Shown piece by piece: positions 1-64,000 of a stretch of DNA of 64,000 nucleotides. The stretch is from positions 32,001-96,000 of IMG/VR virus record IMGVR_UViG_3300025150_000004, one strand, 5' to 3'. How positions within the stretch are numbered: position 1 is the first letter of the stretch; the number at the start of each line of letters is the position of its first letter. Source of the DNA: a virus. The notes beneath the pieces were generated by a model. That model ran no database searches. It was not told where the DNA came from and saw only the letters and a list, made by a program, of their open reading frames with translations. The position numbers and the translations under genes are program-made.

Positions 1-492
1 GCAGGGACCGACTACGGGTTCCTGGTGTTCGAGCTTCGGAAGATGGCGTTGTTGGCCGACGCCGCTGGGTCGAAGGTCATCGACCGGGATCACATCTCGA
101 CGGGGATGTCGGAACTTCTCCAGGTGGACATTGGGCTTCTGTTCGATGCCATCCGTACCCGGAACCGTCGTGGGCTCCTGGCTACCCTGGACCGTTTGAA
201 GAAGCGGAGCCGCCAGGACCCCCTCATGTGGGTCACCAGTATGCTCGGTGCGGAGGCGACCAAGTGGCTTCAGGCCGCCAGCTTGGAGAACCTCCCCCCC
301 AAGGTCGCCGCAGCCGAGCTTGGGGTGAACGCATACTACTTCGAGAAGACCATCCTCCCAGCGGCACGGGCCTGGGGTCGGAACCGGATCATCCGCCTCA
401 TCAAGGCGCTCGCCGAGGCCGAGAGGGGCCTTTTGGACGGGCACATTGACCCGTGGATAGGGCTCTGTTCTCGCCTTTTGGAGGTCTGTTGA
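1..492 (+). CDS. holA: DNA polymerase III delta (clamp-loader) subunit, C-terminal part; gene starts upstream of the window
   Basis: Frame is open from base 1 (AGTDYGFLVFELRKM, like HolA G-D-L-x-x-L-x-x-EL-x-KL). It continues with LFDAI, AAAELGVNAY and LAEAERGLLDGHIDP, resembling the delta collar domain. dnaN and dnaX lie nearby. Confidence 0.7.
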   Translation, partial: AGTDYGFLVFELRKMALLADAAGSKVIDRDHISTGMSELLQVDIGLLFDAIRTRNRRGLLATLDRLKKRSRQDPLMWVTSMLGAEATKWLQAASLENLPPKVAAAELGVNAYYFEKTILPAARAWGRNRIIRLIKALAEAERGLLDGHIDPWIGLCSRLLEVC

Positions 493-645
493 TAGCCCTC
501 TCGGGCGGGTACGGTAGAAGGCCAATAGCTCTTGCAGCTATGGAGCGAGTGACGACCAACACGACCTGGTCATAGCCCGGGGAAGGGGCACTGGGCCGGG
601 TCGTTGCTGTTGGCTTTACCGGAACACGAGAGTGGACGCCCGTCG

Positions 646-3600
646 ATGATCTACCACCCGAATCCCCCAACCACAGACCGCAAACCGAGAATTTTCCAAC
701 TGAACCCCTCCTTCTTGGAGAGATTCCTTGGCCAGCAACCAGCATGGGGGCCGGTGGGGTGGTTTACATTCAAGCGAACCTACGCCCGCCGCCTCTGCAA
801 CTGCATCGAGGCGTGCAGCCACCCGACCGAGGAGTTCTGGCAGACGTGCCAGCGGGTCGTCGAGGGATGCTTCAACATTCAGAAGGTCTGGAGCCGTTCC
901 ATGGGGGTCCCGTGGAACGAGTCCAAGGCGCAGAAGTCAGCCCAGGACATGTTCCAGCGGATGTGGGAGTTCAAGTTCACGCCACCTGGGCGTGGCCTCT
1001 GGATGATGGGGACCGACCTCCTGTTCGAGAAGGGTTCAGCCGCTCTCCAGAACTGCTCGTTCGTGACGACCGCCCAGATCAACGAGGACTTCGCTTTCCC
1101 ATTCTGTTTCCTCATGGACATGTCCATGCTGGGCGTGGGCGTGGGCGGCGACACCCGGGGTGCGGAGTCGGTCAAGGTTCTGCCACCCAAGACCACCACG
1201 GACATGCTGGTGGTCGAGGACAGCCGTGAGGGCTGGGTCGAACTCGTCCGCAACGTCCTCAACAGCTTCGTCCACAAGTCGGCTTTCCCGCTCGTGGTGG
1301 ACTACAGCAAGATCCGGCCCCGTGGAGCCCCCATCCGGGGCTTCGGCGGTATCGCCTCGGGGGCCGCTCCGCTCAAGAAGCTGGTCGAGGGGGTCACGAG
1401 GCTCCTGCTGCCCCAGGGCATGTACACCAACTTCGCCAAGTCGGACGACACGGCCGACTCGGTGCGCTGCCTGTTCGAGGGGAACGGCAAGCCCTACAGG
1501 ATCACGTCCAGCCAGATCGTGGACGTGTTCAACTACATCGGCAAATGTCTCCCAGGAAACGCATGGGTGATGACCGTGCAAGGCCCCCGTCAGGTCAAGG
1601 AATTGGTGGGGAAAAAAGTGGACCTGGTCATCGATGGCAAGGTCTACCCGATGGAGTCTGAGGGTTTTTTTCAAACGGGGACGAAGCCCGTCTTGAAGCT
1701 CGTGACCGATCAGGGTTGGGAACTGCGACTCACGGAAGACCACCAGGTCATGTTGGCCGACGGCCGGTGGGTTGCCGCTGGGCAACTGGAGCCTGGGGTC
1801 AAGGTGCGTCTTCACGACCATCAAAACTTCTCCTGGGGGGGTTCTGGCAACGAAGACGACGGCTACGTTCTCGGCCTGCTCGTGGGGGATGGCAGCATTC
1901 GGGATACCGAGTGGGGGGAGCTTGCGATGCTCTTCACCTGGGATCAGGATGCCGGGTCGGCGTCGGTGCGGAAAGTCACCGGAGAGATCGTGGAGAGGAT
2001 GCCTCACCGTGCAGACTGGCAGGGGTGGCGCTACAACGGTGGGGATGGACGGCAGATGCTGTCCAGCAAGGCCCTCACGGTGCTCGCAGCCGAGTACTGG
2101 ATCCGCAAGGGGGCCAAGACCGTCAACGACCGTATTGAGCGTACCTCCAGCGATTTCTACAAGGGGTTCCTGCGGGGGTTGCTGGATGCGGATGGCAGCG
2201 TATCCTCTGACCGCAGGTGCATTACGCTCTCGCAGAGTGACCGTGGGATGCTGCTTGCTGTCCAGCGGATGTTTGGACGGTTGGGCATTCTCTCGTCGGT
2301 GTTCTGGGCTGGGCGGGAGGACGAGTACGTCCTCTACATCGGCGGGGTTGATGCCCAGCGGTGTGCCGAACGGGTTGGTTTTGGAAACACCCGCAAGGCG
2401 GCGGAGATACAAGCGAACCCGTGGGTTCGTGGCCCCTACCAGCGGTCGGCGGTGGCCGTCGTCAAGGCACTTATCCCTGATGGGGATGAGCCGGTCTACG
2501 ACGTTACCGTGAAGGATGTCCACGCTTTCGACGCAAACGGATTCTACGTTCACAACTGTGTCGTGGCCGGTGGGGTCCGCCGCACGGCCGAGATCATGTT
2601 TGGAGAGCCCGACGACTTGGTTTTTCTCGACCTCAAGTCGAACGCCGATCTGCTCCCCCTGTACGAGAGGAAAGCGAAGCTCACCGAAGAGCTTCGGGGT
2701 GCTGCGGAGGCGGGTCTTCCAACGGCGGCGCTGGAGGAACAGGCCGCCGAGGTCGAGGCTGCCATCGCCGCCCACCCACTGAACGACCGACGGTGGGCCT
2801 CGAACAACAGCGTCTTCGGCCACGTCGGGATGGACTACACGGAGATCGCCAAGCAGATCGCCGAGAACGGCGAGCCCGGCATCTTCTGGATCGAGAACGC
2901 CCGCCGGTTCAGCCGGATGGGGGATCCGGCGGACAACAAGGACTATCGGGTGATGGGCACGAACCCCTGCGTCACGGGGGACACCCTCGTTTTCACGGGG
3001 AAGGGTCCTGTTCGGGCGGACAAGCTCGTCGGGCGGCCATTTCACGCCATCGTGGATGGTGGGGCCTACCGCTGCGAGGGCTTCTTCCAGACGGGCGTGA
3101 AGCCGGTGTTCCTCCTCCAGACGAAGGAGGGGCACTCCATTCGTGTCACTGCTGACCACCAAATCCTCATGGCCACCAAGGTCACCCGGAAGAAGCGGTA
3201 CGAGGCGTGGGTCGAGGCGCAGGACTTGGAGCCCGGCGACAAGGTCGTGCTCAACAACGTCAGAACCTTCGAGTCCAGCACGGGTGACTCGGCCCCGCTG
3301 GAGTGGGCGGGTCTCGGAACGGCCGAGGAGGGGTGGCTGTTCGGCAACCTGCTCGGTGATGGCCATTTCCACACCGAGCGGGAGACGGCTACCCTCCAGT
3401 TCTGGGGGTCCACCAAGGAGGCGATGCTGGAAATCGCCCTCCGCCGGATCGAGTCCCTCGGGGGGGACCCCCGTTACCACCAGATGCGGACGGGTTCGGA
3501 AGTTGCTGACCGGGATCTGGTCACGACTGGAAGTCGCCGACTGTGGGAGTTGGCCCCGGAGTTCGGGATCTCTCACGCCAAGGAGATCATCAACGACAAC

Positions 3601-6042
3601 ATCCTGATGGCATCGTCAGCGTTCCAGTCAGCGTTCCTGCGGGGTCTGTTCGATGCCGATGGTTCCGTACAGGGGTCGCAGGCCAAGGGCGTCTCCGTCC
3701 GGCTGTCCTCCTCGAACCGGCAGCACCTCACGGTCGCCCAGCGGATGCTGATGCACTTCGGCATCAACTCGACCATCTACTGGAACCGTCGAGATGAGGG
3801 GACCCGCCTGATGCCTGACGGCAAAGGAGACATGGCCCCCTACGACTGCGAAGCTCAGCACGAACTGGTCGTGTCCAACGACAACATCGCCGTGTTCGCC
3901 GACCGGATCGGGTTCGATGACCCCGAGAAGAAGGCGACCCTTGCGTCCCTGAAGGGCGATTACAAGCGGTCCCTGAACCGGGAGCGGTTCGTGGCCGTGG
4001 TGGAGTCGGTGACCTACGTGGGCGTGGAGCCCGTGTTCGACGGGACCATCGAAGGCGTGCATCGGTTCGGGGCCAACGGGATCACGGTCCACAACTGCGG
4101 GGAGCAGTCGCTCGAACCGTTCGAATTGTGTGTGAGTTCCGACACTTACATTCAACACCGTCGAGGCGTCCAGAAGATTCGGGATCTCGTCGGAGAGTCA
4201 GTGGACATCTGGAACGGCGACGACTGGTCCACGGTCATCCCTCGTGTGACGGGTGAGGGGCGGGAACTGTTCCGGGTCCACCTGTCGGACGGCTCGTACC
4301 TCGACTGCACGGGTAACCACGGGTGGCACGTCAAGCCGACCGGAAAACGGGTGTTCCGCCGGGTCGAAACCTTGGCGCTCACCGAGGGAAGTCAGGTGGT
4401 GCCGTTCGACATCGACGCCCCCATCGAGGGGGAGGAGAACGGGGCTGCTTTTGAGTGGGGGTTGTTTGCTGGGGACGGGTTCCTGTCCACGTCCAACGGG
4501 CACACCTACCCGATGGTCGCTGTGTGCGGCGACAAGGCCAAGCTCATGGATCTCGATGTTCAGGGCACATGGTACAAGCCGCAGATCGTCGAGGGTTACA
4601 CCGACCCAGTCAACCGCCTTTCCCTGCAAGGGCTCATCCCCATGAACGTGGCGGAGTCCCTTCGGTCGAAGGACTGCGGTCTGGCCCCGGACATCTTTCG
4701 CATGAACCGGGAGTCTATCCTTGAGTTCGTGGCTGGGTGGATCGAGGCGGACGGCTCGATCACCAACAAGGGGTCTGGGGCGGAAGGGTTCCGTCTGTAC
4801 GGGTCCGAGGCCAAGCTCCGTGACACCCAACTTCTCCTACGTCGGGCGGGCATCAACCATGCCTCGCTTCGATTGTTCGCCGAGAGAGGAACCGAGACAA
4901 ACCTCGGCGTTCGGAACTACGACCTCTATTACCTCACGATCCCCAGCTACGAGTGCTGCGAGATCCCGACTCGGCTGAAGGTCATCGACTCGTTCGGCTC
5001 CCGTTACGCCACGAACAACGCTCATCCCGAGGGGATGCCCATCGACCGGGCACGGAAGCAGAAGGTGGTGCGGGTCGAGAAGCTGGAGGGCCTGCACACC
5101 ACCTACTGTTTCGACGAACCAGAGAACCACATGGGTGTGTTCGGGAACGTGCTGACCTACCAGTGCAACCTGGTGGAGACCTACCCGGCCCATCACACGG
5201 ATATCGAGGATTTCAAGGCCACCCTCAAGATGGCCTACCTCTACTCCAAGGCAGTCACGTTGGTTCCCTGCCACGAGCCCCGCTCCAATGCCGTGATGAT
5301 GCGGAATCGTCGCATCGGCTGCTCGATGTCGGGCATCGTCCAGGCCCGACAGAAGCTCGGTCACCGGGAGTTCGTCCGGTGGTGTGAAGAGGGGTACGAC
5401 TACATCAAAGATTTGGACCGCATCTACTCGGAGTGGCTCTGCGTCCCAAGGAGCATCAAGGTCACGACGGTCAAGCCCAGCGGGACGGTCTCCCTCCTGT
5501 GCGGGGCGACGCCGGGCATCCACTTCCCTCACAGCCAGTTCTACATCCGGCGCATCCGGGTGGCGAACACCGATCCCCTCGTCGAGGCCGCCAAGAAGGC
5601 GGGCTATCACGTCGAGCCCGACCGCTACGCCGATGACACGTCGGTCGTCTCGTTCCCCGTCGAGGAGAAGCACTTCTCCAAGGGGAAGAACGACGTGACC
5701 ATCTGGGAGCAGTTCACCCTGGCGGCGGCCCTCCAGCGGCACTGGGCGGACAACCAGGTGAGCGTCACCGTCACGTTCAGGCCGGACGAGGCTGAGGAGA
5801 TCGCCACCTGCCTCTCGACCTTCGAGGACCAGTTGAAGTCCATCTCCATGCTCCCGGCCAAGGAGCACGGGTATGAGCAGGCCCCCTACGAGGAGATCGA
5901 CGAGGCCACCTACGAGCGCATGGCGGCCCGCATCACCCCGCTGGACCTGTCCTCGGGCGACTTCCACGACAAGGAGGCCGAGGACAAGTTCTGCTCCAAC
6001 GACTCCTGCACGGTGGATTTCGCCAAGGTCAAGGCTCAGTAG
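646..6042 (+). CDS. nrdJ: Class II (AdoCbl-dependent, monomeric RTPR-type) ribonucleotide reductase precursor with three inteins; about 740 aa after splicing
   Basis: Motifs PPGRGLW, ALQNC, GVGVG, DSREGW, CVVAGGVRR, GEPG, TNPCGEQ, CNLVE, RRIG, VKPSGTVS, NQVSVT, QAPYEEI and a C-terminal Cys pair (FCSNDSC). ATG at 646 preferred over TTG at 604. Confidence 0.95.
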   Translation: MIYHPNPPTTDRKPRIFQLNPSFLERFLGQQPAWGPVGWFTFKRTYARRLCNCIEACSHPTEEFWQTCQRVVEGCFNIQKVWSRSMGVPWNESKAQKSAQDMFQRMWEFKFTPPGRGLWMMGTDLLFEKGSAALQNCSFVTTAQINEDFAFPFCFLMDMSMLGVGVGGDTRGAESVKVLPPKTTTDMLVVEDSREGWVELVRNVLNSFVHKSAFPLVVDYSKIRPRGAPIRGFGGIASGAAPLKKLVEGVTRLLLPQGMYTNFAKSDDTADSVRCLFEGNGKPYRITSSQIVDVFNYIGKCLPGNAWVMTVQGPRQVKELVGKKVDLVIDGKVYPMESEGFFQTGTKPVLKLVTDQGWELRLTEDHQVMLADGRWVAAGQLEPGVKVRLHDHQNFSWGGSGNEDDGYVLGLLVGDGSIRDTEWGELAMLFTWDQDAGSASVRKVTGEIVERMPHRADWQGWRYNGGDGRQMLSSKALTVLAAEYWIRKGAKTVNDRIERTSSDFYKGFLRGLLDADGSVSSDRRCITLSQSDRGMLLAVQRMFGRLGILSSVFWAGREDEYVLYIGGVDAQRCAERVGFGNTRKAAEIQANPWVRGPYQRSAVAVVKALIPDGDEPVYDVTVKDVHAFDANGFYVHNCVVAGGVRRTAEIMFGEPDDLVFLDLKSNADLLPLYERKAKLTEELRGAAEAGLPTAALEEQAAEVEAAIAAHPLNDRRWASNNSVFGHVGMDYTEIAKQIAENGEPGIFWIENARRFSRMGDPADNKDYRVMGTNPCVTGDTLVFTGKGPVRADKLVGRPFHAIVDGGAYRCEGFFQTGVKPVFLLQTKEGHSIRVTADHQILMATKVTRKKRYEAWVEAQDLEPGDKVVLNNVRTFESSTGDSAPLEWAGLGTAEEGWLFGNLLGDGHFHTERETATLQFWGSTKEAMLEIALRRIESLGGDPRYHQMRTGSEVADRDLVTTGSRRLWELAPEFGISHAKEIINDNILMASSAFQSAFLRGLFDADGSVQGSQAKGVSVRLSSSNRQHLTVAQRMLMHFGINSTIYWNRRDEGTRLMPDGKGDMAPYDCEAQHELVVSNDNIAVFADRIGFDDPEKKATLASLKGDYKRSLNRERFVAVVESVTYVGVEPVFDGTIEGVHRFGANGITVHNCGEQSLEPFELCVSSDTYIQHRRGVQKIRDLVGESVDIWNGDDWSTVIPRVTGEGRELFRVHLSDGSYLDCTGNHGWHVKPTGKRVFRRVETLALTEGSQVVPFDIDAPIEGEENGAAFEWGLFAGDGFLSTSNGHTYPMVAVCGDKAKLMDLDVQGTWYKPQIVEGYTDPVNRLSLQGLIPMNVAESLRSKDCGLAPDIFRMNRESILEFVAGWIEADGSITNKGSGAEGFRLYGSEAKLRDTQLLLRRAGINHASLRLFAERGTETNLGVRNYDLYYLTIPSYECCEIPTRLKVIDSFGSRYATNNAHPEGMPIDRARKQKVVRVEKLEGLHTTYCFDEPENHMGVFGNVLTYQCNLVETYPAHHTDIEDFKATLKMAYLYSKAVTLVPCHEPRSNAVMMRNRRIGCSMSGIVQARQKLGHREFVRWCEEGYDYIKDLDRIYSEWLCVPRSIKVTTVKPSGTVSLLCGATPGIHFPHSQFYIRRIRVANTDPLVEAAKKAGYHVEPDRYADDTSVVSFPVEEKHFSKGKNDVTIWEQFTLAAALQRHWADNQVSVTVTFRPDEAEEIATCLSTFEDQLKSISMLPAKEHGYEQAPYEEIDEATYERMAARITPLDLSSGDFHDKEAEDKFCSNDSCTVDFAKVKAQ
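1546..2556 (+). mobile_element. Intein 1 in NrdJ (337 aa, LAGLIDADG endonuclease)
   Basis: IGK|CLPGNAWV ... LTEDH ... LGLLVGDG ... FLRGLLDADG ... YDVTV ... FYVHN|CVVAGG. Confidence 0.95.
2968..4095 (+). mobile_element. Intein 2 in NrdJ (376 aa, LAGLIDADG), inserted before the thiyl-radical Cys of NPCGE
   Basis: TNP|CVTGDTLV ... VTADH ... FLRGLFDADG ... ITVHN|CGEQ. Confidence 0.95.
4129..5163 (+). mobile_element. Intein 3 in NrdJ (345 aa, LAGLIDADG), atypical C-terminus TYQ
   Basis: FEL|CVSSDTYI ... CTGNH ... GLFAGDG ... GWIEADG ... TYCFDEPENHMGVFGNVLTYQ|CNLVE. Confidence 0.9.
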
Positions 6043-6088
6043 CCGGGCTGCCCCTCCCCAAAGGGTAGTACAGGGGAGGAGGCCAGCC

Positions 6089-6607
6089 ATGGAAGCCCTT
6101 CTGACAATCGCCCTCGAAGGCAACTTCTACATCAAGCACGATAGCCTCTGGGTTCGGGCCGAGCCCAGAGACCTGGAGGTAGAGCCCGCTCTCAGGCGTC
6201 TCGAAGGGCGACAGGTTCGCCTCACCGTTGCCCACGTTCCACCGAACGGCATCGAGCCTGGGAGGTGGGGCGGGGGTTCCTGCCGCCTTGAAGTCGCCGG
6301 GGTCCCTTGTCCCGCAGGGCACCACAAAAATCCCGACCGAATGCTGGTGTTTACGGGCGAGGGTCTCCTCCAGAAAGAGGGGGAGGGGTGGGTTCTGCAC
6401 CAGTTCGACGGGAGTAAACTGGAGGTGCCACTCAACATGATGTGGTGTCACCATGGCCGCATCGTGGGGGCCACGACGGATGCCATCGAGCAGATGAAGG
6501 ACAAGCTCGCCACGATGGGGGCCGCAGAACAGGTGGAAGCACTCACGGGACAGGCCCAGAGCCTTCGGGAGATGCTCGATCAGGTCAAAAAGGCTGCGGG
6601 GAACTGA
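6089..6607 (+). CDS. Hypothetical protein
   Basis: GGAGGAGG RBS before ATG 6089; stop overlaps the next start (TGATG). Confidence 0.75.
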   Translation: MEALLTIALEGNFYIKHDSLWVRAEPRDLEVEPALRRLEGRQVRLTVAHVPPNGIEPGRWGGGSCRLEVAGVPCPAGHHKNPDRMLVFTGEGLLQKEGEGWVLHQFDGSKLEVPLNMMWCHHGRIVGATTDAIEQMKDKLATMGAAEQVEALTGQAQSLREMLDQVKKAAGN

Positions 6608-8976
6608 TGGCGTCTGGTTCTTACTACGAGGGGCGGGTCCACACCGTCCTGTTCGACGATTCAGCGGAGGCGTTCTACATCCTCAAGGTCCGCCTTGATG
6701 ATGAGGCCAGCGGCCTCGCCGGGATGCCAGGGCTCGCCGAGCCGGTCACGGTTCGGGGGCACATCCCCGGGATCAAGGTCGAGGTGGGGTGCTGGTTGGG
6801 ATTCGAGGCGACCTGGACCAAGCACGAGAAGTACGGAAAACAGCTTCGGATCACCCGTGCCCCGGTCCTGAAGAACGGCTGGGACGCCGAGACCGCCGAA
6901 AGAATCCTGTCTTCCAACGGGGTGGGCCACCAGGTTTGCCGTCTGATCCGCCAGCACTTCGGCGACGACAAGTTCCTCGACGCCCTCGGCGATCCCAAGA
7001 AGCTCCGCAAGGTTCCCGGCCTGGCCAAGTTCTCCGCCACCCACGTCGCCGAGAGGTGGGCGGCCACCCGGACGTTCTTCCAGACCCTCGGGTTCCTCTC
7101 AGACCTGGGGCTCCCTCCTGGGAAGGTCCGGCAGGTGTGGCGAACGTTCGAGGACGAGGCCGAGAAGATCCTGTCCTCGAACCCATGGGAACTGGTCCGC
7201 ATCGAGGGCATCACCTTCTCCAACGCTGATGAGATCGCCCGGCGGCTGGGCCTGGACCTCACCCACCCGAACCGAATGCGTGGGGCGGTGTTGTATGCGG
7301 CCCAGACTTTCGGCAGCTTCGGCCACACGTACATGTCCACGGGTCATCTGTGGGGCCAGACGAGCACGCTCATTGGAGAACCGGACAAGCAGGCGTTCGC
7401 CGAGGCCCTCACGGCTCTCCACAAGGAGGGGCTCCTGGTCATCGACCGGACAACCAAGCCCGGAACGACCGCCATCTACGAGCCCTTCGCTCATCTGATG
7501 GAGAAGGAGGGGGCCGAGCGGCTCCTCGCTCGCCAGAAGACCGCAGCATTCGGGCCGGGCGGGATAGATGCCGCCGAGTACATGGGGAAGTTGGCTGGGT
7601 TCGGCCCCCTGACCGAAGGGGCCGCCTCGGGTGGAGACCTGGAGGCGACCGTGAAGGCCGCCGTTCGGGAGTGGGGGCACCAATCGTCCATCGATCTTTC
7701 CCCACGGCAACGCCAGGGAGTCGTAAATGCCCTCCTCCACCCGGTCAGCGTTCTCACCGGACTTCCTGGGACGGGGAAGACCACCAGTCTGAAGGCGGCC
7801 GTGGGCATTCTTCAGGACGCCGAGGTCCGGTTCCTCCTCTGTGCCCCGACCGGCATCGCCGCCAAGCGGTTGTCCGCCCTCACGGGGTCGAAGGCGTACA
7901 CCATCCACCGGGCCTTCTCGGCAAAGGGGAAGTCGGACGATGGCCGAGAGGCCACCTACGCTGGGATCGTCGGGGAGACCAAGAGGGCGAGCAAGTCGGG
8001 AGAGGACCAGTCTGACTGGGGGTTCAGTCAAGAGCACCCTCATCCGGCCCAGGTGGTCATCGTGGACGAAGCCTCGATGATCGACCAGCACCTTCTGTTC
8101 CGGCTGCTCGACTGCACCGCCCCCACCTGCCGGATCGTGTTCGTCGGAGACGCTGCACAGCTTCCTTCGGTTGGCCCGGGGAACGTGCTACGGGAGATGA
8201 TCTCCAGTGGCCTGTTTCCGGTCACCAAGCTCACGACCATTTTCCGCCAAGAGGACACCTCGGACATCGTCTTTGCCGCCCACGACATCCACAAGGGCGA
8301 GGTCCCCGATGTATCCAACCCGAAGAGCGACTTCGTCCTCATCCACGTCGAGGACGAGGACAAGGTGCTCGGGACCATCTGCAAGCTGGCAGAGCGTCTC
8401 TACGAGAAGCGGACGGAGTTCCAGATTCTCTCCCCACGCCATGCTGGAACCGTGGGGGTCACCAAGCTCAACGAGCGTCTGCGGGAGCTTCTGAACCCCA
8501 AGGGGCCGGGCAAGGGGGAGGCTCGGGTCGGCAACGACTGGATGCGGGAGGACGACCGGGTGATGGTCGTCCAGAACGACTACAGCCTGGGGGTTTTCAA
8601 TGGGGACGTGGGCAAGATCAGCCGGGTCTCTCTCAAGGAGAAGGCCATCGAGGTCAAGGTCTTCGGGGAGACCCCCCTGTTCGTCCCCATCGAGTTCAAG
8701 AAGGCCATGAAGCTCATCCGGTTGGCCTACGCCTGCACGGTCCACAAGGCTCAGGGGCTCGAATACGACGTGATCGTGATGCCTGTGGTGGATTCTTTCA
8801 AGCACCAGTTGCAGCGGAACCTCCTGTACACGGCCGTCACCCGAGCCCGCAAGAAGGTCATCCTGGTCGGAACCACTTCGGCCCTCACGAAGGCGGTCCT
8901 CAACGCCCGGGAGGACGAGAGGAACACGTTGTTCCTTGACCGCCTGGGAGGGCTCAACACCGCTCCCGTGGGGTAG
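6607..8976 (+). CDS. recD2: RecD2-like SF1B helicase
   Basis: N-terminal OB-like region (HEKYGKQL), HhH region (NPWELVRIEGITFSNADEIA), GLPGTGKT, APTGIAAKRL, TIHR, VDEASM, GDAAQLPSVGPG, IFRQ, NGDVG, AYACTVHKAQGLEY, LLYTAVTRA. Confidence 0.95.
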   Translation: MASGSYYEGRVHTVLFDDSAEAFYILKVRLDDEASGLAGMPGLAEPVTVRGHIPGIKVEVGCWLGFEATWTKHEKYGKQLRITRAPVLKNGWDAETAERILSSNGVGHQVCRLIRQHFGDDKFLDALGDPKKLRKVPGLAKFSATHVAERWAATRTFFQTLGFLSDLGLPPGKVRQVWRTFEDEAEKILSSNPWELVRIEGITFSNADEIARRLGLDLTHPNRMRGAVLYAAQTFGSFGHTYMSTGHLWGQTSTLIGEPDKQAFAEALTALHKEGLLVIDRTTKPGTTAIYEPFAHLMEKEGAERLLARQKTAAFGPGGIDAAEYMGKLAGFGPLTEGAASGGDLEATVKAAVREWGHQSSIDLSPRQRQGVVNALLHPVSVLTGLPGTGKTTSLKAAVGILQDAEVRFLLCAPTGIAAKRLSALTGSKAYTIHRAFSAKGKSDDGREATYAGIVGETKRASKSGEDQSDWGFSQEHPHPAQVVIVDEASMIDQHLLFRLLDCTAPTCRIVFVGDAAQLPSVGPGNVLREMISSGLFPVTKLTTIFRQEDTSDIVFAAHDIHKGEVPDVSNPKSDFVLIHVEDEDKVLGTICKLAERLYEKRTEFQILSPRHAGTVGVTKLNERLRELLNPKGPGKGEARVGNDWMREDDRVMVVQNDYSLGVFNGDVGKISRVSLKEKAIEVKVFGETPLFVPIEFKKAMKLIRLAYACTVHKAQGLEYDVIVMPVVDSFKHQLQRNLLYTAVTRARKKVILVGTTSALTKAVLNAREDERNTLFLDRLGGLNTAPVG

Positions 8977-9012
8977 AAGTGGGCATCAAGCCGCCCGTCG
9001 CAGGGCTGGGAG

Positions 9013-9399
9013 ATGGATATGACCAGGGACGAAAAGAAGGCGGTCATCAAGCAAGTGCGGGACCGGCTCAAGATCACCAAGGTCATCTGCACCCGTTCCG
9101 TGAAGGGCCGGGGCGGTGACCACTTCGTCGGGTTCTCGGCTGCCTGGGATTCCGTGCAGGACGATGGTAGCCGGGGATTGGCCTCCATGCCGTCCGAGGC
9201 CGACTTCGCCGCCAGCGGGATGACCTTGAAGGAAGCCAAGATCGCCGCTTACCTGCTAGGGATGCAGGTGGACCAGACGGCCTTCGAGAACGCAGCCGCA
9301 GGGTCCATCATCACGAAGGGCGAGGCCGACAGGGCATGTACAGCCGTGGCTCACAACTACGGCAAGCTGATGGCTGCCCTCTTGGGCGGCGAGGAGTAG
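9013..9399 (+). CDS. Hypothetical protein
   Basis: ORF with genome-typical GC3 codon bias between recD2 and the SSB cluster. Confidence 0.75.
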   Translation: MDMTRDEKKAVIKQVRDRLKITKVICTRSVKGRGGDHFVGFSAAWDSVQDDGSRGLASMPSEADFAASGMTLKEAKIAAYLLGMQVDQTAFENAAAGSIITKGEADRACTAVAHNYGKLMAALLGGEE

Positions 9400-9406
9400 A
9401 AGGCCC

Positions 9407-10333
9407 ATGAGCCAGCCAAAGCCCCAGCAGCAGGCCCAGACGTTGTTCAAGGATACGTCGGATGCCCTGCTGTCCAACGACGAGGTGGATGCCATCTACG
9501 TCCGCCTGGAGGGGCTCAGGGTTGCGCTGGACTCCGACCCCCTCGCCTTCGGACCAAAGCGGTTGCAGGAGAAGACGGCCCTGTGCCGCAAGCACCTCAC
9601 CGAGGTCGAGGGGATTTTCCTCGACGTGAGCCGAAGACTCCATCACCTCAAGCGGGATCTCCGGGCCAAGCAGTCAGCCCTCGAACTGGCAACCAAGTTC
9701 CTGTTCGCCGAGGACCCCGAGGTCCGGGCTGGTCGGAACATCTCTGACCGGGATGCTTACGCTGCCATCAAGCTCAAGCCCGAGTGGCTGGAGGTCCACA
9801 AGCTGGAGCAGCAGGTCTCCGACATGGATGCCGTGCTCCTGGTCATCAAGGCCAAGCGCTCGGATCTGCGAGACACCCAAGGCCGTTTGCGGGACCAGGT
9901 TCGCCTCTGCGCCACGGAGCTTGAGCTTGGGGGCCGGTGGGGAACCAGGAGACCAGGTGCCCCGGAACTGGAGCCCGGCCAGGGGGTGGCCACCGGCGAT
10001 GACGCCCAGGATGTTGTCAACCTCATTCAGGAGATGGGCGGAGAAGGTGAAATCCACCTCGGAGCCATCTCTGATGACGACTCCGAGGATGATGAGGTGG
10101 AGACCCCTCCTGAAGAGTCCCCGGCCGAGGAGCCCCTTTCGGAGGATCCTCTGCTCTCGGCGACGACCGGGGGAGAGGCCAAGACGGCGGCCGAGGTGCT
10201 GCCTGGAAATGGAACGTCCGGGGACGAGATCGACCGTGCCCTGGCCGCAGTAGAGGTCCCGAAGCCCAAGGGTGGCACCGGCTCCCCCTTCACGGACCAG
10301 AACCTCGATTCCCTACTCGAAATGTTCGAGTAG
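9407..10333 (+). CDS. Coiled-coil protein with acidic tail; possible UvsY-like recombination mediator
   Basis: Long amphipathic helices and an acidic C-terminal tail ending LDSLLEMFE. Lies directly before SSB, RuvC and RecA. Function is inferred from context only. Confidence 0.4.
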   Translation: MSQPKPQQQAQTLFKDTSDALLSNDEVDAIYVRLEGLRVALDSDPLAFGPKRLQEKTALCRKHLTEVEGIFLDVSRRLHHLKRDLRAKQSALELATKFLFAEDPEVRAGRNISDRDAYAAIKLKPEWLEVHKLEQQVSDMDAVLLVIKAKRSDLRDTQGRLRDQVRLCATELELGGRWGTRRPGAPELEPGQGVATGDDAQDVVNLIQEMGGEGEIHLGAISDDDSEDDEVETPPEESPAEEPLSEDPLLSATTGGEAKTAAEVLPGNGTSGDEIDRALAAVEVPKPKGGTGSPFTDQNLDSLLEMFE

Positions 10334-10434
10334 GGTGGTTCGATTTTGTGAGGGGTGGAGTAGATAGGTTCCAGAGCGGGCACTTGTCCTGAAACCCCAA
10401 CGTACTGACTCATGACCCGCCAAGGAGAGACGAG

Positions 10435-11172
10435 ATGAGCAACGCAGGAGCATTCGTCGAGTTCGGCTTCGGCCAGAACGACGACAACGTCGGCAGCAAG
10501 ACCGAGAAGTTCAAGGGTGAGACGGGAGGCAACTACCGCCTGTCCTTCGCCTGGTGGCCCGGCTTCGAGAAGGGCACTCTGGACATGGACGCCCAGACCC
10601 CGAAGTTCGGCCGTGCGAAGCGGTTCTACTTCGAGGGCGTGGGCTACGTCATCGACGGCGGCCCGGAGTTCACGAAGCTCGCCGGGAGCCCGTCCCGCCT
10701 GTCCATCGGGACCATCGTGGTCCAGTGGCCGACGAAGAAGGACGGCAGCATCGACATGCAGCGGGTGCAGGAACTCGACTTCAAGGTGCTGCCCTGGATC
10801 TTCAGCGAGGACAAGTACACGGCCATCGCTCCGATCCACCGGGAGTTCCCGCTCGGGCAGCACGACCTCACGGTCAACTGCTCGGACTCGAAGTTCCAGA
10901 AGATGACGTTCGGTCCGTGCAAGGACAGCCTGCTCCGCAAGCTCAAGGACTCCGACAAGGACACGGCCAAGAAGGTCGTGGAGCACATCATCGAGCGGGT
11001 GCAGGCCATCGCCGCCGACCTCCCCAACGACATCGGGCGGGAGATGAGCATCAACAAGCTGCGGGAGAAGCTCGCCGGGGGTGGCGGCAGCGCCACCGGC
11101 AACGCAGCGGCAGCGACCGGAGCGGCGGCCACGGCCGACATCGACGGCCTCGTGGACAACATCCTCGACTGA
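10435..11172 (+). CDS. Single-stranded DNA-binding protein, gp32-like
   Basis: Aromatic-rich core, Gly/Ala linker and acidic tail DIDGLVDNILD (compare the T4 gp32 tail). Strong codon bias, AGGAG RBS, and recombination-cluster context. Confidence 0.7.
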   Translation: MSNAGAFVEFGFGQNDDNVGSKTEKFKGETGGNYRLSFAWWPGFEKGTLDMDAQTPKFGRAKRFYFEGVGYVIDGGPEFTKLAGSPSRLSIGTIVVQWPTKKDGSIDMQRVQELDFKVLPWIFSEDKYTAIAPIHREFPLGQHDLTVNCSDSKFQKMTFGPCKDSLLRKLKDSDKDTAKKVVEHIIERVQAIAADLPNDIGREMSINKLREKLAGGGGSATGNAAAATGAAATADIDGLVDNILD

Positions 11173-11178
11173 TCGCAT

Positions 11179-11238
11179 GGCGGGGCGGGAACCGGGTCCT
11201 TTGGGCTGGGGCCTCGGGGAACGGTTCCCGTTCCCGCC
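11179..11238 (+). terminator. Intergenic stem-loop after SSB (terminator or RNA-stabilising hairpin)
   Basis: GGCGGGGCGGGAACCG ... CGGTTCCCGTTCCCGCC imperfect inverted repeat; weak U tract. Confidence 0.5.
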
Positions 11239-11269
11239 TCCGAACTTCTTGCGCTGCGGGGTTGGCTGA

Positions 11270-11959
11270 ATGCGTGTCCTCGGCTTCGACCCCTCCCTCA
11301 CCAGCTTTGGCTGGGCCTTCCACGACACGGACGGAACCGGCCCCGCCCGGTGCATCGAGCGGGGACGGTTCAAGACTTCCTCCAAGACCCTCTTCGTCGC
11401 CAGGTACATCGACCTTCGGGACCGGGTTCGGACGCTGATTCAGCGTCTACAACCTGATGCCATGGCCTCGGAGTCCTCGGTGTATGGGGAGATGTACTCC
11501 GAGGGCATGTACGGCCTGTTCCTGTACGTCTGCGAGGCGTGTTACCTGGAACGAAAGAACCTCGTCCTGTTCACCCCGCCCCAGTTGAAAGCCCACGCTC
11601 GGGAGAGCCTGGGTCGCCCCAAGGTTGGTGGTCGTCTGTGGACGATGCACAAGGGGGACATGGCCGAGGCAGCCCGGGACCACTGTGGTGGGAAAGGTTC
11701 CGTCTGGAACGCCGATGAGGCTGATGCCTACTGGGCCGCCGTGGCTGGGGGGAGGTTCTGGTTACGGCTCCAAGGGGTATTGGAAGACGATGATCTAACC
11801 CCCGTGGAGAGGCAGCATTTCAGCCGCATCCACACGTTCCAGCGGGGGAAACGGGCCGGGGAGACCGAGAAGTCTGGGCTCCTCTACCGTGAGGACGAAC
11901 GCTACTTCATGTGGTCACAGGAGACCGACGATGGCAGCCAAGAAGAAGACGAAGGGTAA
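11270..11959 (+). CDS. ruvC: RuvC-like Holliday junction resolvase
   Basis: MRVLGFDPSLTSFGWA; central E (MASESS); PPQLK; DEADA. Confidence 0.85.
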   Translation: MRVLGFDPSLTSFGWAFHDTDGTGPARCIERGRFKTSSKTLFVARYIDLRDRVRTLIQRLQPDAMASESSVYGEMYSEGMYGLFLYVCEACYLERKNLVLFTPPQLKAHARESLGRPKVGGRLWTMHKGDMAEAARDHCGGKGSVWNADEADAYWAAVAGGRFWLRLQGVLEDDDLTPVERQHFSRIHTFQRGKRAGETEKSGLLYREDERYFMWSQETDDGSQEEDEG

Positions 11960-13211
11960 GGAGGCCACGTCGGCCCCCAACGCTCTCATGAAGGCCCGTG
12001 CGGCCGTCACCAAGGTTCTGAAGGACGACGACCCCGGCATCGACGTGGACAACGCCGCCCTGAAGAAGTCGAGGCCCTACATCCCCACCGGGTCCATCGC
12101 CCTCGACTACCTCATCGGTGGACGGCTCAACCGCAACGGCATCGCCCCGTGCCCCGGGTGGCCCAAGGGTGGGGTCAGTCAGATCTACGGGCACGAGTCC
12201 TCGGGCAAGACGACGGTGGCTCTGATGGCCGCCAAGGCCGTGTGCGCCGCCGGTGGGATGGTCTGTTTCATCGACTGGGAGCACGCCCTGGATCTGTCCT
12301 ACGCCCGTGCGCTCGGGGTCCCCGTGGACAACCCGGCGAAGTTCTATCTCACCCAGCCGAACACCCTGGAGGAGGGGATGAAGGTGCTGTGGGCCTGCGG
12401 GGCTCAGGGCGTGGACCTCATCATCCTCGACTCCATCTCCGCCGGTGTCCCACAGGAGATTTTCGGCCAGAAGCTCGAAGACCAGGGGAACATCGGACGG
12501 GTCGGTCTCCAGGCCGCCAAGTGGTCCACGTTCCTCCCGAAGGTGGCTTCGCTGGTGAGCAAGACCGGCTCCCACGTCATGGGGCTGTCTCAGCTTCGCA
12601 AGAAGATCAACACCTCCGGCTACGGCGGCGATGGGACCACGGCTTCCGGCGGGGAGGCGTGGAAGTTCTACGCCCAGGTCCGTATGAAGTTCCAGCGGGT
12701 CCAGTCCGAGAAGGGCAAGGTCTACAGCGCCCTGAGCCACAAGATGGAGGAGCAGGTCGTCTCGTCCATCATCAAGGCGAAGATCGACAAGTCCAAGGTC
12801 TCCGGCTCCCAGCAGCACACCGGCACGTTCTACGTGGTGTTCGGTGAGGGCATCGACGACCTCCGCACCTGCATCGAGGTGGCCACGGCCCACGGCAAGG
12901 TCAACAAGGGGGGTGCCTGGTACACGTTCGAGCGGGAGAACGGTACGACCATCAAGTCCCAGGGCCTCGTGGCGTTCAAGAACGACCTGCTCCAGGCCCC
13001 GGGGGCCATCGCCGAGATCACCAAGCTGGCTATGACCGCCTTGCAGGCGGCGGGCGGAACCCTCCCCGAGATCGCCGAGGAGGACCAGGACGCCATCGAT
13101 CTGGCCCAGATCGTGGACGGCATCGAGGTGGACATGGATGCACTGCTCGCCGACGACGGGACCAACCCTCCGTCTGACGGCGACGATGAGGCCGCTGACG
13201 ACGGCGAGTAA
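11931..13211 (+). CDS. recA: RecA/UvsX recombinase
   Basis: IPTGSIALD, IYGHESSGKTT, FIDWEHALD, IILDSISA, SQLRKKI, GGEAWKFYA, GAWY; CAGGAG RBS. Confidence 0.95.
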   Translation: MAAKKKTKGKEATSAPNALMKARAAVTKVLKDDDPGIDVDNAALKKSRPYIPTGSIALDYLIGGRLNRNGIAPCPGWPKGGVSQIYGHESSGKTTVALMAAKAVCAAGGMVCFIDWEHALDLSYARALGVPVDNPAKFYLTQPNTLEEGMKVLWACGAQGVDLIILDSISAGVPQEIFGQKLEDQGNIGRVGLQAAKWSTFLPKVASLVSKTGSHVMGLSQLRKKINTSGYGGDGTTASGGEAWKFYAQVRMKFQRVQSEKGKVYSALSHKMEEQVVSSIIKAKIDKSKVSGSQQHTGTFYVVFGEGIDDLRTCIEVATAHGKVNKGGAWYTFERENGTTIKSQGLVAFKNDLLQAPGAIAEITKLAMTALQAAGGTLPEIAEEDQDAIDLAQIVDGIEVDMDALLADDGTNPPSDGDDEAADDGE

Positions 13212-13237
13212 AGTAACCGCCACCGGAGGTGATCCGC

Positions 13238-14329
13238 ATGGCGGTACAAGTCCACGTCAAGAATTTCCAGTCCCTCAAGGACACGGGCCTGGAGGTCAGT
13301 GGCTTCACGGCCATCACCGGCCCGAACAACTCGGGCAAGTCGGCCCTCATGAGGGCCATCCGAGGGGTGTTCCAGAACACCCCCGGTACGACCTTCGTTC
13401 GCCACGGGGCGGACGAGATGTCCGTCTCTCTCAAGTTCTCTGATGGCCGATCCATCATCTGGAAAAAGGGGACCACGAGCCGGTCCAAGCCCACCTACAT
13501 CATCGACGGTGGCAAGCCCATCCACCCGGGTCGGGCCGTCCCTGATGAAGTGAGGGCCTTCGGCGTGACCCCCATCAAGGTCATGGGGCAGGAGGTGTGG
13601 CCCACCCTGGCCCCTCAGATCACAGGCCAGGTGTTCCTTCTCGACCAGCCCGGGTCGAGCCTGGCCGAAGCTGTGGCCGACGTGGACCGGGTAGCCAAGC
13701 TCAATGGGGCGCTCCGTTCCGTTGACCGGGACCTGCGGGCTGCGAGCAGCAAGCTGAAGATCCGAAGGGAAGACCGCATCGCCCACATCGAGGCTCTGCA
13801 AGCCTTCGACGGTCTCGACACCGTGGCTGCCCAGGTCGAGGCCCTCCTTCTCGACCGGGAGAAGGTGATCAAGCTCTCCAAGGCCCTGGAGACCATGATC
13901 TCGTACAAGACCCGCCTCGAAGCTGCCCGGGATGAGGTGGTCCGGTTGGGACGGATCGAGGATGTGGCCGTTCCCGATCCCCGGACAGCACAGGCGGAGT
14001 TGGCCTCTCTGGAGGCCCTCCTTTCGCTCCGTTCTCGGTGGGTCTCCGCCCGGGAAGTGGTGATGAGCCTATCAGGGGCCGAATGTGTAGAGGTGGCGGC
14101 CTTTGACACCCAGAAGGTGTCGAAGGCCCTCTCTGCACTTGCTTTCTTGGAGGATGCCCGGGTACGTCTGTCCGCCGCTCAAGCCAAGGTAGGTGGTCTG
14201 GAGGCTGACCTCCAGACCTTTACTGCCGAGGCCGAGCGGGTAGACGCCGAGGTGAAGACGCTTCTCGGAGGGTTCGAGAAGTGCCCGACCTGTGGCGCTA
14301 TGACGGAGGGAAACAACCATGATTCTTGA
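13238..14329 (+). CDS. SbcC/Rad50 N-terminal half (Walker A, coiled coil, zinc hook)
   Basis: VKNFQSL, ITGPNNSGKSALMRAI, Q-loop-like APQ, coiled coil, terminal CPTCG; no Walker B present. Confidence 0.85.
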   Translation: MAVQVHVKNFQSLKDTGLEVSGFTAITGPNNSGKSALMRAIRGVFQNTPGTTFVRHGADEMSVSLKFSDGRSIIWKKGTTSRSKPTYIIDGGKPIHPGRAVPDEVRAFGVTPIKVMGQEVWPTLAPQITGQVFLLDQPGSSLAEAVADVDRVAKLNGALRSVDRDLRAASSKLKIRREDRIAHIEALQAFDGLDTVAAQVEALLLDREKVIKLSKALETMISYKTRLEAARDEVVRLGRIEDVAVPDPRTAQAELASLEALLSLRSRWVSAREVVMSLSGAECVEVAAFDTQKVSKALSALAFLEDARVRLSAAQAKVGGLEADLQTFTAEAERVDAEVKTLLGGFEKCPTCGAMTEGNNHDS

Positions 14330-14813
14330 GGTACTGCTCCTGGTCTTCGGGCTGTTCGCATTCGGGGCCGACAACCATCCGGTCTGTGAGGAGCTTCTGT
14401 TCCGGTACGAGACCCACCCGAACGCCGAAGTCAGGCTCGCCGCCTGCAACCGCCTGGCTCGGTCGGCCGAAGCCAGGGGGCTCGACGTGGCCCTGACCAT
14501 CGAACTGGCCTGGAGCGAATCGAGGTTCGTACCCACGGCCGTCAACTCGACCTCGGGGTGTTCCGGCATCCTCCAGGCCGCTCCTCAGTTCTGGTGTCCA
14601 GGCAGGACCCGTGAGGGGTGCGACCTTCAAGAGGCGGGCCTTCGGGCCTTGGAGCACTACCTGGGGCGGCACAAGGACGAGACCAAGGCCCTTTGCCACT
14701 TCAAGTCGGGGAACGTGTGCAACCCGGCGGGGCTCAATGGGGCCAAAACGGTCATGAGGAAGGTCCGCTGGCTGCGGGAACGGATGCAGCGGCGGATCGA
14801 GGGGAACGTGTGA
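14319..14813 (+). CDS. Small lytic transglycosylase (SLT-like) with hydrophobic N-terminal signal or anchor
   Basis: LAWSESRFVPTAVN ... GCSGILQ matches the SLT ES-x-F ... G-[LI]-[ML]-Q motif; N-terminus MILEVLLLVFGLFAFG. Confidence 0.7.
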   Translation: MILEVLLLVFGLFAFGADNHPVCEELLFRYETHPNAEVRLAACNRLARSAEARGLDVALTIELAWSESRFVPTAVNSTSGCSGILQAAPQFWCPGRTREGCDLQEAGLRALEHYLGRHKDETKALCHFKSGNVCNPAGLNGAKTVMRKVRWLRERMQRRIEGNV

Positions 14814-16945
14814 GCATCAACCTGGTCTGGCGAAGCGACGTTCACGTCTCGGACAACCCACCCGCTTCTCGGGTGGATGACTGGAACGAAACGCTCATGG
14901 GCAAGTTGTCCCAAGTCGGCGAGATCGCCCGTGAGGTCGGGGCTGCCGCTGTGCTCGATGGAGGGGACTTCTTCCACATCAAGAGCCCGGCCAGGAACGC
15001 CCACCGCACCATTCAGCGGGTCGCTGCCGTCCACGCTGGCTACCCGTGTCCCGTCTACGGGAACGTGGGGAACCACGACTGCAAGTACGGCGACTACGCC
15101 CACCTGCCGGAGCAGCCACTCGGGGTCCTGTTCGAGACGGGGGTGTTCCGCCGGTGCTTCGACGAGCATGAGGCCGTGTTCGAGGCGGACGGGGTCAAGG
15201 TGCGGGTCGTCGGCATCCCGTACCACGGGACGGAGTACGACTGGGATCGTTTCACCCGCATCAAGAAGGGGGATGAGAGCTACCTGGTCGTGATGGCCCA
15301 TGTTCTCGCCAGCAAGCAGGGCGGGACCATGTTCGAGGGCGAGGACATCATCCAGTACGCCGCCCTCGCTGAACTCGACCCAGACGTGTGGTGTTTCCTG
15401 CCGGGGACCCAGGTTATTGACTGGGGTGGAAGGGTTGTCCCCATCGAGAAGGTACAGGAATCGCTGGCTCTGGCTGGTCGAAGGGGCATGGTTTCGGTTG
15501 AGCAGGTCCACCCTGCCAGGTACATCAACGAAGAGGTGGTGACCTTCGACATCGAAGGTGTTCCCTGCGAACTCATCCCTGGCGTCACGGTCGAGCATCC
15601 GTTCTGGGTCGCCAAACGACTGCGTTGCAGGCTACCTTCCCGCTCGACCAGGAGATGTCACCAGGACAAGCCAAAGGACTCCTACCCCTGTTCGGCTTGT
15701 ACAGAGCCACCCATTGTGGTGCCAGACTGGTGTCCCGCCAGGGACATAGAGCCTGGTGACTATATGGCAGTGCCGGTCCCAGCCCTCCCTGTTGGAGGTA
15801 ATCAAGCTCCCGGGTTGGCTCGCCTTTTGGGATTGTATCTCGCTGAAGGCCACATCATCGAGAATAGGGACAATGAGCCGGTAGCTGGGGTTGGGTGGTC
15901 ATTCCATGAGGATGAGGTTCACCTGCATGAAGATGTGGGCGGACTGGTGGGCGAACATTTCGGGCTCAGCACCCATCCCCATAAGACAAAGGGCCGGTGC
16001 ATCCAGGTCTGCGCTTACAGTCCTGCCGTGGCCGATTTCTGTTTGACTCATGGGGGTCGTCATGCTGAGGCCAAGGAGTTATCCTCATGGGCATGGGGGC
16101 TTAGCGGGGCTAGCCGCATGGAACTGCTGGTGGGTTGGTTGGACGGCGATGGCCATGCCAGGAACCCAGAGAGATACGACCGGGTAAGAGCAGAAGTGAT
16201 GGGGGCCACAGTATCGCCCCGGCTTGCCAGCCAGTTGTACCTCCTGGCCCTATCGGTAGGGCTGCGCCCTTATTACACGATCCGCCCGGCGGGGGAGACA
16301 AAGTGGGCGGATGGCCGAATTTCTCAGACGTTACCTTGTCATTGCATTAGTTTTTACGGAGAGGACGCCAGGATGCTGGCGGCCAGGATGCAGGTGACCA
16401 TCCCCGATCTCTCGAAGACGACGGTGGCCGGTTTTTTTGCAGATGGTCTGTATTGGGTACGAGTTCGTGGCGTTGCACGGAAGGCTTACCAAGGTCCCGT
16501 TTATAATATGCGAACCTCCACCCAAGAGTACGTTGCGGGGCTATTGCTCACCCACAACTGTCTCGGCCACTGGCACAAGAACCAGGGCATCACGGAGATC
16601 GCCACCGGCAAGTGGGTGATCAACGTCGGGAGCCTCTCACGAGGGGCTCTGAGCCAGGATGACCTGAACCGCACCCCCACCACTGCCATCCTGAAGTTCG
16701 ACCCCTTTGGGGTAGACATCAGCGAAAGGCCCTTGGTCGTGGCCCCTCCCGAGGAGGTCTTCGACCTGGATGGCCGGGCTCGCCGGGAGGTGCGGGAGAT
16801 GACGATGAGCGCTTTCGTGGACTCGCTGGAGTCCGCCCTGTCCGAGGAGGCCAAGAAGCCGGTCGAGGACGCCATCCGAGAGATGGCCGGGATGCCCGAC
16901 GAGGTGAAGGAGCGGGCCATCGACTACTGGGAGCAGCAGGGCTGA
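14810..16945 (+). CDS. SbcD/Mre11-like metallophosphoesterase nuclease precursor with intein; about 322 aa spliced
   Basis: SDVH, GGDFFH, GNHD, MAH and (after splicing) VWCLGHWH, NVGSLSR; GTG start overlaps the upstream stop. Confidence 0.9.
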   Translation: MSINLVWRSDVHVSDNPPASRVDDWNETLMGKLSQVGEIAREVGAAAVLDGGDFFHIKSPARNAHRTIQRVAAVHAGYPCPVYGNVGNHDCKYGDYAHLPEQPLGVLFETGVFRRCFDEHEAVFEADGVKVRVVGIPYHGTEYDWDRFTRIKKGDESYLVVMAHVLASKQGGTMFEGEDIIQYAALAELDPDVWCFLPGTQVIDWGGRVVPIEKVQESLALAGRRGMVSVEQVHPARYINEEVVTFDIEGVPCELIPGVTVEHPFWVAKRLRCRLPSRSTRRCHQDKPKDSYPCSACTEPPIVVPDWCPARDIEPGDYMAVPVPALPVGGNQAPGLARLLGLYLAEGHIIENRDNEPVAGVGWSFHEDEVHLHEDVGGLVGEHFGLSTHPHKTKGRCIQVCAYSPAVADFCLTHGGRHAEAKELSSWAWGLSGASRMELLVGWLDGDGHARNPERYDRVRAEVMGATVSPRLASQLYLLALSVGLRPYYTIRPAGETKWADGRISQTLPCHCISFYGEDARMLAARMQVTIPDLSKTTVAGFFADGLYWVRVRGVARKAYQGPVYNMRTSTQEYVAGLLLTHNCLGHWHKNQGITEIATGKWVINVGSLSRGALSQDDLNRTPTTAILKFDPFGVDISERPLVVAPPEEVFDLDGRARREVREMTMSAFVDSLESALSEEAKKPVEDAIREMAGMPDEVKERAIDYWEQQG
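15392..16558 (+). mobile_element. Intein in SbcD (389 aa, LAGLIDADG, Cys-rich insert)
   Basis: DVW|CFLPGTQV ... TVEHPF ... LGLYLAEG ... GWLDGDG ... VYNM ... LLTHN|CLGHWH; lower GC3 than its flanks. Confidence 0.93.
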
Positions 16946-16946
16946 G

Positions 16947-17324
16947 ATGGCTGGTGGCGACCAGACCCCGAGCGACCGCCGGGCTGCAACCCTGGAGGAG
17001 GCGATGCTCCGGCGGCTCAAGGAGCGCCAGGAGCAGTTGAATGGGTTGCCGTTGACCAGCGAGACCCTGGCCAAGGTTGTCGCTCACTGCCTTACCGCCG
17101 CCGAAGAGCTTCCGTCCTCCCGGGAGGCGCTCAGGGAGCACCTCCGGCCATCCCCGAAGAAGCAGGGAGAGTTCGAGCCCCTCTGGGGGGTGCAGACCTT
17201 CGAGATGGTAGAAGACCGGGGATCCACCGGGATCAAGTGCCTGCGGTGCGGTCGCACGTCCTTCCACCCCCAGGACGTGGAGCATCGGTACTGCGGCCAT
17301 TGCCACGAGTTCCACGAAGTTTAG
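16947..17324 (+). CDS. Hypothetical protein with C-terminal zinc finger
   Basis: CLRC ... YCGHCHEFH. Confidence 0.65.
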   Translation: MAGGDQTPSDRRAATLEEAMLRRLKERQEQLNGLPLTSETLAKVVAHCLTAAEELPSSREALREHLRPSPKKQGEFEPLWGVQTFEMVEDRGSTGIKCLRCGRTSFHPQDVEHRYCGHCHEFHEV

Positions 17325-17352
17325 CTCAGCGGGCTCGTGTGTTGGGGAAACG

Positions 17353-18337
17353 ATGGAGAGTAGACCACATACCCTGGTCCTCGGGATGATGGACCCGGAG
17401 ATGGAGGCGGTCGGACGTTTGGGGATCTCCGAACGTCTGAACGTCGTCTGGGCCAAGAAGGACGGTGAACTCGTCCGCTACGACACCATGTACCAGGCTG
17501 ACTGGCCGGAGCCCGCCCCAGGTCAACTGTGGGTGGAGTGCTCGCCGGAGGGTGGCAAGGACGGGATCGACTTCGTGGATCACCACCAGCCCGGCGACCC
17601 CGGGTTCGGCGGTCCACCCGAGAAGTTCTGGGAGTCGTCCTCGCTCGGGCAGGTCTGGGGCCGGGTTCGACCGGATGACATGCCCCCCGAGGGGCTCCTC
17701 ATCATCGCAGCGGCGGACCACTGCCCGCACGCCGCCTATACGGGCGACTGTCCCGGGATCGACCCGGGTTCGGTCATCGCTTTCTCGGCGGAGCAGGTGG
17801 CCATCGGGACGGGGAAGCCGCTCAAGGAGATCCTCCAGGGGGTCTACCGCTACATCCACAAGTTCCGCCGGTTCCAGCCGGAGGAGACCCACGGGGCCAC
17901 CCTCTACACCCGAGAGGGTCCCGCCTTGACCGAGCAGGAGTGGCTCCTGTTCCGAGAGGCCGCCCTCTGGCACGGAGTTGCCGTGGTCAACGACGAGGAG
18001 GTCTTCATCCCGACCCGTCACGGCCACGGCGAGGAGCCCATCGACTCCTACGGGAACAAGAGCATCTTCCACGGGATGACCCGTGGGGACGGACTCAATC
18101 CCGAGTGGGACCACACGGTCTACGTCCAGGGGGGCCGACTTCGTGCTGCCCGACGCCGAGCCCGGCCACACCGTCATCGAGCCCGGTCGGGTCCCTCTCA
18201 ACGAGAACCAGCGGGTCCTGGCCGAGATCGGCCAGGAGGTCCCGGCCCTCGCCGAGTTCCTGTCCCCCCGCCGCCGGGTGAACCGCATCAAGTGGCACGG
18301 AAGGCTCAAGAACCTCGACGTTCGGATGGCTGCCTGA
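17353..18337 (+). CDS. Hypothetical protein with DHH-like motif; apparent +1 frameshift in the G6 run at 18129-18134
   Basis: VDHHQPGDPG and AAADHC motifs. Coding-like codon bias moves to the 18083..18337 frame after the G run. Confidence 0.6.
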
Positions 18338-18431
18338 GCCCATACCCCTAGATAGGGGGCCTCGTCCCGAAGTTCGGTGGGTAGAGTGAGCGGGTCTGGG
18401 ACCCGTTCCCGGCACACCGGACTGAGGGACG

Positions 18432-19412
18432 ATGAGCCGCAAGAAATTCACGCTCTACTGGTCGAGCCTCAAGCTCTACGAGGATTGCCCCCAGGCTTTC
18501 CTGTGGAGCAGAGGTTGGGGGGCCATCGACGTAGGTGGGGGGCCAGGTCGCCCCAAGCCGAGGCCCTTCAAGGACAGCCGCCACCATGCCGTGATGGGCA
18601 TCGTCATCCAGTCCGTGCTGGAGTCGATGTACAACAAGGAGTGGTGGAAGCACCCCACGGAACTCAAGAAGCTCCTCGACGAGGAGCTTGAGCGGCAGTT
18701 CAAGCTGGAGATCACCAAGAACTACATCGACTGGCGGCTCGCAGGACCCAAGGACGAGATGTTCCGGGTCTGCCGGGACGGGGTGTACGGGTTCCTCAAG
18801 ACCCTCAAGGCCCACAAGCTGGTCGGCCAGTACGCCCGCTGTGAGGTGGACTACGTCGCCTACATCGACAAGTGGAGCCCGGTGGGCGGCCGGATGGACT
18901 TCCTGATCCGGCGGAACGACGAACCCAACAAGGGGATCACCATCCTCGACGGCAAGAACTCCAAGCACCGGGGGAAGTACACCGACCCGGACCAGCTTCG
19001 GTTCTACGCCCTGGTCTTTTACCTCAACACGGGGGTCATGCCTGACCGGCTCGGGTTCATCTACTTCCGGTTCCCTCACGGGTACATCCCGCCCGAGGAA
19101 GAGTGGGAGAAGGACGCAGAGGGCAACCCGATCAAGCCCGAGCCCGACTCGGGGGTCGAATGGGTGCCGTTCTCCCGGGAAGACCTCAAGGGGCTGGCTC
19201 TGCGGGCCTTGGAGGCCCGCAAAGGGATCGAGAAGGAGAAGTTCGAGGCTACGCCCAAGCCCTCCATGTGCAAGCTGTGTGACTTCGAGAGCGTGTGTCC
19301 TCAACGCCAGACTCAGATCGCCTCCAATCGTCGGCAGCCCAAGAACAAGGAGGAGGCGTTCGACGGGACCACCGGCTTCGTCGAGTTCGGCTTCGGCTCC
19401 GAGAGGGGATAG
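18432..19412 (+). CDS. PD-(D/E)XK nuclease, Cas4/RecB/AddB-like with probable Fe-S cluster
   Basis: SSLKLYEDCP, GRMD, ILDGK, QLRFY, C-terminal CKLCDFESVCP. Confidence 0.88.
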   Translation: MSRKKFTLYWSSLKLYEDCPQAFLWSRGWGAIDVGGGPGRPKPRPFKDSRHHAVMGIVIQSVLESMYNKEWWKHPTELKKLLDEELERQFKLEITKNYIDWRLAGPKDEMFRVCRDGVYGFLKTLKAHKLVGQYARCEVDYVAYIDKWSPVGGRMDFLIRRNDEPNKGITILDGKNSKHRGKYTDPDQLRFYALVFYLNTGVMPDRLGFIYFRFPHGYIPPEEEWEKDAEGNPIKPEPDSGVEWVPFSREDLKGLALRALEARKGIEKEKFEATPKPSMCKLCDFESVCPQRQTQIASNRRQPKNKEEAFDGTTGFVEFGFGSERG

Positions 19413-19443
19413 CAGACCAGGGGACATGGGGTAAGGAGAGACG

Positions 19444-19770
19444 ATGGCTCCAACCGACCAGGAAGGGCTACGCCAGCGGCTTGACGATGCGGTCAAGCGC
19501 CGTGACTCGGCTGCTCGGAACATCGAGCGGGTCCAAGGACGGCTGGATGGAGCCCGCAAGACCGTAGAAGAGGTCGAGGCGGAGATCCGGGCTCGGGGGA
19601 TCGAGCCGGACAAGCTCGATGAGGCCATTGAGGCCGTGAAGAAGAAGGCCGAGGGCCTCGTGACCGAACTGGAGGGCCGCATCACCCAGTCGGAGCAGGA
19701 GATCAGCCCCTTCCTGGGCCAGAACAAACACCCCGCCGCTTCCGGCGGGGATGGAGATGGATTGCTATGA
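19444..19770 (+). CDS. Short coiled-coil protein
   Basis: Heptad-like helix throughout; AGGAG RBS. Confidence 0.7.
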   Translation: MAPTDQEGLRQRLDDAVKRRDSAARNIERVQGRLDGARKTVEEVEAEIRARGIEPDKLDEAIEAVKKKAEGLVTELEGRITQSEQEISPFLGQNKHPAASGGDGDGLL

Positions 19771-20924
19771 AGATGCAAGTCGCCAAGCGGGACCTGGAGG
19801 CAGCCCTCCAGGTCGTCACCAACAGCCTGAACACCTCGGGTTCGGACATCTCGGCTCACATCGTCTTCCGGGTGCAGGGAGACGGAGTGGAGTTGCTCAC
19901 TTTCGCCGGGCGGTTGATCAGCAGCGCCCCCGTCAAGTGCGTGGTGGATGCCCGGGAGGCCAAGGCGTTCACGGTGGAGGGTGCCAGGCTCATCCAGTGG
20001 GTCGGAGCCGTGGGCGACGAGGCCATCGATCTGAACTACGACACCGAGAAGAAGGTGGTCACGGCCAAGGCTCCCAAGGGGGCGATGGAGTTCCAGACCC
20101 TCGACCCGGAGGGGTTCCCGTACTGGGACGCCATCTGGCCGGACGTGACCGAGAAGGCCACCTGCAAGGGCGACCGTCTGGCGGCAGCCGTCGCCTACGC
20201 CAAGCAGTTCGTCTTCGACAAGGAGACCAAGCGGCCGGAACTGTGCCTCATCGAGTGTCGGGACGGGCTCATCTCCGCCACCGACCAGAAGTCCATCACC
20301 CTCGTGGAGGTCCCCGGCCTCTCCGAATCGGCCCTCCGCATCCACAAGAACGACGCCCCGGCCGTCATCCGGTTCCTCGGGACCTGCGGCGACACCGACG
20401 TGACCCTGATGGAGCACGACCGCTACTTCATCTTCAAGCGGGCTGACGGGGCTGTGTTCGGGGAGACCCGGTTCAACGCCAAGTACCCCCCGCTGGTGAT
20501 CGACCGGGACGCCGAGAACCCCATTTGGTGGAAGGTGTCCACCAAGGAGTTTCTGGCCGCCATCCCGTTCCTGACCTCTGGGGCCGAGAAGAAGGACACC
20601 CGGCTGTTCGTGGACCGCCCGGACCCCGACGGCCCTCTCCGGGTCGGGATGAAGGCGATGACGGGGTCGATGATGGCCATCGACGTGTCCGTCATCGAGT
20701 CCGGCAAGACCGGCGATCCCAAGGTGGAATCGGACCTTCCTCCCGGCGGGTTCTGCGTGGACTTCAAGGACATCGAGAAGGTGCTCGGGGGATGGAGCCA
20801 AGAGGCTGCAATCTTCGGGGTCCACATCCGGGGCACGAATGGGTATGTCCGGTTCCGAGAGGAGCGGGACGGGGTGGACTACACCACGGTCTGCGCCTGG
20901 CTCAAGGACCGCAACGCATCGTGA
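19767..20924 (+). CDS. dnaN: DNA polymerase III beta sliding clamp
   Basis: 385 aa; MKMQVAKRDLEAALQVV, LDPEGFP, ETKRPEL, SATDQKSI, AKYPP match the beta-clamp pattern. Confidence 0.85.
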   Translation: MKMQVAKRDLEAALQVVTNSLNTSGSDISAHIVFRVQGDGVELLTFAGRLISSAPVKCVVDAREAKAFTVEGARLIQWVGAVGDEAIDLNYDTEKKVVTAKAPKGAMEFQTLDPEGFPYWDAIWPDVTEKATCKGDRLAAAVAYAKQFVFDKETKRPELCLIECRDGLISATDQKSITLVEVPGLSESALRIHKNDAPAVIRFLGTCGDTDVTLMEHDRYFIFKRADGAVFGETRFNAKYPPLVIDRDAENPIWWKVSTKEFLAAIPFLTSGAEKKDTRLFVDRPDPDGPLRVGMKAMTGSMMAIDVSVIESGKTGDPKVESDLPPGGFCVDFKDIEKVLGGWSQEAAIFGVHIRGTNGYVRFREERDGVDYTTVCAWLKDRNAS

Positions 20925-21556
20925 TCGCAGTCCCCAGCATCGACCACCTCCAGGCCCAGGTCGCCCAGGCTCAGGGGCGGAAAGCGGCCGTGCAGACGGC
21001 ACTGGAGGGGGTCACAGCGGAGATCGAGCAACTGGAGGACGAGGAGGAACTCCTCACCCTCGTCGCCGCTCTGTTCCGCAAGCTCATCGACCATGAGGTG
21101 ACCGAGGGGGTCAAGGCGGTCGAGCGGCTCCAATCGGAGGGGCTGCAAGCGGTCTTCGACGACCAGGACATCTCCGTCAAGGCCAACATCGACGAGAGCC
21201 GGGGCAAGGTCAGCGTCGAGTTGGTCACCGTCCAGCAGAAGCCCAACGGGGACATCATCGAAGGTCTGGCCAAGGACGATTTCGGAGGGTCCGTCCTCAC
21301 CGTGCAGAGCGTTTTGCTCCGGGTGATCATCATGCTTCGGCGAGGTCTACGCCCTCTCCTGCTGCTGGATGAGAGCCTCACGGCCTTCGACTCGAACTAC
21401 ATCTCCAACATGGGGAGCTTCCTGTCCGAGCTTTGCCGGAAGTTGGAGATCGACATCCTGATGGTCACCCACAACCCGGCCCTGTTCGATGCCGCCGACC
21501 GCTCCTACCGCATCGTGCGGAAGGGGGGTGAGTCCAAGTTTGAAAGGGTACGGTGA
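20921..21556 (+). CDS. SbcC/Rad50 C-terminal half (short coil, degenerate signature, Walker B, H-loop)
   Basis: DDFGGS, LLLLDESLTAFD, ILMVTHN, ADRSYRI; GTG start overlaps the dnaN stop. Confidence 0.85.
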   Translation: MIAVPSIDHLQAQVAQAQGRKAAVQTALEGVTAEIEQLEDEEELLTLVAALFRKLIDHEVTEGVKAVERLQSEGLQAVFDDQDISVKANIDESRGKVSVELVTVQQKPNGDIIEGLAKDDFGGSVLTVQSVLLRVIIMLRRGLRPLLLLDESLTAFDSNYISNMGSFLSELCRKLEIDILMVTHNPALFDAADRSYRIVRKGGESKFERVR

Positions 21557-21559
21557 GGC

Positions 21560-22222
21560 ATGAGGACCGAGGGTCAAGTACGGCACAAGCTCAAGCAGGT
21601 GTTCTATCGCCACCTGTCCAAACGGTTGGCCGAGGGCCTGGCCGAGGTGCCGGAAAACTGCATGTACAACCGGCGGCCAAGTACGCATCCCCGGATGACG
21701 CCCCTCGAAGACCTTCCTCGGGTCTGCATCCATGCGGAACAGGCCGGGGCCATCTGTGACCGGAACCACGAATCTTCCGCCGATTACGCCTCCTGCCCGT
21801 TTTTCGTTCCGGTGAAATCCAAGGAGGTGCTCAAGCGGGAGTTCGTCGAGTTGGCCCGGAAGAAGCGGGACATCGTGGCCGAGATGATGCCGGACGCTGC
21901 GGCCCTCATGTGGGTGCTCGAAATGGAGGGCGGAGTCCCAGAGGGGGAGGCAGAGAGCGCTGCCAACGGCGAGGCCGAGGGGGATGAGGAAGAGGAGCCT
22001 GCCCCAGTGGTGGTGCGGCGGGAGAAGGCCCCCGTATTCGAGATGGGGGAGCAGGGGGACGTAGCCCTGGTGAAGTTCGACCTTCCTCCCCTGGATATGA
22101 TCGACCGCCCGACCCCTCGATGGTGGGCCTTCTGGCGATGGCGGATGTGGCCTTGGAACTGGTTCCGCTCAGGATCCGAGCCACTGGACTGCCCCATCGC
22201 CTCACCCGGGGCGGACGGATGA
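21560..22222 (+). CDS. Hypothetical Cys-rich protein
   Basis: Four Cys (CMYN, CIH, CDRNH, CPFF); Trp-rich C-terminal segment. Confidence 0.65.
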   Translation: MRTEGQVRHKLKQVFYRHLSKRLAEGLAEVPENCMYNRRPSTHPRMTPLEDLPRVCIHAEQAGAICDRNHESSADYASCPFFVPVKSKEVLKREFVELARKKRDIVAEMMPDAAALMWVLEMEGGVPEGEAESAANGEAEGDEEEEPAPVVVRREKAPVFEMGEQGDVALVKFDLPPLDMIDRPTPRWWAFWRWRMWPWNWFRSGSEPLDCPIASPGADG

Positions 22223-22776
22223 GCAATCTCCTGCACCTGACCAAGATGAAGCTCCCCAAGAAGGGGACGCCGCTCGCTCTCGAATGCGAGGTGTCCCCGG
22301 ACACAGCCCCTTACCTCGTGACGAGCAGCAAAGGGCTGGTCTGGGTCCCCCAGACCTCGGCGGATGGGACCATCAAGGCAGCCGTCCGGCTCAAGACCCA
22401 GCCGGAGCAGTTTTTCCTCGACGTGGTGGAGGCTGTCCACAAGGCGGGACAGCACTGGGAGTGGGGCAATGTCCTCCCCATGACCCCCGAGGGCTTGGAA
22501 GAGGCCATCACACATGTGGAGGAGTACGAGCTTGGCGAGATTGAGATCTTGGTTCCACCTTCGGTTGAGGGCGAGCCGTCTCCCGGCATGGAGATCGCCA
22601 CCAAGCTGAACAAGCCGCACCGGCCCACTTCCTGGCTGCCCCGGGATCTCGCCGTGATCGTCCCCAAGGACCGCACCTTCGTAGGTTCCGTGTACCGCAT
22701 CGGCAAGGACATCGTGGGCGTGGTCCACAACGCAGCACGGGGCCTTGCCATCGTCTCCAGCCGAGTAGAGGGTTGA
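22219..22776 (+). CDS. Hypothetical protein
   Basis: ATGA overlap with the upstream gene; typical codon bias. Confidence 0.7.
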   Translation: MSNLLHLTKMKLPKKGTPLALECEVSPDTAPYLVTSSKGLVWVPQTSADGTIKAAVRLKTQPEQFFLDVVEAVHKAGQHWEWGNVLPMTPEGLEEAITHVEEYELGEIEILVPPSVEGEPSPGMEIATKLNKPHRPTSWLPRDLAVIVPKDRTFVGSVYRIGKDIVGVVHNAARGLAIVSSRVEG

Positions 22777-22777
22777 C

Positions 22778-23497
22778 GTGACCTGGCTGGCCGCCGCCCT
22801 CAAGGAGATGTCCTTGACCGAGTCCGTGGAGGGCTACCTCCACGGACGTGGAGCCAAGGAGGGGGTCATCGCCGAGCTTGGGTGCGTGTCATGGCACTCG
22901 GATGAGGCCCTTACCGACGAGGAACTCTGGCGCAAGCGGACCGGCCCGTTGGGCAGGGGCGAGTGGCTCGAAGGCTGGCTCATCGTCCCCCTTCTGGGGC
23001 CTCGGGGCCAGGTGTTGGGGTTCGAGGCCCGTCGGACGGACATCAAGAAGTTCAGCCGGTGGTTGACGCCTGAAGCGGCCTGGAACCCGGTGTGGTCCGG
23101 TTTGACGCCTTCCTCCATGCGGCGGATCTGGGAGGGCGGGGATGTGTGGGTGGTCGAAGGAACCTTCGACATGTTCGCTCTCCAGTGGGCCGTCCCGGCC
23201 AAGGATGTGGTCCTGGCGTCCATCACGGCTGCATTGAACCAGCGGCAGGTAGAGTTCCTACGCCGGTTCCTGGTCAAAGAAGCCTGGGTCCACATGGTCT
23301 ACGACAACGACGAGCAGGGTCGGAACGGGACCCACGGATGGACCGACGAAGAGGGTAAATTTCGCTGGGGGGCGGTGCAAAAGCTGGAGGCCCTGGGTAT
23401 CAGGTGCCGGGACGTGATCTACACCGGGGGCAAGGACCCGGGTGAAATCTGGGAGCGGTCTGGTGCCGAAGGCATCCAGACGGCCTTCCCTTTGTGA
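22778..23497 (+). CDS. DnaG-type primase catalytic core (TOPRIM) lacking a zinc-binding domain
   Basis: YLHGRG, LIVPL, GQVLGFEARR, VVEGTFD, YDNDEQG, KDPGE. Confidence 0.85.
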   Translation: MTWLAAALKEMSLTESVEGYLHGRGAKEGVIAELGCVSWHSDEALTDEELWRKRTGPLGRGEWLEGWLIVPLLGPRGQVLGFEARRTDIKKFSRWLTPEAAWNPVWSGLTPSSMRRIWEGGDVWVVEGTFDMFALQWAVPAKDVVLASITAALNQRQVEFLRRFLVKEAWVHMVYDNDEQGRNGTHGWTDEEGKFRWGAVQKLEALGIRCRDVIYTGGKDPGEIWERSGAEGIQTAFPL

Positions 23498-23507
23498 GGA
23501 GAGAACA

Positions 23508-23981
23508 ATGGCGCAGACCGTAACCCCCCCTTCCCAGATGTGGAAGGCCGGAGACGACGTGATGAACACCGTGCGGGACTTGGTCTCGAAGTACCACCCG
23601 GATCTGGTCCTGGTGGAGGACGAGATCGCCGTGGTGTTCAAGGAAAAGGCCACCACGACGGGTGAAGCCGTCATCGCCGGGAAGACCGCCAAGGCAACCA
23701 AGCTGCTCGGGGTCCTGGGCGAGATCGACTTCAAGTTCATCATCACCCTCGGGGCCGACGTGTGGCAGACCCTCAGCGATCCGCAGAGGATCGCTCTGCT
23801 CGACCACCACCTCTGCGCCTGTCGGGTGGAGGAGAACCCCCAGAGCGGCACGATGAAGTGCTTCGTCCAGCCCCCGGACGTGTCCTTCTACAAGGACGAA
23901 CTGGAGCGGCACGGTTGCTGGAGAACCAGCGGTGCTCCCGCTTCGCCGGACCTCATCAAGGACTTGTTCGGCCAGCCCTGA
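23508..23981 (+). CDS. Phage metallopeptidase-like protein with a degenerate HExxH
   Basis: DFKFIITL, WQTLSDPQRIALLDHHLCAC, PPDV ... ERHG. Confidence 0.65.
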   Translation: MAQTVTPPSQMWKAGDDVMNTVRDLVSKYHPDLVLVEDEIAVVFKEKATTTGEAVIAGKTAKATKLLGVLGEIDFKFIITLGADVWQTLSDPQRIALLDHHLCACRVEENPQSGTMKCFVQPPDVSFYKDELERHGCWRTSGAPASPDLIKDLFGQP

Positions 23982-24021
23982 CCCGGGGACGTACTAGGGT
24001 CTCTGACCGGGTAGAGGGAGC

Positions 24022-25455
24022 ATGAGCCTCGATACCAAGTATCGCCCCGTCCGCTACGACGACGTGTTGGGCCAGGAGGCGACGAAGACCATCCTTCGTC
24101 AATTCGTGGCCCAGGGGAAAGGGTTCGAGCAGAGCTACCTTTTCGCTGGCCCTTTCGGTTCCGGCAAAACGACCCTCGGGCGGATCTTGGCTCGGGCTCT
24201 CCTGTGCGACTCGCCGCAGGAAGGTGACCCCTGCGACCAGTGCCCAACGTGCAAGCACATCCTGTCGGGAGGGGCGGCAGAGACCTTCGTGGAGGTGGAT
24301 GCCGCCACGAACTCGGGGAAGGCCGAGATCAAGAGGATCATCGACGAGATCCAGTACGACACCTTCTCAGGCAAACAGCGGATCTACCTGTTTGACGAGT
24401 CCCACCAGTTGAGCAAGGACGCCCTCGACGCCCTGCTCAAACCCCTGGAGGAGAACATCCCCGGGAGCCGGGACAAGCGGCTCGTGTGCATCTTCTGCAC
24501 GACCGAGCCCGAGAAGATGCGAGCCACCATCCTCTCCCGCTGCGCCCCGGCGTTTGTCATCCGGCCCCTCGACCCAGGAACCATCGCCAAGCGGCTGGTG
24601 ACCATCTGCGAGGCGGAGGGCATCGGGTACGAGGAGGACGCCCTCCGGGTCATCGCCGAGATGACCGAGTGTCACATCCGAGACGCCATCAAGGCGGTCG
24701 AGGGTGTGCGGATGCTCGGGAAGGTGGACCAGGCCAACACCTCGGCCTACCTCAACCTGGACATCAACGACCTGTACCTCACCATCTTGGAGAAGCTCCC
24801 CTCCGACCTCGCTGGGGCCGTGGAGGCGGCCACCAAGGTCGCCGACCTGGCCTCCCCGGGAACCAGCTATCAGCGGCTCGCCGACGCCGCCATGATGGCG
24901 TACAGGGTCCACCTGGGGGCTGGAAAGCCCGAGTCCTACTGGGACCAAGAGCGGGTGGCCCGTCTGGCGGAGAGGGGGGACGCACTCCTGAACATCGCCT
25001 CCCGACTCGCCTCACGGCCAGGGAGGCCCTCCCTGTCGATGCTCCTGTGCGACCTGGCCACCCTGCACCACCTGGGCGGGGCACAGGCATCGGCTAACGC
25101 CGTGTTCGTCGTCCAGCAGGCCGCAGCCCCAGCCGGGGCGGCAGTGGAGGTCCCTACTGGCGAAGTCCCCTCGGCTGTGGTACAACAAGCCCGAGGAACG
25201 GTCGAGGTGCAAACTTCGGTCCCCTCTCAGGAAGCTAGTCCTCCTGCCGGTAAACTACCACCAGAGACGGAACTGGTGGATGGGACGTTTGTCAGGCAGA
25301 AGGCTGTGCGAAAAGTCGAGTCAGGCGGGAAACCGAGCCCGTCTTCGTCTGCTGAACTTCCCGAGCCTATTTTCTGCGAACTCCTTGGCCGGGAATTGAG
25401 CGAAGACGGGGACTTCCGTGGACCGCCGAGACGACCTGACATGGATCGCCCTTGA
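24022..25455 (+). CDS. dnaX: DNA polymerase III gamma/tau clamp-loader ATPase
   Basis: KYRP, GPFGSGKTT, PCDQCPTC, EVDAATNSG, DESHQLS ... DALLKPLEE, TTEPEK, TILSRC. Confidence 0.93.
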   Translation: MSLDTKYRPVRYDDVLGQEATKTILRQFVAQGKGFEQSYLFAGPFGSGKTTLGRILARALLCDSPQEGDPCDQCPTCKHILSGGAAETFVEVDAATNSGKAEIKRIIDEIQYDTFSGKQRIYLFDESHQLSKDALDALLKPLEENIPGSRDKRLVCIFCTTEPEKMRATILSRCAPAFVIRPLDPGTIAKRLVTICEAEGIGYEEDALRVIAEMTECHIRDAIKAVEGVRMLGKVDQANTSAYLNLDINDLYLTILEKLPSDLAGAVEAATKVADLASPGTSYQRLADAAMMAYRVHLGAGKPESYWDQERVARLAERGDALLNIASRLASRPGRPSLSMLLCDLATLHHLGGAQASANAVFVVQQAAAPAGAAVEVPTGEVPSAVVQQARGTVEVQTSVPSQEASPPAGKLPPETELVDGTFVRQKAVRKVESGGKPSPSSSAELPEPIFCELLGRELSEDGDFRGPPRRPDMDRP

Positions 25456-25981
25456 GTTGACCCGCCAGGGCGAGGCGAAGATCGAGGAAGGCACCCTCGC
25501 CCCCTCACTTCGTCGTGATCTGCACGTCGCCGCAGACTTCCCGGTCTTCATCCCGTCCAAGAGCTACATCAAGAAGGGCAGGCGGACGACCATCCACCTC
25601 ATGGAAGGCTACGCCTTCGTGGCTACCGGGCTCCCCGAGGTCCAGTATTTCGGACTGGAGAAGACCGCCTACGTCGAAGCGGTGATGTCGTCACACGGCG
25701 CTCACGGGATGCGGGTGATCCACGCCATCCCGAATCGGGACATCGAGAAGCTCAAGCGCCAGCTTCGGGAGCACCTGGCCGCTGACATCGAGGAGAATGC
25801 CTGGGTCAAAGTCATCAAGGGGAAGTTCAAAGGCTTGGAAGGTCAAGTAGTTAGGCTGCATGACGAGCAGCACGCCTACGTGTCTTTCCGGCTCAGGAGC
25901 TTGCATCGGGTGTCTCCGATCCCCAGGGTTTTTCTACAGGCCATCGAACCACCACCCGGAGTAGTTGCGTCTGCTGGGTAG
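25418..25981 (+). CDS. NusG/RfaH-family transcription (anti)termination factor
   Basis: NGN-like WIALEL, VFIP, LMEGYAFV; KOW motif VKVIKGKFKGLEGQV. Confidence 0.8.
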   Translation: MDRRDDLTWIALELTRQGEAKIEEGTLAPSLRRDLHVAADFPVFIPSKSYIKKGRRTTIHLMEGYAFVATGLPEVQYFGLEKTAYVEAVMSSHGAHGMRVIHAIPNRDIEKLKRQLREHLAADIEENAWVKVIKGKFKGLEGQVVRLHDEQHAYVSFRLRSLHRVSPIPRVFLQAIEPPPGVVASAG

Positions 25982-26073
25982 TTGTGGGAGAAGAAGAACC
26001 CTTGCGCTGTCTGACCTGCTCGACCTGATCGGCTGAACCAAGGCTCTCAGGAGCCACCCGAAATGGGAGAAGT

Positions 26074-26853
26074 ATGGGCTGGTCTGGACACCGCATGATC
26101 GATCCAACCGAGATAGAGGCTCGCTTCAGTGTGGAGGACGGCATGGCGTACATGGCGTCCATCTTCACGGAGCCCACCGACGACGACCTGGAGCGGATCG
26201 AGGTCATCCGGGGCATCATGGAGTCGCTCCCTGCCAGGGAGGCCGATTTCGTGGACCTCTACTTCTTCCGTCGGAAGAAGCAGACCGAGATCGCCTTCAT
26301 CTTCGACTGCTCCCAGCCCACCGTCTGCTATCGCCTCCAACGAGCAACCGCCCGGATCCGTTTCCTCCTCGACCTGCCCAAGGTCGAGGAGAAGGAACTC
26401 CTTCGGGACATGCGGGCGTTCCTGAAGGACGACCTGGACGTTCAGATCATGCACCTGATGTGGTTGACCACCTGCCAGTCGGAGGCCGCCAAACGCCTCG
26501 GGGTCAGCCAGGGGCTCGTCCGGCACAGGTTCATGCGCTCCATCAAACGGATGCGCTCCTTCATCGAGGTCCCACGTCGCTATCAGGAACTCGACGCCCT
26601 CCGAGCCCAGTTCGACGCCGCCGAGGCCCCCGCCGACAAGATGGCCATCAACGGCCAGATGAAGGATGTGCGGGACCAGTTCAACGCCGTCCTGAAGTGG
26701 GTCCCCAAGGAAGCACAGGACGACCCCTCCCGCTATGAGATCTACGTCCGTCTGTTCGAGTTCATCTTCGCCAACCTGAACATCCTCCGAGAGGTCCAGC
26801 GACCCGCCTGGGACTGCCGGGTCGTTCGGAAGATCGACTCTCCGCCCGCCTGA
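26074..26853 (+). CDS. Sigma-70 region-4-like protein with two HTH motifs; possible phage sigma factor (start may be 26095)
   Basis: LPAREADFVDLYFFRRKKQTEIAFIFDCSQPTVCYRLQRA and CQSEAAKRLGVSQGLVRHRF. Confidence 0.7.
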   Translation: MGWSGHRMIDPTEIEARFSVEDGMAYMASIFTEPTDDDLERIEVIRGIMESLPAREADFVDLYFFRRKKQTEIAFIFDCSQPTVCYRLQRATARIRFLLDLPKVEEKELLRDMRAFLKDDLDVQIMHLMWLTTCQSEAAKRLGVSQGLVRHRFMRSIKRMRSFIEVPRRYQELDALRAQFDAAEAPADKMAINGQMKDVRDQFNAVLKWVPKEAQDDPSRYEIYVRLFEFIFANLNILREVQRPAWDCRVVRKIDSPPA

Positions 26854-26861
26854 TCCGCCCC

Positions 26862-26875
26862 GGTATTCAGCCTAT
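26862..26875 (+). promoter_or_regulatory. Putative late promoter, GGT-N7-CTAT
   Basis: GGTATTCAGCCTAT; same spacing recurs at 29767, 38796 and 61609 (minus strand), with variants at 47572 and 55096. Confidence 0.6.
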
Positions 26876-26911
26876 GGTCGGGCCTCGATAGAGGCGCACC
26901 TGGGTGAGGCC

Positions 26912-27220
26912 ATGAGCGATCCGAGCGGAAAACGAGTCCTGATGTCCAAGCGGGTTGCCGCCCGCTGGATCGCCCGTAAGGCGAAGGCCGAGTACCGTTT
27001 TTCGGTCCTGATGGGCACCCGGGAGATCCGCAACCTCCCCAACCTGCTCCGGTCCATGCGGGACGGGAAGTTGGCCATGGAGGGGGTGCCCTGCATCCCC
27101 GACCTCGGGGTGAAGGAGTCGTTCGACAAGGTGGAGATGTGGTCCAACGACCGTGAGGCCATGATCAAGCTGGTCGACTGGTTTGAGCGGAGAGGCTTCG
27201 ACACGACGGGGGTGTGGTGA
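26912..27220 (+). CDS. Hypothetical protein with RVAARW motif
   Basis: GAGG RBS; first gene after the putative late promoter. Confidence 0.7.
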   Translation: MSDPSGKRVLMSKRVAARWIARKAKAEYRFSVLMGTREIRNLPNLLRSMRDGKLAMEGVPCIPDLGVKESFDKVEMWSNDREAMIKLVDWFERRGFDTTGVW

Positions 27221-27897
27221 TGCCGTTGTCCAGGCTCCAGTCGGTCTTCACCTACCAGTCCTCCGCCGGAGGCGAGACCTACAAGTTCGACATCGTCATC
27301 GACGCCCAGAGCCAGGTGTCGGTTCGGAACATCCGAACCCCCCGTGGGCTCGTGACGGACTCCATCACCCAGGTTCCATCGGCGGTGGCGCAGGACATCT
27401 TCGATGCGATTTCCGTGGTCCAGCTTCTCGTGGCGGAGAGCACGGCCGTCTCGGGGACGGCCTACTTCTCAGGGCAGACGACCCGCTCCATCACCATCCC
27501 CGGAGGAACCCTCAACAACGCCAACTACCGGGTCCACTGGACCACCCCCGACGGGATCCTGCTGCGGGTGGAGAACAAGACCACCACGGGGTTCGACCTC
27601 GTGGCCTCGGCGGCCTACGGCTCGGCGGCTTCGGTGAAGGCTGTACCATGGGCGGTCCTGGTGTCCACCGTGCAGGCTTCGGCCTTCGGCGGTGTCCTGA
27701 CCTTCGGGGCCGGGGTCACCTCTCAGGGCGTTGCGTTCCCGGCAGCGGTAGCGTCGGACGACTACCGGGTCTTGCTAGAGCCCTCGGACTTTTTCCAGGC
27801 CAAGGTGGCGAACCAGGCGAAGACCGGGTTCGACGTGGTCATCAACCATGACCCCGCCCCGGGGGCAGTGACCGTCGGCTACGACGTGGTGCTGTGA
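27220..27897 (+). CDS. Putative virion structural protein with two beta-rich K-x-x-TGF-type modules
   Basis: VENKTTTGFDLV and VANQAKTGFDVV repeats; rich in T, S, V, A and G. Confidence 0.55.
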   Translation: MPLSRLQSVFTYQSSAGGETYKFDIVIDAQSQVSVRNIRTPRGLVTDSITQVPSAVAQDIFDAISVVQLLVAESTAVSGTAYFSGQTTRSITIPGGTLNNANYRVHWTTPDGILLRVENKTTTGFDLVASAAYGSAASVKAVPWAVLVSTVQASAFGGVLTFGAGVTSQGVAFPAAVASDDYRVLLEPSDFFQAKVANQAKTGFDVVINHDPAPGAVTVGYDVVL

Positions 27898-27907
27898 GGA
27901 GCGAACG

Positions 27908-29182
27908 ATGGCACAGGACCCGCTGCTTGTAGACCAGATCCAGATCGAGCCCGGTGCTGCGGGGACTCGTCTGATCGACCGGGACCCGGGTACTGGTGCC
28001 CTGCGGTTTCAGGATGCCGTCCTCGGGTCTCCACTCGCTCTCAGTCAATTGGCTGGGTTGCGGAACATCGCCAACGTCCTCGTCGTCGGCAAGAGCGGGG
28101 CGGGTGCCCAGTACACCACCGTCCAGGCGGCGCTCGACGCCGTGCCCTCGAATGCCTCCCCGACCAACCCCTACATGGTTCTGGTCATGCCGGGGGTTTA
28201 CACGGAGACGGTCAACATCGTTCGGGATGGGGTGTTCCTCATCGGGCTGGGACGGCCAACCATCCAGTCGGCGCTCGAAGCGACCCCCAACGCCCCTGGG
28301 AACGACCACACCGTCATCATCTCCGCCCAGTTGGGGACCATCCCCCAGTTGTGCATTCTCCAGAACTTCCGCATCACCAACGCCCATGACACCAAGGCAT
28401 GTGTGCGCCTCACCGGGGGGGCTGTTTCTCAGGTGGGTGGTGCTGGGCAGGGGATCGAGCTTCGGGACTGTCTGCTGGAGGCCAACGCCGCAGGGGGGAA
28501 CAGGGTCTTGTGGGCTACGGCGGTCAATCGGGCTCTTCTGGACCGCTGCTGGCTCGAAGGGACCACATCAGCCCTTCTCCTTGTCGAGGAGGTGGCGAGT
28601 TTCGCTATCCGGCAGGCGGCCGTCGGTTGCGGGGTGAGCCTCCGGTACGACACAGCCAACGCCGTTCCTGCCGATGCTGCTGTGGGCTACAGTTTCGAGT
28701 CCTGCTCCGAGGTCGCTGGAGATACCATCCTGGCCCCGGCCGTGTCCGTGGACCTGGAGGGGGCTGGGGCGTTTCAGATGAACGCCTGCACGGTGGGTGG
28801 AGCCCAGGTGCAGTTGAGCGGGGACCAGCAGACCTTCCTGGTCCAGAATTCCGTTTTGCCTGACCTCTCCCTTCTGGAGACGGTAGGTCTCACCCTGAGC
28901 AACTCGTCCCGTGGGGATCTGGTGGCTCCGAACGCCAACGCCACCCTTCGAGAGAACGGGCGGGATGGTATCGTAGCGTTCGCTGCCGTCACCACCGTAG
29001 CGGTGACCTTCGACATCCCGTACCCCGCCGGGTTCACCGACTACAACATCGGGTTCGAACTGGATGCCCGCCCCGCCAACGACGAGACACCTTGGGTCAC
29101 GGGCAAGGCCAACACAGGGTTCACCATCAACTTCTTCACGGCCCAGACGCTCAACGTCCGTTGGTCGGCCACGGTCCGGTAG
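27908..29182 (+). CDS. Pectin-lyase-fold (beta-helix) virion fibre or spike protein
   Basis: VGKSGAGAQYTTVQAALDA ... VLVMPGVYTETVNI resembles a pectinesterase-type N-terminus; C-terminal VTGKANTGFTI module. Confidence 0.65.
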   Translation: MAQDPLLVDQIQIEPGAAGTRLIDRDPGTGALRFQDAVLGSPLALSQLAGLRNIANVLVVGKSGAGAQYTTVQAALDAVPSNASPTNPYMVLVMPGVYTETVNIVRDGVFLIGLGRPTIQSALEATPNAPGNDHTVIISAQLGTIPQLCILQNFRITNAHDTKACVRLTGGAVSQVGGAGQGIELRDCLLEANAAGGNRVLWATAVNRALLDRCWLEGTTSALLLVEEVASFAIRQAAVGCGVSLRYDTANAVPADAAVGYSFESCSEVAGDTILAPAVSVDLEGAGAFQMNACTVGGAQVQLSGDQQTFLVQNSVLPDLSLLETVGLTLSNSSRGDLVAPNANATLRENGRDGIVAFAAVTTVAVTFDIPYPAGFTDYNIGFELDARPANDETPWVTGKANTGFTINFFTAQTLNVRWSATVR

Positions 29183-29192
29183 GAGGATGTAA

Positions 29193-29756
29193 ATGTCTGA
29201 TTTCTGGGAGGAGTTCGCCAACGCCTACGTGGTCGAGTCGGCCATCGATCAGGTGCTTCAGGGCCGGGAGATGGGAGGTCCGGCGACGACCTCGATGCAG
29301 GATCTCACGGACAAGGGCCGGGCCGCCAACGCCCTCCGGCCGCCGTTCGACGCCGGACGCCGGGTGTCGTTCGTGGCCAACGTCGGCTCTGTCCTGACCT
29401 ACGACCGCATCCCCGACGAGGGTGTCGAGGGGACCATCATCAAGGTCAAGTCCGGCGGCGAGAAGAAGACCTCGGAGGGGGAACTGGTGTTCGTCCACTG
29501 GGACGACGGGGCCTTCCGGCCCATCTACGCCGAACATCTCCGTCCCGGGTCCTCGAACCGGAGGATGGCCAGCAACGTCGCCATCCGGGTGGCGAGTCTG
29601 GACATGGTGGGCCAGTTCTTCGCTCAGCACCGCTCAGCGGGGTCGGATGAGCTTGTCCACAAGGCCACCAAGGACTTGTGGAGCTTCCGCAAGGAGGACA
29701 AGGGCTACGTCATCGAGCGCCTGTTCGACTACCGGGGGGAGCCTCTCAAGGTCTGA
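29193..29756 (+). CDS. Hypothetical head-module protein
   Basis: AGGAGG RBS; typical codon bias. Confidence 0.75.
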   Translation: MSDFWEEFANAYVVESAIDQVLQGREMGGPATTSMQDLTDKGRAANALRPPFDAGRRVSFVANVGSVLTYDRIPDEGVEGTIIKVKSGGEKKTSEGELVFVHWDDGAFRPIYAEHLRPGSSNRRMASNVAIRVASLDMVGQFFAQHRSAGSDELVHKATKDLWSFRKEDKGYVIERLFDYRGEPLKV

Positions 29757-29766
29757 ACCCGGCCCG

Positions 29767-29780
29767 GGTATTCGGCCTAT
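29767..29780 (+). promoter_or_regulatory. Putative late promoter, GGT-N7-CTAT
   Basis: GGTATTCGGCCTAT, 13/14 identical to the 26862 copy. Confidence 0.6.
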
Positions 29781-29806
29781 AGGCCCTCGAAGGTAGGAGC
29801 CGGAGG

Positions 29807-30697
29807 TTGCACAGGATGCCCTGGAAGAACGCCAGCCCGGACCGCAAATCGGTCCTCCGAGTCGCCCGTGAGGCCACCATGCGTGGTTTTCGGATGCGTG
29901 TGGCTGGCGAAGTCCGGTTCATCAAGGACCGGGGTGGTGACCACAACGAATGGGGCTGGAACCCGCCGGGGGCATCCGAGCGCCAGATCGACCCCGATTA
30001 CGAGTTCAACCCGAAGAACCTGGAGCCCCTGGCCCGGGTTCTTCGGTCGGCCCTCATGGCACTCGGCCATCTCCAGACGGCCCGGACGGTCTTCACGAAG
30101 ATCAAGTCCCAGCGGGTCAGCCCGGACGGAAACCTCGGTGGCAAGGGCTACGTGATGCCCATCAAGGACATCCGCAAGCAGTTCGCCAACTGCGACGAGG
30201 CGCTCTCGGCCATCACGGACTCCATCTACGACGAGATCAACGCCATCCACTGGCACCCGCAGGTGGACGACTCGGGCGGCAACCCCCGTGAGCGTCAGGA
30301 GGTGCAGGAGATCATGGATGACGTGGAGGAGATTCGGGACAACCCGGAGGAATGGGCTGAGGGTGAGGAAGCCGAGATGGACACCGAAGGCCCCAACGAG
30401 GCGGATGGGGTCCACAAGCTGGCCTCTTCCCGGGTGACCCTCGGGATCCTGCCCTCCGGCCAGTTCTGGGTCGTCCCTTTCCGCCAGGGGCGCCAAGATG
30501 CTCCTGCCATTGCCCCGAACACCGCAAAGGCAATGTCCGTGGCGAAGGATGTCTCACGGATGCCCGGCATCGACCATGTCCAAGTCCATGATTCTCTTGG
30601 GGGTTTGGTCGTCACTGTCGAGCGGGGTTCGATCAAACACAGTGCTTCGGTCCAGCGAGTGGCCGCCATGTATCTCGCACGGAGGGACGCTCGATGA
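29807..30697 (+). CDS. Hypothetical head-module protein with C-terminal RVAAMY motif (start may be ATG 29816)
   Basis: GGAGG RBS; typical codon bias. Confidence 0.7.
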   Translation: MHRMPWKNASPDRKSVLRVAREATMRGFRMRVAGEVRFIKDRGGDHNEWGWNPPGASERQIDPDYEFNPKNLEPLARVLRSALMALGHLQTARTVFTKIKSQRVSPDGNLGGKGYVMPIKDIRKQFANCDEALSAITDSIYDEINAIHWHPQVDDSGGNPRERQEVQEIMDDVEEIRDNPEEWAEGEEAEMDTEGPNEADGVHKLASSRVTLGILPSGQFWVVPFRQGRQDAPAIAPNTAKAMSVAKDVSRMPGIDHVQVHDSLGGLVVTVERGSIKHSASVQRVAAMYLARRDAR

Positions 30698-32979
30698 GCA
30701 CCGACAAAACTGGCATCGACTGGGAGGCCCTGTTGGGTGAGTCCCAGCTTCCCGCCGATGAGTTCACCTGGACGGACGGGTCCAACTACGGCCTCGACGG
30801 CTACCATTTCGACCAGACCATGGGCGAGGGGGTGAAGAACCGTCCGGCCCAGCCGGGGACCACTCCCAACCCGCTTCGGGACAACCTCTACAACGCCACC
30901 ATGCCCACCGTCGGTGACCTCCCGGGAGAGGTACTCGGGGTCGAGCCCTCAGACGTGTCGTTTGTGGACGAGCCTGTTCATGCTGTCGAGGACGGTTTCC
31001 ACCTGGGGTCCATGCTGGAGGACACTGAGATTCCCCTCTCGAAGGAGGCCAAGGAGGCCATCGCCTCCCTGTCGGACCTGTCCTGGCTCGACCCGACGCA
31101 GGAGCAGGATCCCGAGAGGCTGCCCAAGGAGCTTCTGCCCGACCGGCCCCCGCTGAACTCCTCACCCGAGTTGGCGGAGGCGTGGGGCGTGGACCGCCGC
31201 ACGGACGGCATCAGCCTGATCCCCAACAAGGACCGGGAGGCCGAGGCGTTCTACGAGAGCATCAAGAGCCCGCCCCCCGCTCTCCCTGGGGTTCGAGCGG
31301 CGGCCGAGCAGTTCGTCCCTGCCGTGCAGCGGGCCATCCGCCGGTCCCACTACGGCGAGTCCCTCAAAGACATCGCTCAGGAGTTGGTGGACACGCTGGG
31401 GGACAAGGACCCACGGCTTGCCACGGTGATGGAGCGGATTGCCGCCGATCACGGCCTGGCAGGAACGGTGTTCATCAACGCCAACGCCTTCCCCGGGCTC
31501 AAGAACGGCAAGTGGGTCAAGGAGTTGAAGCGGATTGCCCGTTCGGCAGCCTTCGTCATCACCGACGACAACACCGTGGCCACCAAGCTCGGACGTGTGA
31601 AGGCCAAGTCCCTCAACTGGGACACGGTGCTGACGTTCTACAAGCCCCGGCTCGAAGCCGCCGGGTACAAGCTCGCCAGCGGAGACCCCAAGGAAGCACT
31701 GCGGAGGGCTTTCCTGACCGGCCCGGCAAAGCCCGAGGTCGCCGCCAGCCACAAACCCGTGGATGTCCGCCCAGCCGACCGGATCTCGGCGGCGGATGCT
31801 TTCGGTCGTCTGGCCGCAGCGGGTCCGTCGGAGGTCCAGGTGATCGAGGCCCTGGAGAAGCGGGCCATCGAACGCAAGCGCTCTGCCCTCATGGTCGAGA
31901 TCCGCAAGTGGGCTGAGACGGGCCGCCTCTCCCAGGAGGAGGCTCTCCGGCTGGCCACCAGTACAGCGGATCCGACCGACATCCGCCGGTGCCTGGCCAC
32001 CCTTGTGATGGTCACGGCGAACAACGTCTACGACGGGACCGGAACCCTCGTGCCGCAGCAGGCCCACCTCATGCGCCAGGGGGCCTTCAAGTCCCTGGCC
32101 GAAAAGGAGGCAGCCCTGGAGGCCGGGGAGCGGAAGAAGTTCGCCGTTCACCTCGCCAAGCAGGTCAAGGCAGGGCTCCTCACCAAGGAGGAGGCCCAGA
32201 AGATCCTCGCTCTGGACAAGCCGGTCCACGAGCTTCGCCGGGTGGCCACCATGGCCATTCAGACGGCTGGGCAGCACCGGAAGGTCAAGATGGAGGCCGC
32301 CGAGCAGCGGGACTACTCGGGGCCGGAGTACCGGCCTGCGGAGCAGCGGGTCTCGGCCGTTCCCGACCTCACCGCCTACCAGAAGAAGGTCATTGCCCAC
32401 GCCGAGAAGACCGGCATCGACGCCCGGGAGTTCTTCGCTCTCCTGCGCTACGCCAGCCGGGAGATGAACGAGGGCATGATGGGCAAGACCCTCACTGCCA
32501 TGCTCGACGTGCGGTTCACCCAGGGCCTCCTGAAGGCTGCCGAGCCCCTCCTGCGAGAGCTACGGGCCGAGCACGAGGGGCTGGCGGGGACGGTCTACGT
32601 GGACGCCTCTGCCTATGCCTCTCCGTCGGGGGTCAAGGGATGTGAGGGTGGGGCTCTCAAGCATCGGGCGAACCAGATCAAGACGGTCCTGGCCATGCCT
32701 CGTTGTGGCGGGTGCGTCCATGCCCGGGAGGGTATGTGCTCGATCTACGGCAAGCCGCTCATCAAGGCGGCTTCCGAGGTTCTGCCGGACGTGAAGACCG
32801 CCCAGCGGCAGATGCTCCACATGGCGGATGCCTCGGATGCCGAGGTGACGGGCTCCTACTTCAGTCCGAACGAGTTCAACCTGGGCTCGCAGTTGGACAG
32901 CATCGACCTGATCGAGCAGGCCCCGGCCGACAAGCTGGGAGAGATCTTGTTCGGCGGGATGCACCTCGGGGAGGAGTGA
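30694..32979 (+). CDS. Large hypothetical head-module protein with C-terminal Cys cluster
   Basis: 761 aa; CGGC ... C motif; ATGA overlap with the upstream gene. Confidence 0.75.
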   Translation: MSTDKTGIDWEALLGESQLPADEFTWTDGSNYGLDGYHFDQTMGEGVKNRPAQPGTTPNPLRDNLYNATMPTVGDLPGEVLGVEPSDVSFVDEPVHAVEDGFHLGSMLEDTEIPLSKEAKEAIASLSDLSWLDPTQEQDPERLPKELLPDRPPLNSSPELAEAWGVDRRTDGISLIPNKDREAEAFYESIKSPPPALPGVRAAAEQFVPAVQRAIRRSHYGESLKDIAQELVDTLGDKDPRLATVMERIAADHGLAGTVFINANAFPGLKNGKWVKELKRIARSAAFVITDDNTVATKLGRVKAKSLNWDTVLTFYKPRLEAAGYKLASGDPKEALRRAFLTGPAKPEVAASHKPVDVRPADRISAADAFGRLAAAGPSEVQVIEALEKRAIERKRSALMVEIRKWAETGRLSQEEALRLATSTADPTDIRRCLATLVMVTANNVYDGTGTLVPQQAHLMRQGAFKSLAEKEAALEAGERKKFAVHLAKQVKAGLLTKEEAQKILALDKPVHELRRVATMAIQTAGQHRKVKMEAAEQRDYSGPEYRPAEQRVSAVPDLTAYQKKVIAHAEKTGIDAREFFALLRYASREMNEGMMGKTLTAMLDVRFTQGLLKAAEPLLRELRAEHEGLAGTVYVDASAYASPSGVKGCEGGALKHRANQIKTVLAMPRCGGCVHAREGMCSIYGKPLIKAASEVLPDVKTAQRQMLHMADASDAEVTGSYFSPNEFNLGSQLDSIDLIEQAPADKLGEILFGGMHLGEE

Positions 32980-32981
32980 AC

Positions 32982-33554
32982 ATGAACCGAGGAAGCAGAA
33001 ACGACCAGCGATTGGTCAGCCCGGCTTCCGGGTTCGCCAACCGGCTCGTGGCCAACCTGGCAGCGGGAGGGTCTCCCGACAAGGGGGCACCTTTCAACGC
33101 TCAGACCATCCGAACGGCCTGGTCCTCTCGGAGCCTCTCCGAGGGAAACCGGCCTGGGTTCCAGGCGAGCATGACCCGGACCCTCGGGCAGGATTTCCGG
33201 CCGGTGATGCAGATCACCGTGAGCGACAACGATTTCTCCACGGGAGCCTGCCTGCTCAAGATCGGGGACTACGTGTTCGTGGCCGGAGTGGACTACCTGG
33301 TGGGGGCTCTCGCAGCCAACACGGCCACCAACCTGTCGGCGGCCCTGGACCGCATCCCGGGGTGGAACTCCACGGTTGTGGGGGCCGACATCCAGGTCTC
33401 GTACCCGCACCCGGGTCGGATTCGCTACGAAGTGCGGCACTTGGGGACCATTGCGAACCTCACTCTGGCCGGTCCAGGCGGAGCGGCTTTCGAGCGGGCG
33501 GACCTCATGAGCTACAGCGCCATCGAACCCACTCCGCCCATCGTGACGCCGTGA
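32982..33554 (+). CDS. Hypothetical protein, possibly structural
   Basis: GGAGGAG RBS before ATG 32982. Confidence 0.65.
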   Translation: MNRGSRNDQRLVSPASGFANRLVANLAAGGSPDKGAPFNAQTIRTAWSSRSLSEGNRPGFQASMTRTLGQDFRPVMQITVSDNDFSTGACLLKIGDYVFVAGVDYLVGALAANTATNLSAALDRIPGWNSTVVGADIQVSYPHPGRIRYEVRHLGTIANLTLAGPGGAAFERADLMSYSAIEPTPPIVTP

Positions 33555-33568
33555 GGAGGTAAGGACTG

Positions 33569-34243
33569 ATGGCGGCGCAGAGCAAAAAGGTTCGGGCAGA
33601 CCTCCTGGCAAAGGTTCCGCCGGGGGCTCGTCGAGTCAAGGTCGAGACGGAGAAGGGCGAGACCAAGTACAAGCCCATCGACGAACTCGCCGATACCGAC
33701 ATCATCTGCACCTCGGCAGACGGGGACCCCATCGTCATGCGGGCCAAGCCGGGCCGCAAGGCCAAGGCCGACCCGCAGCCGGTGAACGACACCATCAAGG
33801 AACTGGTCAAGCGCAAGCAGGCGGCCGTCACCACCGACCCCCTTCGGGACGCTGCCGAGAAGGAGCCCGACTCCGAGATCGTCCTCCATGAGGTTCTCAA
33901 GGGCCTGACCGAGGAGGTGGCCTCGCTCCATTTCGAGAGGGCAGAAGCGGAGCGAACCGGCAAAGAGACCAGCCAGATCAGCGTCCGCCGGATCGGTGGT
34001 CTGAAGGCCGTGGCCGAGACCTGGCTCAAGCGCAAGGACCAGATCGCCACCAAGTCCGTGGACCCCGACTCCCCCGGGTTCAAGGCGGCTTTCCAGTTCG
34101 TGCTGGAGACGATGAAGGAGGCCATGCTGTCCGCCGGGCATCGTCCCGAGATGGTGCAGACCGTCTTCTCGAAGTTCAGCAGCATGACGGCCACCGAGTC
34201 CTGGGAGGCAGAACTGAAGGCCCACATCAAGAAGGCGGTGTGA
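33569..34243 (+). CDS. Putative terminase small subunit
   Basis: Helical protein immediately upstream of TerL; assignment from position only. Confidence 0.45.
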   Translation: MAAQSKKVRADLLAKVPPGARRVKVETEKGETKYKPIDELADTDIICTSADGDPIVMRAKPGRKAKADPQPVNDTIKELVKRKQAAVTTDPLRDAAEKEPDSEIVLHEVLKGLTEEVASLHFERAEAERTGKETSQISVRRIGGLKAVAETWLKRKDQIATKSVDPDSPGFKAAFQFVLETMKEAMLSAGHRPEMVQTVFSKFSSMTATESWEAELKAHIKKAV

Positions 34244-34253
34244 GTTACTTCGT

Positions 34254-36215
34254 ATGGGTCTTTCAAGTCTCGCTCTCGACATCGGCCAATCGGTCGCTCC
34301 TGTTCAGGACGCAGTCGCCGACATCATCACCTTCGTCGAGGCCCGTTGGGGTCTGAACCAGAAGCTCTACCCCGTCCAACGGATCATCCTCAAGTGCCAC
34401 TACGGCATCCCGCTGGATGACAACCCGTGGGGGCTCGACCTCAGCCAGCCGGTTCCACTGGGTCATCCCCAGTACGACGAGATCACGACAAAGGAGGGCT
34501 CGGAGAAGGGCTTCTACCGCTGGCGGGTGAAGATCTCCGACTGGCGGCGGGAGAACTGGAGGATCATGTCGGAGGCCGACTACCTCCGAATGCTCTACGA
34601 CGAGGGCCGCTCGAACATCCGAGAAGTGGTTCCTGGCCATGAGCGTCGGGAGATGGTGCTCTCCATCGGCCGCCGGTCCGGCAAAACCCACCTGGCCGCC
34701 TGTGTGGCCGCCTACGAGACCTACAAGCTCATCAAGAAGGGGGACCCGCAGTTCTACTACGGGCTCCCGGTCGGCGAGGTCATCGGCATCATCTCGGTCG
34801 CCACGGACAAAGAGCAGGCCGGGATCCTCTACTCGAAGGTGTCCGGTTACTACAAGGAGTGCCCTTACTTCGGCCCCTACACGGCCAACAACACGATGTC
34901 CTACGCCCGGTTCCAGACCCCCAAGGACATCGAGCGTTACGGCCGGTACATCGAGGACGAGAAGGCCAACGCCACCATTCGGGTGACGTTCCGGCCCTGT
35001 CGAGCCAAGGGTCTTCGAGGCCCTGGCAACATCGTCATCATCCTCGACGAGCTTGCCCACTTCTCGGACGGCGGGCAGTCGTCGGCCAAGGAGGTCTACG
35101 ACGCCGTCACCCCGTCGATTTCTGCCTTCTCCCCCAAGGACCCCGAGGACGCCACGACCCCGACCGGGGACGTGGAGGGGCGGGTTCTCTCGATCTCCAG
35201 CCCCCTGGGCAAGCAGGGCCAGTTCTACACGCTGTTCCAGATCGGCATGAAGGGCGGCAAGGCCGGGGAGAACATGGTGTGCATCCAGGCACCGACCTGG
35301 GAGGTGAACCCGACCGTCCCGTCCAACGAGTTCGAGAAGCACTACCTCAAGGACCCCAACGTTTTCTTCACCGAGTACGGGGGCGAGTTCACCGACCGGA
35401 CCCGGGGCTGGATCGACGATGCGGCCGACCTTCTGGCCTGCGTGGACCCGGCTCATCGCCCGACCGACCGGGGTATGCCTCGCCGTTCCCACTTCGTCGG
35501 CCTCGACTTCGCCCTTGCCGGGGACGGCACGGCCATCGCCATCGGTCACGTCGAGAACGGGGTCATCGTCCTCGATTACCTGGAGGAGATCCGGGCCGGG
35601 GAGGGCAAGTACGCCCACGTCGAGCGCCTGGACTTCGACGAAGTGGCCGATTGGGTCCACGACCTGTCCAGGCGGTTCTACTTCGCCTCGGGTTTGTTCG
35701 ACCAGTGGGCCGGGATCGTGTTCGAGCAGGCGCTCAAGAAGCGGGGCCTCTCCCAGTTGGTGAGCACCCACTTCACGAAGCAGTTGAACAGCCAGTTGTT
35801 CAGCAACTTCAAGGACATGATGTGGGACAAGCGGCTGAAGCTGTACGACTGGCCGAAGCCAAACCCCAGCGCCGGGGACGGGAGCCGGGTCGAGCACTGC
35901 CCGTACATCATGGAGCTTCTGACCCTTCAGGCGGAGTACCAGACCAAGTACATCACGGTCGTCTCCGCCCCCAACGCCCCGGGGAAGCACGACGATATGT
36001 CGGACGCCTTGGTTCGGATGGTCTGGGCGGCCAGTCAGAACATCACCAAGACCCCCTACATCGCTGGGTCTCGGGACAAGCAGGTGCGGGGGCGGACCGT
36101 CCCCAGTCCTGCGGCCGTCCGCAAGGCGTTCATCAAGTCCAAGCGTGTCGGTGGCAGCAGCCCTGATCGGCAGCCCTCCCGCATCAACCGAGGTCGGATT
36201 CGTGGGAGGTTCTGA
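34254..36215 (+). CDS. Terminase large subunit
   Basis: LYPVQ, IGRRSGKT (Walker A), IILDELAHF (Walker B), SSP, FVGLDFAL ... D, FDQW, GKHDDMSDAL nuclease motifs. Confidence 0.93.
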   Translation: MGLSSLALDIGQSVAPVQDAVADIITFVEARWGLNQKLYPVQRIILKCHYGIPLDDNPWGLDLSQPVPLGHPQYDEITTKEGSEKGFYRWRVKISDWRRENWRIMSEADYLRMLYDEGRSNIREVVPGHERREMVLSIGRRSGKTHLAACVAAYETYKLIKKGDPQFYYGLPVGEVIGIISVATDKEQAGILYSKVSGYYKECPYFGPYTANNTMSYARFQTPKDIERYGRYIEDEKANATIRVTFRPCRAKGLRGPGNIVIILDELAHFSDGGQSSAKEVYDAVTPSISAFSPKDPEDATTPTGDVEGRVLSISSPLGKQGQFYTLFQIGMKGGKAGENMVCIQAPTWEVNPTVPSNEFEKHYLKDPNVFFTEYGGEFTDRTRGWIDDAADLLACVDPAHRPTDRGMPRRSHFVGLDFALAGDGTAIAIGHVENGVIVLDYLEEIRAGEGKYAHVERLDFDEVADWVHDLSRRFYFASGLFDQWAGIVFEQALKKRGLSQLVSTHFTKQLNSQLFSNFKDMMWDKRLKLYDWPKPNPSAGDGSRVEHCPYIMELLTLQAEYQTKYITVVSAPNAPGKHDDMSDALVRMVWAASQNITKTPYIAGSRDKQVRGRTVPSPAAVRKAFIKSKRVGGSSPDRQPSRINRGRIRGRF

Positions 36216-36472
36216 TGCCGTCTCTCAAGCCCCACGTTCCCCCACGGGCTGACCAGCGCTTCATCCTCAAGCTCGTGCAGATCTCCCTCGGGGACAAGGT
36301 GGAGCACCGCCCTTCGGAGTTTGAGCGCATCTCCCGGGTATTCTCACGTATGGGTGGCTCTTGGGAGCGGATTTTCCGGGGCGGCAGCCCAGAGGACGTG
36401 AACCTGCTCAAGCGAATCCTCAAGGCTGCGGTCAAGCACGGCTACCTCACGAAGAAAGAGGGCTGGAACTAA
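36215..36472 (+). CDS. Hypothetical protein
   Basis: Translationally coupled to TerL and to the next gene. Confidence 0.65.
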   Translation: MPSLKPHVPPRADQRFILKLVQISLGDKVEHRPSEFERISRVFSRMGGSWERIFRGGSPEDVNLLKRILKAAVKHGYLTKKEGWN

Positions 36473-36888
36473 TGGCGCTGAAGGACCGCAGAAGGGCCAA
36501 AGCCGAGCAGACCAATCCGGTTGACCGGGAGGTTCAGGGGCACTTGCAGGTAGCCCTCAAGGAGATCGACCGGGCCATGGCCGTTTACGGACGGATCTCC
36601 CGTAGTGCCCGCCAGGAGGACCAGCAGGTCGCCGGGCGGGCTCGGCAGAACAGGGCCATCCTCGAAGCGGCCAAGGCCCAGTTGTCTCGGGTGACCAACC
36701 TGAAGGCGGCTCTCGAACAAGACATTGACCTGCTCCCCGAGACCGTCAGGGAGCAGTTGTCCCGGGAAGCCAGTCTCAAGCGCCGGGCCGAGGATGATGC
36801 CAAGAGGCGGCAGCGCCAGACCGAGGAGTCCGTCCAGAATCTCCTGGCCTCGCTCGGAAAGGGTGCGTCGGGAGCGGCGGCTGAATGA
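36472..36888 (+). CDS. Hypothetical helical protein
   Basis: TAATG overlap; coiled-coil character. Confidence 0.6.
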   Translation: MALKDRRRAKAEQTNPVDREVQGHLQVALKEIDRAMAVYGRISRSARQEDQQVAGRARQNRAILEAAKAQLSRVTNLKAALEQDIDLLPETVREQLSREASLKRRAEDDAKRRQRQTEESVQNLLASLGKGASGAAAE

Positions 36889-38792
36889 GGCGGAACGACC
36901 CCAAGTACACCGTGAAGGTGGCCACCGTCCCCAAACGGGCTGACGTGACCGTCGGCAAGCCTGGGAAGGTGGTGCGGACCGCCATGCGGGCCAAGGTCGC
37001 TTTCCCGATGGCGGGAGGCACCACGCTGGGCTCGGGTGGGAACTTCTACTCTCCCGAGCTTTCGCCGGACTTCCTCGAACTCCCCCAGAGCATCGACGAG
37101 CAGCGGAACTATTACCGCTTCTTCTACGACCACGATCCCTTCGTCGGTCAGGCCATCGACCTCCACAGTGAGCTTCCCCTCTCGAAGCTCCGCCTCCGCA
37201 AGCCCCGGGCGAAAAACAAGGCGTTGGCGGAAGCCTCCATGCGGTTCTGCGAGAGGTGGGTCAAGAGCATCGGCCTGCTCCAACGGCTCCTGGCAATCGT
37301 CCACGACTTTTACCTCATCGGAGAGGTGTTCGTTTTCGCCGAGGACACCAACCCCGAGATGCCCAGGGAGGTCACCCACCAGCCGCACCGGGAGGTGACC
37401 CCGGAAGGCAAGATCATCGACGAGTGGACCGAGAGGGGGGACGCCCGGGAGCGGATGGTCGAGTGGATGAAGAAGAACTACCAGGGCTGGACGGGCCTGC
37501 GTGTTCTTCCTCCCGAGCAGATCCACATCGAGTCGTTCCCGTTCACGGACAAACGGCTCATCGAACTGATCCCCGATTCCAAGACCAAGAGCCTGGTCGA
37601 GCGGGCACGGCAGGGGGACGAGCGGGCGGCCGAGATCGTCGCCACGTACCCGGCCGACATCATCCGGCACGTCCTCGACGGGACCAACATCCCTTTGAAC
37701 ACCAACCCGATGGCGGGGTCGTTCGTCCACTATCTGGCTCGGAAGAGGGCAGATTACGAGCCCCGGGGCAAGAGCCTTCTTCAGCGGGTCCTCCGGGTGC
37801 TCGTGTACCGGGACAAGCTCCGCCAGGCCCAGACAAGCATTGCCTCACGGCACATGACCCCCATCCGCATCGTGTGGGCGGAGGACATGAACGCCGAGCA
37901 GACCGAGGAACTGCGGGAGCAGGTGGACCTGGCCCTTCAGGACCCGGACTTCTCCATCATCGCCAACTTCCAGGTCAACTGGGAGGAGATCGGCGGGGGT
38001 CAGGGGAACCGGCTCCTCGAACTCACGAGCGAGTACGACCTCACCGACCGGCAGATGTACGCAGGGCTCGGGGTTACCGAGTCCCTCCTCTCCGGCGAGT
38101 CGAGCTACTCCGGCGACCGTATCCACCTGGAGGTCATCAACGTCCGCTACCTCCTGCTGCGGGAACTCCTTCAGGACTTCGTGGACCACCACCTCCTCGA
38201 ACCGATGTGCCGTCGGATGGGATTCGTCGAGATCGACGAGGACGGCTACGAGGTGGTCATCCATCCGAGGCTGTCGTTCACCAGGCTGGCCCTACGGGAC
38301 AATCAGGAGACGTTCGACGCCCTGTTCAACCTCTACCAGAAGGGGTCGCTGGACATCGACACCATCCTCGACCTGCTCAACATCGACCCGGACACGGTGC
38401 GGGAGAAGCTGGAGAGGGACTTCGGGACGTTCAACGACGCCACCTTCAACGAGCTTCTCCGAGCCCTCTACAGCCGGGCTGGGGATGCCATCGTCGAGAA
38501 CTCCGACTTCGTCGAGCAGATGGCCGAGCGGATCCACGTCACCTACAAGAAGCCGAAGCCCGAGGGCGTGGCCCGCTTCGCTTCGGTCCAAGGAGACGAT
38601 GGCGAGGCTCAGGACCCGATGGTACTGCTCAAGGGGGCCGTCAAACAGGCCATCAACGAGGTGTGGGCCACCGACCGCCCGCTCACGGGTTCCGATTGGC
38701 CGAGGGCAGCCACCCGGGAGCCCTCGGTTGGCGACCTGGCCCAGCAGGTGGCCGACTTGCAGGCCCAGATCGCCAAGCTCCAGGGTGGCTAG
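36885..38792 (+). CDS. Portal protein
   Basis: YDHDPFVGQAID, DFYLIGEVF, LPPEQI, RGKSLL ... LRQAQ, AGLGV patterns; position after the terminase. Confidence 0.85.
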   Translation: MRRNDPKYTVKVATVPKRADVTVGKPGKVVRTAMRAKVAFPMAGGTTLGSGGNFYSPELSPDFLELPQSIDEQRNYYRFFYDHDPFVGQAIDLHSELPLSKLRLRKPRAKNKALAEASMRFCERWVKSIGLLQRLLAIVHDFYLIGEVFVFAEDTNPEMPREVTHQPHREVTPEGKIIDEWTERGDARERMVEWMKKNYQGWTGLRVLPPEQIHIESFPFTDKRLIELIPDSKTKSLVERARQGDERAAEIVATYPADIIRHVLDGTNIPLNTNPMAGSFVHYLARKRADYEPRGKSLLQRVLRVLVYRDKLRQAQTSIASRHMTPIRIVWAEDMNAEQTEELREQVDLALQDPDFSIIANFQVNWEEIGGGQGNRLLELTSEYDLTDRQMYAGLGVTESLLSGESSYSGDRIHLEVINVRYLLLRELLQDFVDHHLLEPMCRRMGFVEIDEDGYEVVIHPRLSFTRLALRDNQETFDALFNLYQKGSLDIDTILDLLNIDPDTVREKLERDFGTFNDATFNELLRALYSRAGDAIVENSDFVEQMAERIHVTYKKPKPEGVARFASVQGDDGEAQDPMVLLKGAVKQAINEVWATDRPLTGSDWPRAATREPSVGDLAQQVADLQAQIAKLQGG

Positions 38793-38795
38793 CTC

Positions 38796-38809
38796 GGTTC
38801 CCTGTCTAT
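38796..38809 (+). promoter_or_regulatory. Putative late promoter, GGT-N7-CTAT
   Basis: GGTTCCCTGTCTAT in the 52-nt gap between the portal and the giant ORF. Confidence 0.5.
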
Positions 38810-38844
38810 TGTCCCCGGTGTGACAGGAACCGGAGAGGCGACCC

Positions 38845-41800
38845 GTGGCGATTCCTGACCCCATCCTCGAAGCACAGGCCCGGCGGCTCAAGGCACGGCA
38901 CCAGGTCAGGCAGGAGTGGGCCAATCTCGACCACATCCGCCTGGCCCGCTCGTACCAGGAGTACGTCGAGGAGAAGAAGCGGGACAACGAGCGCCCGCTT
39001 CCCAAGGCCGAGTGGGAGAAGTTCCAGGGGAAAGGGAAGTCCGAGTCCAAGGGACTGAAGTCCCAACCGAAGTCGGACCGGGCCAAGGCTTTTCTCTCGA
39101 AGGCCAACTCGGTCATGAGCAAGGCGTTCGAGGCGGCCTCCCACAAGGTCAAAACGTTCATCGCCGATCCGGTCGAGCGGAAGAAGATGACCCGGGAGAT
39201 GGGCCGGAGCGTGAAGAAGAATGCTCCCCGGGCGGCCAAGGCCATGTGGAACGGGTTCAAGGGCGAGGCCAAGGCCATCGCCGTGGATGCCCCTTCCATC
39301 CTGTTCAAGATGGCCAAGGAGCGCCGCAAGCCCACCAAGAAGGAGCTTCACACGCTCTACGGGGTCGGCGTCTACGCTGCCGGGACAGCCTTGGCTTTTT
39401 CGGGAGCCACCCCTCTGTTGGCGGCAGCCAAGGCGTTTGGGCACAGCATCACCCTGCACGCCACGTTCAAGGCTATCCACACGGTCGCCGACGAGATCTT
39501 CCTCGGGACCGAGGCCGTCGAGTCCGTGGCACTCGCTGGGGGCCTCGGTGACAAGCTCCCTGTGATGACGAGCGACATCCCGGGTCTGAACCACATTTGG
39601 GATTTCATGGCGGAGACAGCCTCCCAGGTCACCAAGCTCCCCATGTTGGTCGCCGCTGAGGGTAAGGAGCCAGAGGGCGAGGAGGAGAAGTTCCTCTACG
39701 ACCTCATGCAGCGGATCTACGAGGAGGCGGGCAAGGTCTTCGAGAACCTCACCGACGAGGACATCGAGGCCATCATGGCGCACGGGGTTGATGCCCCGTC
39801 CGGCTCGAAGTCGGCGGCCTATTTCAACTCTAAGGAAGATCGGTTTTTGTCCTATTTGAAAAATAGGACATGCGAACCAACTGCTCTCAGCCAGGATGTA
39901 CCGACCCTGTCCATGCCCGAGGTTTTTGTAGGGCACACCGGCCAAAACCGCAGCCTCGAAAACGAGGTTTCAGGGTTGCTCCAGCCGAATCCGTTTGTGC
40001 GGTCGAGGGTTGCACAAACCCCTATCTCGCCAAGGAGTTCTGTAGGCAGCATTACCATGCCTGGTACAGATACGGGGACCCCTCAAAGCGATTTCGCACC
40101 TCCAACGGGCAAGGGAGGATCAACACGTCCGGGTACAGGGTCATTACGGTTGACGGCCAGCAAGTCCTCGAACACCGGCACGTCATGGAACAACAGCTTG
40201 GCCGGGCTCTCCTCCCAGGAGAGACCGTCCACCATCTTAATGGACAGCGGTCCGACAACCGGCCCGAGAACCTCGAACTCTGGTCGAGGCACCAGCCAGC
40301 CGGGCAGCGAGTCGAAGACAAGGTCCGCTGGGCACGAGAGATTCTCGGCCGATATGGCGACCTCTATCCTGAGAATCGCTAAGAAATTCGAGTTGAACGT
40401 TGGGGATCCAGTTCTTTACGGGAAGTACAAGAACAAGAAGGGTGTGATCACCGGGTTCAAGACGGATGAGAAGTCTGGTGACCCCATCGTAGTCATCGAG
40501 CCCGTCCCAAAGGGCCGAAAGCAGACCAAAGAACTGAAGTTGTTCAAAGTCCGTTTTGACGAAGAGCGGGCCGACCCTGCCAAGAGGGCCGCCGAGATGT
40601 CCAACCGGGCCTCCGTGGCTCTGATGCGAATGCTCTCCGACATCGCTCGTCGCCTGGGGGCGGCCCAGCACGTCTACGTCGTGGGTGGGGCCGTGCGGAA
40701 CTTCGCCATCGGCGAGCCCATCAAAGACATCGACGTGGTGATCGACTCCGTGTCCCTCGGCAAGGACTCGGAGTGGTTCGCCAACCAGGTGGCCCGAGCC
40801 ATTCCCGCCAAGACCCAGGTGGTCACCGACCAGTACGGGGTCAGCAAGGTCTTCGTACTTTCACCCTGGGAGCTTGCAGGGCACCAGATGCAGGACCCGG
40901 CCCAGGCGGCCGTGGAGATCGCCAACGCCCGCAAGGAGAGCTACGGCGGGGCCGCCGGGAAGGGGTACAAGCCGGATACGGTGGAGCCTGCCACCATCGA
41001 GGAGGACGTTCGTCGCCGGGAGTTCACGTTCAACTGCATGGCTGGGGATACCCTCATCCCCACCGAGAAAGGCATCCTTCGCATCGACCAGATCGCCTCT
41101 CGGGACGGGGGGGATTATCAGGACATCCGCCTGACGGTAGCAGGGCAAGATGGCCCTTCGACTGCGGTGGGGTGGCAGTACAGCGGGTTCGCCCCCACCC
41201 TGCGGGTGACGACCGAGTGGGGTCATTCCTTCTCCTGCACGCACCATCATCCGGTTCTGGTTCTTCGGGGGCACAGCCATGAGTGGGTGCAGGCGGATCA
41301 GCTTGAGGAAGGTGACCTGCTCTGTGTGCCCGTGCGGCAGGTGACGAGGCGAACTCCTCTTGCCCTCGACCTGCCTGACCCGGTGCAGCCAAAGCACGGG
41401 CGGTTCAAGGAAGTCTGCAAGCCCGAGGTGATGACGCCTGAGTTGGCGTTCCTGATTGGGTGTGTGTTGGCCGAGGGGTCTAATACCCACAAGCGGGTGT
41501 CATTCAGCAACTCCGACCCGGCCCTCATCTCCCGATACGTCGAGTGTTTCCACGCTACGTTCGGAGTCCAGCCCTCACGCAACAAAGTGGTCGAGAAGGG
41601 GTCCGTCCGTGTTTTGCGGGGGGTGGAGTTCGTAGCCAATGCCGACGGCTACGACATCTACGCCGACAGCAAGGCAGTGGTTGGGTGGCTGGAAGACCTC
41701 GGCCTGTACTGCGGGGGGTCCAAGAACGGCAAGTCCGCTTCCCACCACAAGGTCGTCCCGTGGTCCATCCTGCAAGCCGATGAGCGCAGCCAAGGGGCGT

Positions 41801-44800
41801 TCCTCGCAGCATATCTGGAGGGGGACGGCACCATCCGGCCCGACTCGGGGCGCATTACCTTCTGCTCGGCTTCTCCCCATGTCCGACAGCAGTTGCAGGT
41901 GCTTCTGGGTGCCCACGGCATCTTGAGCAAGGTGAAGGACAGGTTCGTCTACATCAACGCCGTGGACTCTGCCATCCTGTGGGAGAAGATCCAGCCGTGG
42001 ATGGTGACCAAGGGGTTCGACTACACTCAGCGGGACAACAAGGCCCGCACCCGCTACGGCATCCCCGCAGATTACATCCGGGGTTTCCTCGCTGGGCGCA
42101 AGCAGGACACCGGCAGCCGGGCCGTTTACGCCACGGACGGAGATGGATTCCGAACCCTCCCCGATGTCCATGAGCCGGTTCGGAAGGTTCAGCGGCTTCT
42201 CCACGATGCCCATGCCCGAGGAGACTTCGACGGGTTCATGGCGAGCCTCAAGGTCATCAGCCCGGACGAGTTCACCAAGCTCCGGCGGTTGTTCGACCTC
42301 GGCTACCAGTACGTCGAGGTCACGTCGGTTGAAAATGCGGGGCAGCAGGACGTGTTCGACATCTCGATGGGCGAGGGGGTCGAGCCTGCTTTTGTGGCGA
42401 ACGGGGTGGTGGTCCACAACACCCTCATGTGGCGGCTGCTTGACCTCGCCAAGGGGCCGGACAAGGCCGAGATCATCGACCTCACCGGCTGCGGGGTCCA
42501 AGACCTGAAGGACCGACGGATGCAGTGCCCGTCGGACCCGGACAAGACTTTCTCGGACGACCCGAGCCGGATGCTCCGGGCGGTCAAGTTCATCATGAAG
42601 TACGGCATGAAGCTGACCCCGGACACCGAGGCAGCTATCCGCCGGAACCTGCCCAAGCTCAAGCGGGCTCCGTTCGAGGCCATCGCCGTCATCCTCGAAG
42701 ACACCCTGCTCAAGGATCCGGGCACGGCGAAGAAGTCCCTGCCCGTGATGAAGAAGCTCGGCTTGCTGGACACTGTGGCCGAGATGATCCGTGAGAACAA
42801 GGCGTTCCAGGCCCGGATGGAGCGGTGGGTCACCAGCAAGCCCATGCTGTTCCTGTTCGACCTGATGGACCTTGGCCTTCCCCTGGGGGCCAACGTCGGG
42901 TTCCTCAGCCGGGACCAGCAAAAGAGGCTCCGTCAGATCGCCCTTGGGATGCCGGAGGGGGAGCCGGAGCGGCTCCTCGAAGTGCTCCGGCAGCCCGGGA
43001 AGGTCATGGACACCCGGGCACTCATTCAGGAGTTCGGGCTCCAGGGGCGAGAGATCGCCCAGATGCAGAAGGACGTGGGGGTGCGGCTCCTGCTCGACAA
43101 CCCCACCCTGGCCAAGAACCCCAGGGCGTTCACCGACGCAGTGCGTCACGAGTTTGCCCGGCGGAAGACGGCTGGTTCCCCGCTGGTCCAGTTGAACATC
43201 GACTTGGGGGAGGGGCAGAAGGTCGAGAAGGTCATCCCGAGTGCCTCACTGCCTTACCTCATCGACAACGTGCAGGTGAGGCGGGTGGCCGGGGCGTGGA
43301 TCCGGCGTCGGGCTACCCGCATCCGAGGTCGTACCCGCTACCTGGCCATGCTCGATGACGCCTGGGAGCCGGTCCGGGTCAAGCTGGCCAATCCCCTCCT
43401 GCCTCAGCAGTTCGTCCAGACGCTCAAGGCCCTGATCGAGAAGGTGAAGTACAACGAGGCTCGGGGTCTGGGGGACACCGCCGAACTCTGGTTGGAGTGG
43501 CGGGAACTCTTCCAGAAGGGTCGTCAGTGGGGCGATTACGTCATCGACCACACAGCCATCCCGTCCGGCAAGGCCAAGGCCGGGGAGATGGGGGTTCGGG
43601 TCTTCCGAACCACCTACGGGCGGGGCAAGGGGCCTCGCCCCAGCATCGCCGCCTGGCTCAAGAAGAACGAGCGGTACTTCCGGGTGCTGGAGGAGGCGAC
43701 CCGCTGGCCCGAGCGGTCGGAGGGTGACGGCATCTTCAAGCACGGGCCGTTCACGGTACACAACACCGTGGGGGCCTCTGACAAGGAGATCCAGACCGCC
43801 AAGGGAATCATCGACCGAGCACTTCGGGCACTTCCAAAGACCGATGTCCCCGAGATGCGCCAGATGGCCTACGGGGACCTGTACCTGGTCGGCGAGATCA
43901 AGCGGAAGCGGTGGGCCGCCTGGTACATGCCCCAGAAGGACGCCATTTACCTTCGGCCGAAGATCAGCGGCATTTCGGCGGACGATTCCGCCCTGCACCT
44001 GGTTCACGAACTCACCCACCGGCTGTGGGCCAAGAGGCTCCCCGCTTTGGTGAAGACAGCGTGGAGCGCCCACCACTTCCAGATGTCCAACAGCCGCAGT
44101 GCCCTTGGAAGGCTCCCCGAAGCCGGGGAAGTCCTGCCCAAGGAGTTGGTGGTCAACCGGAAGCAGGTCAAGGTCGATAGCTACGACGAACTGGGCCAGG
44201 CCGTGCTCGTGGACGCCAAGGGGGGCGCACCCATCGGCAAGGTGAACCGGGTGAAGCTCCGAGAATGGATGGGCAACATCGAGTTCGTCGGCAAGTTCCC
44301 CTCCATCTACGCCTCCTCAGACGCCGAGGAGCACTTCTGCGAGGCCATGGCCCACAAGGGGATGGGGTCCCTCTCGGCAGACAACCTGGCGGCGTTCAAC
44401 CAGATCGTGCTGGGCAAGGGGGGGCCGACCCAGAGCGTGAAGGTGGGGCTCTCCGCCCCTCCGGGGTGGAAGACCGAGAAGAAGCCGAACGGCTGGGTCA
44501 TCTACACGAACCCTACGGGAACGGTGCGGGTGCAGGACACCCGACGGCCTCATCCCGAGCGCTACCAGTTGCTCGAATGGGCGCAGCCCACCATCGTGCA
44601 GGACGGCAAGAAGGTGCCCCGTGGGCGTCCCCAGTGGTTGGAGCACCACGGGTACTCCAGGCTGCCCGAGGCACTGGCGGCCGGAGTGAAGCTCACGCAG
44701 CGGGGTCGGACGGCCTCGCATCACCACATCCGCAACGCCTGCCCAGCCTGCGGGAACGTCTCCACCTGTCGGTGCCGGGCACCCAAGACGGTCGAGACGC

Positions 44801-47494
44801 ACGACCTCTGCTATGACTGTCGGGAGTCAGCGGTCAGGGTCGCCGCTCGCTACAAGAACAAGAAGGAAGTACCCAAGGCCGACGGCAAGGGGACAACCAC
44901 CGTCTACGAGTACAGCGACAAGCAGGTCCAGCACCGAAACCGGGAGAAAGCCAAGCGAGTCGAGAAGCTCCGAGGCTCCATCCACAAGCTCCGAGCACAG
45001 GTCAAGAAGGATCTGGGGGCCGAGGACGAGAAGACCCGAACCGTCGCACTGGTCGTTGGTCTGATGGATCACACCTACGAGCGGGTCGGTAACGACGAGT
45101 CGGCCAAGGACGGCCACTACGGGGTCACCGGCTGGCAGGTCAAGCACATCACGTTCGGCAAGGGCAAGGCCACCATTTCCTACGTCGGCAAGTCCGGCGT
45201 GAAACACGAGAAGGTCGTGGACGACGCCTCGCTCGTCTCCGCCCTCAAGAAGGCTACCAAAGGGAAGGGGTCGAACGACCGGATCTGTGACGGGGAGGAC
45301 TGCAAGGTCTCCGCTTCGGACGTGAACGCCTACCTCAAGCCGTTCGACATCACGGCCAAGGACATCCGTGGGTTCCATGCCAACACCGAGGTTCAGACCC
45401 GGCTCAAGGCCATCCGCTCCAAGGGTGGCAAGCTCCCCGAGGACAAGAAGGAGCGGGAGAAGAAGCTCAAGGCCGAGTTCAAGCAGGCTCTCGAAGAAGC
45501 TGCCAAGGCCGTCGGCCACGAGCCCTCGACACTCAAGTCCCAGTACCTCGTGCCGGGTCTGGAGGACGAGTTCCTCAAGGGTGGTCAGGTGAGCGACAAG
45601 CTCGACAAGCGGGCCATGTCCCTGGAAGAGGTTCGGGCTCTCAAGCAGGAGATCCTCGCCGAGTTGGGGTGGCGGACTGCCACGAAGACCAAGGGGGAGA
45701 AGGAAGAGGAGGAGGTCGAGCGGATGTCCCGTCCTGCTCCCAAGAAGAAGCCGCCCCGGCAGGATCTTCGGCGGAACCGGATGAAGGACGACGACAAGGA
45801 CACCGATGGCCAGGGGGCCGACAAGGACAAGGATCTGTCCCTCAACTACAAGCGGGTAGCCCGCCTCTACCACGCTGCCGTTCTTCAAGACCTCGGGGAC
45901 CTCGATCTGATGCGTCTCGCTGGAGACAAGCAGCACAAACCTGGCGACGTGTGGAAGACCGAAAAGGGCTGGCGAGGGAAGAAGAAGACCCCGAACCAGG
46001 GAGGGCATTTCGAGGGGAAAACTTTCCCCGACAGGGAGCAGGCTGAGGCTTGGGTCGCCGACCCAGACCCGGAAGGCGAAGACGACCAGGCTCCCGACGA
46101 GGAAGGCAGCCGGGCTCCTGACGAGGAGGGCGACCAGGCTCCTGACGGAGATTCTTCGGATCGGCCCGACCCAAAGGCGGAGGCCCGCAAAGAGCGGGAG
46201 CGGCATCGGAATGAGGTTCGTCGCCGGGGCCAGAACTTCGACAAGTCCCTGGACGCTCTGGTGGACACCATCTCCCCGGAGATGGCTGAGGTTCTGATCG
46301 ACCACCTCCCCAGCGGGGACGCCGACAAAGCCGCCATGGCGGAAGCCTTCGACATCCACCTTCACGTTCTCACCGAGGTGTACCTCGACGACGATAAGGG
46401 CTTCTCGAAGAAGGGGCTCGAAGATGCCGCTGAGGTGGTGTCCCTGTTTGGTAGCCCGCCCGACCCCGAGAAGGGGGAGGAGGACGACGCCAAGTTGGAG
46501 GCCAAGCGGGACGCCGCCCGCAAGGAGAAGCTCAAGGAGTTCGGCGAGAAGACCGCCAAGGAGAAGGGGGAGATCCTCGCCCGCCTGCACTTCGCCACGA
46601 AGGTGGTGGCCGATCCTACGGTCGTGGGTGGGCGGTCCTTGGCAGGGAGGACAGACCCCGAGGCCCTACGTGAGCGGGGGTCCGAGGCCGCCCGTCAGTA
46701 CAGCCGGTCGTCACCAGAGATCCGGGCCATGGCCGCCAAGAACGCCATGACCGCCTTGGAGGGGATGGCAGAGGACGACCCGAACCGGGTGGAGTTGGAC
46801 GCCATCGTGGACGGTCTGGCCATCGCCGCAGGCTCCAAGGGGGAGACCTTGGAGGTGGACGGCAAAAAGCTCCGGCCCCGTGCCTCCAAGGGCCACCAGG
46901 TCTTGTACGACCACCTCATCAAGGCTGGGAAGCAGGACATCCTGACCGGCACCATGCACGACCTCTACGGTCCCGAGGGGCGTGCAGCCGTGTCCGAAGC
47001 CCTGGACACGATGGATGACAAGGAGTTGGCCGCCTACGGCAAGACGGGGCACTTCTCGGAGCTTGCGTCCAAGCTCACCGACTCCAAGGTCGGTGAGGAG
47101 CAGAAGGCGTTCATCCGTGGGTTCCTCAAGCGCCAAGGGATCGAGGACAACGGCCCAGTCGTTCATCGAGGCGGCCGAATCCGAGTCGGGAATCGCAGGC
47201 GAGAAGCTCGAAGCTCAGTGGCAGGACCACATCTCCAAGCACCCCGAGGCCAAGGCGTGGGATGACCGCATTCTCTCGGCTGCCCAGAAGGGCGGGGCCG
47301 ATCAGGAGGCCCTGGAGAAGGAGTACCTGGTCTGGCGGTCCCAGATGTACCTCGAATGGCTCCGTCTGATGGGCATCGACCTCCCCAAGGGAAACCCGGA
47401 GCGTGCCCGGCACGAGCACATCACCGACACCAAGGACCCCACACTGCTCGGGGAGAAGCTCGTTCCCCAGGGGGAGGACAAAAAGACAGGCTGA
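38845..47494 (+). CDS. Giant multidomain (polyvalent-type) protein: KOW-like domain, intein-containing CCA-adding/class II nucleotidyltransferase, HExxH zincin, zinc finger, type IB topoisomerase; apparent frameshift near 47149 (stop at 47265 as read)
   Basis: NTase: VVGGAVRN/DIDVV/RRREFTFN/DDPSRMLRA. Zincin: HELTH ... YASSDAEEHFCE. TopIB: ERVGN/GKSG/AKDIR/GH/QYL. Coding bias continues in the 46982..47494 frame. Confidence 0.85.
39870..40382 (+). CDS. HNH homing endonuclease overprinted in an alternative frame inside the giant ORF
   Basis: Two C-x4-C ... C-x2-H zinc modules, GYR, LEHRHVMEQQLGRALLPGETVHHLNGQRSDNRPENLELW. Confidence 0.9.
   Translation: MRTNCSQPGCTDPVHARGFCRAHRPKPQPRKRGFRVAPAESVCAVEGCTNPYLAKEFCRQHYHAWYRYGDPSKRFRTSNGQGRINTSGYRVITVDGQQVLEHRHVMEQQLGRALLPGETVHHLNGQRSDNRPENLELWSRHQPAGQRVEDKVRWAREILGRYGDLYPENR
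41035..42420 (+). mobile_element. Intein (462 aa, LAGLIDADG) in the nucleotidyltransferase domain, +1 residue Thr
   Basis: EFTFN|CMAGDTLI ... CTHHH ... IGCVLAEG ... AYLEGDG ... VFDI ... VVHN|TLMWR. Confidence 0.93.
46084..46149 (+). repeat. 24-nt tandem repeat, about 3 copies (DQAPDEEG-like)
   Basis: gaccaggctcccgacgaggaaggc / agccgggctcctgacgaggagggc / gaccaggctcctgacgga. Confidence 0.8.
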
Positions 47495-47533
47495 CAACGA
47501 AACTTTGGCACCACAGACGGAAAGTTTGATGTT

Positions 47534-47570
47534 GGGGCGAGGCCCAAACTTCGCCTCGGCGATTTTTCTT
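47534..47570 (+). terminator. Probable intrinsic terminator after the giant ORF
   Basis: GGGGCGAGG-CCCAAA-CTTCGCCTC hairpin followed by TTTTTCTT. Confidence 0.5.
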
Positions 47571-47675
47571 CAATCTTCCTTCTATACGGCAGGGCTTATG
47601 AGCGGAGGGCCGTGTGCCCGTGCTTTCCGCCGTTAGGGAAGGACACCACGTTCACCACCTCGGAGGACTACGATC

Positions 47676-48314
47676 ATGGCATTGACCAAGAAGGGCGCAC
47701 TGCTCATCACCCGTGACCTGGACCGTGTGGCAACGGTCATCACCCGTGAGGCCAAGGAACTCGGGATTCCCGACAAGGTCGCCACCGGCTTCGCCGAGTG
47801 GTGCGACCGTCTGGCCGACCGCATCGAGGCGACGGCCGGAATCGACCCGAAGGACACGGCCGCCAAGGAGGCGCTCCTCAAGCAGGCGCTCTCCGGCGAA
47901 CCGGCGGCGAAGACCGACTACCCGTTCGACAAGGGCAAGACCTACGACGGCGAGGAGATCGGCAAGGAGCAGTCGGGTCCCCAAGAGGGTGACGCCGACG
48001 AGAGCTACATGCGGGGCGAGTTCACCCAGCAGGAGAACCGGGAGCTTCGGGAGAAGCAGGAGGGTGGCCAGATCTCCGGCGTGAACACCGACCCCCGTGG
48101 CCCCCGTCCCGGCGTCCAGGCGGCCCTCGACAACCTGTCTCAGGTCGTCAAGAGCGCCACCTACACCGACGACGTGGCCGCCAAGGTCGCCGAGGCCCTG
48201 AACCTCGCCGCCGACATCGCCAAGAGCGGTGCCAAGGCCGAGGACGAAGAGGAAGACGAGGGGGAGGCCAAGGAGGCTTCCTCTTTCAACCACGGCTACA
48301 ACCTGAACGCCTAA
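47676..48314 (+). CDS. Hypothetical acidic head-module protein
   Basis: GGAGG RBS; very strong codon bias suggesting high expression. Confidence 0.8.
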   Translation: MALTKKGALLITRDLDRVATVITREAKELGIPDKVATGFAEWCDRLADRIEATAGIDPKDTAAKEALLKQALSGEPAAKTDYPFDKGKTYDGEEIGKEQSGPQEGDADESYMRGEFTQQENRELREKQEGGQISGVNTDPRGPRPGVQAALDNLSQVVKSATYTDDVAAKVAEALNLAADIAKSGAKAEDEEEDEGEAKEASSFNHGYNLNA

Positions 48315-48339
48315 TCGAGAGATCCAGGGAGCAACCAAC

Positions 48340-48936
48340 GTGAGCGAGAGGGCGGCATACGTCGATTACCAGCAGCGGGCTTCCGAGTTCGCCGTTGGCG
48401 ACGCAGTCTATCCGTTCATGTCGGGGAACCATGACCTGATGGGACGGGTCCAGGCTGTCTGGCCCGCCATCGGCATGGTGCAGGTCGAGTGGCCCCACGG
48501 GTCCGAGCGGGTTCCGGTGGAAGACCTCCAGCGGTATGAGCGAAAGGACCAACTGCCCCCTGCGGTGGGTCTCGACAACGTGCCCGGTGGGGCCTCCTCG
48601 GTCTCGGTTCCGGGCGGGCCGGTGGCTCCCAAGACGGCGACTCTCGCCATCGAGGGCTCCATCCGTCGGGTCGCCGAGGCGTTCGTCAAGAAGGCTCTCT
48701 ACTGGGGGGCCTCCGACCGGAAGTATCGTGCGACCAAGGGTGAACTGGATTCTGGGTCCTTCAACTGCCCCAAGTGTCGGGAGCACGCCCTCCGCAAGGC
48801 CATCTACAAGAGGCAGGAGGGGCGCAGTGAGCCTCTCCTGGGCTGCCCAAGCTGCATGTTCCTGATCAAGCGGTGCGACATCATCGGCTCGGACGAGTGG
48901 CGAGACCTGAACGAGCCCGTGCTGGAGGTGGCCTGA
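48340..48936 (+). CDS. Hypothetical protein with SH3-like N-terminus, RVAEAF motif and C-terminal zinc ribbon
   Basis: FAVGDAV ... GRVQAVW; CPKC ... CPSC. Confidence 0.75.
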   Translation: MSERAAYVDYQQRASEFAVGDAVYPFMSGNHDLMGRVQAVWPAIGMVQVEWPHGSERVPVEDLQRYERKDQLPPAVGLDNVPGGASSVSVPGGPVAPKTATLAIEGSIRRVAEAFVKKALYWGASDRKYRATKGELDSGSFNCPKCREHALRKAIYKRQEGRSEPLLGCPSCMFLIKRCDIIGSDEWRDLNEPVLEVA

Positions 48937-48937
48937 G

Positions 48938-51900
48938 ATGGCGTTCATGAAGTACGCCAGGGCCGTGGTCGAGCACCCTCACGTCTCCCGACGTGAGTGG
49001 GGCCAGATCCGCACGGCAGGACGTTCCTTCGGGAAGGTCCCGAGTTTCGCCCGGACCCGGGTGAAGCTGGCGAGGGGGTCTGTCCCGACCAACCTGGTGG
49101 ACCAGGCGAGCACCATCTTCGGGGATGTGTTCGACCCGGGTCAGTACCTCCTGACCCATGCCACCATCGTGGCTTCGGTGGATGTGTTCCAGCCCCAGGG
49201 GATCAAGCTCGGTTCCCAGTTGGAGGGCGGGTTCGTCGTCAACCGCAAGTACGGGGACTTCCGGGTCGAGCCGAGGTGCGCCCAGTTCATCAACAACAAC
49301 CGGGACGCCTGGACTCGTGGTGTCCTCCTCAAGGCGTTCGAGACGTTCATCGGCGGGCACAACTTCGTCGAGCACGTCCAGATCGAGTCGATGTCCAAGG
49401 GGCGGATCATCGACGCAGTGGCCCGGGACATCGGGGACTCGGTCTACATCGACATCCTCATCGCCACGGACCGGAAGCACCGGGACCTGGTGACGGCCAT
49501 CGAGAACGGCAAGATGGGCACTTTGTCGATGGGGTGTTTCCTGCCCGGCACGCAGGTCACGATGGCGGACGGTCGCCGCATCGCCATTGAGGATGTGCAG
49601 CCCGGTGACATGGTGCTGACCCACAAGGGCCGTGCCCGTGAGGTGCTGAACAAGCAGATCAAGGGTGGCAAGTGGGATATGCGGACGGTACATGCTGTTG
49701 GGCTGGCATCCCCCATCACGTCCACAGGCAATCATCCCTACTACGTCCTTCGGCCCGCCGAAGTGTGCGCTTGCGGGTGTGGCGAGAGCCTGCCCGCTTA
49801 TGTTTCTTCTGCGAAGAAACCGACGACACGAAGCCTCACACGGCGGTTCAAGGTCGGACACGACAAACGTGTCCTGAACCCCAACAACACCTACTCGCTG
49901 GATGAGTTCAAGCGTCGTAAGGCGCAGATGGACGAGATCCAGAACCCCGAGTTGGTGAAGGTTCGGGCCGATGAACTTCGGGTAGGGGATTTCATCGCCT
50001 TCCCACGGGTGAAGGATGGTGAGCACACCCTTTCCGTCTCTGACGGCAAGGCCCGTCTGCTTGGCTACTTCTTGGCCGAAGGGTGCTTTGCTAAGGAGAA
50101 GGGGCGTCCCGTTCAGGTGACGTTCTGCTTCTCGATGGATGAGAAATCTACGTTCGTTGCCGAGGTGGAGGGCCTGCTCAAGCAAGAGTTCCCAGACAGG
50201 CGGAATGAGCCGTGGGTGCAGGAGCGGGTTGACAGCAACAACTGCATGGTTCACATCCGTGACCCAGAGGTTGCGGCGTGGTTCAAAGAGCACGGCGGCG
50301 AGTACAGCCCTGGTAAGCGCCTGTCGGCTGACGCCATGAACTGGTCGGTGGAGAGCCACAAGCACCTGATCGGGGCGTGGCTAAACGGCGACGGCCACCG
50401 GGCCAAGGCTCATGGTGGGTTCCTTGTGGGCACCACTGTCTCACTGGACCTCGCCAGCCAGATGCACGCCCTGATGGCGAAGTGCGGTTGGTTTGCCCGG
50501 TTCGAGGCCCGCATCGGGTCGAAGTCGGTCACGGTGGCCGAGGCAATCAACGGTGGTGTTGCTGTTCGGGATGAGGCGACGGGGCGGCTTCCGGCGTACC
50601 TGCTGACCATCGGGAACACGCAGTCGGTCGAGTTGCAGGGCTACTGCGCCAAGGCTCCCACCACGGCGAAGTACAGCAACCAGAACAACCGCACTTTTGA
50701 GGATTGGGTGGTCAGCCCGATCACGGCCATCGAGGAGAGTACCTACGAAGGTTGGGTCCACGACATGGAAGTGGAGGAGGACCACACCTATGTTGCTGTA
50801 GGCGCCTGTGTGTCCAACTGCACCGTCGATGGGACCATCTGCACGAAATGCGGGCACTGGGCGGCCGACGAGACCGAGATGTGCTTCCCGACAGGCACCC
50901 GAATCCTGATGGCGGACGGCAAGTACGTTCCCATCGAGGAGGTGGTCGAAGGGGATCTGGTCGTCACCCATACGGGGGCGATCCAGCCTGTCCTGCACAC
51001 GATGGGGCGACACCACGACGGCAACGTCACCGTGCTGAACGTCGAGGGCGTGCCTCAGCCGATTCGGGCAACGACCGGGCACCGTTTCTGGGTCATGCGT
51101 CCCGAAACGCACTGCCAGTGCGGGTGTGGGCAGTCGTTTCGGCGCACCGTCGAACACGAACGGGGGGCGTCACAGGCGTTCCAACGTCGGTTCCTGCCCG
51201 GACACAACAGCAAGGTGATTCCTTTCCCGTCCGGGTTGTTCGCCCCGGCTGACAGCAGGAACACGGGGGCCAATCTGGAGTTCGTCCCGGCGAAGGACAT
51301 TCGCAAGGGCGACTACCTGACGTTCCCCATTCCTCAGCAGGTCACGGCCTCTCCCGAGGCTACTGAGGACAAGGCTCGTCTCATCGGGTTCTTCTTGGCC
51401 GAGGGGAGCTTCATCAAGCGGGATGGGGTACTTGTCGGCGTGAGCTTCGACTTCGGGGCGCATGAGTACGGCTCCCTTGCTGTCGAGGTCGAGGATCTGC
51501 TCAACAAGGTCTGGGGTCGGGACGAGCGCCGCACGGTGGACTTTGACTGGCGGCAGAAGGTGGCGTCGGAGGGTGCCAAGCCAATCCGTCGTCGCAAGAA
51601 CAGTCGTCCTGTCCCCACCGATCTCACCTGTCCGTCGTGTAAGGCACCTTCGGAGTACGCCTACAATGTCCGGTTTAAGAAGGGCCAGGACGACTGCTAC
51701 CAGTGCAAGGTGTGCAACCGTCAGTGGGTCGAGGGGTCGGACCGGGCCGTGAGGGCTTGCCGCAATCTGACGGGGGAGTCCGCCTGTTCGGTTCGGCTGA
51801 TGTGTTCCGAGGCTGCTGAGTGGTTCCACACCTTCTGCGGGGAGTACGCCCACGGCAAGGCGCTGGCTCCCGAGGTCATGTACTGGCCGCAGGAGATCCA

Positions 51901-53362
51901 GAAGCACGTCCTGTTCGGTTGGTTGGGCGGGGACGGGACTCAGTCCCGGTTAGGGATCACGGGCAACACGGCGTCGTTCGATCTGATGAGCCAGATGCAC
52001 GTTCTGGCTGCCCGGTGCGGTTGGTATAGTCGCAAGCAGGTCACGTTCGACCGTCGAGCCGCCATCTTGGACGAGGTGGTCAACGGTTCCGGTCCGGTGA
52101 CGGTGCGAGATAGCAATGGATGGCTGCCTTCGTTCTCGTTGACCCTGCCCGAGCCTGCGGGCTTTGGTGGTGAGGTTAGGTTCACGGACCCCGAAAGCGC
52201 ACGGGTCACGTTGTCGGGTGTCACGGACGGTTTCAAGCGGGTGGGCAACTACCTGTTGTACCGGGTCCGAGAGGCATGGAACGAGTGCTTCTCCGGGCAG
52301 GTCCACAACATCGAGGTCGCCAAAGACAAGAGCTACGTCGTGGAGGGCATGGCCGTCCACAACTGCCCGCACATCAAGTACCAGAAGGGCAACACCTTCT
52401 TCGACGAGCAGGGTCGGCAGCACATCATCGCCGAGCTTTGCGGGCACGAGAGCCTCGACCCAACCGGCGGCGTCACCTTCATCGAGGCGTCGTGGGTTGA
52501 GACACCAGCCTTCACGGGAGCGGTCCTCCGCAACGTGATGGAGGCGACCGAGGAGACGGCCAAGAAGGCCGAGGCAGTTCTCAACTCCCCGCCCCCCCAG
52601 TGGTCCACCGCCGCCATGGCGAAGGCCGCAGGGATGACCAAGACGGGCGTGGGGATCGACGCCCTGGAGCGGGCGGCGCAGCAAGATGGCCGTGTCGTGG
52701 GCCGAGTAGCCCACGGTCCTCTGACTTCTCCCGAAGTCCTCTCTGTCGGGGCCAATCCTTCGATGGAGGCCGACCTGTTCCTGTCGGGATGGGACGAAGA
52801 GGACGACGAGGGGGCCGACGCCCCCGCTGCACCTCCGAAGGAGGAGGGCACCCCTCTCGAAGAGCTTCGCCAGGAGGTCAAGCAGCACCTCCTGAACGAG
52901 GTCAAGCGGGAGATCAAGGACGAGATGAGGAAGAAGGACGTGTCCGACCGCCTCGACTCCACGGCCCCCAACGACACGGTTCAGCATGAAGCTGATGGCC
53001 TCGGGACGCCCTCAAGATCCCGACAGCACGAGGCACGGGCCTACACGGCCGGGATCAACACCTTGGTCCGCACTGCTGCCTCGGACATCGATCTGATGGA
53101 GGCGGTTGCCGCCTTCAACAGGGAGGCAGGGGTTTCGGTCCCTGTCCCGCTTTACCGGGCGGCCCTCAAGGTGGGGCCGTCTACCCAGTTCTCGGGGTCT
53201 TCGACATCCGAGTTCGTCCGGGCCTGCCACGCCGCTCTGGGACGGCAGCCCAACACCACTGAGGTTCGGGTCATGGCCCGTCTCAGCCATCTGCTGTCCC
53301 GTCGGACTTCGGCCCGCACGGGGAACCACAAGGCAGTCGCCACAGAAGGAGCGTTGACATGA
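48938..53362 (+). CDS. Prohead (capsid maturation) protease precursor with two inteins; about 552 aa spliced
   Basis: NFVEH, KGRIIDA, LSMG (catalytic Ser), CTKCG, FIEASWVETPAF; located before the scaffold and capsid genes. Confidence 0.85.
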   Translation: MAFMKYARAVVEHPHVSRREWGQIRTAGRSFGKVPSFARTRVKLARGSVPTNLVDQASTIFGDVFDPGQYLLTHATIVASVDVFQPQGIKLGSQLEGGFVVNRKYGDFRVEPRCAQFINNNRDAWTRGVLLKAFETFIGGHNFVEHVQIESMSKGRIIDAVARDIGDSVYIDILIATDRKHRDLVTAIENGKMGTLSMGCFLPGTQVTMADGRRIAIEDVQPGDMVLTHKGRAREVLNKQIKGGKWDMRTVHAVGLASPITSTGNHPYYVLRPAEVCACGCGESLPAYVSSAKKPTTRSLTRRFKVGHDKRVLNPNNTYSLDEFKRRKAQMDEIQNPELVKVRADELRVGDFIAFPRVKDGEHTLSVSDGKARLLGYFLAEGCFAKEKGRPVQVTFCFSMDEKSTFVAEVEGLLKQEFPDRRNEPWVQERVDSNNCMVHIRDPEVAAWFKEHGGEYSPGKRLSADAMNWSVESHKHLIGAWLNGDGHRAKAHGGFLVGTTVSLDLASQMHALMAKCGWFARFEARIGSKSVTVAEAINGGVAVRDEATGRLPAYLLTIGNTQSVELQGYCAKAPTTAKYSNQNNRTFEDWVVSPITAIEESTYEGWVHDMEVEEDHTYVAVGACVSNCTVDGTICTKCGHWAADETEMCFPTGTRILMADGKYVPIEEVVEGDLVVTHTGAIQPVLHTMGRHHDGNVTVLNVEGVPQPIRATTGHRFWVMRPETHCQCGCGQSFRRTVEHERGASQAFQRRFLPGHNSKVIPFPSGLFAPADSRNTGANLEFVPAKDIRKGDYLTFPIPQQVTASPEATEDKARLIGFFLAEGSFIKRDGVLVGVSFDFGAHEYGSLAVEVEDLLNKVWGRDERRTVDFDWRQKVASEGAKPIRRRKNSRPVPTDLTCPSCKAPSEYAYNVRFKKGQDDCYQCKVCNRQWVEGSDRAVRACRNLTGESACSVRLMCSEAAEWFHTFCGEYAHGKALAPEVMYWPQEIQKHVLFGWLGGDGTQSRLGITGNTASFDLMSQMHVLAARCGWYSRKQVTFDRRAAILDEVVNGSGPVTVRDSNGWLPSFSLTLPEPAGFGGEVRFTDPESARVTLSGVTDGFKRVGNYLLYRVREAWNECFSGQVHNIEVAKDKSYVVEGMAVHNCPHIKYQKGNTFFDEQGRQHIIAELCGHESLDPTGGVTFIEASWVETPAFTGAVLRNVMEATEETAKKAEAVLNSPPPQWSTAAMAKAAGMTKTGVGIDALERAAQQDGRVVGRVAHGPLTSPEVLSVGANPSMEADLFLSGWDEEDDEGADAPAAPPKEEGTPLEELRQEVKQHLLNEVKREIKDEMRKKDVSDRLDSTAPNDTVQHEADGLGTPSRSRQHEARAYTAGINTLVRTAASDIDLMEAVAAFNREAGVSVPVPLYRAALKVGPSTQFSGSSTSEFVRACHAALGRQPNTTEVRVMARLSHLLSRRTSARTGNHKAVATEGALT
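49535..50818 (+). mobile_element. Intein A in the protease (428 aa, LAGLIDADG, ends SN)
   Basis: SMG|CFLPGTQV ... TGNHP ... LGYFLAEG ... AWLNGDG ... VHDMEV ... CVSN|CTV. Confidence 0.92.
50882..52363 (+). mobile_element. Intein B in the protease (494 aa, LAGLIDADG, extra zinc ribbon)
   Basis: TEM|CFPTGTRI ... TTGHRF ... IGFFLAEG ... GWLGGDG ... VHNIEV ... AVHN|CPH. Confidence 0.92.
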
Positions 53363-55023
53363 GCACTCGCAACCGTTCGACGTGGGCGGCGGACAAGAAG
53401 GCAGGTCAGGCACCTGCGGTCCCCGGCTACGGATCCGAAGACCAGGACCACCCGGCTCACAAGCCGGAGCCCGGCTACGCCGACTACAAGAAGGGTGACC
53501 CGGACGCCTGGGCCGAGACGCCGAACCCGCCCCCGTACCCCGAGGGCAACCCGCCGTCCGTCCCCGGCTACGACACCGAGGATCAGGACCACCCGGCCCA
53601 CAAGAGGAACCCCCGGGTGGAGAAGCTGTCCTCGCTGGTGGAGAAGAAGGCCAAGAAGGCCCTCGTCATCGCCAGCCACATGCTGGGCAAGGAGGCCACC
53701 AAGGAGGCCGTCGAGCTTCAGGCTCTCGACCTCATGGACATGGACGATGCCGTGATGGAGGCGACCCTCAAGCGCCTCGGCGGCGGCTTCATGGCCGACG
53801 ACGACATGGACCCGATGTACGACATGGAGCCCGAACTCGACGAGGTCGAGCCCATGGCGTGCGGGGCCATGTACGGCCTCGAAGACATGGAGATGGAGGG
53901 GCCGATGGGCGTGTTCGCCAACGCCCTCAAGGCCATCGCCACCGACCTGAAGGCCCTCAAGGACGCCAACCAGAACCAGTACCCCGGCCCGACGCTCGGG
54001 GGACCGGCGAAGGACGAGGCAGGTGCTCGGGCCGAGGCTTCCCAGGTCTCCGGCCTGGAGGCCAAGGCTCGTGCCGAGGGTGCCGCAGCGGCCAAGGGCG
54101 AGGTCCACGCCTCTGTCTTCGACGGCATGGACAAGGACCGGGACGGCTTCGTGACGGCCTCCGAGTTCACGGGCAGCAAGGCGATCTTCGCCGCCATCGA
54201 CGTGGACGCCGACGGCATCATCTCCAAGTCCGAGTACGTCGCCGCCTTCTCGGCCACCGCCAAGAAGGCCGAGGACGACGAGGACGAGGATGGCAAGGAG
54301 GCCGCCAAGAAGGCCGAGGACGACGAGGACGACAAGGGCAAGGAGGCCAAGAAGGCCGACGACGCCATGCTCGACCTCATGGCCAGCCTCTCCGACGACG
54401 AGATCGCCATGCTCCACCAGGCGTCCGAGGACGACAAGGAGAACGGCGACGACGAGGAGACCGCCGCCAAGAAGGCCGCTGCTCGACTCGCTCAGCTTCG
54501 GGCCGAGGCCGGGTGCGACAAGCTCCCGCCCGCCCTGAAGGAGAAGTGCGAGGAGAAGTCCGGCAAGGGCGACGACAAGGGCGACGACAAGGGCAAGGAG
54601 GCCGCCAAGAAGGCCGACGACGACGAGGACGAGGACGACGAGCCCGAGGACAAGGGCGAGGAGTCCGAGGGCGGTGACGAGGACGACGACAAGGAGGCCG
54701 CCAAGAAGGCCACCGAGGACGCCGCCTTCTTCGCCTCCACCGGGGACCCCATGGGCCTCGGCGGGGACCCGTCCCACGGTCTGAACCTCACGGCCGAGGA
54801 CGAGGCGGTGCTCAACGAGATCTTCGCCGCCGACGTGCCGAACACGGCGTCCGCCCTCCCGGGTGACGCCGTCGAGGCGGCCATGAAGCCCCAGCCGAAG
54901 CAGGCGAGCACCGGCTCGACCGCCCCGGTCGGCAACATGACCCGCACGGCCTCGGGCGGGATCTCGGACCTCTCCCAGCTTTGGGAGTCGGCTCCCGACG
55001 TGTCCAAGGTCTTCGGCGTCTGA
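53359..55023 (+). CDS. Putative capsid scaffolding protein, acidic, with an EF-hand pair
   Basis: Between protease and capsid genes; D/E/K/A low complexity; duplicated PGYxxEDQDHPAHK; EF loops DKDRDGFVTASE and DVDADGIISKSE. Confidence 0.7.
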   Translation: MSTRNRSTWAADKKAGQAPAVPGYGSEDQDHPAHKPEPGYADYKKGDPDAWAETPNPPPYPEGNPPSVPGYDTEDQDHPAHKRNPRVEKLSSLVEKKAKKALVIASHMLGKEATKEAVELQALDLMDMDDAVMEATLKRLGGGFMADDDMDPMYDMEPELDEVEPMACGAMYGLEDMEMEGPMGVFANALKAIATDLKALKDANQNQYPGPTLGGPAKDEAGARAEASQVSGLEAKARAEGAAAAKGEVHASVFDGMDKDRDGFVTASEFTGSKAIFAAIDVDADGIISKSEYVAAFSATAKKAEDDEDEDGKEAAKKAEDDEDDKGKEAKKADDAMLDLMASLSDDEIAMLHQASEDDKENGDDEETAAKKAAARLAQLRAEAGCDKLPPALKEKCEEKSGKGDDKGDDKGKEAAKKADDDEDEDDEPEDKGEESEGGDEDDDKEAAKKATEDAAFFASTGDPMGLGGDPSHGLNLTAEDEAVLNEIFAADVPNTASALPGDAVEAAMKPQPKQASTGSTAPVGNMTRTASGGISDLSQLWESAPDVSKVFGV

Positions 55024-55029
55024 TCGAAC

Positions 55030-55075
55030 TGGGTTCTTCATCCCCGGTTTTTCGGAGCCGGGGATGAAGAACCCA
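55030..55075 (+). terminator. Long perfect hairpin after the scaffold gene
   Basis: TGGGTTCTTCATCCCCGG / CCGGGGATGAAGAACCCA, 18 bp, with TTCG in the loop. Confidence 0.7.
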
Positions 55076-55226
55076 CGGGAACCCCCGGGTTCTTCGGTAA
55101 TTGATTGATAGTTGACCTGTATGTGTGAGGGCGGATGACCCGCTCATCAAACTAGAGGCCCGAGGGGGCAAGGCTCCCGCTGGCTTCAACACCAAGGCCC
55201 TGTGAACAGGGAGTGGAGGATACAAC

Positions 55227-55874
55227 ATGCCTTTGCTTGGACAGGCCAGCGGTGGGTGGACCGAGTCGTCTTCGGCCCTTCGTCTTCTGCACCTCGGCGT
55301 GCGGAACTCGACGGGGGTGCTCACGGATGACGCTTTCACCCAGGCCAACCCTCGGGTGATCGTGGTCGCTGCCACGATCTCGACTCATGTGGACACGACT
55401 GCGACCGGCGTTCTCTCCGGCTCGGTGTGCTTCGCCCGTCAGGACGGCGGTGAGAACTTCATCGGCGGACCGACGGCCGACGGCAACAACGCCGGTGCGA
55501 ACGACGCCCGCCAGCGTCCCCTGGGCGTCTTCATCAACTCGGCGAACGGCAACGCCTTCGAGAACACCCCGGGCACGGCGTCCGGCAAGGGACCCTACGT
55601 CTCGGGCCAGGGCACCTACGGCAACGGGCTGTTCGAGACGCAGGTGCTCACGGGCGGCGGTGCCGGGAACAACCTGGCGTACACGGCCGGTGACCGGCTG
55701 GTGGCCTCCGTCAACGGGTTCCTCACGAACTCCACTGGCGTGGCGACCGACGTTCACGACGCCGCCGGTGGTCACGCTTCGAGCGACCTCGGCGGCAACG
55801 CCTACGAGATCGGCATCCTGAAGATGGCCCCCGACGCCACCCAGAACGAACTGGTCTACGACCAGCGCATCTGA
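55227..55874 (+). CDS. Putative capsid decoration or cement protein
   Basis: Rich in G, T, A and N; directly upstream of the major capsid gene; strong codon bias. Confidence 0.6.
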   Translation: MPLLGQASGGWTESSSALRLLHLGVRNSTGVLTDDAFTQANPRVIVVAATISTHVDTTATGVLSGSVCFARQDGGENFIGGPTADGNNAGANDARQRPLGVFINSANGNAFENTPGTASGKGPYVSGQGTYGNGLFETQVLTGGGAGNNLAYTAGDRLVASVNGFLTNSTGVATDVHDAAGGHASSDLGGNAYEIGILKMAPDATQNELVYDQRI

Positions 55875-55914
55875 CGGACGACCCGCAACCGAGAGAACCT
55901 CAAGGAGAATTACG

Positions 55915-56787
55915 ATGAGCGTTTCCAACGCAGTGAAGCAGCGGGTCATCGGCGAACTGATCCAGTCCCCCCAGGGACGGGCGAAGCTCGCCGCCTCGAT
56001 GACCCAGCCCCTCCGCCTCCGCCGGGACTACGCCTCGGTCGGCCGCAAGACCTTCCTGGTCGAGCAGCTTCCCGATGGCGCACTTCCCATCTACGACAAG
56101 GACCCCGACGTGACGGCGTTCGTGGTCGGCGAAGAGGGCGAGAACATCCTGGCCGTCACCAAGCCGAGGCGGGTGATCTTCCCGCTGTTCGAGATCGCCA
56201 GCAACCCGGAGATCCCGCTGACCCAGATCAAGGAGCGGCGCTTCGACCTGATCGAGCGTGCCCAGGATCTCGGCCGGGCTCAGGTGCAGGCGGCCGAGGA
56301 CGAGCGGGTGTTCGCCACCCTCGACGCCATGGCGACGGCGGGCTTCGACTCCCTCCCGGGCCAGACCAACGCCGACATCCCGGTGATCGCTCCGATCTCG
56401 GGTGCGGTGCTGGCCGACGCCTTCTCCCTCGTGGAGCGGCACGACCTGCGGGTGGCTCGGGTGTACATGAACGCCCGGGACTTCGCCGACATCCGCAAGT
56501 TCGGGCGGAACATCCTCGACATCGAGACCCAGGCCACCCTGCTCAAGACGGGCCTCATGGGCGTGCTGTACGGCGCTCAGATCGTCGTGAGCCGCCTGGT
56601 GCCGGTGGGCACGGTCTACGTCTGCTGCGAACCCGAGCACTTCGGCCGCATCCCGGTCCGTACCGAACTGACGGTGCTCTCCGCCGACGACCCGAAGGCC
56701 CGCACCATCGGCTTCTCGATCTTCGAGAACCTGGGCATCGGGGCCTTCAACCCCCGGGGCCTCGCCCGTCTCACGGTCAACCGCTAA
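55915..56787 (+). CDS. Major capsid protein (HK97 fold, compact)
   Basis: RKTFLVEQLPDG, PLFEIASNP, AAEDERVF, YMNARDFADI, GVLYGAQIVVS ... VPVGTVY, FNPRGLA; AAGGAG RBS. Confidence 0.88.
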   Translation: MSVSNAVKQRVIGELIQSPQGRAKLAASMTQPLRLRRDYASVGRKTFLVEQLPDGALPIYDKDPDVTAFVVGEEGENILAVTKPRRVIFPLFEIASNPEIPLTQIKERRFDLIERAQDLGRAQVQAAEDERVFATLDAMATAGFDSLPGQTNADIPVIAPISGAVLADAFSLVERHDLRVARVYMNARDFADIRKFGRNILDIETQATLLKTGLMGVLYGAQIVVSRLVPVGTVYVCCEPEHFGRIPVRTELTVLSADDPKARTIGFSIFENLGIGAFNPRGLARLTVNR

Positions 56788-56794
56788 TCAGCGG

Positions 56795-56865
56795 TAATCA
56801 CTCGTCCTATTAGGATCCCCCGTTGTTGAAAACAGCGGGGGATCCTAACTTAGCGAGGGTGATTA
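56795..56865 (+). terminator. Extended hairpin after the major capsid gene
   Basis: TTAGGATCCCCC ... GGGGGATCCTAA core with outer TAATCAC/GTGATTA pairing. Confidence 0.7.
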
Positions 56866-56907
56866 GTTCGACCACCCCACCTTTTTCAAAACATCTCCAA
56901 ACAAGCG

Positions 56908-56937
56908 TTGACCTTCTCACTTCGATGTGTTTACATT
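56908..56937 (+). promoter_or_regulatory. Sigma70-like promoter for the LAGLIDADG-MTase gene
   Basis: TTGACC-N18-TACATT with an A-rich upstream region. Confidence 0.5.
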
Positions 56938-56956
56938 TGAAGTCAGAGAGGTTGAA

Positions 56957-58891
56957 GTGGTGGAACTGTCGTCTGAACTCCTTCGGGAGTTGTACCTGGA
57001 ACAACGGTTGTCCGAGGCTCTTATCGCAGAGCGGTTTGGAACCTACCAGGTGAAGATCGGCAGGCTGAGGAAAAAGTGGGGAATCCCCACCCTCTCCAAA
57101 ACCGAGAGGGTCGCAGGTGCTTTACCTGATCTCACCGAACAGCAACGGGAACTCATTATGGGCTCGTTACTTGGTGACGGCTGGATGCGGGCCAGCAGTG
57201 AACTGGCCGCAGGGTTTGGCGAAGGCCATGCCGTTTCCCAGTCTGCTTACACGGATTGGAAAGCTGATTTACTTGAGCCGTTCACCCGCTCCAGATATCA
57301 CGGGAAAAAGACAGACGGGGAAACGGGCAAGGTCTATCACAGTTGGTCTTTTGCGACGGCCTGTTGTACCCAGATTCGTCCTTATTATGACCTTTTCTAC
57401 CCCTCTCCAGCCCGTAAACGGCGTTTCCCTCCGAATCTGCCTGATTTAATGACCCCGTTTATGCTGGCTGTTTGGTACATGGATGATGGGAACCTAACGG
57501 AGCGAAATGAGCCCAGAATCGCTTTTGGTTTGGATGACCGGAGTTTGTATCGGGGGCTGAAGGCTTTGTCGAAGCTCGGTCTCAAGCCCAGGGTCTACGG
57601 TCAGGGTTCCGATCAGGCCATCCATTTTCCCAAGCAGAGGATGAAGTTCCGAGCCCTCATCGAGACTTACGTCCCTGAGTGCATGACCCACAAACTCCCG
57701 ATCGAAACTGATCGTCAGGCTGGCGATCGGAGAGCCAGGGTTTTGACGTTGGATAAGGCAGCGCATCTCTACCGGGGCGGTCTCAGTGCGGAAGCGATAG
57801 CACAGGTCTACGGGGTCGGGACCTCCACCGTGAGCCGCCGCCTGAAAGATGCTGGGGTGCAGAAGCGCCGATCAGGCCCTCACTCGAAGAAGTTGACCCG
57901 GGAGGCTGCTGAGGCTGTGCTGGGGTCCTTCGACCCATCTCGGTGGTCTACCTTGACTGAGCAAGAGCAGGATCGGTGGGTAAGGGAAGCGTTCCAGGTG
58001 TTACGGACGCTAGGGTTCCCATTTCCGAAGCAGGGTTCGGTTTCCATTGCTAAGGAGTTGTCTAAGGTCAGGGAATCCCAGATGTTCCTGGAAGATAGTC
58101 GTATCATGCCGGTACGACGGGTAGGGATCGGACTCTGCAAAGAGTTTTTCCCCAACCGGTACCGGGCCGTTTCGATGACCAAAGCCGTATCGGCTTGGGA
58201 ATCCTGGCATCGGGATTCTGACCTTAAGCGGGCTGTTCGCTTTCAGTTCAAGGTGGGGGACCCAGTGCTTCCTCATCGGGTACTCCGGGCGGTGACCATG
58301 AATTGTCGGACGCCAACCGTATTTCGTCCGACCGTGGCCCGGTTCATCTATGAGAGATTCCTGGAGCCGGGTCAGGTGACCTGGGACCCTTGTTCTGGGT
58401 ATGGGGGTCGTCTGTTAGGTGCTGTGGCTGCCGGAGTCCGGTACGTTTCGACCGATGTTGACCCGGAGACCGTGGAGGGGAACTTGGCTCTAGCCAAGGC
58501 TTTGGGGGCGGATGTGTCAGTGATCTGCTGTCCGGCCGAGGCGTCAGACCCGCCACCTGTGAATTTGGTTTTCACGTCTCCGCCATATTTTCATCAGGAG
58601 CAGTACGAGGGTGGCTCGCAGTCGTGGAAGAAATATCCTGGGTTTGATATTTGGGTAGATGGTTTTCTACGGCCGATGGTCGAGAAAGGAGCCAAGGTTC
58701 TCCTTCCTGGTGGTCATTGGGTGATGAACATTGCCGATGTGAAAAACCGGAAGGGGTCGTTCCCGTTGGTGGTTGCCGCTCGTCAGGTCATGTCCGAGGT
58801 GGGGTTAACAGAGATGTCGATGTTGAAAATACCATTACCTTCGCTGAACCGGAAAGACCCCTGGGAGCCGGTCTTGGTGTTTCGGCGGTAG
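56957..58891 (+). CDS. HTH-LAGLIDADG endonuclease-HTH-DNA amino-methyltransferase fusion (ORF open from 56927)
   Basis: IMGSLLGDG and LAVWYMDDG (LAGLIDADG); two HTHs; DPCSGYGGR (motif I) and FTSPPYF (motif IV); visibly lower GC than its flanks. Confidence 0.85.
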   Translation: MVELSSELLRELYLEQRLSEALIAERFGTYQVKIGRLRKKWGIPTLSKTERVAGALPDLTEQQRELIMGSLLGDGWMRASSELAAGFGEGHAVSQSAYTDWKADLLEPFTRSRYHGKKTDGETGKVYHSWSFATACCTQIRPYYDLFYPSPARKRRFPPNLPDLMTPFMLAVWYMDDGNLTERNEPRIAFGLDDRSLYRGLKALSKLGLKPRVYGQGSDQAIHFPKQRMKFRALIETYVPECMTHKLPIETDRQAGDRRARVLTLDKAAHLYRGGLSAEAIAQVYGVGTSTVSRRLKDAGVQKRRSGPHSKKLTREAAEAVLGSFDPSRWSTLTEQEQDRWVREAFQVLRTLGFPFPKQGSVSIAKELSKVRESQMFLEDSRIMPVRRVGIGLCKEFFPNRYRAVSMTKAVSAWESWHRDSDLKRAVRFQFKVGDPVLPHRVLRAVTMNCRTPTVFRPTVARFIYERFLEPGQVTWDPCSGYGGRLLGAVAAGVRYVSTDVDPETVEGNLALAKALGADVSVICCPAEASDPPPVNLVFTSPPYFHQEQYEGGSQSWKKYPGFDIWVDGFLRPMVEKGAKVLLPGGHWVMNIADVKNRKGSFPLVVAARQVMSEVGLTEMSMLKIPLPSLNRKDPWEPVLVFRR

Positions 58892-58951
58892 TTCGGTTCC
58901 TCCCTCCCAAGGGTAATAGACCTCGTGAGCCCCCGGTAAGGAGAGCCGAAC

Positions 58952-59617
58952 ATGCAGATCCCCGTTCCCGACAGCATCGCCTCTGCCGCTCTCGGCGGCA
59001 ACACGGGCGTCCTCACCGAGGTCAGCGACGCCTTCAAGGCCCTGAAGGCCGCCCAGGAGAAGGCCCAGCGGGCCCTTCAGCCCGAGGTCGCCCAGGTCTT
59101 GGCCGACGGCCTGGCCCGCTCGAAGGCCGCCAACGGCGAGTCCGCCCAGATGGTCATCACCGAGGAGGGTGCCCTGGTCGTCCGACTCGGCGAGTCCCAC
59201 GAGCCAACCGAGGCTCCCGAGGACCGCAAGGTCGTGGTCGCCCAGCCGTACACCCAGCCTGAGTCTCCGAAGGAGACCCAGAAGGTCACCCCTCCGGGTC
59301 CACCGCAGTACCCGTCCCTGGACGAGCTTCGCCAGCGGGCCGAGGCCGCCGGGGTGGACATCAGCGATCTCGACGGGCGCAAGAAGAAGGAGATCCTCGA
59401 CCGGATCGAGGTCGCCGAGAACGCCGCCCCCGAACCCTCACCGGCCCAGGAGACCCCACCCGAGGTGGTCGAACCCACGGAGGAAGACGAGGAGGACGAC
59501 CACCTGGGTCTGGATGTGGCCCCGGACGAGGAGCCGGTGGAGTCCCCGGAGAACGTGGGGGGGGCGGAGCCCGTCATCCCGCCCGAAGTGGACGTGGACT
59601 CCTGGCTGGACGACTAG
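58952..59617 (+). CDS. Hypothetical acidic protein with a HeH/Rho-N-like motif
   Basis: SLDELRQRAEAAGVDISDLDGRKKKEILDRI; AAGGAG RBS. Confidence 0.7.
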   Translation: MQIPVPDSIASAALGGNTGVLTEVSDAFKALKAAQEKAQRALQPEVAQVLADGLARSKAANGESAQMVITEEGALVVRLGESHEPTEAPEDRKVVVAQPYTQPESPKETQKVTPPGPPQYPSLDELRQRAEAAGVDISDLDGRKKKEILDRIEVAENAAPEPSPAQETPPEVVEPTEEDEEDDHLGLDVAPDEEPVESPENVGGAEPVIPPEVDVDSWLDD

Positions 59618-59928
59618 AGGCTCATCCAGAACCAGCAGACCAGCGACCAGTAGACTACGAAGCAGACGTACCCCCCGGTGACCACGATCAGATGGTCCCT
59701 CCGCCTCCACATGAGGTAGGACCCCAGTCCGACCAGGGACGTTTTGACGGCCACGAATGGCAGTGGCCCCGACTCCATCGGACCCTGGAGGAGAGGATTG
59801 GCCTCGACGGCGAGCCCTTTGGCGACGACCCAAAGGGTCGCCGAAGCATCAAACACGTTGAACACGAGCGTGGCGATGATGAAGAACGTCGCCAACGACT
59901 TCAGGAATTTTGACCCCACCAGCAACAC
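59614..59928 (-). CDS. Small membrane protein, DUF5658-like
   Basis: FNVFDASATL ... G ... EANPLL ... VK with three hydrophobic segments; GGAGGG RBS before GTG. Confidence 0.65.
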   Translation of the reverse strand: MLLVGSKFLKSLATFFIIATLVFNVFDASATLWVVAKGLAVEANPLLQGPMESGPLPFVAVKTSLVGLGSYLMWRRRDHLIVVTGGYVCFVVYWSLVCWFWMSL

Positions 59929-60008
59929 ATTACTTCCCTCCAGGGTCCCCCGAGCCGTGACCGGGGGCCGGGCGTGGGGGAAGCACCACCCGGCCCCCGG
60001 TCGGCGAG

Positions 60009-61493
60009 TCAGGGCAGCGGGGCGTGCAGCACTGCGACGAGGCCACGGTCGTGGTCGTGCAGGTACACGGGGAGGGACTTCGCTGCCCCGACGTAACCGT
60101 TGAGCGAGTGCCAACGGTCGGTCCCCGAGAGGGAGGGGATCTGGCGGCGAGTGACGCCGTAGGCCACGTCGGTCTCCGTCCTCTCGAAGTGCATGTGACC
60201 CGTGTAGATGGTCTTGTGCGGGCACTGCGACCAGTGCTTCGACGCCTCCCGGGCCATGAGCCCCGCCATGTCCTGGGTCTTCTTCACCCCGTCGCCGTGG
60301 ACGAACCCGATGAGGTTCTGCCCGTAGACCCGGTAGACCCTGGGAGTTCGGTCGAGGTGGACCTCAACATCCGGGGCGTCACGGAACAGGGCGTCCAGGT
60401 AGAGCAGCAAGGCCAGGCCCAGCATCCGGTCGTGGTTGCCGGACATGAGGACCAACTCCACCGGGGCCACCTGGCGGAGGGTGTGGATCCAGTCCTCCAT
60501 CAGCTTGCAGGCGGACACGAGGATCTCCGCCGGGGTTCCATCCATGTCCTGCATGGTTCCCTCGGTCGTCGTGCCCTTCTGGTTGTCGATGTGCAGGAAG
60601 TCCGACCCGATGGGGACGTACAGCTTCTCCGGCCGCCCCAGTCGGGCCACCTGGGCGAACACGTCCTCGGTGGCCTGGAAGAGGCGGTGCTCGGCGATCT
60701 GCCGGTTGTAGGGCTCGCCCACCTCGTCGGCATCGCCGTACTTGCCCCAGTGGAAGTCGGTGAAGCCGACGACCCCAGCGAAGGGGCTGTCCGGCTCCGC
60801 AAGTCGGAGCTTCGGGACCTGGACGACCTTCCGGTTCTTCAACCCCTCACGAAGGGTCCGCAGAAGATGGTCCTCGACCTCCCGCCATTTCATGGCGTCC
60901 TGGCGGATGTCGGCCCACTTGGCCTGCTCCATCTTCTTGTAGAGCGTGGCCCGGCGAAGCTGGAGAGCATCCTCGACCAGTTCATCGTCGGTGCGGGACA
61001 TCACCTCCTCGGTCGAGAAGGGCTCCATGTCGTGGGTGATGCCGTGGACCTTGAGGTACTTGACGACCCAGGGGCGGGGGAGCCGCACGGTACGGGCGAT
61101 CTCGTTGACGGTCGCCGGGTTCCCGTCGAAGTTGCTGTAGGCCCGAACCATCTCCCTGTGGACCTCGCCCGGGAGCACCAGCGGCTTCGGGAGACCTGGG
61201 ACGAAGGTGACGTAGGTGTCATTGTCCGGGTTGTAGACGTACTGCTTGTCGTAGAGGTACTGGGACGCCTCCTGCTCGGTGGGCTCGGCGGCGGAGGGCT
61301 CGACCTCGACCTCGGAGGGCTCTGCCGGATCGGGGTCTGGGAGTTCGGAGAGGTCGCCACGGCGGCAGTAGGCAGCGAGGGCCTTTGCGTGGGCGAGAGG
61401 GAGTCCGGTCATCGCCACGATGCGGGCGCTGGACAGCTTCCCTCGGGTGATCCGCTCGCTGTAGAGCGAGGCGTACTCTTCCAACCAGGTCAT
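60009..61493 (-). CDS. Calcineurin-like metallophosphoesterase with N-terminal HTH-like region
   Basis: TDFHWGK, GSDFLHID, SGNHD, VHGD, TGHMH; AAGGAGG RBS. Confidence 0.85.
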   Translation of the reverse strand: MTWLEEYASLYSERITRGKLSSARIVAMTGLPLAHAKALAAYCRRGDLSELPDPDPAEPSEVEVEPSAAEPTEQEASQYLYDKQYVYNPDNDTYVTFVPGLPKPLVLPGEVHREMVRAYSNFDGNPATVNEIARTVRLPRPWVVKYLKVHGITHDMEPFSTEEVMSRTDDELVEDALQLRRATLYKKMEQAKWADIRQDAMKWREVEDHLLRTLREGLKNRKVVQVPKLRLAEPDSPFAGVVGFTDFHWGKYGDADEVGEPYNRQIAEHRLFQATEDVFAQVARLGRPEKLYVPIGSDFLHIDNQKGTTTEGTMQDMDGTPAEILVSACKLMEDWIHTLRQVAPVELVLMSGNHDRMLGLALLLYLDALFRDAPDVEVHLDRTPRVYRVYGQNLIGFVHGDGVKKTQDMAGLMAREASKHWSQCPHKTIYTGHMHFERTETDVAYGVTRRQIPSLSGTDRWHSLNGYVGAAKSLPVYLHDHDRGLVAVLHAPLP

Positions 61494-61595
61494 GCTCGGC
61501 CTCCTTCGGCTGTTGGCCAGCACATGAAGGAACGGTCAGACAGCAGGCCGAGCAGAGCTTGGGAGGCCGGGGCCTCTTGCTAATAGAGAGTCGGG

Positions 61596-61609
61596 ATAGG
61601 CTCGCAACC
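61596..61609 (-). promoter_or_regulatory. Putative late promoter, GGT-N7-CTAT, on the minus strand
   Basis: Minus strand reads GGTTGCGAGCCTAT, about 100 nt upstream of the minus-strand operon. Confidence 0.55.
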
Positions 61610-61694
61610 GAAAGGAGTGCTGTTGTGAGGGGGTAGAGCGGCCCTTGGCGTGGGGTAGATGGGGAGGACAGCACGACCCCGAACGGAGGGAAAC

Positions 61695-62876
61695 ATGAGC
61701 GACGGGTTCACGTTCCACGGCTTCCAGCGAGGCCCCCAGATCTACGCCACACGGCACACCATCCTCCTTCTCCTGGCTCTCAACGACATCTGGAAGCAGG
61801 AGAAGGCGAAGTACCAGTTCACCGGAGGCTTCGACCCGGCGAGGCACTTCCACAAGCCGACCCTGCTCGCTGACCTGGCCAGAGCCATCGCCCCGGTCAT
61901 CAAGAAGGTGCTGACCCCAGGGGACGTGTACGCCCACCTGCTCTACCTGTCCGAGCGGAAGCTCGGGTCGGACACGGTGATGGTGCGGAACCATCCCGGC
62001 AACGAGAAGGCCGGGGAGCCCATTTTCCAGATGGGCAAGGCGGGCGAGGAACTCTGCGACATCATCGACAACCGTGGCGTCCGGGCGTTCATCGAGAGCG
62101 ACCCCACCAACTGGCACGCCCTGGTGATGTACGCCCGCCTCGTGGAGTCCGGCCAGTGCAGCCCGTCCGTCTGGACGCCGGAGAACATCGGCAGCCTGAC
62201 CGGCCTCACGGAGAGCCAGATCCGCAAGGCGATCAAAACCCTCCAGCAGGGGTTCACGAGCAAGGCCGGGGACCAGGAGTTCACGCTCGCTGCCGGGTCT
62301 CTCGTGGTGGAGGGGACCCGTCGTTTCCCGAAGTACAAGCTGGCTGCGAGCCTGCGGGTCTCCGCCAGCCCCGAGATCGGTGACCTCGACTTCGAGGAGG
62401 ACCCGAAGGCCCTCCGTCAGAAGGCCCAGACGGCGACGTTCCAGCAGATCTACGGCGGGAAGGGGCCACAGGGGAACGGCCGGGCGGCAGCAGCGGCGGA
62501 CGCCTTCATGGAGGAGTTCACCAAGCCCGAGGCCGACCCCGAGCCGACCCCCAGCGTTCCCGCATCCCGGCCCATCGGAGCCAAGGCCAACATCTCCGAC
62601 CAGGAAGTGGCCATCCTCCAGGCGGAGGCGATCCGACTCCGCATCTCGCTCGACTCCCTCATGACCCTCATCATCAAGACGGGCATCGAGGGCATCGAAC
62701 GGGAGAACGTCAACCGGGAGACGGCCGAGGCCAAGCGTCGGGAGGCCGAGGAGGCCCTGCGGAAGGAGGAGGAGGAGGCCCAGCGTGCGGCTCAGGCAGC
62801 AGCCGAGCGGCTGGCCGAGATCCAGCGGCGGCGGGCCGCCCTGGGGTCCGAGACAGGCGCATCACCGGCCCCCTAG
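61695..62876 (+). CDS. Hypothetical protein (possible winged-helix region plus C-terminal coiled coil)
   Basis: GGAGGG RBS; TPENIGSLTGLTESQIRKAIKTL is HTH-like. Confidence 0.7.
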   Translation: MSDGFTFHGFQRGPQIYATRHTILLLLALNDIWKQEKAKYQFTGGFDPARHFHKPTLLADLARAIAPVIKKVLTPGDVYAHLLYLSERKLGSDTVMVRNHPGNEKAGEPIFQMGKAGEELCDIIDNRGVRAFIESDPTNWHALVMYARLVESGQCSPSVWTPENIGSLTGLTESQIRKAIKTLQQGFTSKAGDQEFTLAAGSLVVEGTRRFPKYKLAASLRVSASPEIGDLDFEEDPKALRQKAQTATFQQIYGGKGPQGNGRAAAAADAFMEEFTKPEADPEPTPSVPASRPIGAKANISDQEVAILQAEAIRLRISLDSLMTLIIKTGIEGIERENVNRETAEAKRREAEEALRKEEEEAQRAAQAAAERLAEIQRRRAALGSETGASPAP

Positions 62877-62903
62877 AAAAACGACTCGGGTCGAAAAAAG
62901 TTG

Positions 62904-62932
62904 TTGACGGCGGATCCGGGTTCAAGTACAAC
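62904..62932 (+). promoter_or_regulatory. Host sigma70-type promoter
   Basis: TTGACG-N17-TACAAC preceded by an A-tract (UP-like). Confidence 0.7.
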
Positions 62933-62937
62933 GTCTC

Positions 62938-63370
62938 TTGCCGGTTGGGACTGCCCCCGAGAAATCGAGGATGGTTCCCAAACGGAGCACCGAGGGTCGA
63001 AGGTTCGCAACCTGAAACCGGAGGTGAGTGGGAGGTCGGGCGAAGGCCATTCCCACGGAAGGCGCTGACCATTCAGGTGGTCATGGGCTTCACCTGAAAA
63101 GGAAGTCCTGGGTTCTGAAACATGGACCCGAACCCCATGGCGGGGAAGATAGCGAGCGCCGCTATCGTTCTCACCCGCCTTCGCAGAGGTCAACCGGGCA
63201 ATCGGCGAGCCAAAGCGACCCTGCCCTCCCCGGGCAACCGGGAGAGGGAGCCAGTCGGGTAACCGGGTGGTGGGACGGGGGAACTCAAGGACCCGTAACA
63301 GGGTCCAGCGGTTCAGCAATGCCCAGCGGGTCCGGCCGTCTTCGGCCGGACCCGCTGGGCATTCTTGTTT
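62938..63370 (+). ncRNA. Unidentified large structured RNA, about 430 nt
   Basis: Lies between a sigma70 promoter and a strong terminator; no coding-like ORF; dense helices with GNRA loops. Confidence 0.6.
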
Positions 63371-63371
63371 T
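63318..63371 (+). terminator. Intrinsic terminator
   Basis: 21-bp perfect stem (AATGCCCAGCGGGTCCGGCCG and its complement) followed by CTTGTTTT. Confidence 0.85.
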
Positions 63372-63446
63372 AGGACCCCGGAAAAGGTCTACTGTCCTCG
63401 GTATCGTGACGCCAGCCCTTTCGGCTCCACGAGAATGAGGCGAAGA

Positions 63447-63686
63447 ATGCCGACCATCCGGCGACTGGACGTTCCCATCATCCTGGGTTGTCAACCCCCG
63501 GCAGGTCAATTCGCCAATGCGTTTCGAATCCTGAACGCCGACTCGGGCTGCGTGCTGGAGTTCCTGGTGTACTCCCCTCGTGAGAACAAGGCATTCCTCG
63601 TTCATCGCATCCGGCTCTCCCAAGAACTCCTTCCCGTCATCAAAGACCAGGTGAGGTGCGCTTTGGACCCCCAACACGCTTGTTGA
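63447..63686 (+). CDS. Small hypothetical protein, possibly DUF3467-like
   Basis: FANAFRI ... LEF ... HRIRLS pattern; start may be 63435. Confidence 0.5.
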   Translation: MPTIRRLDVPIILGCQPPAGQFANAFRILNADSGCVLEFLVYSPRENKAFLVHRIRLSQELLPVIKDQVRCALDPQHAC

Positions 63687-63723
63687 TCGGGGCATGGGTA
63701 GAGTGTGGAGCTACGGAGGTTTG

Positions 63724-64000
63724 ATGATGACGACGTTCCAGACCGGCCAGTTTCAGCCCCTCAAGGCCATCTCGGAGTTCAACTTCGGTCCCCTGAACGG
63801 GATGACCATCAAGGATGGAACCGAGATGGACTTCGACGGCACCACCCTGCGGATGATGGGGAAGGAGTACGGCTGCCCGGAGTTCTCCATCGCCATCCGG
63901 GCCGGATTCGTGAAACCCCGCTCCGACACCACTTCGGCTCCGCCGAAGCCCACCTCCAACGTGGAGGTGAAGTCGGCGGTCGGCCACGGGGAGACCCGAG
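63724..64000 (+). CDS. Hypothetical protein, truncated by the window end
   Basis: GGAGG RBS; open frame MMTTFQTGQFQ... with typical codon bias. Confidence 0.7.
   Translation, partial: MMTTFQTGQFQPLKAISEFNFGPLNGMTIKDGTEMDFDGTTLRMMGKEYGCPEFSIAIRAGFVKPRSDTTSAPPKPTSNVEVKSAVGHGETR

Follow-up and report, generated by a model that had tools for sequence, protein, structure and literature searches.

Encapsulin shells are filled by means of a cargo-loading peptide, a short, conserved and usually terminal segment behind a flexible linker that directs unrelated enzymes into a shell of the HK97 fold. These peptides act from either terminus, are rich in Gly, Ser, Leu and Ile, and bind the shell protein in extended form. 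In phage P1, a short terminal signal, able to carry a reporter as well, brings large anti-restriction enzymes into the head, one of them a helicase-type protein; the signal was mapped experimentally for DarB only, and the Dar proteins are loaded stepwise. In T4, one short peptide marks unrelated proteins, among them injected enzymes directed against host defence, for enclosure in the prohead. This capsid-targeting sequence (CTS) of IPI-III and Alt (Mullaney and Black 1996, as summarized in PMC9024508) is described there as strictly N-terminal and as removed by gp21 at a Glu site. Polyvalent proteins, giant multi-enzyme proteins that have a zincin-like HExxH region and are encoded beside the portal gene, were predicted by Iyer, Burroughs, Anand, de Souza and Aravind (2017; PMC5512222) to be packaged and injected, and processing by embedded peptidases was proposed in that account.

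Analysis of a large uncultured phage and hundreds of its relatives revealed a peptide tag at the ends or domain joints of unrelated proteins. The window studied is a stretch of 64,000 nucleotides from the phage contig (142.9 kb); all features given below with start and end positions lie on its plus strand, and positions are those of the window. The motif forms the core of a 10- to 14-residue amphipathic helix with the consensus (A/V/I)-x-[RK]-[VLI]-[A>T,S,V]-x-R-[YWF]-[LIVM]-x-[KR], in short form Arg-Val-Ala-x-Arg-Tyr/Trp/Phe-Leu. Its hydrophobic and basic residues follow a helical periodicity, with V, A, the aromatic residue and L forming a hydrophobic face and the basic residues forming a stripe at i, i+4 and i+8. 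Conservation covers at least 10 residues and reaches well beyond R-V-A. The tag is real, selected at the peptide level, portable and terminus-preferring. It is regarded as a portable, selected signal because it is kept across hundreds of relatives, at termini, and at the N or the C terminus within one orthologous family. As in short linear docking motifs, the carriers are nonhomologous, the context is exposed or disordered, and the tag is conserved while its flanks vary. Literature searches retrieved no description of this motif.

The original prediction had listed eight hexapeptides of the form R-[VIL]-A-x-x-[FWY] as marks of domain boundaries in head-module proteins. All eight were recovered in the frames of called genes, together with a ninth in-frame copy in the major capsid protein; two further matches (12155 and 26117) are out of frame. 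In the whole contig, 14 copies were found, compared with 4.1 expected, and RVA..[FWY] alone gave 11 versus 1.6, while counts for the motif in reverse, at shifted spacings or with K/G/S substitutions matched expectation. The degenerate definition reached a P of about 1e-4. When 25,600 motifs of comparable form were scored in shuffled proteomes, the best had a median minimum P of 5.5e-5, so that the single-genome excess is only suggestive. The excess over shuffled controls, which had been proposed as the check, proved real when a scoring matrix trained only on relatives was applied: 11 matches of at least 14 bits were obtained in this proteome and 0.13 in shuffled proteins. Replication in relatives is the decisive evidence for the motif. 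Sixteen distinct relatives with GC contents of 33 to 68% contained 54 copies outside the capsid protein, compared with 6.1 expected and 7 for the reversed motif. The spacing is fixed, and Ala at position 3 is not replaceable by Gly or Ser. The tags draw on the full set of six Arg codons and on every Val and Ala codon, which indicates selection on the peptide; a DNA-level signal (promoter, recombination or homing site) is out, given the free variation at third codon positions and between the Arg codon families. Among 70 nonredundant copies, 13 lie within 10 residues of the C terminus (2.07 expected; P=3e-7). The head regions of Tunturi_5 and phage G contain no tags, which indicates clade specificity.

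The portal protein gene (36885..38792; phrog_16240, 2e-27) lies directly upstream of a gene encoding a polyprotein of 2806 aa (38845..47265), whose architecture was derived from Pfam and PHROG matches, sequence, and homology blocks shared with relatives. A variable N-terminal part and a low-complexity linker are followed by a Tudor/KOW-like barrel, a CCA-type nucleotidyltransferase split by a LAGLIDADG intein, an HExxH (zincin-like) region, a Zn ribbon, a topoisomerase IB and a C-terminal part. Nucleotidyltransferase, intein, HExxH region and topoisomerase IB thus occur in one polypeptide directly after the portal gene, an arrangement that resembles the polyvalent proteins predicted to be packaged and injected. 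A difference is the tag itself, as a term search of PMC5512222 returned no shared intermodule tag; moreover, a MuF (SPP1 gp7-like) head-anchoring domain gave no Pfam or PHROG match in residues 1 to 330, a region variable among relatives, and the same searches detected no MuF or portal-binding domain in the polyprotein, which speaks against the head reading.

Three strong copies and one borderline copy are located at the module joints of the polyprotein. RVAGAW (43282..43299; residue 1480; 15.8 bits) lies between the nucleotidyltransferase and the HExxH module, and homology to the nucleotidyltransferase of relatives stops near residue 1450. RVAARY (44836..44853; residue 1998; 17.9 bits), between the Zn ribbon and the topoisomerase IB, is replaced in relatives by RVAAKY, RVSAKY or RNVAAKY. 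RVARLY (45853..45870; residue 2337; 16.7 bits) follows a charged Lys/Asp-rich linker inside a conserved block, DLSLNYK-RVAxxW, and is kept in four relatives (L034, L058, L079 and L080). RIAKKF (40372..40389; residue 510), two residues ahead of the Tudor/KOW-like barrel, appears to be a borderline tag at 8.0 bits and is conserved as RIAKTF ahead of the same barrel in L011 and L013. The predicted placement at module boundaries stands for these four better copies, as judged from Pfam matches and from the starts and ends of homology blocks. RLARSY (38938..38955; residue 32), at -0.1 bits, is probably a chance match.

The other strong copies among the eight occur in small proteins; together with the three in the polyprotein they make up six copies scoring 15.8 to 26.1 bits with the relatives-trained matrix (26951, 30656, 43282, 44836, 45853 and 48667). 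The open reading frame g26912 (26912..27220) encodes 102 aa without a Pfam or PHROG match and carries RVAARW at residue 14 (26951..26968; 26.1 bits); its homologue in LR745208.1 has SVAGRWL at the same place. The g29807 protein (29807..30697) belongs to a conserved family with 844 homologues and bears RVAAMY 7 residues ahead of its stop (30656..30673; 24.3 bits). In this family, 99 of 115 members have the tag at the N or the C terminus and rarely at both (N-terminal only, 34; C-terminal only, 50; both, 15; neither, 16), which corresponds to an odds ratio of 0.14 in a Fisher test that ignores the shared ancestry of the members. The C-terminal tag ends 4 to 8 residues from the stop in 63 of 65 cases, including members that are about 200 aa longer. 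In the AF2 model of g29807, a disordered linker (residues 201 to 235) is followed by a small domain and then by a terminal helix (279 to 295) that contains the tag. A fold search with this model gave no significant match, only a weak prefoldin-like one, and Pfam and PHROG searches yielded little or nothing for g29807, for the p135 and p973 families, for the region upstream of the terminase gene and for contig positions 102 to 126 kb. C-terminal tags are kept in the p135 and p973 families.

The clade-specific protein g48340 (48340..48936) was predicted by AF2 and Foldseek to consist of a Tudor-like barrel, a disordered linker, the tag helix and a Zn ribbon. Its tag, RVAEAF (48667..48684; residue 110 of 198; 20.2 bits), lies in a modelled helix (104 to 124) after the linker (69 to 106), and R110, V111 and A112 are invariant in 11 homologues. 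Among GenBank phages, only LR745208.1 has a homologue. The Foldseek search returned no significant match, only a weak Tudor/KOW-like one. The Tudor-like barrel was considered as a reader of the tag in cis and rejected, as AF2 did not confidently dock the tag helix (pTM 0.35). With its C-terminal enrichment and the linkers in the AF2 models, the tag resembles the encapsulin peptides in being short, conserved and terminal, in following a flexible linker, and in occurring on unrelated proteins.

The tag is densest in the post-portal polyprotein and in small proteins whose genes are interspersed among those for portal, protease, scaffold and capsid. The predicted restriction to head-module genes was not borne out, since an HAD protein, a C39-like peptidase and an SNF2 helicase encoded 35 to 60 kb away also carry it. 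With p408, these three are carriers encoded far from the head genes, an observation that counts against a role in the head. The absence of copies from replication proteins was confirmed for RNR, RecD2, RecA, the SbcCD-like pair, the PD-(D/E)XK nuclease and the clamp loader. What holds of the proposed portable amphipathic signal is its attachment to unrelated modules and its maintenance by selection. LR745208.1 encodes an HAD-TopoIB protein one short open reading frame after the portal gene; its HAD half shares 47% identity (1e-49) with the tagged stand-alone HAD, and the alignment runs into the tag; HAD also occurs within the head-region polyprotein of L046 and L047. The stand-alone tagged HAD is thus a post-portal protein module in relatives. 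The enzyme types of the carriers match those of the polyvalent proteins for which capsid packaging was predicted in the account of Iyer et al. 2017 (PMC5512222).

About 12 proteins of the contig carry the tag, so that, as with the T4 CTS, one peptide is common to otherwise unrelated proteins. The detailed analogy to T4 breaks down at the location: the T4 peptide is N-terminal, whereas this tag is a basic amphipathic helix found at N termini, within 10 residues of C termini and inside polyproteins, and it shows no adjacent conserved cleavage motif; its role in packaging is putative. The P1 signal differs in that here one consensus peptide is common to at least 12 protein families across hundreds of phages.

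We infer that the tag docks to a partner and, with less assurance, that the capsid is its destination; recruitment of cargo to the prohead is plausible. In the reading that we favour, and to which we give roughly an even chance, the tag is a position-independent docking helix, probably for capsid loading, read by one shared, putative head component. It would be usable at the N terminus, at the extreme C terminus or in a linker ahead of a module, with one partner presumably reading all of these. The likeliest partner would be some part of the head under assembly; candidates are the acidic scaffold, the C-terminal extension of the protease, the inner face of the capsid protein, and g47676 and g48340, both specific to the clade. 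The prohead would then take up the enzymes and polyprotein modules that bear the tag, and these would be delivered along with the DNA; this cargo would include RNA-repair enzymes (HAD, CCA-adding enzyme and RNA ligase), topoisomerase IB, the SNF2 helicase, peptidases and GNAT. If the role is head loading, sequence alone would suffice to list the enzymes injected by these uncultured huge phages, which form a very large clade of global distribution with more than 570 related contigs in IMG/VR. Such a peptide would work from either end or from a linker, which is not known of the T4 and P1 signals, and could serve to load foreign proteins into capsids.

Three of these candidate readers are encoded downstream of g48340. 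The head maturation protease gene (48938..53362) contains two inteins, recognized by Hint and intein domain matches, and a long C-terminal extension; the exteins share 35% and 58% identity with the head maturation protease of Tunturi_5. The acidic scaffold-like protein (53359..55023) carries a calmodulin-like EF-hand pair, detected by EF-hand matches, that is kept in many relatives and missing in some tag-bearing ones. The pair would be an attractive reader for a basic amphipathic helix. As an obligatory reader it was rejected because LR745208.1 and L027 have tags without EF loops. The major capsid protein (55915..56787; phrog_2522, 1e-51) is of the phage G type and is 86 to 94% identical in the 80 best-matching relatives kept.

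A possible, though rather unlikely, alternative is that the docking helix serves a hub outside the head, so that after infection a phage complex in the cytoplasm, or a host factor, would hold enzymes of anti-defence, RNA repair and DNA metabolism. The docking evidence names no partner, the genes of several carriers lie outside the head module, and RNA repair and DNA handling are common themes of the enzymes. The dense use in the post-portal polyprotein and its neighbours, and the fusion of HAD into a head-region protein in relatives, argue instead for the head, and no candidate cytoplasmic hub was seen. Even with a destination other than the capsid, a strict docking helix in at least 12 protein families would imply a hub protein central to the lineage.

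More doubtful is a phage counterpart of the encapsulin peptide, in which the inner face of the HK97-fold capsid protein would read the tag directly. The capsid protein is a candidate reader; unlike encapsulin peptides, the tag is helical and basic. Dozens of tags acting on one pocket would explain why the capsid protein is so uniform among relatives with genome GC contents of 33 to 68%, and sequence alone could then reveal which proteins a megaphage clade of worldwide occurrence packages and injects.

An improbable explanation is that the tag mainly serves to be recognized or cleaved by the head maturation protease or by embedded HExxH/C39 peptidases, with the polyprotein being cut into modules and terminal peptides being trimmed. 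R-V-A is itself a [KR]-x-A site, the tags lie at module joints and near termini, the T4 targeting peptide ends at a protease site according to PMC9024508, and the processing proposed by Iyer et al. (PMC5512222) is of this kind. However, a conserved stretch of 10 or more residues with the periodicity of a helix is easier to reconcile with helix docking than with an extended substrate, and a tag 4 to 8 residues from the C terminus has no obvious use as a cut site. The predicted clustering of [KR]-x-A sites at polyprotein junctions was not supported by the counts (36 found versus 42.6 expected; near tags, 6 versus 5.1), and no conserved cleavage-like residue flanks the tags. The claimed saturation of the scaffold with such sites corresponds to a twofold excess that arises from repeated KEAAKKA units.

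Still less credible is binding to membrane or nucleic acid by a basic amphipathic helix of a generic kind, comparable to the membrane-targeting helices at the C termini of MinD and FtsA. The tag is short, basic, amphipathic and often C-terminal, as such helices are, but it also occurs inside long polyproteins and requires Arg at position 1, Ala at position 3 (Gly and Ser not being enriched), a fixed spacing and an aromatic residue at position 6; these strict demands are those of a pocket shaped by protein and less of the surface of a lipid or of DNA. That the motif arose by chance or from the composition of a high-GC proteome rich in Arg, Ala and Val, for which the single-genome P value and the chance-level score of RLARSY might speak, is refuted by the relatives-trained matrix, by the excess in 16 relatives down to 33% GC with the reversed motif at expectation, and by tag placement in the g29807 family. 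The terminus preference of the copies and their same-position conservation in homologues also count against it.

Three further segments resembling the tag were rejected. RVARVY in the major capsid protein (56449..56466; 10.1 bits) is, by alignment, a structural segment and not a tag, the corresponding segment being TVAYIF in Tunturi_5 and VVTKIV in phage G. KVATGF in g47676 (-1.3 bits) and RLASIF in the scaffolds of relatives are read as family-specific segments; the latter lies in an acidic region and aligns by eye with the nontag segment AVLNEIFAAD of the scaffold of this phage.

Analysis of the eight R[VIL]Axx[FWY] hexapeptides of the original prediction confirmed that all are present, in frame, where they had been placed. 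In a crude set of 118 ORFs from the contig (40.2k residues), this motif, termed the tag, was found 14 times against 3.7 to 4.1 expected and its RVAxx[FWY] form 11 times where 1.6 were expected. Counts for the reversed motif, altered spacings and K/G/S substitutions were at expectation. All 25,600 motifs of this pattern were enumerated and compared with shuffled proteomes. The degenerate motif had a P of ~1e-4, and the best motif of a shuffled proteome had a median P of 5.5e-5. Since this P is unexceptional among motifs of the same form, the contig alone only suggests the motif.

The contig is a single sequence of 142,891 bp with 63% GC, bases 32001-96000 of which form the window. Its major capsid protein (55915-56787) is of the phage-G type and is 81% identical to that of the closest GenBank record, LR745208.1 (uncultured phage, 485 kb), 50% to that of Tunturiibacter phage Tunturi_5 and 40% to that of Bacillus phage G. 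More than 570 IMG/VR contigs encode a relative of this protein, and the best 80 by capsid protein match (85-94% identical over the best segment; loci of 33 to 68% GC) were kept. Across loci L009-L088, with DNA of 33 to 68% GC, the capsid protein keeps 86-94% identity, while adjoining proteins drop to 35-60%. The 80 capsid-gene neighbourhoods contained 173 copies of the motif against 24.9 expected and 24 of the reversed motif; 60 of these copies are RVARVY in the capsid protein itself. That hexapeptide was ruled out as a tag and is read as structural, because tag-less relatives align TVAYIF and VVTKIV there. With the capsid protein left out, 16 distinct relatives held 54 copies against 6.1 expected, with at least one per locus.

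A position-specific scoring matrix built from the relatives' copies only matched this contig 11 times at 14 bits or more, versus 0.13 times in shuffles. By its scores, six of the eight hexapeptides are strong, RIAKKF is borderline and RLARSY a chance match. Beyond the window the matrix picked up degenerate copies in the proteins p135, p973 and p408, as well as a third one in the C39-like protein. Tag copies draw on all six codons for Arg and on every codon for Val and Ala; therefore, the conserved object is the peptide, not the DNA.

The tag is real and occurs throughout the clade, as a helix that would serve for docking whatever its position in the protein. Its extended consensus is (A/V/I)-x-[RK]-[VLI]-[A>T,S,V]-x-R-[YWF]-[LIVM]-x-[KR], with recurring hydrophobic positions (-6, -3/-2, +1/+2, +5/+6 and +9/+10) and basic positions (0, +4 and +8). 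Judged from sequence, it is an amphipathic helix carrying a basic stripe. AF2 models place the tag helix of g48340 downstream of a disordered linker and the tag of g29807 within the final helix. Among 70 non-redundant copies, 13 lie within 10 residues of the C-terminus versus 2.07 expected (P=3e-7); no reversed-motif copy does. Carriers in this contig include a HAD_SAK_1 phosphatase (C-terminus), a C39-like peptidase protein of 710 residues (residues 421 and 698), an SNF2 helicase and g26912 (residue 14 in each) and g29807 (residue 284 of 296). No tag occurs in the proteins for replication and recombination that are encoded at 604-25455; for the replication proteins this agrees with the original prediction.

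Of 115 members of the g29807 family, taken from the best 120 of 844 homologues, 34 had a tag at the N-terminus only, 50 at the C-terminus only and 15 at both termini, and 16 had none at either terminus (odds ratio 0.14, a test inflated by shared ancestry). In 63 of the 65 proteins with a C-terminal tag, 4-8 residues separate its end from the stop, even with a 200-residue insertion upstream. The rule that emerges is clear, one tag or more per protein, placed at either end. C-terminal tags are also kept in the p135 and p973 families. A LAGLIDADG endonuclease ORF (L003:4784-5664, ~68784-69664, beyond the window) separates the end of p973 from a stranded ORF of 53 aa resembling the p973 C-terminus; both the substitute ending of p973, RVVAQF, and the original one left stranded, VIAARY, are tag-like.

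The head region encodes the terminase large subunit (34254-36215), the portal (36885-38792), a 2806-aa polyprotein (38845-47265), the small proteins g47676 and g48340, a head maturation protease (48938-53362) whose gene holds two inteins, a scaffold-like acidic protein bearing an EF-hand pair (53359-55023), a probable decoration protein and the capsid protein. In the polyprotein, a LAGLIDADG intein interrupts a CCA-type nucleotidyltransferase, and an HExxH region, a Zn ribbon and topoisomerase IB (TopoIB) are also present. The proposal that its tags mark module boundaries stands for the four better copies, which fall at limits of Pfam domains and of relatives' homology blocks; RLARSY is probably a chance match. 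Relatives' polyproteins carry one to four tags each, adjoining TopoIB, GNAT, RNA-ligase and other modules.

Loading into the head is the best-supported destination of the tag, with about an even chance of being correct. The tagged stand-alone HAD aligns at 47% identity (1e-49) with the N-terminal half of a protein of LR745208.1 in which HAD is fused to TopoIB. The gene for this fusion lies one short ORF downstream of the portal gene, and the alignment extends into the tag joining the two halves. In relatives L046 and L047, HAD is a module of the head-region polyprotein. The tag carriers match enzyme kinds that Iyer et al. list in polyvalent proteins predicted to be packaged (PMC5512222). LR745208.1 is the only GenBank phage record with g47676 and g48340 and also the only one there that bears tags; neither Tunturi_5 nor phage G has a tag in its head region. 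Docking of the tag to a hub outside the capsid is a less likely alternative. A protease site is an unlikely one; [KR]-x-A, predicted as a cleavage site clustering at polyprotein junctions, occurs 36 times in the polyprotein against 42.6 expected and does not cluster near tags, and its excess in the scaffold-like protein is due to KEAAKKA repeats.

Head loading would involve a partner protein reading the tag. Residues 252-299 of the scaffold-like protein form a canonical EF-hand pair with two 12-residue Ca-binding loops, 23 residues apart, which recurs in many relatives and is absent from LR745208.1 and Tunturi_5. As an obligatory reader the pair was ruled out, since LR745208.1 bears tags without it, and no reader was found. 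Among known systems, the tag comes nearest to the capsid targeting sequence of T4 and the DarB signal of P1 (PMC9024508) and, by analogy of logic, to encapsulin cargo-loading peptides. In contrast to the T4 and P1 signals, the present tag occurs at either terminus or in a linker, is predicted to be helical and basic, and is common to a dozen or more families. A published description of the tag was not found in the literature searched.

The HExxH module of the polyprotein (43282-44700, residues 1476-1960) looks like a recent acquisition, because it has no homologue across 88 relatives' loci yet shares 36% identity with Virus Rctr197k. A 170-aa ORF in another frame (39870-40382) overlaps the polyprotein's S/T/G/P-rich linker and stops inside the RIAKKF codons. 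Inteins occur in at least three genes of the window: those for the polyprotein, the protease (one intein starts near residue 200 and the other near residue 649, and they lie 21 residues apart; the 474-aa LR745208.1 orthologue has none) and ribonucleotide reductase (604-6042, 1812 aa; one or more inteins with LAGLIDADG domains). Directly 3' of the capsid gene, ORF 56927-58891, judged from its sequence, combines an N-terminal half like a homing endonuclease with a C-terminal half like a DNA methyltransferase (TSPPYF motif). On the minus strand, 60009-61523 is the one convincing gene of the region; plus-strand ORF 60024-61583, which overlaps it, appears to be an antisense artefact.

Follow-up and report, generated by a model that had tools for sequence, protein, structure and literature searches.

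We analyzed a stretch of 64,000 nt (the window) comprising positions 32,001-96,000 of the viral record IMGVR_UViG_3300025150_000004; all coordinates given below are those of the window. The record is a fragment of the genome of an uncultured tailed phage, and its completeness of 27% (CheckV) implies a genome of approximately 500 kb, which encodes many tRNAs. The features of the locus are:

34254-36215: TerL gene (phrog_2, 3e-28), upstream of the portal gene and the giant gene
36885..38792 (+): portal gene (phrog_16240, 2e-27), directly 5' of the giant gene
38845..47148 (+): main frame of the giant gene, amino acids 1-2768, up to the frame change
38845..39825 (+): N-terminal domain, amino acids 1-327; its leader helix (DPILEAQARRLKAR) is conserved and its hydrophobic hairpin (LHTLYGVGVYAAGTALAFSGATPLL...) highly so
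39829..40398 (+): insertion of 570 nt present in this genome alone; the host frame stays open across it and gives 190 amino acids (approximately 328-517) rich in S/T/G/P
39870..40382 (+): HNH homing-endonuclease ORF of 170 amino acids in another frame of the insertion, with an AT-rich hairpin before it
40399..40569 (+): small domain, amino acids 519-575, always 5' of the nucleotidyltransferase (NTase), KOW-like by pattern only
40612..41034 (+): N-extein of the class II NTase, forming the head (GGAVRN, DID, ARKE, RRREFTFN)
41035..42420 (+): intein with LAGLIDADG endonuclease, 462 amino acids, within NTase motif B (Cys731...His-Asn1192, Thr1193 at +1)
42421..43179 (+): C-extein of the NTase, with motif D (DDPSRMLRAVKF) followed by neck, body and tail
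43180..44484 (+): zincin module, a four-helix bundle plus a gluzincin catalytic domain
43282..43299 (+): RVAGAW, a joint-motif site (five R-[VIL]-A-x-x-[FWY] sites in all)
38938-38955, 40372-40389, 44836-44853 and 45853-45870: the other four R-[VIL]-A-x-x-[FWY] sites
44740..44820 (+): zinc-ribbon-like element rich in Cys (CPAC...CRC...CYDC), before the topoisomerase IB
44857..45744 (+): topoisomerase IB (TopIB) module with Arg2080 (45082), Lys2116 (45190), Arg2175 (45367), His2225 (45517) and Tyr2234 (45544-45546)
46501..47494 (+): all-alpha C-terminal domain, approximately 330 amino acids, broken here by the frame change
47147..47494 (+): continuation of the protein in the +1 frame, approximately 115 amino acids and a stop; frame change within 47146-47149
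48938..53362 (+): head maturation protease gene, third gene downstream, with two inteins here (Hint and intein domains)
55915..56787 (+): major head protein (MCP) gene (phrog_2522, 1.3e-51)

The giant gene and its neighbors

The giant ORF (38845..47265, + strand) begins with a GTG codon located 5 nt downstream of a ribosome-binding site (GGAGAGG) and encodes a window protein of 2,806 amino acids (P0001), the start of which agrees with that of its relatives in alignment (M-x-DPILEAQARRLKAR). An earlier note on this DNA had proposed that an ORF of at least 2,806 amino acids follows the portal gene and that it would reach about 2,880 amino acids upon correction of a 3' frameshift. The ORF is real and the upstream TerL and portal genes are assigned by PHROG, while the uninterrupted C-termini of relatives confirm the frame change and give a product of approximately 2,884 amino acids. 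P0001 up to amino acid 2768 followed by P0002 from amino acid 56 is collinear with the unbroken C-termini of P0005, P0004, P0006, P0008, P0013, and P0014, and relatives read without a break across the site (...KRQGIED-(M/L)-TTAQ...). No homopolymer is present at this site. Its sequence is compatible with the loss of 5 nt between GACA repeats, and an assembly error is a possible cause of the frame change. The motif positions given in the same note (HELTH, CPAC...CYDC, Tyr2234, GGAVRN/DID, RRREFTFN, and DDPSR) were all exact when located in the sequence.

In the 6 loci examined (the window, L002, L003, L004, L006, and LR745208.1), the slot of the giant gene is the same, after the portal gene and before the protease and MCP genes, and the portals of related loci are 55-85% identical to that of the window. 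Intein-free homologues of the protease in L002 and L006 match phrog_18299 (head maturation protease) with E-values of 2e-11 and 4e-9, respectively; the prohead protease S78 and S77 HMMs had no match in the record, the S77 control itself matching nowhere. A MuF domain (Phage_Mu_F, PF04233) was found neither in P0001 nor, at E<=0.1, in any of the 6 frames of the complete record. Among GenBank phages, the giant gene had no match at the nucleotide level, and at the protein level matches were obtained only to the inteins, to LR745208.1 (TopIB), to Rctr197k (zincin module, part of a giant ORF that lies there between the TerL and portal genes), and to PaBG. The fused form was present in no cultured phage covered by these searches.

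Enzyme modules and selfish insertions

The N-terminal domain is present in approximately 10 close relatives by alignment, with P0005 retaining its first 25 residues only, and it matches no family in Pfam, NCBIfam, or PHROG. The S/T/P-rich stretch that follows had been taken for a linker, but is an HNH endonuclease gene (HNH_3, 1.4e-10) read through in the host frame. The insertion carrying this gene is bordered by 2 diverged copies of the joint motif, KSAAYF and RIAKKF. A group I intron around the HNH gene was considered and rejected, with no Rfam match at E<=1 over positions 38600-47700. The small domain downstream of the insertion co-occurs with the NTase in approximately 55 relatives. Its KOW-like label found no confirmation, as no Pfam family matches amino acids 515-600 even at E<=5.

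The presence of a class II (CCA-adding-type) nucleotidyltransferase, also proposed earlier, is borne out by a match to the PolyA_pol head (PF01743) at amino acids 610-735 (1.3e-10, 42.2 bits versus a cut-off of 23) and by the head motifs: GGAVRN and DID (40684-40740), ARKE with the third carboxylate, RRREFTFN as motif B (41011-41034), and DDPSR as motif D (42556-42570). The best PDB matches were the A-adding enzyme of A. aeolicus (1.5e-15), the CCA enzyme of B. stearothermophilus (1.8e-13), and the poly(A) polymerase (PAP) of E. coli (3.5e-13). The PcnB, CCA, and A-adding models of NCBIfam match at similar E-values (1e-23 to 1e-12) with equivalog scores far below their cut-offs, and with the PDB ranking equally mixed no single specificity (CCA, A, CC, or poly(A)) is favored. 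The range assigned to this enzyme in the earlier note (approximately 40600-43170) does contain it, but a 462-amino acid intein inside that range had been overlooked. Pfam detects both Intein_splicing (PF14890) and LAGLIDADG_3 (PF14528) over their cut-offs, and the element combines an N-terminal Cys731, the HN pair at 1191-1192, the +1 nucleophile Thr1193, a Hint domain, an endonuclease, and a conserved host motif as insertion site. Both junctions are fixed by the intein-less allele of P0005, in which RREFTFN is joined directly to TLMW, and the intein occurs in about 9-11 relatives. With an intein-split CCA-type enzyme and a read-through HNH gene, the locus is heavily colonized by selfish elements.

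The HExxH motif of the zincin module, HELTH (44005-44019), provides His1721, Glu1722, and His1725, and the downstream Glu1829 is encoded at 44329-44331; these 4 residues are invariant in an alignment of 17 sequences. The structural model (pLDDT 88) resembles the catalytic domain of lethal factor (1yqy; VIA Z 9.8, 155 aligned residues, rmsd 3.3) and the peptidases PPEP-3 and PPEP-2 (VIA Z 9.3 and 9.2, respectively), and Foldseek returned zincins as weak matches only (E>=0.006). The fold similarity and the invariant ligands uphold the earlier proposal of a zincin, and a gluzincin fold with HExxH and a downstream Glu ligand supports the prediction of a peptidase. The window protein does not reach the cut-off of MPTase-PolyVal (PF18818; E 0.19), and weak matches to this family in 7 of 17 relatives (best E 0.0099) indicate a distant resemblance only. 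The zinc-ribbon-like element is found in approximately 19 relatives and, together with the charged linker, has no significant match in Pfam, NCBIfam, or PHROG.

A TopIB with R/K/R/H/Y catalytic residues and its Tyr at 45544 had likewise been reported, and is corroborated by Pfam Topoisom_I (PF01028) over amino acids 2029-2232 (2.3e-27, 96.3 bits versus a cut-off of 23.7) and by the alignment to 2f4q, in which R2080, K2116, R2175, H2225, and Y2234 align to R137, K174, R239, N280, and Y289 of DraTopIB (numbers read off this alignment). The pentad shows no variation in 100 of 100 family sequences, TopIB is as conserved as the portal and TerL, and some relatives have it as a lone module behind the portal. 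Judged from sequence, TopIB is the core of the family and not an accessory. The profile of the C-terminal domain detects 191 clusters (50% identity), always at the C-terminus, and the family, large by this count, is restricted to huge uncultured phages. The model of this domain (pLDDT 91) has no fold match in the PDB (best E 1.2), BFVD (best E 0.59), or the ESM Atlas (TM<0.5), which does not by itself prove a new fold, and nothing significant was found in Pfam, NCBIfam, or PHROG. Our guess is that it holds the protein in the prohead; co-folding with the portal gave a score of 0.19 (mark 0.32), which counts neither for nor against binding.

The 63% GC content of the genome, with its many long spurious ORFs, raises the question of whether the giant ORF arose by chimeric assembly or is open by chance. 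We rejected this explanation, the probability of which is close to nil, because module order and neighbors agree in more than 100 independent metagenomic relatives, and because the best relative, P0004, matches with 3,041 bits (83% identity over the best local alignment, which spans a third of the query). It is also improbable that this copy is decaying or non-functional, a remnant of a family member instead of a working cargo protein, with a truncated C-terminal domain and 190 foreign residues from the HNH insertion. Such decay would agree with the position of the frame change within the conserved C-terminal domain, with the split of the gene into 3 consecutive ORFs in the relative L007, and with an accidental opening of the host frame across the HNH gene, the odds of which are approximately 6% (the share of off-frame windows of that length found open by chance in this genome). 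But the NTase, intein, zincin, and TopIB have kept all their catalytic residues, no further stops occur in 8.3 kb, and the possible assembly error mentioned above would by itself account for the frame change. This copy could nevertheless be impaired, with its C-terminal domain frame-shifted and an HNH gene inside the ORF.

Module exchange among relatives and the joint motif

The more than 100 metagenomic relatives share the architecture of the window protein and range from 1.5 to 4.5 thousand amino acids; 99 contain TopIB and 56 PolyA_pol. Across related loci a size series runs from TopIB alone (528 amino acids) through TopIB with the C-terminal domain (1,252 amino acids) to the giant forms. 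The N-terminal enzymes vary by lineage, RNA-repair, NAD, and nucleotide-signal domains being among them, and additional modules include 2H phosphoesterase, RNA ligase, cREC, HAD_SAK_1, PAP2, InPase, ART-PolyVal, NUDIX, GGACT/ChaC, and PARP. The domain swapping at the post-portal locus that had been anticipated is therefore visible in the comparison of related loci, where enzyme modules are exchanged and the slot is kept. Small genes between the portal and giant genes encode a stand-alone PolyA_pol in L003 and a 2H phosphoesterase in L004. The combination of enzymes had not been recognized in any described protein. Our literature search found no paper on the family or on a phage protein with TopIB and NTase, but the combination is not unique, since more than 50 clusters carry PolyA_pol and TopIB, and some of these have already received that label in JGI pipelines.

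The joints between modules carry a short motif, R-V-A-[AS]-R-[YWF]. Family-wide, joint-motif sites (in the window protein R-[VIL]-A-x-x-[FWY]) were observed 208 times versus 17.6 expected, and 153 of these occurrences, in 82 of 103 relatives, lie outside the 2 homologous positions. It also occurs on separate proteins: in L004 at a terminus of the 2H gene product and of a 157-amino acid protein, in L003 at residue 259 of a 321-amino acid protein (the PolyA_pol gene there lacks it), and in the genome studied here at a terminus of a HAD_SAK_1 protein, a SNF2 helicase, and a C39-like peptidase protein. A tentative reading, which we consider possible but less likely than not, is that TopIB forms a core part of the head in this lineage of 140-600-kb phages, anchored by the C-terminal domain, and serves as a swivel when the very long genome is packaged or ejected, while the joint motif is a portable address or processing tag for loading any enzyme. 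The tagged enzymes could then be either fused in the post-portal protein or encoded elsewhere, as with the HAD RNA-repair phosphatase, the SNF2 helicase, and the C39 peptidase. If so, these phages would possess a programmable cargo system comparable to the loading peptides of encapsulins. The motif offers a testable handle on the choice of head cargo and could become a tool for packaging foreign proteins.

Possible function and comparison with known systems

The reading that we favor, and regard as probable, is that of one modular, capsid-loaded head-locus protein of a huge tailed phage, with a core of TopIB and C-terminal domain and variable N-terminal enzymes. Lineage-variable enzymes would be strung N-terminal of the core, here the helix/hairpin domain, the small beta domain with the class II NTase of CCA/A-adding type, and the gluzincin. 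Such a protein would be made late, alongside the head proteins, and loaded into the prohead, its NTase first needing to be healed by intein splicing; its joints may be cut by the head maturation protease or by its own zincin. Upon exit from the capsid with the DNA, TopIB would relieve the torsional stress of a very long genome, either while the DNA is ejected and first transcribed or as early as packaging, and the NTase would restore damaged tRNA 3' ends, a tRNA-repair role that fits the predominance of RNA-repair domains in the variable part of the family. In favor of this reading, enzymes encoded among late head genes would have to travel in the virion in order to act early in infection; against it weigh the lack of a MuF domain and of a cultured phage with the fused form. 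The earlier cargo proposal stands, by comparison, as to a modular multi-enzyme protein in the portal-to-protease slot whose relatives swap polyvalent-type modules, but not as to TopIB, which is no accessory. If the protein is capsid cargo, it would be a natural enzyme kit pairing DNA-topology control with RNA repair and counter-defense modules.

The main competing explanation, which we judge rather unlikely, is that the protein is not virion cargo and works late in the infected cell, TopIB aiding replication, concatemer processing, or packaging at the portal, and the NTase maintaining the large tRNA pool of the phage; the slot in the head operon would then serve co-expression only. The conservation of TopIB indeed matches that of core morphogenesis genes, and TopIB can be the only module behind the portal, both of which would suit a factor for packaging or replication; a CCA enzyme could mature the many tRNAs of the genome. 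In addition, the stand-alone TopIB (gp84) of the distant cultured relative PaBG is not among the 14 virion bands identified in a gel-based, insensitive survey (PMC7412058). Against this explanation, the variable modules (ART-PolyVal, InPase, 2H, NUDIX, PARP, and RNA ligase) are typical counter-defense effectors, needed at entry, and a portable joint motif and a universal C-terminal domain have no obvious use in a soluble cytoplasmic enzyme.

Individual modules have known counterparts. Once spliced, the NTase would share the head motifs A, B, and D and the full head-to-tail size of class II tRNA nucleotidyltransferases (4wby/1vfg, 1miv, and E. coli PcnB, 3aqk), but it differs from them in being fused into a head-locus protein, in the LAGLIDADG intein within motif B, and in the small beta domain that precedes it. 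Free-standing CCA enzymes occur in jumbo phages (PMC7824862). The Topoisom_I core and the R-K-R-H-Y pentad are shared with the TopIB enzymes of vaccinia virus and Deinococcus radiodurans (2f4q and 2h7f alignments), whereas the window TopIB is a module of a 2,884-amino acid head-locus protein, has a zinc ribbon before it, and is of low identity to the solved enzymes (E 6e-11). The vaccinia TopIB is carried in the virion, and the window protein, if it is capsid cargo, would be the first tailed-phage counterpart of this poxvirus virion topoisomerase. The Pseudomonas jumbo phage PaBG (KF147891) encodes TopIB (gp84), a SprT-like zincin (gp89), and a HAD protein (gp90) directly upstream of an MCP that is distantly related to that of the window (22% identity, 9e-8), but in PaBG the enzymes are separate genes and the C-terminal alpha domain is absent.

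Known packaged head proteins, such as the T4 internal proteins (IPs) and Alt with its N-terminal capsid-targeting sequence, P1 DarB, the ejection proteins of SPN3US and phiKZ, and the N4 vRNAP, are likewise enzymes placed in the head that leave it together with the DNA, some of them targeted by short peptides and trimmed by the prohead protease. The window family has no sequence relation to these proteins and is known from sequence only, and its joint motif is internal and repeated at every module joint, besides being terminal on separate proteins. The closest parallel is offered by the phage polyvalent proteins linked to portal and terminase genes, which Iyer, Burroughs, Anand, de Souza, and Aravind (2017) argue to be packaged and injected (PMC5512222); the text of that study contains topoisomerase in one reference title only and never mentions CCA. 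Like them (2-15 domains), the window protein is very large and multi-domain, is encoded beside the portal-terminase head genes, shows domain shuffling among relatives, and contains a zincin-like peptidase (with weak MPTase-PolyVal similarity), and its relatives carry ART-PolyVal, InPase, and 2H modules. Unlike them, it lacks a MuF, SNF2, or methylase core; the invariant core is here TopIB with the C-terminal alpha domain, accompanied by the recurrent joint motif. The window protein is thus best read as a TopIB-centered variant of Aravind's polyvalent phage proteins, presumably loaded into the capsid.

The giant gene and its modules

The window comprises bases 32001-96000 of one 142,891-bp IMG/VR virus record that was rated 27% complete by CheckV, and the whole phage genome is therefore probably near 500 kb. 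The giant ORF starts 53 nt past the end of the portal gene, with a GGAGAGG ribosome-binding site 5 nt ahead of its GTG start codon.

Features in the window
19173-19262, tRNA gene (Pro-TGG), unusually long (~90 nt), inside coding-dense + strand
22004-22095, tRNA gene (Ser-CGA), also ~90 nt and inside coding-dense + strand
34254-36215, large terminase (TerL) gene, preceding the portal gene (phrog_2, 3e-28)
36885-38792, portal gene (phrog_16240, 2e-27)
38845-47265, + strand, giant ORF, 2,806 aa
39870-40382, HNH_3 endonuclease ORF of 170 aa (1.4e-10), in the other frame of an insert
48340-48936, ~200-aa protein two genes past the giant gene; RRVAEAFVKK kept in all relatives examined
48938-53362, head maturation protease gene
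53359-55023, 554-aa protein with EF-hand calcium-binding motifs; position kept in all related loci
55915-56787, major head protein (MCP) gene; LRVARVYMNAR conserved
56927-58891, ORF directly past MCP with a LAGLIDADG_2 endonuclease domain and weak HNH and DNA-methylase similarities

The 3' frameshift claimed in the earlier note was borne out: when the ORF product up to Asp2768 is joined to residue 56 onward of the next-frame ORF (46982-47494), the composite aligns collinearly with the unbroken C-termini of at least 9 relatives. Relatives read KRQGIED-(M/L)-TTAQ, and in the window TTAQ is in the +1 frame relative to KRQGIED. The frame change lies within 47146-47149, where there is no homopolymer; a 5-nt loss between two GACA repeats may be its origin. 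An intact protein would be about 2,884 amino acids long.

Modules of the giant protein
aa 1-327, N-terminal domain with a conserved leader helix and a very conserved hydrophobic hairpin, in only ~10 close relatives
aa 519-575, small domain, putatively KOW-like, constant companion of the NTase
aa ~590-730 and 1193-1445, class II nucleotidyltransferase (NTase)
aa 1446-1880, zincin module
aa 1966-1992, zinc-ribbon-like Cys cluster
aa ~2005-2300, topoisomerase IB (TopIB)
aa 2300-2550, highly charged linker
aa ~2553-2884, all-alpha C-terminal domain

The motif positions reported earlier were exact (HELTH at 44005, the Cys cluster at 44740-44820 and the TopIB tyrosine at 45544). The giant protein matched the Pfam PolyA_pol head (1.3e-10) and Topoisom_I (2.3e-27), both above cut-off. 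The NTase is a tRNA nucleotidyltransferase in PHROGs, and its best matches among solved structures were the A-adding enzyme of A. aeolicus (1.5e-15), the CCA enzyme of B. stearothermophilus (1.8e-13) and the PAP of E. coli (3.5e-13); no specificity could be assigned to it with NCBIfam models. The AlphaFold model of the zincin module (pLDDT 88) consists of a four-helix bundle and a gluzincin domain that aligns to the lethal-factor catalytic domain and Pro-Pro endopeptidases (Z 9.2-9.8). Residues H1721, E1722, H1725 and E1829 are invariant in the alignment of relatives, and similarity to MPTase-PolyVal was only below threshold. In TopIB, R2080, K2116, R2175, H2225 and Y2234 align with the corresponding positions of the D. 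radiodurans enzyme, and this pentad is invariant in 100/100 family sequences. The model of the C-terminal domain (pLDDT 91) had no counterpart in PDB, BFVD or ESM Atlas. Searching 1.84 billion representatives with its profile gave 191 clusters (50% identity), in all of which the domain lies at or close to the C-terminus.

An intein and an HNH gene within the giant gene

The NTase had previously been read as one stretch, overlooking a 462-aa intein (nt 41035-42420) that interrupts its motif B. The intein extends from Cys731 to His-Asn1192, with Thr1193 as the +1 residue, and matched both Intein_splicing and LAGLIDADG_3 above cut-off. Both junctions are fixed because a relative protein without the intein (P0005) reads RREFTFN directly joined to TLMWRL. 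Also overlooked was the HNH gene within the supposed S/T/P-rich linker. This S/T/G/P-rich segment (aa ~328-517, nt 39829-40398) is missing from all aligned relatives. On either side of it lies a diverged copy of the motif found at module joints (KSAAYF and RIAKKF), and an AT-rich hairpin lies ahead of the HNH ORF. The HNH gene is free-standing and out of the host frame, without intron or intein signature, and no intron model matched the insert region. The host frame is open right across the insert, as chance alone would leave about 6% of comparable off-frame windows in this GC-rich genome; selection for read-through is thus plausible rather than proven.

Relatives and the head module

A word-indexed search found more than 100 relatives of 1.5-4.5 thousand aa on metagenomic contigs of up to 619 kb, some labelled 'tRNA nucleotidyltransferase/poly(A) polymerase/DNA topoisomerase IB' by the JGI pipeline.

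Domains in relatives (our count over the table of search matches)
TopIB, 99
PolyA_pol, 56
DUF5661, 16
2_5_RNA_ligase2 (2H phosphoesterase), 11
Intein, about 9
RNA_ligase, 7
PAP2, 7
cREC_REC, 5
InPase, 5
ART-PolyVal, 3
LigT, 3
GGACT, 3
HAD_SAK_1, 2
NUDIX, 2
Carbonic anhydrase, 2
ChaC, PARP, GNAT, SET, 1 each

The coverage of relatives along the query showed that TopIB and the C-terminal domain form the core and that the N-terminal modules are variable. Five loci, namely the window, L002 (TARA ocean), L003 (331-kb contig), L004 and L006 (314 kb), share one gene order: TerL, two small genes, portal, optional small enzyme genes, the TopIB protein, two ~200-aa genes, a ~500-aa gene, a ~550-aa EF-hand protein, a ~210-aa gene and MCP. 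Among the optional genes are one encoding PolyA_pol on its own (L003) and one encoding a 2H phosphoesterase (L004). The size of the TopIB protein rises from a lone TopIB of 528 aa after the portal in LR745208.1 (485 kb, GenBank), through TopIB plus C-terminal domain in L006 (1,252 aa), to the giant forms of the remaining loci. Identity across these loci is 59-69% for TopIB, 55-85% for portal, 47-78% for TerL and 68-98% for MCP, and TopIB thus behaves as a core gene, not as an arms-race accessory.

The ~500-aa gene codes for the head maturation protease; intein-free copies matched phrog_18299 at 2e-11 and 4e-9. The window's copy has two Hint/intein insertions and reaches 1,474 aa, versus about 470-536 aa in relatives. 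The head module is an intein hotspot, as inteins are also present in TerL of L006 and in the protease homologues of L004 and L007. In L007 (1-9313) the giant gene appears as three consecutive ORFs of >1,108 aa, 1,583 aa (TopIB) and 770 aa (C-terminal domain), reflecting either split forms or sequencing errors. In Virus Rctr197k (KX853510.1; L001 5629-12156), a ~2,175-aa ORF between TerL and portal has the same zincin module (36% identity, 2e-55) without TopIB; the module thus moves among distinct giant proteins of the head locus.

The joint motif and comparison with known phage proteins

The giant protein has five copies of the motif R-[VIL]-A-x-x-[FWY]: ahead of the small domain, the zincin and TopIB, once past TopIB, these four being at module joints, and once inside the conserved N-terminal domain (aa 32-37). 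The joint motif is real: 208 copies were observed in 103 relatives versus 17.6 expected from shuffles, and the logo of the 153 copies (in 82 proteins) outside two obviously homologous positions sharpens to R-V-A-[AS]-R-[YWF]-[LV]. Among post-portal small genes, it is at a terminus of the 2H phosphoesterase and a 157-aa protein in L004 and at residue 259 of a 321-aa protein in L003, and is absent from the L003 PolyA_pol gene. Far from the head module, this genome encodes a HAD_SAK_1 RNA-repair phosphatase, an SNF2 helicase and a C39-like peptidase protein that each bear it at one end. R-V-A-x-x-[FWY] sites were seen at the C-termini of the HAD_SAK_1 and a 296-aa protein, internally and C-terminally in the C39-like protein, and at residue 19 of SNF2.

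Remote motif-bearing proteins (L005 coordinates in brackets)
genome 9117-9710 (L005:1118-1711)
genome 16241-18373 (L005:8242-10374)
genome 21400-25068 (L005:13401-17069)
window 29807-30697

These proteins are candidates for sharing one targeting or processing system, and the motif may be an address tag, a docking helix or a cleavage signal.

The best-supported interpretation places the giant protein, as a TopIB-centred variant, among the polyvalent phage proteins of Iyer et al. 2017 (PMC5512222), who argue for packaging and injection of polyvalent proteins whose genes accompany portal-terminase head genes. We infer that the giant protein may likewise be packaged, cleaved and injected. A late cytoplasmic role in packaging or replication, plus tRNA maturation, is a serious alternative. 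TopIB and CCA-type modules are absent from the descriptions of Iyer et al. 2017, TopIB and CCA enzymes are mentioned only as stand-alone in the jumbo phages of Iyer et al. 2021, and our literature searches found no description of a TopIB-NTase fusion. PaBG, a jumbo phage in culture, is distantly related (MCP 22% identity, 9e-8), and its 14-band virion proteome includes gp80, gp81 and gp83, TopIB gp84 not being among the bands (PMC7412058). In PaBG, unlike in the giant protein, the TopIB, SprT-like zincin and HAD genes stand alone, just upstream of its MCP gene.

Follow-up and report, generated by a model that had tools for sequence, protein, structure and literature searches.

Genes and features of the locus

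The window analysed here—64,000 nt of the IMG/VR record IMGVR_UViG_3300025150_000004 (positions 32,001 to 96,000)—derives from a 143-kb fragment of an uncultured huge phage, 27% complete according to CheckV. In the ORF listing, a portal gene is directly followed by a giant open reading frame, inside which a gene for an HNH endonuclease is nested in another frame. The features of the locus are as follows.

38845..47265, + strand: host gene (from the ORF listing) for a polyvalent multi-domain protein of 2806 aa, with an N-terminal domain, an SH3/KOW-like beta-module, a split CCA-adding/poly(A)-polymerase-type nucleotidyltransferase, an HExxH zincin and a topoisomerase IB core
38845..39819, + strand: N-terminal domain and native linker, with the C-terminal end ..AIMAHGVDAPSGSKSAA
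39820..40368, + strand: best-fitting inserted element, 549 nt or 183 host codons, placed by flank joining, DNA identity to L010 and orthologue junctions
39820-40380 (561 nt) or 39829-40398 (570 nt), + strand: alternative boundaries of the insert
39820..39869, + strand: AT-rich leader of the element, 50 nt, of lower GC content than the flanks (sequence and composition)
39848..39870, + strand: perfect 10-bp hairpin, TGTCCTATTT-GAA-AAATAGGACA
39870..40382, + strand: gene of an HNH homing endonuclease (170 aa), read in frame +2 relative to the host gene (Pfam, homologues and alignment)
40369..40620, + strand: downstream beta-module, with the native start LRIAKKFELN-VGDPVLYGKYKNKKG..IEPVPKGRK..LFKVRF

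Pfam detected PolyA_pol, Intein_splicing, LAGLIDADG_3 and Topoisom_I in the host protein, whose nucleotidyltransferase is interrupted by a real LAGLIDADG intein (residues 731-1192), and gave no significant match for the N-terminal domain or the beta-module. Relatives of the N-terminal domain were recovered by an exhaustive HMMER search; a peptide-pattern search of IMG/VR with this domain returned no match, nor did tblastn of the host protein across the junction against the phage GenBank collection. In many relatives (including P0004, P0007, P0009, P0010, and P0012) the N-terminal domain is a stand-alone protein of ~300 aa, and in others (P0001, P0002, P0003, P0005, P0086, and P0087) it is joined to more modules. 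The beta-module, modelled by AF2 as beta-strands with a pLDDT of 86-94, is shuffled among giant proteins of related huge phages and forms the protein start in some of them (L015, P0089, P0100, and P0119). For the host protein as a whole we found about 65 giant homologues, encoded on huge-phage contigs of up to 528 kb and varying in the order of their modules. With its several unrelated enzyme domains and its head-morphogenesis neighbourhood, the host gene fits the class of polyvalent proteins (Iyer, Burroughs, Anand, de Souza & Aravind 2017, J Bacteriol 199:e00245-17, PMC5512222): it shares with them the many unrelated enzymatic domains per polypeptide, the position in the head module beside the portal gene, the presence of a zincin-type peptidase domain, and the shuffling of modules between relatives. 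Homing-endonuclease genes overprinted in the linkers of such proteins are, however, not described in that work.

The nested gene encodes two CxxC-type zinc-knuckle repeats and an HNH_3 core (Pfam, E 1.4e-10), and its product aligns over the full length with those of free-standing HNH genes from actinophages and metagenomes, at 40-54% identity. In a 39-sequence alignment it kept 23 of 23 invariant columns, including HH..N..DNRPENLELW. AF2 predicted a confident fold (mean pLDDT 86.5), for which the top match of a Foldseek search against the PDB was I-HmuI, albeit a weak one (E 0.21). Pfam, homologues and invariant residues thus all agree with a preceding reading of the DNA that was made from the sequence alone and had placed a full HNH protein here, in a frame other than that of the host. 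The frame relation it gave is likewise correct: the offset (39870-38845) mod 3 equals 2, meaning that the host reads HNH codon positions 2-3-1. Upstream of its start codon, the HNH frame is closed by a TAG at 39864-39866.

The same DNA is present in an independent Logan assembly with no mismatch over 10.4 kb, so the locus is not an assembly artefact; the insert-bearing allele was the single one found, identical in three assemblies. Scans of IMG/VR and JGI metagenomes for closer HNH relatives reached a best identity of 58%, and among 160 HNH loci from these sources none lay inside a longer ORF in another frame, nor did they include a donor or a second allele. Four loci (L022, L030, L147, and L150) were dismissed as chance open frames, frame 2-3-1 being open in them only across the HNH gene itself. 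This frame is open in about 3% of the 160 HNH homologues, and in only 4.2% of 171-codon windows taken from the phage's own genes.

Boundaries of the insert and the native junction

Insert lengths of 549, 561 and 570 nt all preserve the host frame, the 549-nt version fitting best. Joining the flanks under this model gives SKSAA/LRIAKKFELNVGD, compared with KEAALRIAKTFTLNVGD in L010; codon-level DNA identity to L010 restarts at 40369, and the joined product yields the L010 sequence AALRIAK.F.LN exactly. The rebuilt insert-free junction accordingly reads ..TCGGCGGCC/CTGAGAATCGCTAAG.. Given that the best-fitting insert ends at 40368, the stop codon of the HNH gene falls in host DNA, and under this model its last four codons together with the TAA are contributed by native host sequence. 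The sequence-only reading had proposed a 570-nt insert at 39829-40398, of which the frame-neutral removal stands and the boundaries are the less likely ones.

Insert-free orthologues that are 67-70% identical exist in P0002, P0086, and P0087, with the same order of N-terminal domain, module and CCA-enzyme as here. They pass directly from GSKAAK or GGKTAK into TF[TE]L[END]-xGDP, the junctions reading ..GSKAAKTFTLE-KGDP.. or ..GGKTAKTFELN-VGDP.. Homologues lacking the insert had been foreseen and were found, but not with the YFN-VGD junction predicted for them. As AKKFELN, a module start, is conserved in more than 30 relatives, LRIAKKFELN is, on this comparison, probably the native start of the module; the RIAKKF motif noticed earlier at the 3′ end is therefore present but belongs to the host rather than being supplied by the insert. 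The subtype of the module differs between the insert-free orthologues (GDPLFTGKYLNSPG) and the window (GDPVLYGKYKNKKG), whose module belongs to the L010/P0143 subtype (74% identity, versus 51% with the modules of the closest N-domain orthologues). The exact ancestral junction is thus uncertain, because the nearest orthologues are 67-70% identical and carry a module of different subtype.

This mismatch of subtypes would be accounted for by co-conversion from a donor during homing, and it is one of three points in favour of an origin by recombination. Here, the donor HNH would have stood free upstream of a module gene, the 570 nt would comprise the HNH gene plus the 5′ end of the donor module, and the recipient's original junction would have been SAAYFN-VGD, with an insert-free allele reading ..SKSAALRIAKKFELNVGD.. 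SAAYFN indeed resembles a second variant of the pre-module motif (..AGYFN-LGD, ..ASYFK-AGD, ..RAAFFN-VGD), and Pacc40/Tiff81 provide a precedent in which the same HNH is embedded in one phage and lies upstream of the gene in others. We nevertheless regard such an origin as unlikely: a donor with the HNH gene next to the module was absent among 18 module loci and 160 HNH loci, and the L010 sequence follows from the simpler 549-nt model with no need for a second motif. The question bears on the origin of the element alone and leaves the present working of the locus unaffected.

An 8-bp inverted repeat had also been reported at the insert ends. The repeat exists, and extends to 10/11 bp, but we rejected it as an element terminus, its arms being mostly native coding sequence: the codons K-F-E-L-N, native and conserved, make up the right arm, and host codons account for six bases of the left one. 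Codons for F-N and L-N pair automatically, because TTCAAC and GTTGAA are mutual reverse complements, and about 16 comparable inverted repeats occur in the same 1 kb.

Reading of the insert in the host frame and in the HNH frame

The host ORF (38845-47265) runs across the insert without a stop codon, in line with the earlier description of an uninterrupted frame, and since the insert is a multiple of three in length, ribosomes translating the host gene would read through it. The resulting peptide is of low complexity and rich in Ser, Thr, Gly, Pro, and Arg; AF2 predicted it as coil without secondary structure (pLDDT 38-48) between confident domains, and Pfam gave no match, to intein/Hint families or otherwise. 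The linker character that the sequence-only reading had assigned to it thus held up. That this junk peptide might be removed by polyprotein processing, as was also proposed, is pure supposition. GC3 drops to 0.63 in the insert from 0.80-0.87 in the flanks; its composition is foreign.

Could the insert instead be removed from the RNA? Group I introns carry many phage homing-endonuclease genes, identical AAC codons border the 570-nt version, and a blank Rfam result would be compatible with a novel ribozyme or splicing mechanism. An intron not recognised as such, self-splicing or host-assisted, or ribosomal bypassing over a long range from one AAC codon to the other, with the open frame being incidental, nonetheless strikes us as very improbable. 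Of the insert, the HNH ORF leaves uncovered no more than 50 nt on the 5′ side and 0-16 nt on the 3′ side, with no room for a ribozyme core, and a search of 39300-40900 for group I/II introns (RF00028, RF00029 or similar) at Rfam E-values up to 10 returned noise only. The AAC repeat consists of native host codons, as follows from the conservation of RIAKKFELN. In bypass cassettes of the T4 gene 60/mobA type the take-off and landing codons match, a stop immediately follows take-off, and ~50 nt are skipped; here, the codon after the take-off AAC is TCT instead of a stop, and 570 nt would have to be skipped—to our knowledge about ten times any known ribosomal bypass (cf. T4 gene 60). In phage introns, furthermore, the exon frame normally meets a stop within tens of bases (PMC11855218), and a host frame that is never read would leave the extreme depletion of NTG/NTA codons described below without explanation. 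An intein was rejected as well, for the HNH gene is not in the host frame and the insert has no Hint/intein Pfam match, although the real intein at 731-1192 was detected. With Rfam blank and the HNH out of the host frame, the view that neither intron nor intein is involved was borne out.

A different possibility is that the gene is functionally in pieces, with an N-terminal domain carrying a useless tail and downstream modules made mainly by re-initiation at ATG 40354 (MATSILRIAKKFELNVGD..) or released by a protease; the insertion would then have split the ORF in effect, its continuity being a formal one. In favour of this, the N-terminal domain is a stand-alone protein of ~300 aa in many relatives and the beta-module begins proteins in other phages; between the in-frame ATG 40354, which has a weak GAGAG box 12 nt ahead of it, and VGD there is a distance of 15 codons; an HExxH zincin is encoded in the same ORF; and a precedent is mobE, which splits nrdA in phage Aeh1 according to the account in PMC2988022. 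Against this, the closest orthologues are fused and ATG 40354 has no strong ribosome-binding site (RBS); ribosomes starting at 38845 must continue into the downstream modules for want of a stop codon, and the position of the ATG may be coincidental, because the HNH-conserved motif ..RYGDL.. spans it. We therefore consider a gene in pieces quite unlikely, if less so than removal from the RNA. Its M504 was discarded as a homologue of the L015/L010 start Met, since it sits in HNH-derived sequence, and a split gene of the mobE/nrdA type was discarded, as there is no host-frame stop and the ORFs are not separated despite ATG 40354.

Expression of the HNH gene itself may be gated by its leader. The arms of the perfect hairpin (39848-39857/39861-39870) span an AGGA box resembling a Shine-Dalgarno sequence and the first base of the HNH ATG, and because both would be sequestered, the hairpin is a candidate translational control element. 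It is one of about 11 perfect hairpins of at least 10 bp in 143 kb. RBS-sequestering hairpins are documented for I-TevI/II/III, segB, and mobE (PMC2988022). Scanning for promoters and terminators yielded nothing at the insert.

The codon usage of the HNH gene is exceptional. Its Leu codons comprise eight CTC and two CTT and its Val codons eight GTC and three GTT, with no CTG or GTG—exactly the roughly 21 C/T-ending codons of the original count. A or G thus occupies the third position in 0/21 Leu/Val codons, versus 46% genome-wide (P ~2.6e-6 under genome codon usage), 15/29 in a free-standing HNH gene of the same genome, and a lowest fraction of 0.22 in 92 free-standing HNH homologues; a run of 21 such codons without A/G ending occurred in none of 3789 windows of the genome's genes. 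The avoidance is therefore statistically real, but the cause first suggested for it, avoidance of TGA in the host frame, explains little: only three of the 21 codons precede an A and could create TGA, so that stop avoidance alone is insufficient, and with genome codon usage the simulated probability that the host frame stays open is already ~0.11. We rejected TGA avoidance as the full cause on these grounds. The bias is real, far beyond the need for stop avoidance, and partly unexplained.

Taken with the insert-free orthologues, the intact HNH gene and the open host ORF, which uphold the initial idea of a selfish HNH gene inserted in an otherwise continuous ORF, we consider it probable that an HNH gene of free-standing type and its 50-nt leader were inserted in an interdomain linker, with the host frame kept open and read through. 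In this scenario, the homing-endonuclease gene would have entered the gene of a giant, putatively virion-associated polyvalent protein, at the linker that connects the N-terminal domain to the module after it. Ribosomes on the host gene would cross the insert in HNH codon phase 2-3-1 and add ~183 residues, predicted to be disordered, between two independently folding modules, an extension that the host protein presumably tolerates. The endonuclease would be produced separately, by internal initiation at ATG 39870, and the hairpin over its RBS would probably limit or time this initiation, as happens with the homing-endonuclease genes of T4. Spread would proceed by cutting of insert-free alleles, followed by copying-in during repair, and the near-absence of stop-prone NTG/NTA codons might reflect survivorship and/or selection for an HNH allele harmless in the host frame. 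Overall, the original observation was confirmed where it had been made, whereas its interpretation was supported in part, the boundaries, the repeat, the source of the motif and the role of TGA requiring correction.

Relation to known hidden HNH genes and meaning for huge phages

The closest known parallel is provided by the 'hidden' out-of-frame HNH insertions of the ShiLan-domain type, found in the DNA methylase genes of mycobacteriophages (Arsenault, Gosselin & Gogarten 2025, Genes 16:178, PMC11855218). In both cases, the insertion lies within a protein-coding gene, is missing from orthologues and lacks intron or intein signatures; the host frame stays open for ~190-200 codons, and a complete zinc-finger plus HNH ORF occupies the third frame of the host (an offset that we checked in Bipolar gp76 and HokkenD gp111), starting tens of bases into the insert and stopping at or beside its 3′ junction. 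The host-frame product is predicted to be disordered while the HNH frame folds, and the HNH cores share homology, with 58% identity across residues 84-140. The hosts differ: a methylase gene of 50-110 kb temperate actinophages, hit in a conserved catalytic region, there, and a giant polyvalent protein of an uncultured huge phage, entered at an interdomain linker, here. So does the start of the endonuclease gene, which is a GTG without RBS in the ShiLan type and, in our case, an ATG whose SD-like box lies within a perfect hairpin. Finally, the present insertion is a single known allele whose nearest relatives are 67-70% identical, homing being what we infer for it. Judged by these sequence comparisons, the locus is a second, independent hidden-HNH insertion—of a kind already published in 2025, and so not unprecedented.

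Codon usage was not examined in the ShiLan-domain work (PMC11855218). We found a milder depletion in two HNH genes of that type, with A/G-ending Leu/Val codons at 27-33% (7/26 and 10/30, where their host genes have 39/69 and 21/44) compared to 0/21 here; embedded and free-standing HNH genes differed in this measure (Mann-Whitney p = 0.005).

Other known arrangements are more distant. Like our element, mobE in nrdA of Aeromonas phage Aeh1 (Friedrich et al. 2007, as related in PMC2988022) is an HNH gene within a functional phage gene, without intron or intein and with an RNA hairpin sequestering its RBS; there, however, a stop and a new start split nrdA into two ORFs whose products reassemble, whereas the host frame here reads through. 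Intron-encoded HNHs (I-HmuI, I-TevIII) and endonuclease inteins are likewise selfish genes whose insertion into host coding sequence is harmless. The insert described here has no ribozyme, no Hint domain and no endonuclease in the host frame, and harmlessness would come from a tolerated extra peptide, not from splicing.

The site itself marks the LRIAK.F.LN-xGDP module boundary as a place that would tolerate ~180 extra residues. Beyond this, out-of-frame hiding of homing endonucleases is not confined to mycobacteriophage methylases, extending also to polyvalent proteins of giant size in uncultured huge phages. Because gene callers suppress the nested gene and report the 2806-aa ORF only, protein databases systematically miss elements of this kind. 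The depletion of NTG/NTA codons provides a new quantitative handle here, with which selection for dual coding could be examined and further cases sought.

More tentatively, and in our view doubtfully, frame-embedded HNH genes might represent a distinct homing-endonuclease lifestyle adapted to read-through, with shaped codons, a preference for the third frame and gated translation. The host-frame reading may then be both stop-proof and benign—rich in Ser, Thr, Pro, and Gly, with Cys, Trp and Tyr confined to places where a Met codon makes them unavoidable—and the hairpin gate may be opened by host-frame ribosomes or by an internal late promoter. If this were true, NTG/NTA depletion would be a general, searchable signature, and many 'low-complexity linkers' of giant phage proteins would be overprinted selfish genes.

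The giant host gene and its nested HNH gene

The source virus record (142,891 bp, of which the window is bases 32001–96000) is rated only 27% complete by CheckV and therefore derives from a huge phage. Its giant ORF encodes a member of the 'polyvalent protein' class (Iyer et al. 2017, PMC5512222), with about 65 giant homologues of 1.5–4.5 thousand residues, in which the module order is shuffled; the phage contigs that encode them reach 528 kb. The features considered here are as follows.

36885–38792: Mu-like portal gene, upstream of the giant ORF
38845–47265: giant ORF, 2806 codons (ORF listing)
38845–39819, + strand: N-terminal domain, with a hydrophobic GVGVYAAGTALAFSGATPLLAAA stretch
39848–39870: perfect 10-bp hairpin with GAA loop, in the element's 50-nt leader
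39870–40382: nested HNH gene
40369–40620, + strand: beta-module of ~70 aa, xGDPvLYGKYKNKKG..IEPvPKGRK..LFKvR
41035–42420, + strand: LAGLIDADG intein (residues C731–N1192; Pfam) interrupting the poly(A)-polymerase/CCA-adding domain
within the giant ORF: poly(A)-polymerase/CCA-adding head domain and topoisomerase IB core (both Pfam), and an HExxH zincin recognised by eye

The nested ORF encodes a 170-aa protein that matches HNH_3 (Pfam, E 1.4e-10). Over its full length, identity is 40–54% to HNH genes that stand free in phages of Gordonia, Microbacterium and Streptomyces and on many metagenomic contigs. It keeps 23/23 invariant columns of a 39-sequence alignment, among them the four cysteines of the zinc knuckles and HH-N-DNRPENLELW. 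Its predicted AlphaFold2 fold has a mean pLDDT of 86.5, with I-HmuI as the top, albeit weak, Foldseek match. The gene occupies the host's third frame: the host reads its codon positions 2-3-1 and meets no stop, as the sequence-only reading had it. An independent Logan assembly contains identical DNA (0 mismatches over 10.4 kb).

That reading had also seen neither an intron nor an intein, and rightly so. Rfam searches for an intron ribozyme at E up to 10 over 39300–40900 returned only noise, and a mere 50 nt of the element lie outside the HNH ORF, which leaves insufficient room for a ribozyme. The HNH does not share the host frame, and Pfam found no match for the host-frame peptide of the insert while detecting the real intein (residues 731–1192) in the same ORF. 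We conclude that the element is a real dual-coded selfish insertion, neither intron nor intein. With the LAGLIDADG intein, the gene thus carries two different selfish elements. The intein's splice points in the CCA-adding-type nucleotidyltransferase are REFTFN/C..VVHN/TLMW; orthologues P0002 and P0005 have an uninterrupted REFTFNTLMW, and loci L004/L005 carry the LAGLIDADG intein.

Boundaries and tolerance of the insertion

The order N-terminal domain, beta-module, CCA enzyme is common to the window and three giant homologues, all insert-free, with these junctions.

P0002: ..VMAHGVGAGGGGSKAAKTFTLE-KGDPLFTGKY..
P0086: ..GGKTAKTFELN-VGDP..
P0087: ..GGKTAKTFTLD-KGDP..

Insert-free relatives had been expected, although with a YFN-VGD junction. 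All of >30 further module copies in other giant proteins start with [RK][ITV]AK.F.L[NDE]-xGDP, so that RIAKKFELN is the native module start and RIAKKF was not, as had been proposed, supplied by the element. Compared as DNA, the sequence regains codon identity with L010, the locus with the closest module (74% aa identity), at CTG 40369, and the flanks joined as ..SKSAA/LRIAKKFELNVGD.. recreate L010's ..KEAALRIAKTFTLNVGD... Our best estimate from these comparisons is therefore an insert at 39820–40368 (549 nt, 183 codons), correcting the 570 nt first assigned (39829–40398). Lengths of 561 or 570 nt may still apply, given the likeness of SAAYFN to a second motif that precedes modules (..AGYFN-LGD and the like).

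An inverted repeat of 8–11 bp, previously taken to mark the element's ends, is indeed present. We rejected it as a terminus: its right arm consists of the conserved K-F-E-L-N codons, six left-arm bases are host F-N codons, and TTCAAC and GTTGAA are mutual reverse complements. Separately, a direct repeat, CCTATTTCAA (39818–39827) and CCTATTTGAA (39851–39860), 33 nt apart, has its first copy across the left junction, and its second makes up the 5′ arm of the hairpin that precedes the HNH start.

The N-terminal domain had no Pfam family match. Searching exhaustively with HMMER, with the N-terminal 328 residues as query, we obtained 84 relatives. Many of them are stand-alone proteins of ~300 aa ending near ..ILEH or ..VLENG, which puts the end of the domain at about residue 314 (AIMAHGV), with a linker after it. 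Such stand-alone forms occur in many phages (P0004, P0007, P0009, P0010 and P0012 among them), and elsewhere the domain is C-terminal in 650–1000-aa proteins. The beta-module, for which no Pfam family was found, recurs elsewhere (L004–L020, P0089–P0146): dozens of giant polyvalent proteins contain it, at varying positions, and some proteins begin with it. Its lead-in is conserved, either [RK][ITV]AK.F.L[NDE] or ..A.[YF]F[NKE], and it may serve for targeting or as a cleavage site.

Read in the host frame, the insert is a Ser/Thr/Gly/Pro/Arg-rich peptide, because the C/G-rich HNH third positions are host second positions. An AlphaFold2 model of giant-ORF residues 200–620 (29 homologous rows) predicts a helical end of the N-terminal domain up to residue 314, coil at residues 341–499 (pLDDT 38–48), confidence climbing from about residue 505, and a beta-barrel-like beta-module (pLDDT 86–94). 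Coil between confident domains places the insert in a linker that joins domains of a beads-on-a-string protein, and this predicted position is the most plausible reason why it is tolerated. Later removal of the peptide through processing by a protease is speculative.

Open frame and codon bias

Frame 2-3-1 is open in 4.2% of 171-codon windows of the genome's confident genes (vs 21% for frame 3-1-2) and in ~3% of 160 HNH homologues, where none of the open cases is nested in a longer ORF. Simulating this HNH's amino acids with genome codon usage gave a mean of 1.7 host-frame stops and a probability of 0.11 for none; to account for the open frame itself, it is therefore enough that a survivorship filter acts on rare in-frame insertions.

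The codon bias stands apart from this and is the stronger signal. The initial count of ~21 Leu/Val codons, all CTC, CTT, GTC or GTT, proved exact (10 Leu, 8 CTC and 2 CTT; 11 Val, 8 GTC and 3 GTT). Genome-wide, the share of codons ending in A or G (NTR) is 46% for Leu and 45% for Val, so that P(0/21) = 2.6e-6 under genome codon usage, which confirms the bias statistically. Among 3789 windows of the genome's genes, no run of 21 Leu/Val codons lacks NTR, and the lowest NTR fraction of any single gene is 27%. For free-standing HNH homologues the median NTR fraction is 0.52 and the lowest 0.22 (n=92, non-redundant). The same genome provided an internal control outside the window.

L002:1393–2010 = G000:C1:116974–117591, − strand: free-standing HNH gene, 205 aa

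This gene, directly upstream of a ThyX-like thymidylate synthase gene (L002:498–1403), has normal codon usage (NTR 15/29) and five stops in frame 2-3-1.

Avoidance of TGA, the cause first suggested, explains only a small part of the bias: the next base is A in just 3/21 Leu/Val codons, and at the remaining 18 an NTR codon would place Trp or Cys in the host frame rather than a stop. Third-position G or A is common in the nested HNH after C, A or G and missing only after T, two Met codons excepted. As an independent test we used two published hidden HNHs in the identical relative frame, from Mycobacterium phages Bipolar (gp76) and HokkenD (gp111). For these two we found NTR fractions of 7/26 and 10/30, vs 39/69 and 21/44 in the host genes, and none of the NTR codons in the two HNHs is in a stop-forming context. 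The three embedded HNHs differ from free-standing ones (Mann–Whitney p = 0.005), suggesting, with n=3, that NTR depletion is a general dual-coding signature.

Expression signals and kinship to hidden HNH genes

The 50-nt leader is AT-rich, and the 3′ arm of its hairpin contains AGGA and the A of the HNH ATG; perfect hairpins of this size number ~11 in 143 kb. For I-TevI, I-TevII, I-TevIII, segB and mobE, control is by hairpins that sequester the RBS and that late transcripts relieve (PMC2988022), and by analogy similar control of HNH translation here is a reasonable inference.

The ShiLan domain, 202 codons inserted into the DNA methylase gene of a mycobacteriophage, leaves the host frame stop-free, encodes a 195-aa zinc-finger and HNH protein in the third frame, and has no detectable intron or intein; Pacc40 gp60 is a second, unrelated example of such an arrangement (Arsenault, Gosselin and Gogarten 2025, PMC11855218). 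Codon usage was not among the analyses of that study. On a further mycobacteriophage, MKC-IRE-02 (PP711298.1), we noted an HNH-like tblastn match (L185:2501–2836; 34% identity over residues 23–137) on the strand opposite a covering annotated methyltransferase CDS, explicable either as an antisense-nested HNH or by a strand/annotation issue.

Our element agrees with ShiLan in every structural feature that could be tested and has a homologous HNH core (58% identity over residues 84–140). In the 549-nt model, host DNA would supply the final four HNH codons and TAA, echoing the ShiLan stop, which lies in the insert's last four bases. It differs in host gene, phage lineage and linker location, and in its ATG start with hairpin-masked SD and complete NTR depletion. 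Of the original interpretation, the dual-coded selfish insertion without intron or intein thus stands, whereas its boundaries, inverted-repeat ends and cause of codon bias do not. The element belongs to a recently described kind of hidden HNH and is not a new kind.

Follow-up and report, generated by a model that had tools for sequence, protein, structure and literature searches.

Does the gap between two genes near the end of this stretch of viral DNA encode an RNA of its own and, if so, of what kind? The window, that is the whole 64,000-nt stretch that was analysed, comprises bases 32001-96000 of a 142,891-bp IMG/VR virus record, which is approximately 27% complete as estimated by CheckV and has a GC content of 64%. 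A first-pass annotation had placed in this gap a highly structured RNA of ~430 nt, of no family that it could name, with a host-type promoter and a terminator of its own. That description was borne out in that the gap is non-coding, is conserved in syntenic positions, exhibits strong covariation and matches no Rfam model. The locus and the gene preceding it are:

61659-62876, + strand: upstream protein, 405 aa, without a Pfam or PHROGs family
62904-63371, + strand: RNA locus, consisting of promoter, ~430 nt and terminator

The 405-aa gene ends at 62876 (+) and the next gene, a small one, starts at 63435 or 63447 (+). Codon-position GC was analysed across the region. Third-position GC was approximately 0.9 in either flanking gene, and the frame periodicity was gone across 62850-63450. 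The stretch between the flanking genes is non-coding, in agreement with the earlier remark that no coding-like ORF was present; the long open frames listed in the gap were regarded as GC-rich noise, because frame periodicity is lost there.

The signals that delimit the RNA, with the promoter elements as read from the sequence, are:

62890-62932, + strand: sigma-70-type promoter, conserved across homologues
62894-62899, + strand: A-rich tract of the promoter
62904-62909, + strand: -35 element TTGACG, followed by a 17-nt spacer
62927-62932, + strand: -10 element TACAAC
62940-63371, + strand: putative transcript of ~432 nt, starting from a conserved G and ending in the terminator U-tract
63319-63371, + strand: intrinsic terminator with GC-rich stem, UCUU loop and U-rich tail
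63397-63406, + strand: conserved motif CTCGGTATCG, ~30-40 nt before the next gene; it adjoins the RNA and lies outside it
8290-8350 of the genome (23.7 kb before the window start), - strand: tRNA-array promoter, with the same 20 nt as window 62884-62932

The promoter TTGACG-N17-TACAAC was as first described, and GTTGAC and the -10 element were invariant or nearly so in all homologues. A strict consensus promoter scan missed the site since its -10 ends in C. The start at G62940 was placed on the basis of a conserved G found 8-9 nt past the -10. The terminator stem-loop (63319-63362) has a stem of 20-21 bp, matching the 21 bp originally reported, with a U-tract running to ~63371; it was present in the same place in every member, the stem differing in sequence and the U-rich tail being similar. 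The start, end, abundance and timing of the transcript are inferred from these signals.

The pattern TTGAC-N17/18-YAYARY occurred at only two sites in the 143-kb contig, one before the tRNA array and one before this RNA, and the two sites have an identical 20 nt upstream (A-tract, GTTG, TTGAC). The array lies ~87 kb from the RNA in the contig. The shared promoter form suggests that these phages express the RNA and the tRNAs as one strong 'stable RNA' class. Because of this promoter type, and because the same 20 nt are shared only with the tRNA array, early and abundant synthesis by the host RNA polymerase would be expected.

The motif beyond the terminator, CTCGGTATCG in the window and (C)TCGGTAT(A/C)G more generally, was found in all full-length members as well as in L109 and L111. 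It has no -35 hexamer and might serve the downstream genes as a phage-type promoter of their own. When the contig was scanned for the motif, there were only nine loose matches with no clear pattern, and it is not thereby shown as a general promoter signal.

Homologous contigs were found via both flanking proteins in ENA, Logan, NCBI and JGI assemblies, including Tara Oceans samples. Eight homologues, 44-60% identical, were found for the upstream protein and more for the 446-aa downstream protein. These contigs shared gene order and had a gene-free gap of 530-580 nt at the matching place. The same promoter-RNA-terminator unit was present in at least nine other metagenomic contigs of up to 346 kb, which probably come from large phages. 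The gaps aligned over their full length at 62% mean identity, with GTTGAC-N17 and the -10 invariant. In all there were approximately 10 sequences representing perhaps seven lineages, L008, L009 and L011 being nearly identical.

The model of the central domain (R1, described below) found the window, L004, L005, L008/L009, L011, L112, which is the most divergent full-length member, L012 and L014 (both partial), L111 (a mini form) and L109. The features defining the new family, namely its own sigma-70-type promoter and terminator and a four-way junction with the loop-loop contact KL2, followed by P7/P8, were found. A further contig, L110, was not found by the domain model; at the syntenic position it has a promoter, then ~430 nt and then a terminator, and, judged by eye, it retains the four-way junction with its junction letters, a P6c hairpin whose loop is unchanged and loop-loop complementarity over 7 bp. 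Based on synteny and inspection by eye only, L110 is a probable member.

Wider searches yielded no further member in phage GenBank records (blastn), in IMG/VR (upstream protein, protein alignment and three DNA patterns) or in GTDB genomes (protein alignment and DNA pattern). For the IMG/VR DNA patterns, all 88 matches were rejected by nhmmer and the third pattern gave none. JGI metagenomes contained nothing beyond a copy identical to L005, and no paralogue was found in the remainder of the 143-kb contig. Within the window, a match of the 5' domain model (R2) at 8490-8573 (22 bits, E 0.002), in GC-rich DNA, is probably due to chance, and a match of R1 at 53822-53941 also looks like chance.

To what extent the conserved gap folds was judged from the changes between members. 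From a plain MAFFT alignment of five members, RNAalifold predicted 125 pairs, and 37 of these had compensatory changes. The structure itself was drawn by hand, and three domain models were seeded only on the near-identical trio L008, L009 and L011, so that the remaining members serve as tests of the structure. The strand was assigned as + because of conserved G-U pairs. The resulting model has three domains with ~20 helical segments, four GNRA tetraloops and two covarying kissing contacts (KL1 and KL2):

62941-63056, + strand: 5' domain, containing P2, P3, P4 and P5
62941-62943 with 62983-62985, + strand: P2, in the 5' domain
62946-62980, + strand: P3, hairpin with GAAA loop
62987-63027, + strand: P4, three-part stem
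63028-63056, + strand: P5, hairpin
63005-63043, + strand: KL1, the P4 apical loop UCGC (63005-63008) paired with the P5 loop GCGA (63040-63043)
63059-63136, + strand: central four-way junction with the P6 closing stem, P6a, P6b, P6c and a conserved GAACC junction
63066-63083, + strand: P6a
63085-63108, + strand: P6b
63109-63130, + strand: P6c, followed by GAACC
63072-63098, + strand: KL2, the P6a loop (63072-63078) paired with the P6b loop (63092-63098)
63139-63179, + strand: P7 and P8
63139-63144 with 63174-63179, + strand: P7, enclosing P8
63145-63169, + strand: P8, hairpin
63182-63313, + strand: 3' domain, containing P9, P10 enclosing P11 and P12, and P13
63182-63217, + strand: P9, GCAA loop
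63219-63221 with 63272-63274, + strand: P10, enclosing P11 and P12
63224-63248, + strand: P11, GCAA loop, inside P10
63250-63271, + strand: P12, GUAA loop, inside P10
63282-63313, + strand: P13, with a loop of 5-6 nt

Of the 111 modelled pairs, 64 exhibited compensatory changes, and the other members were paired at 95-97% of cells; as the counting alignments were fitted to the hand-drawn structure and contain few lineages, these numbers lean in its favour. The 5' domain model (R2) matched the window at 62935-63055 with 80 bits, 95.9% of cells being paired and 19 of the 33 pairs compensatory; covariation was 0.426 compared with 0.199 for shuffled and at most 0.12 for slid alignments. For the central domain (R1), the match was at 63060-63183 with 58 bits, with 94.8% of cells paired, compensatory changes in 28/39 pairs and a covariation of 0.616 (shuffled, 0.239). 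The 3' domain (R3) matched at 63182-63320 with 74.5 bits, with 97.4% of cells paired, 17/39 pairs compensatory and a covariation of 0.427 (shuffled, 0.176). When the partner strands were slid, only 27-54% of cells were paired and covariation was at most 0.17, and none of 500 shuffles reached the observed value in any domain. The reality of the covariation signal is supported by the slid controls together with the MAFFT result, which was obtained independently.

Fold energy was less decisive. Relative to dinucleotide shuffles, the + strand gave z = -7.8 with the terminator and -4.9 without it, and the - strand gave -5.6. For the core without terminator, comparison with 743 windows of this 64%-GC contig gave a GC-adjusted z of -2.2, which is only moderately unusual, and the energy of the core was matched by 64 of these windows. 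The most stable 384-nt window of the contig overlaps the 3' half of the RNA and the terminator. Because thermodynamics alone is insufficient in such a GC-rich contig, the claim was based on conservation and covariation. The 64 matching windows and the small number of independent sequences are what could be said for a non-functional GC-rich spacer that folds by composition, its apparent covariation arising from a small, related sample. Such a spacer would not be expected to show double changes at 64 pairs where slid partners pair at only 27-54%, nor covarying loop-loop contacts, nor a conserved promoter and terminator, and the gap is more conserved than expected of a spacer when the flanking proteins are only 44-60% identical. 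The spacer explanation is therefore hardly credible, and we are confident that the locus is a real structured ncRNA gene.

Several of the helices listed in the first-pass annotation reappeared as covarying elements of the model. TTGGGA/TCCCAA with its inner GAAA hairpin is P3, GTGGGA/TCCCAC is P5, GGCGGG/CCCGCC enclosing GATAGCG/CGCTATC is P7/P8, and the GCAA, GCAA and GTAA hairpins are P9, P11 and P12, respectively. The pairing TTCAGGTG/CACCTGAA is also real; however, rather than a plain hairpin, it is a contact between two neighbouring hairpin loops, KL2. GGGCTT and AAGTCC do pair, not as the suggested pseudoknot but as the ordinary hairpin stem P6b. The proposed long-range pairing between 63105 and 63281 was abandoned, as both segments lie in covarying helices (P6b/P6c and P13), the 5' segment is invariant and L112 cannot form it. 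A closing helix P1 (62935-62940 with 63276-63281) is doubtful, because its 5' strand lies 3-8 nt past the -10, probably before the transcript start, and because its changes are one-sided with some mismatches.

The central four-way junction and the hairpin that follows it form, on this comparison, the conserved core. P7 had compensatory changes at all 6 pairs and P8 at 5 of 10; P8 carries a conserved AGCGC loop and is separated from P7 by an asymmetric internal loop. A kink-turn was considered for this internal loop, as a tandem G-A fits 8 of the 10 members, but the window has C-A and a kink-turn is not claimed. A tRNA-like reading of the four-way junction was also rejected, the junction lengths and the loop contact being unfit and the tRNA model giving no match.

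Two natural variants bear on which parts are separable. L111 carries, at 1455-1712, a 'mini' form of ~240 nt in which the central domain has a single hairpin on its 5' side and another on its 3' side, ahead of the terminator; of the full structure, it keeps only the central four-way junction and P7/P8. In its first hairpin, a UUCG cap replaces the kissing loop. The public gene call beside this RNA is over-extended by 45 codons into it. In L109, the RNA was absent from the usual place and a divergent copy, which has a promoter and a terminator of its own, was found at 1570-2120, in another 570-nt gap between a 232-aa gene and an exonuclease gene. This locus is without the winged-helix gene and the small gene, and the gene after the RNA is on the opposite strand.

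Both kissing contacts vary in sequence while remaining complementary. KL1 is UCAC/GUGA in most members, UCGC/GCGA in the window, UAGC/GCUA in L012 and a 3-bp version in L014; 96.6% of cells were paired, compared with at most 47% in the slid controls, and 2 of 4 pairs were compensatory. KL2 (TTCAGGTG/CACCTGAA in the window) was complementary in 9 of 10 members, with other letters in L109 (UUGGC/GCCAA), L112 (CUGG/CCAG), L014 and the probable member L110 (7 bp). Each contact joins neighbouring hairpins of similar length, and could equally form within one molecule or between two. The kissing loops of purine and lysine riboswitches are intramolecular. In GOLLD and ROOL, the covarying 'tertiary' kissing loops are intermolecular bridges of RNA-only cages (bioRxiv 10.1101/2024.12.08.627333).

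With the gene and its fold outlined, the RNA was compared with known families. Among the 4227 models of Rfam 15, none matched the RNA: there was no match in the window and only tRNAs elsewhere in the contig. At E values up to 10, positions 62700-63700 gave only terminator-hairpin noise, and at E up to 1 the six homologous loci examined gave nothing on the RNA. ARAGORN reported two tRNAs only and no tmRNA in the window. The literature searched contained no mention of such an RNA.

These results agree with the initial view that the RNA is not tmRNA, RNase P, 6S or SRP RNA. A tmRNA has a tRNA-like domain formed by its 5' and 3' ends (T-arm, CCA) together with a tag reading frame; here there was no model match and the P13 loop is without a T-loop sequence. 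6S RNA is a long irregular hairpin with a central bubble, and SRP RNA has helix 8 with conserved loops and a tetraloop; neither matched in Rfam, the present structure being a multi-domain set of short hairpins. A replication primer RNA was discounted since the cumulative GC skew has no turning point here and the RNA has a terminator.

RNase P RNA required closer comparison. Like the bacterial form, the RNA would be stable, is of similar size, has a conserved core and a variable periphery, could dock through GNRA loops and occurs in a tRNA-rich setting. RNase P RNA is marked by the P4 pseudoknot, CR-I and CR-V, the P1-P2-P3 order and a P2 closed after P18, and its defining pseudoknot and conserved regions are absent here. 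The models for bacterial A and B, archaeal and type T RNase P gave no match save one of 26 nt on the terminator. CR-I-like letters lie in the covarying stems P6b/P6c, and CR-V-like letters form a hairpin loop that is not kept in L112.

The RNA could nonetheless be a ribozyme, either very divergent and RNase P-like or another processing enzyme for the large and partly unusual tRNA set of the phage. A compact multi-domain fold with GNRA loops would suit this, as would a small conserved core with a variable periphery (the L111 mini form), which is also seen in large ribozymes, the promoter type common to the RNA and the tRNA array, and the absence of a standard RNase P RNA from the 143-kb contig according to Rfam. 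That absence, however, concerns only ~27% of the genome, and the host supplies RNase P anyway. Moreover, RNase P, group I, group II and small-ribozyme models were without a match even at E 10, there is no P4-type pseudoknot and no CR-I/CR-V, and an ACAGA-like P13 loop is not kept in L112. A ribozyme thus appears quite improbable.

Two further observations were made on the surrounding DNA. Two lone tRNA genes lie far from the main array, at window 19173-19262 (Pro-UGG, 90 nt, unusually long for its type) and 22004-22095 (Ser-CGA, 92 nt). Separately, a ~45-nt repeat (GCCTGATCC..CCGGTATTC.GCCTATGGTC.GGCC) has two + strand copies 38 kb apart, which are unexplained:

26835-26900 of the window, + strand: first copy of the ~45-nt repeat
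97016-97080 of the genome (just past the window end), + strand: second copy

Whether the RNA acts on the genes that follow it or as a free molecule is a separate matter. A leader would also be compatible with the arrangement seen in nine loci, where the promoter is followed by the structured RNA, the terminator and genes on the same strand; the promoter at 62904 would then also serve the downstream genes, and the RNA would control passage of the strong terminator, either as a switch that senses a ligand or protein or by processive antitermination, as HK022 put and EAR do. Neighbouring hairpins that kiss, set in a four-way junction, also occur in riboswitch aptamers, and purine, lysine and cobalamin riboswitches have kissing-hairpin aptamers. 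The RNA resembles these three in its junction, its side-by-side hairpins, the covarying loop-loop contact and the GNRA loops, and possibly in a kink-turn-like internal loop (P7/P8), although the window has C-A there rather than G-A. It differs from them in having no Rfam match and no conserved terminator/antiterminator switch, and in being several times larger.

Other aspects of the locus run against a leader. The terminator, with its perfect 20-bp GC-rich stem, greatly exceeds usual expression platforms in strength and lies ~140 nt beyond the conserved core. An overlap between the 5' strands of P13 and the terminator (GGACCC/GGGUCC) exists in the window but has no counterpart in L008 or L112. 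Between terminator and gene lies the motif that may be a promoter, and in L109 the RNA precedes an opposite-strand gene, with no same-strand gene following. Models of riboswitch, T-box and other leader families in Rfam were also without a match. Taken as an independent unit, the RNA has its terminator kept in place, no conserved competing pairing and, in L109, a copy away from the usual genes. A cis-acting leader is accordingly improbable, and it is likely that the RNA acts in trans.

The neighbouring proteins were inspected for a partner. The only one recognised with Pfam and PHROGs was a divergent SbcD-like exonuclease. The 405-aa upstream protein has predicted tandem winged helices, a short RHH-like segment and a C-terminal coiled coil of ~70 residues, its fold giving weak YceH/ScpB/RPC62-like matches; on this prediction it is probably a nucleic-acid-binding regulator. 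For the 79-aa downstream protein, a fold of three strands and one helix was predicted, with no significant match. These proteins point to no RNA function and indicate no protein partner. The RNA was not tied to its neighbours, because it persists where either is missing (L109, L111).

A trans-acting RNA could be a decoy or sponge, its abundance early in infection serving to bind and neutralise a factor of the host, for example RNA polymerase, which 6S RNA is known to bind, an RNA-binding regulator or a nuclease used in defence. A strong host-type promoter and a terminator would suit such a role, and in some helices, for example P6b and the P8 loop, not only the pairing but also the sequence is conserved, which suggests recognition by a partner. 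Yet the RNA has no resemblance to tRNA, 6S RNA or a CRISPR repeat and mimics no known target, no defence or anti-defence gene was recognised adjoining it, and an elaborate 430-nt fold with two kissing loops exceeds the needs of known decoys. We consider a decoy unlikely.

Larger phage RNAs offer closer parallels. GOLLD and ROOL are likewise large, ornate phage or prophage ncRNAs with many helices and covarying kissing loops. They are tied to phage tRNA islands, whereas the link here is a shared promoter type, the RNA not being beside the array. Their covariance models gave no match, and they measure ~580 and >800 nt compared with ~430 nt here. Unlike them, the present RNA is confined to one rare phage group. 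The pRNA of the phi29 family is also a phage structural RNA with an early host-type promoter and a terminator, and it carries a pair of loops that complement each other over ~4 nt and show covariation from phage to phage, as in KL1. In pRNA these loops pair between molecules, building a ring. It differs in its length of 120-174 nt and in its fold, the Rfam pRNA model gave no match, and no link to a packaging motor was seen here; to our knowledge, phages of this size class do not use pRNA.

The explanation that we favour, as probably the best for the locus as a whole, is a stand-alone ncRNA gene of ~430 nt, the first recognised member of a new family in one group of high-GC, very large phages. 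The host RNA polymerase would make the RNA early and in quantity, and synthesis would end at its own terminator. The folded particle would then act in trans, rather than as a message or leader. Through the GNRA loops and kissing loops of the RNA, a compact body, possibly multimeric, would be built that binds or encloses a component of the translation or RNA-processing machinery, a mode of action proposed for GOLLD, ROOL and phi29 pRNA. An architectural or assembly mechanism is put forward tentatively, in view of the separable core, the GNRA loops, the pair of kissing loops and the parallel with these three RNAs. Still bolder, and rather unlikely as a complete proposal, would be a new class of large phage RNA, expressed early from a stable-RNA-type promoter that it has in common with the phage tRNA operon and acting on the translation/RNA-processing machinery of the infected cell, that is either a new ribozyme or the building block of a ring, cage or ribonucleoprotein assembled through its two covarying loop-loop contacts.

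Large, intricately folded ncRNAs are rare, and most of the known classes are ribozymes, ribonucleoprotein cores or self-assembling particles. The RNA described here combines ~111 modelled pairs, two kissing loops and a separable core of ~120 nt, and matches no described family. The hosts of its gene are very large uncultivated phages with much translation-related equipment. RNA-only assembly or new catalysis would be directly testable, the RNA being short enough for in vitro transcription and offering natural variants in the mini form, the relocated copy and the covarying loops. If the architectural reading is true, this RNA would be a further independent phage invention of architectural RNA, beside GOLLD, ROOL and pRNA.
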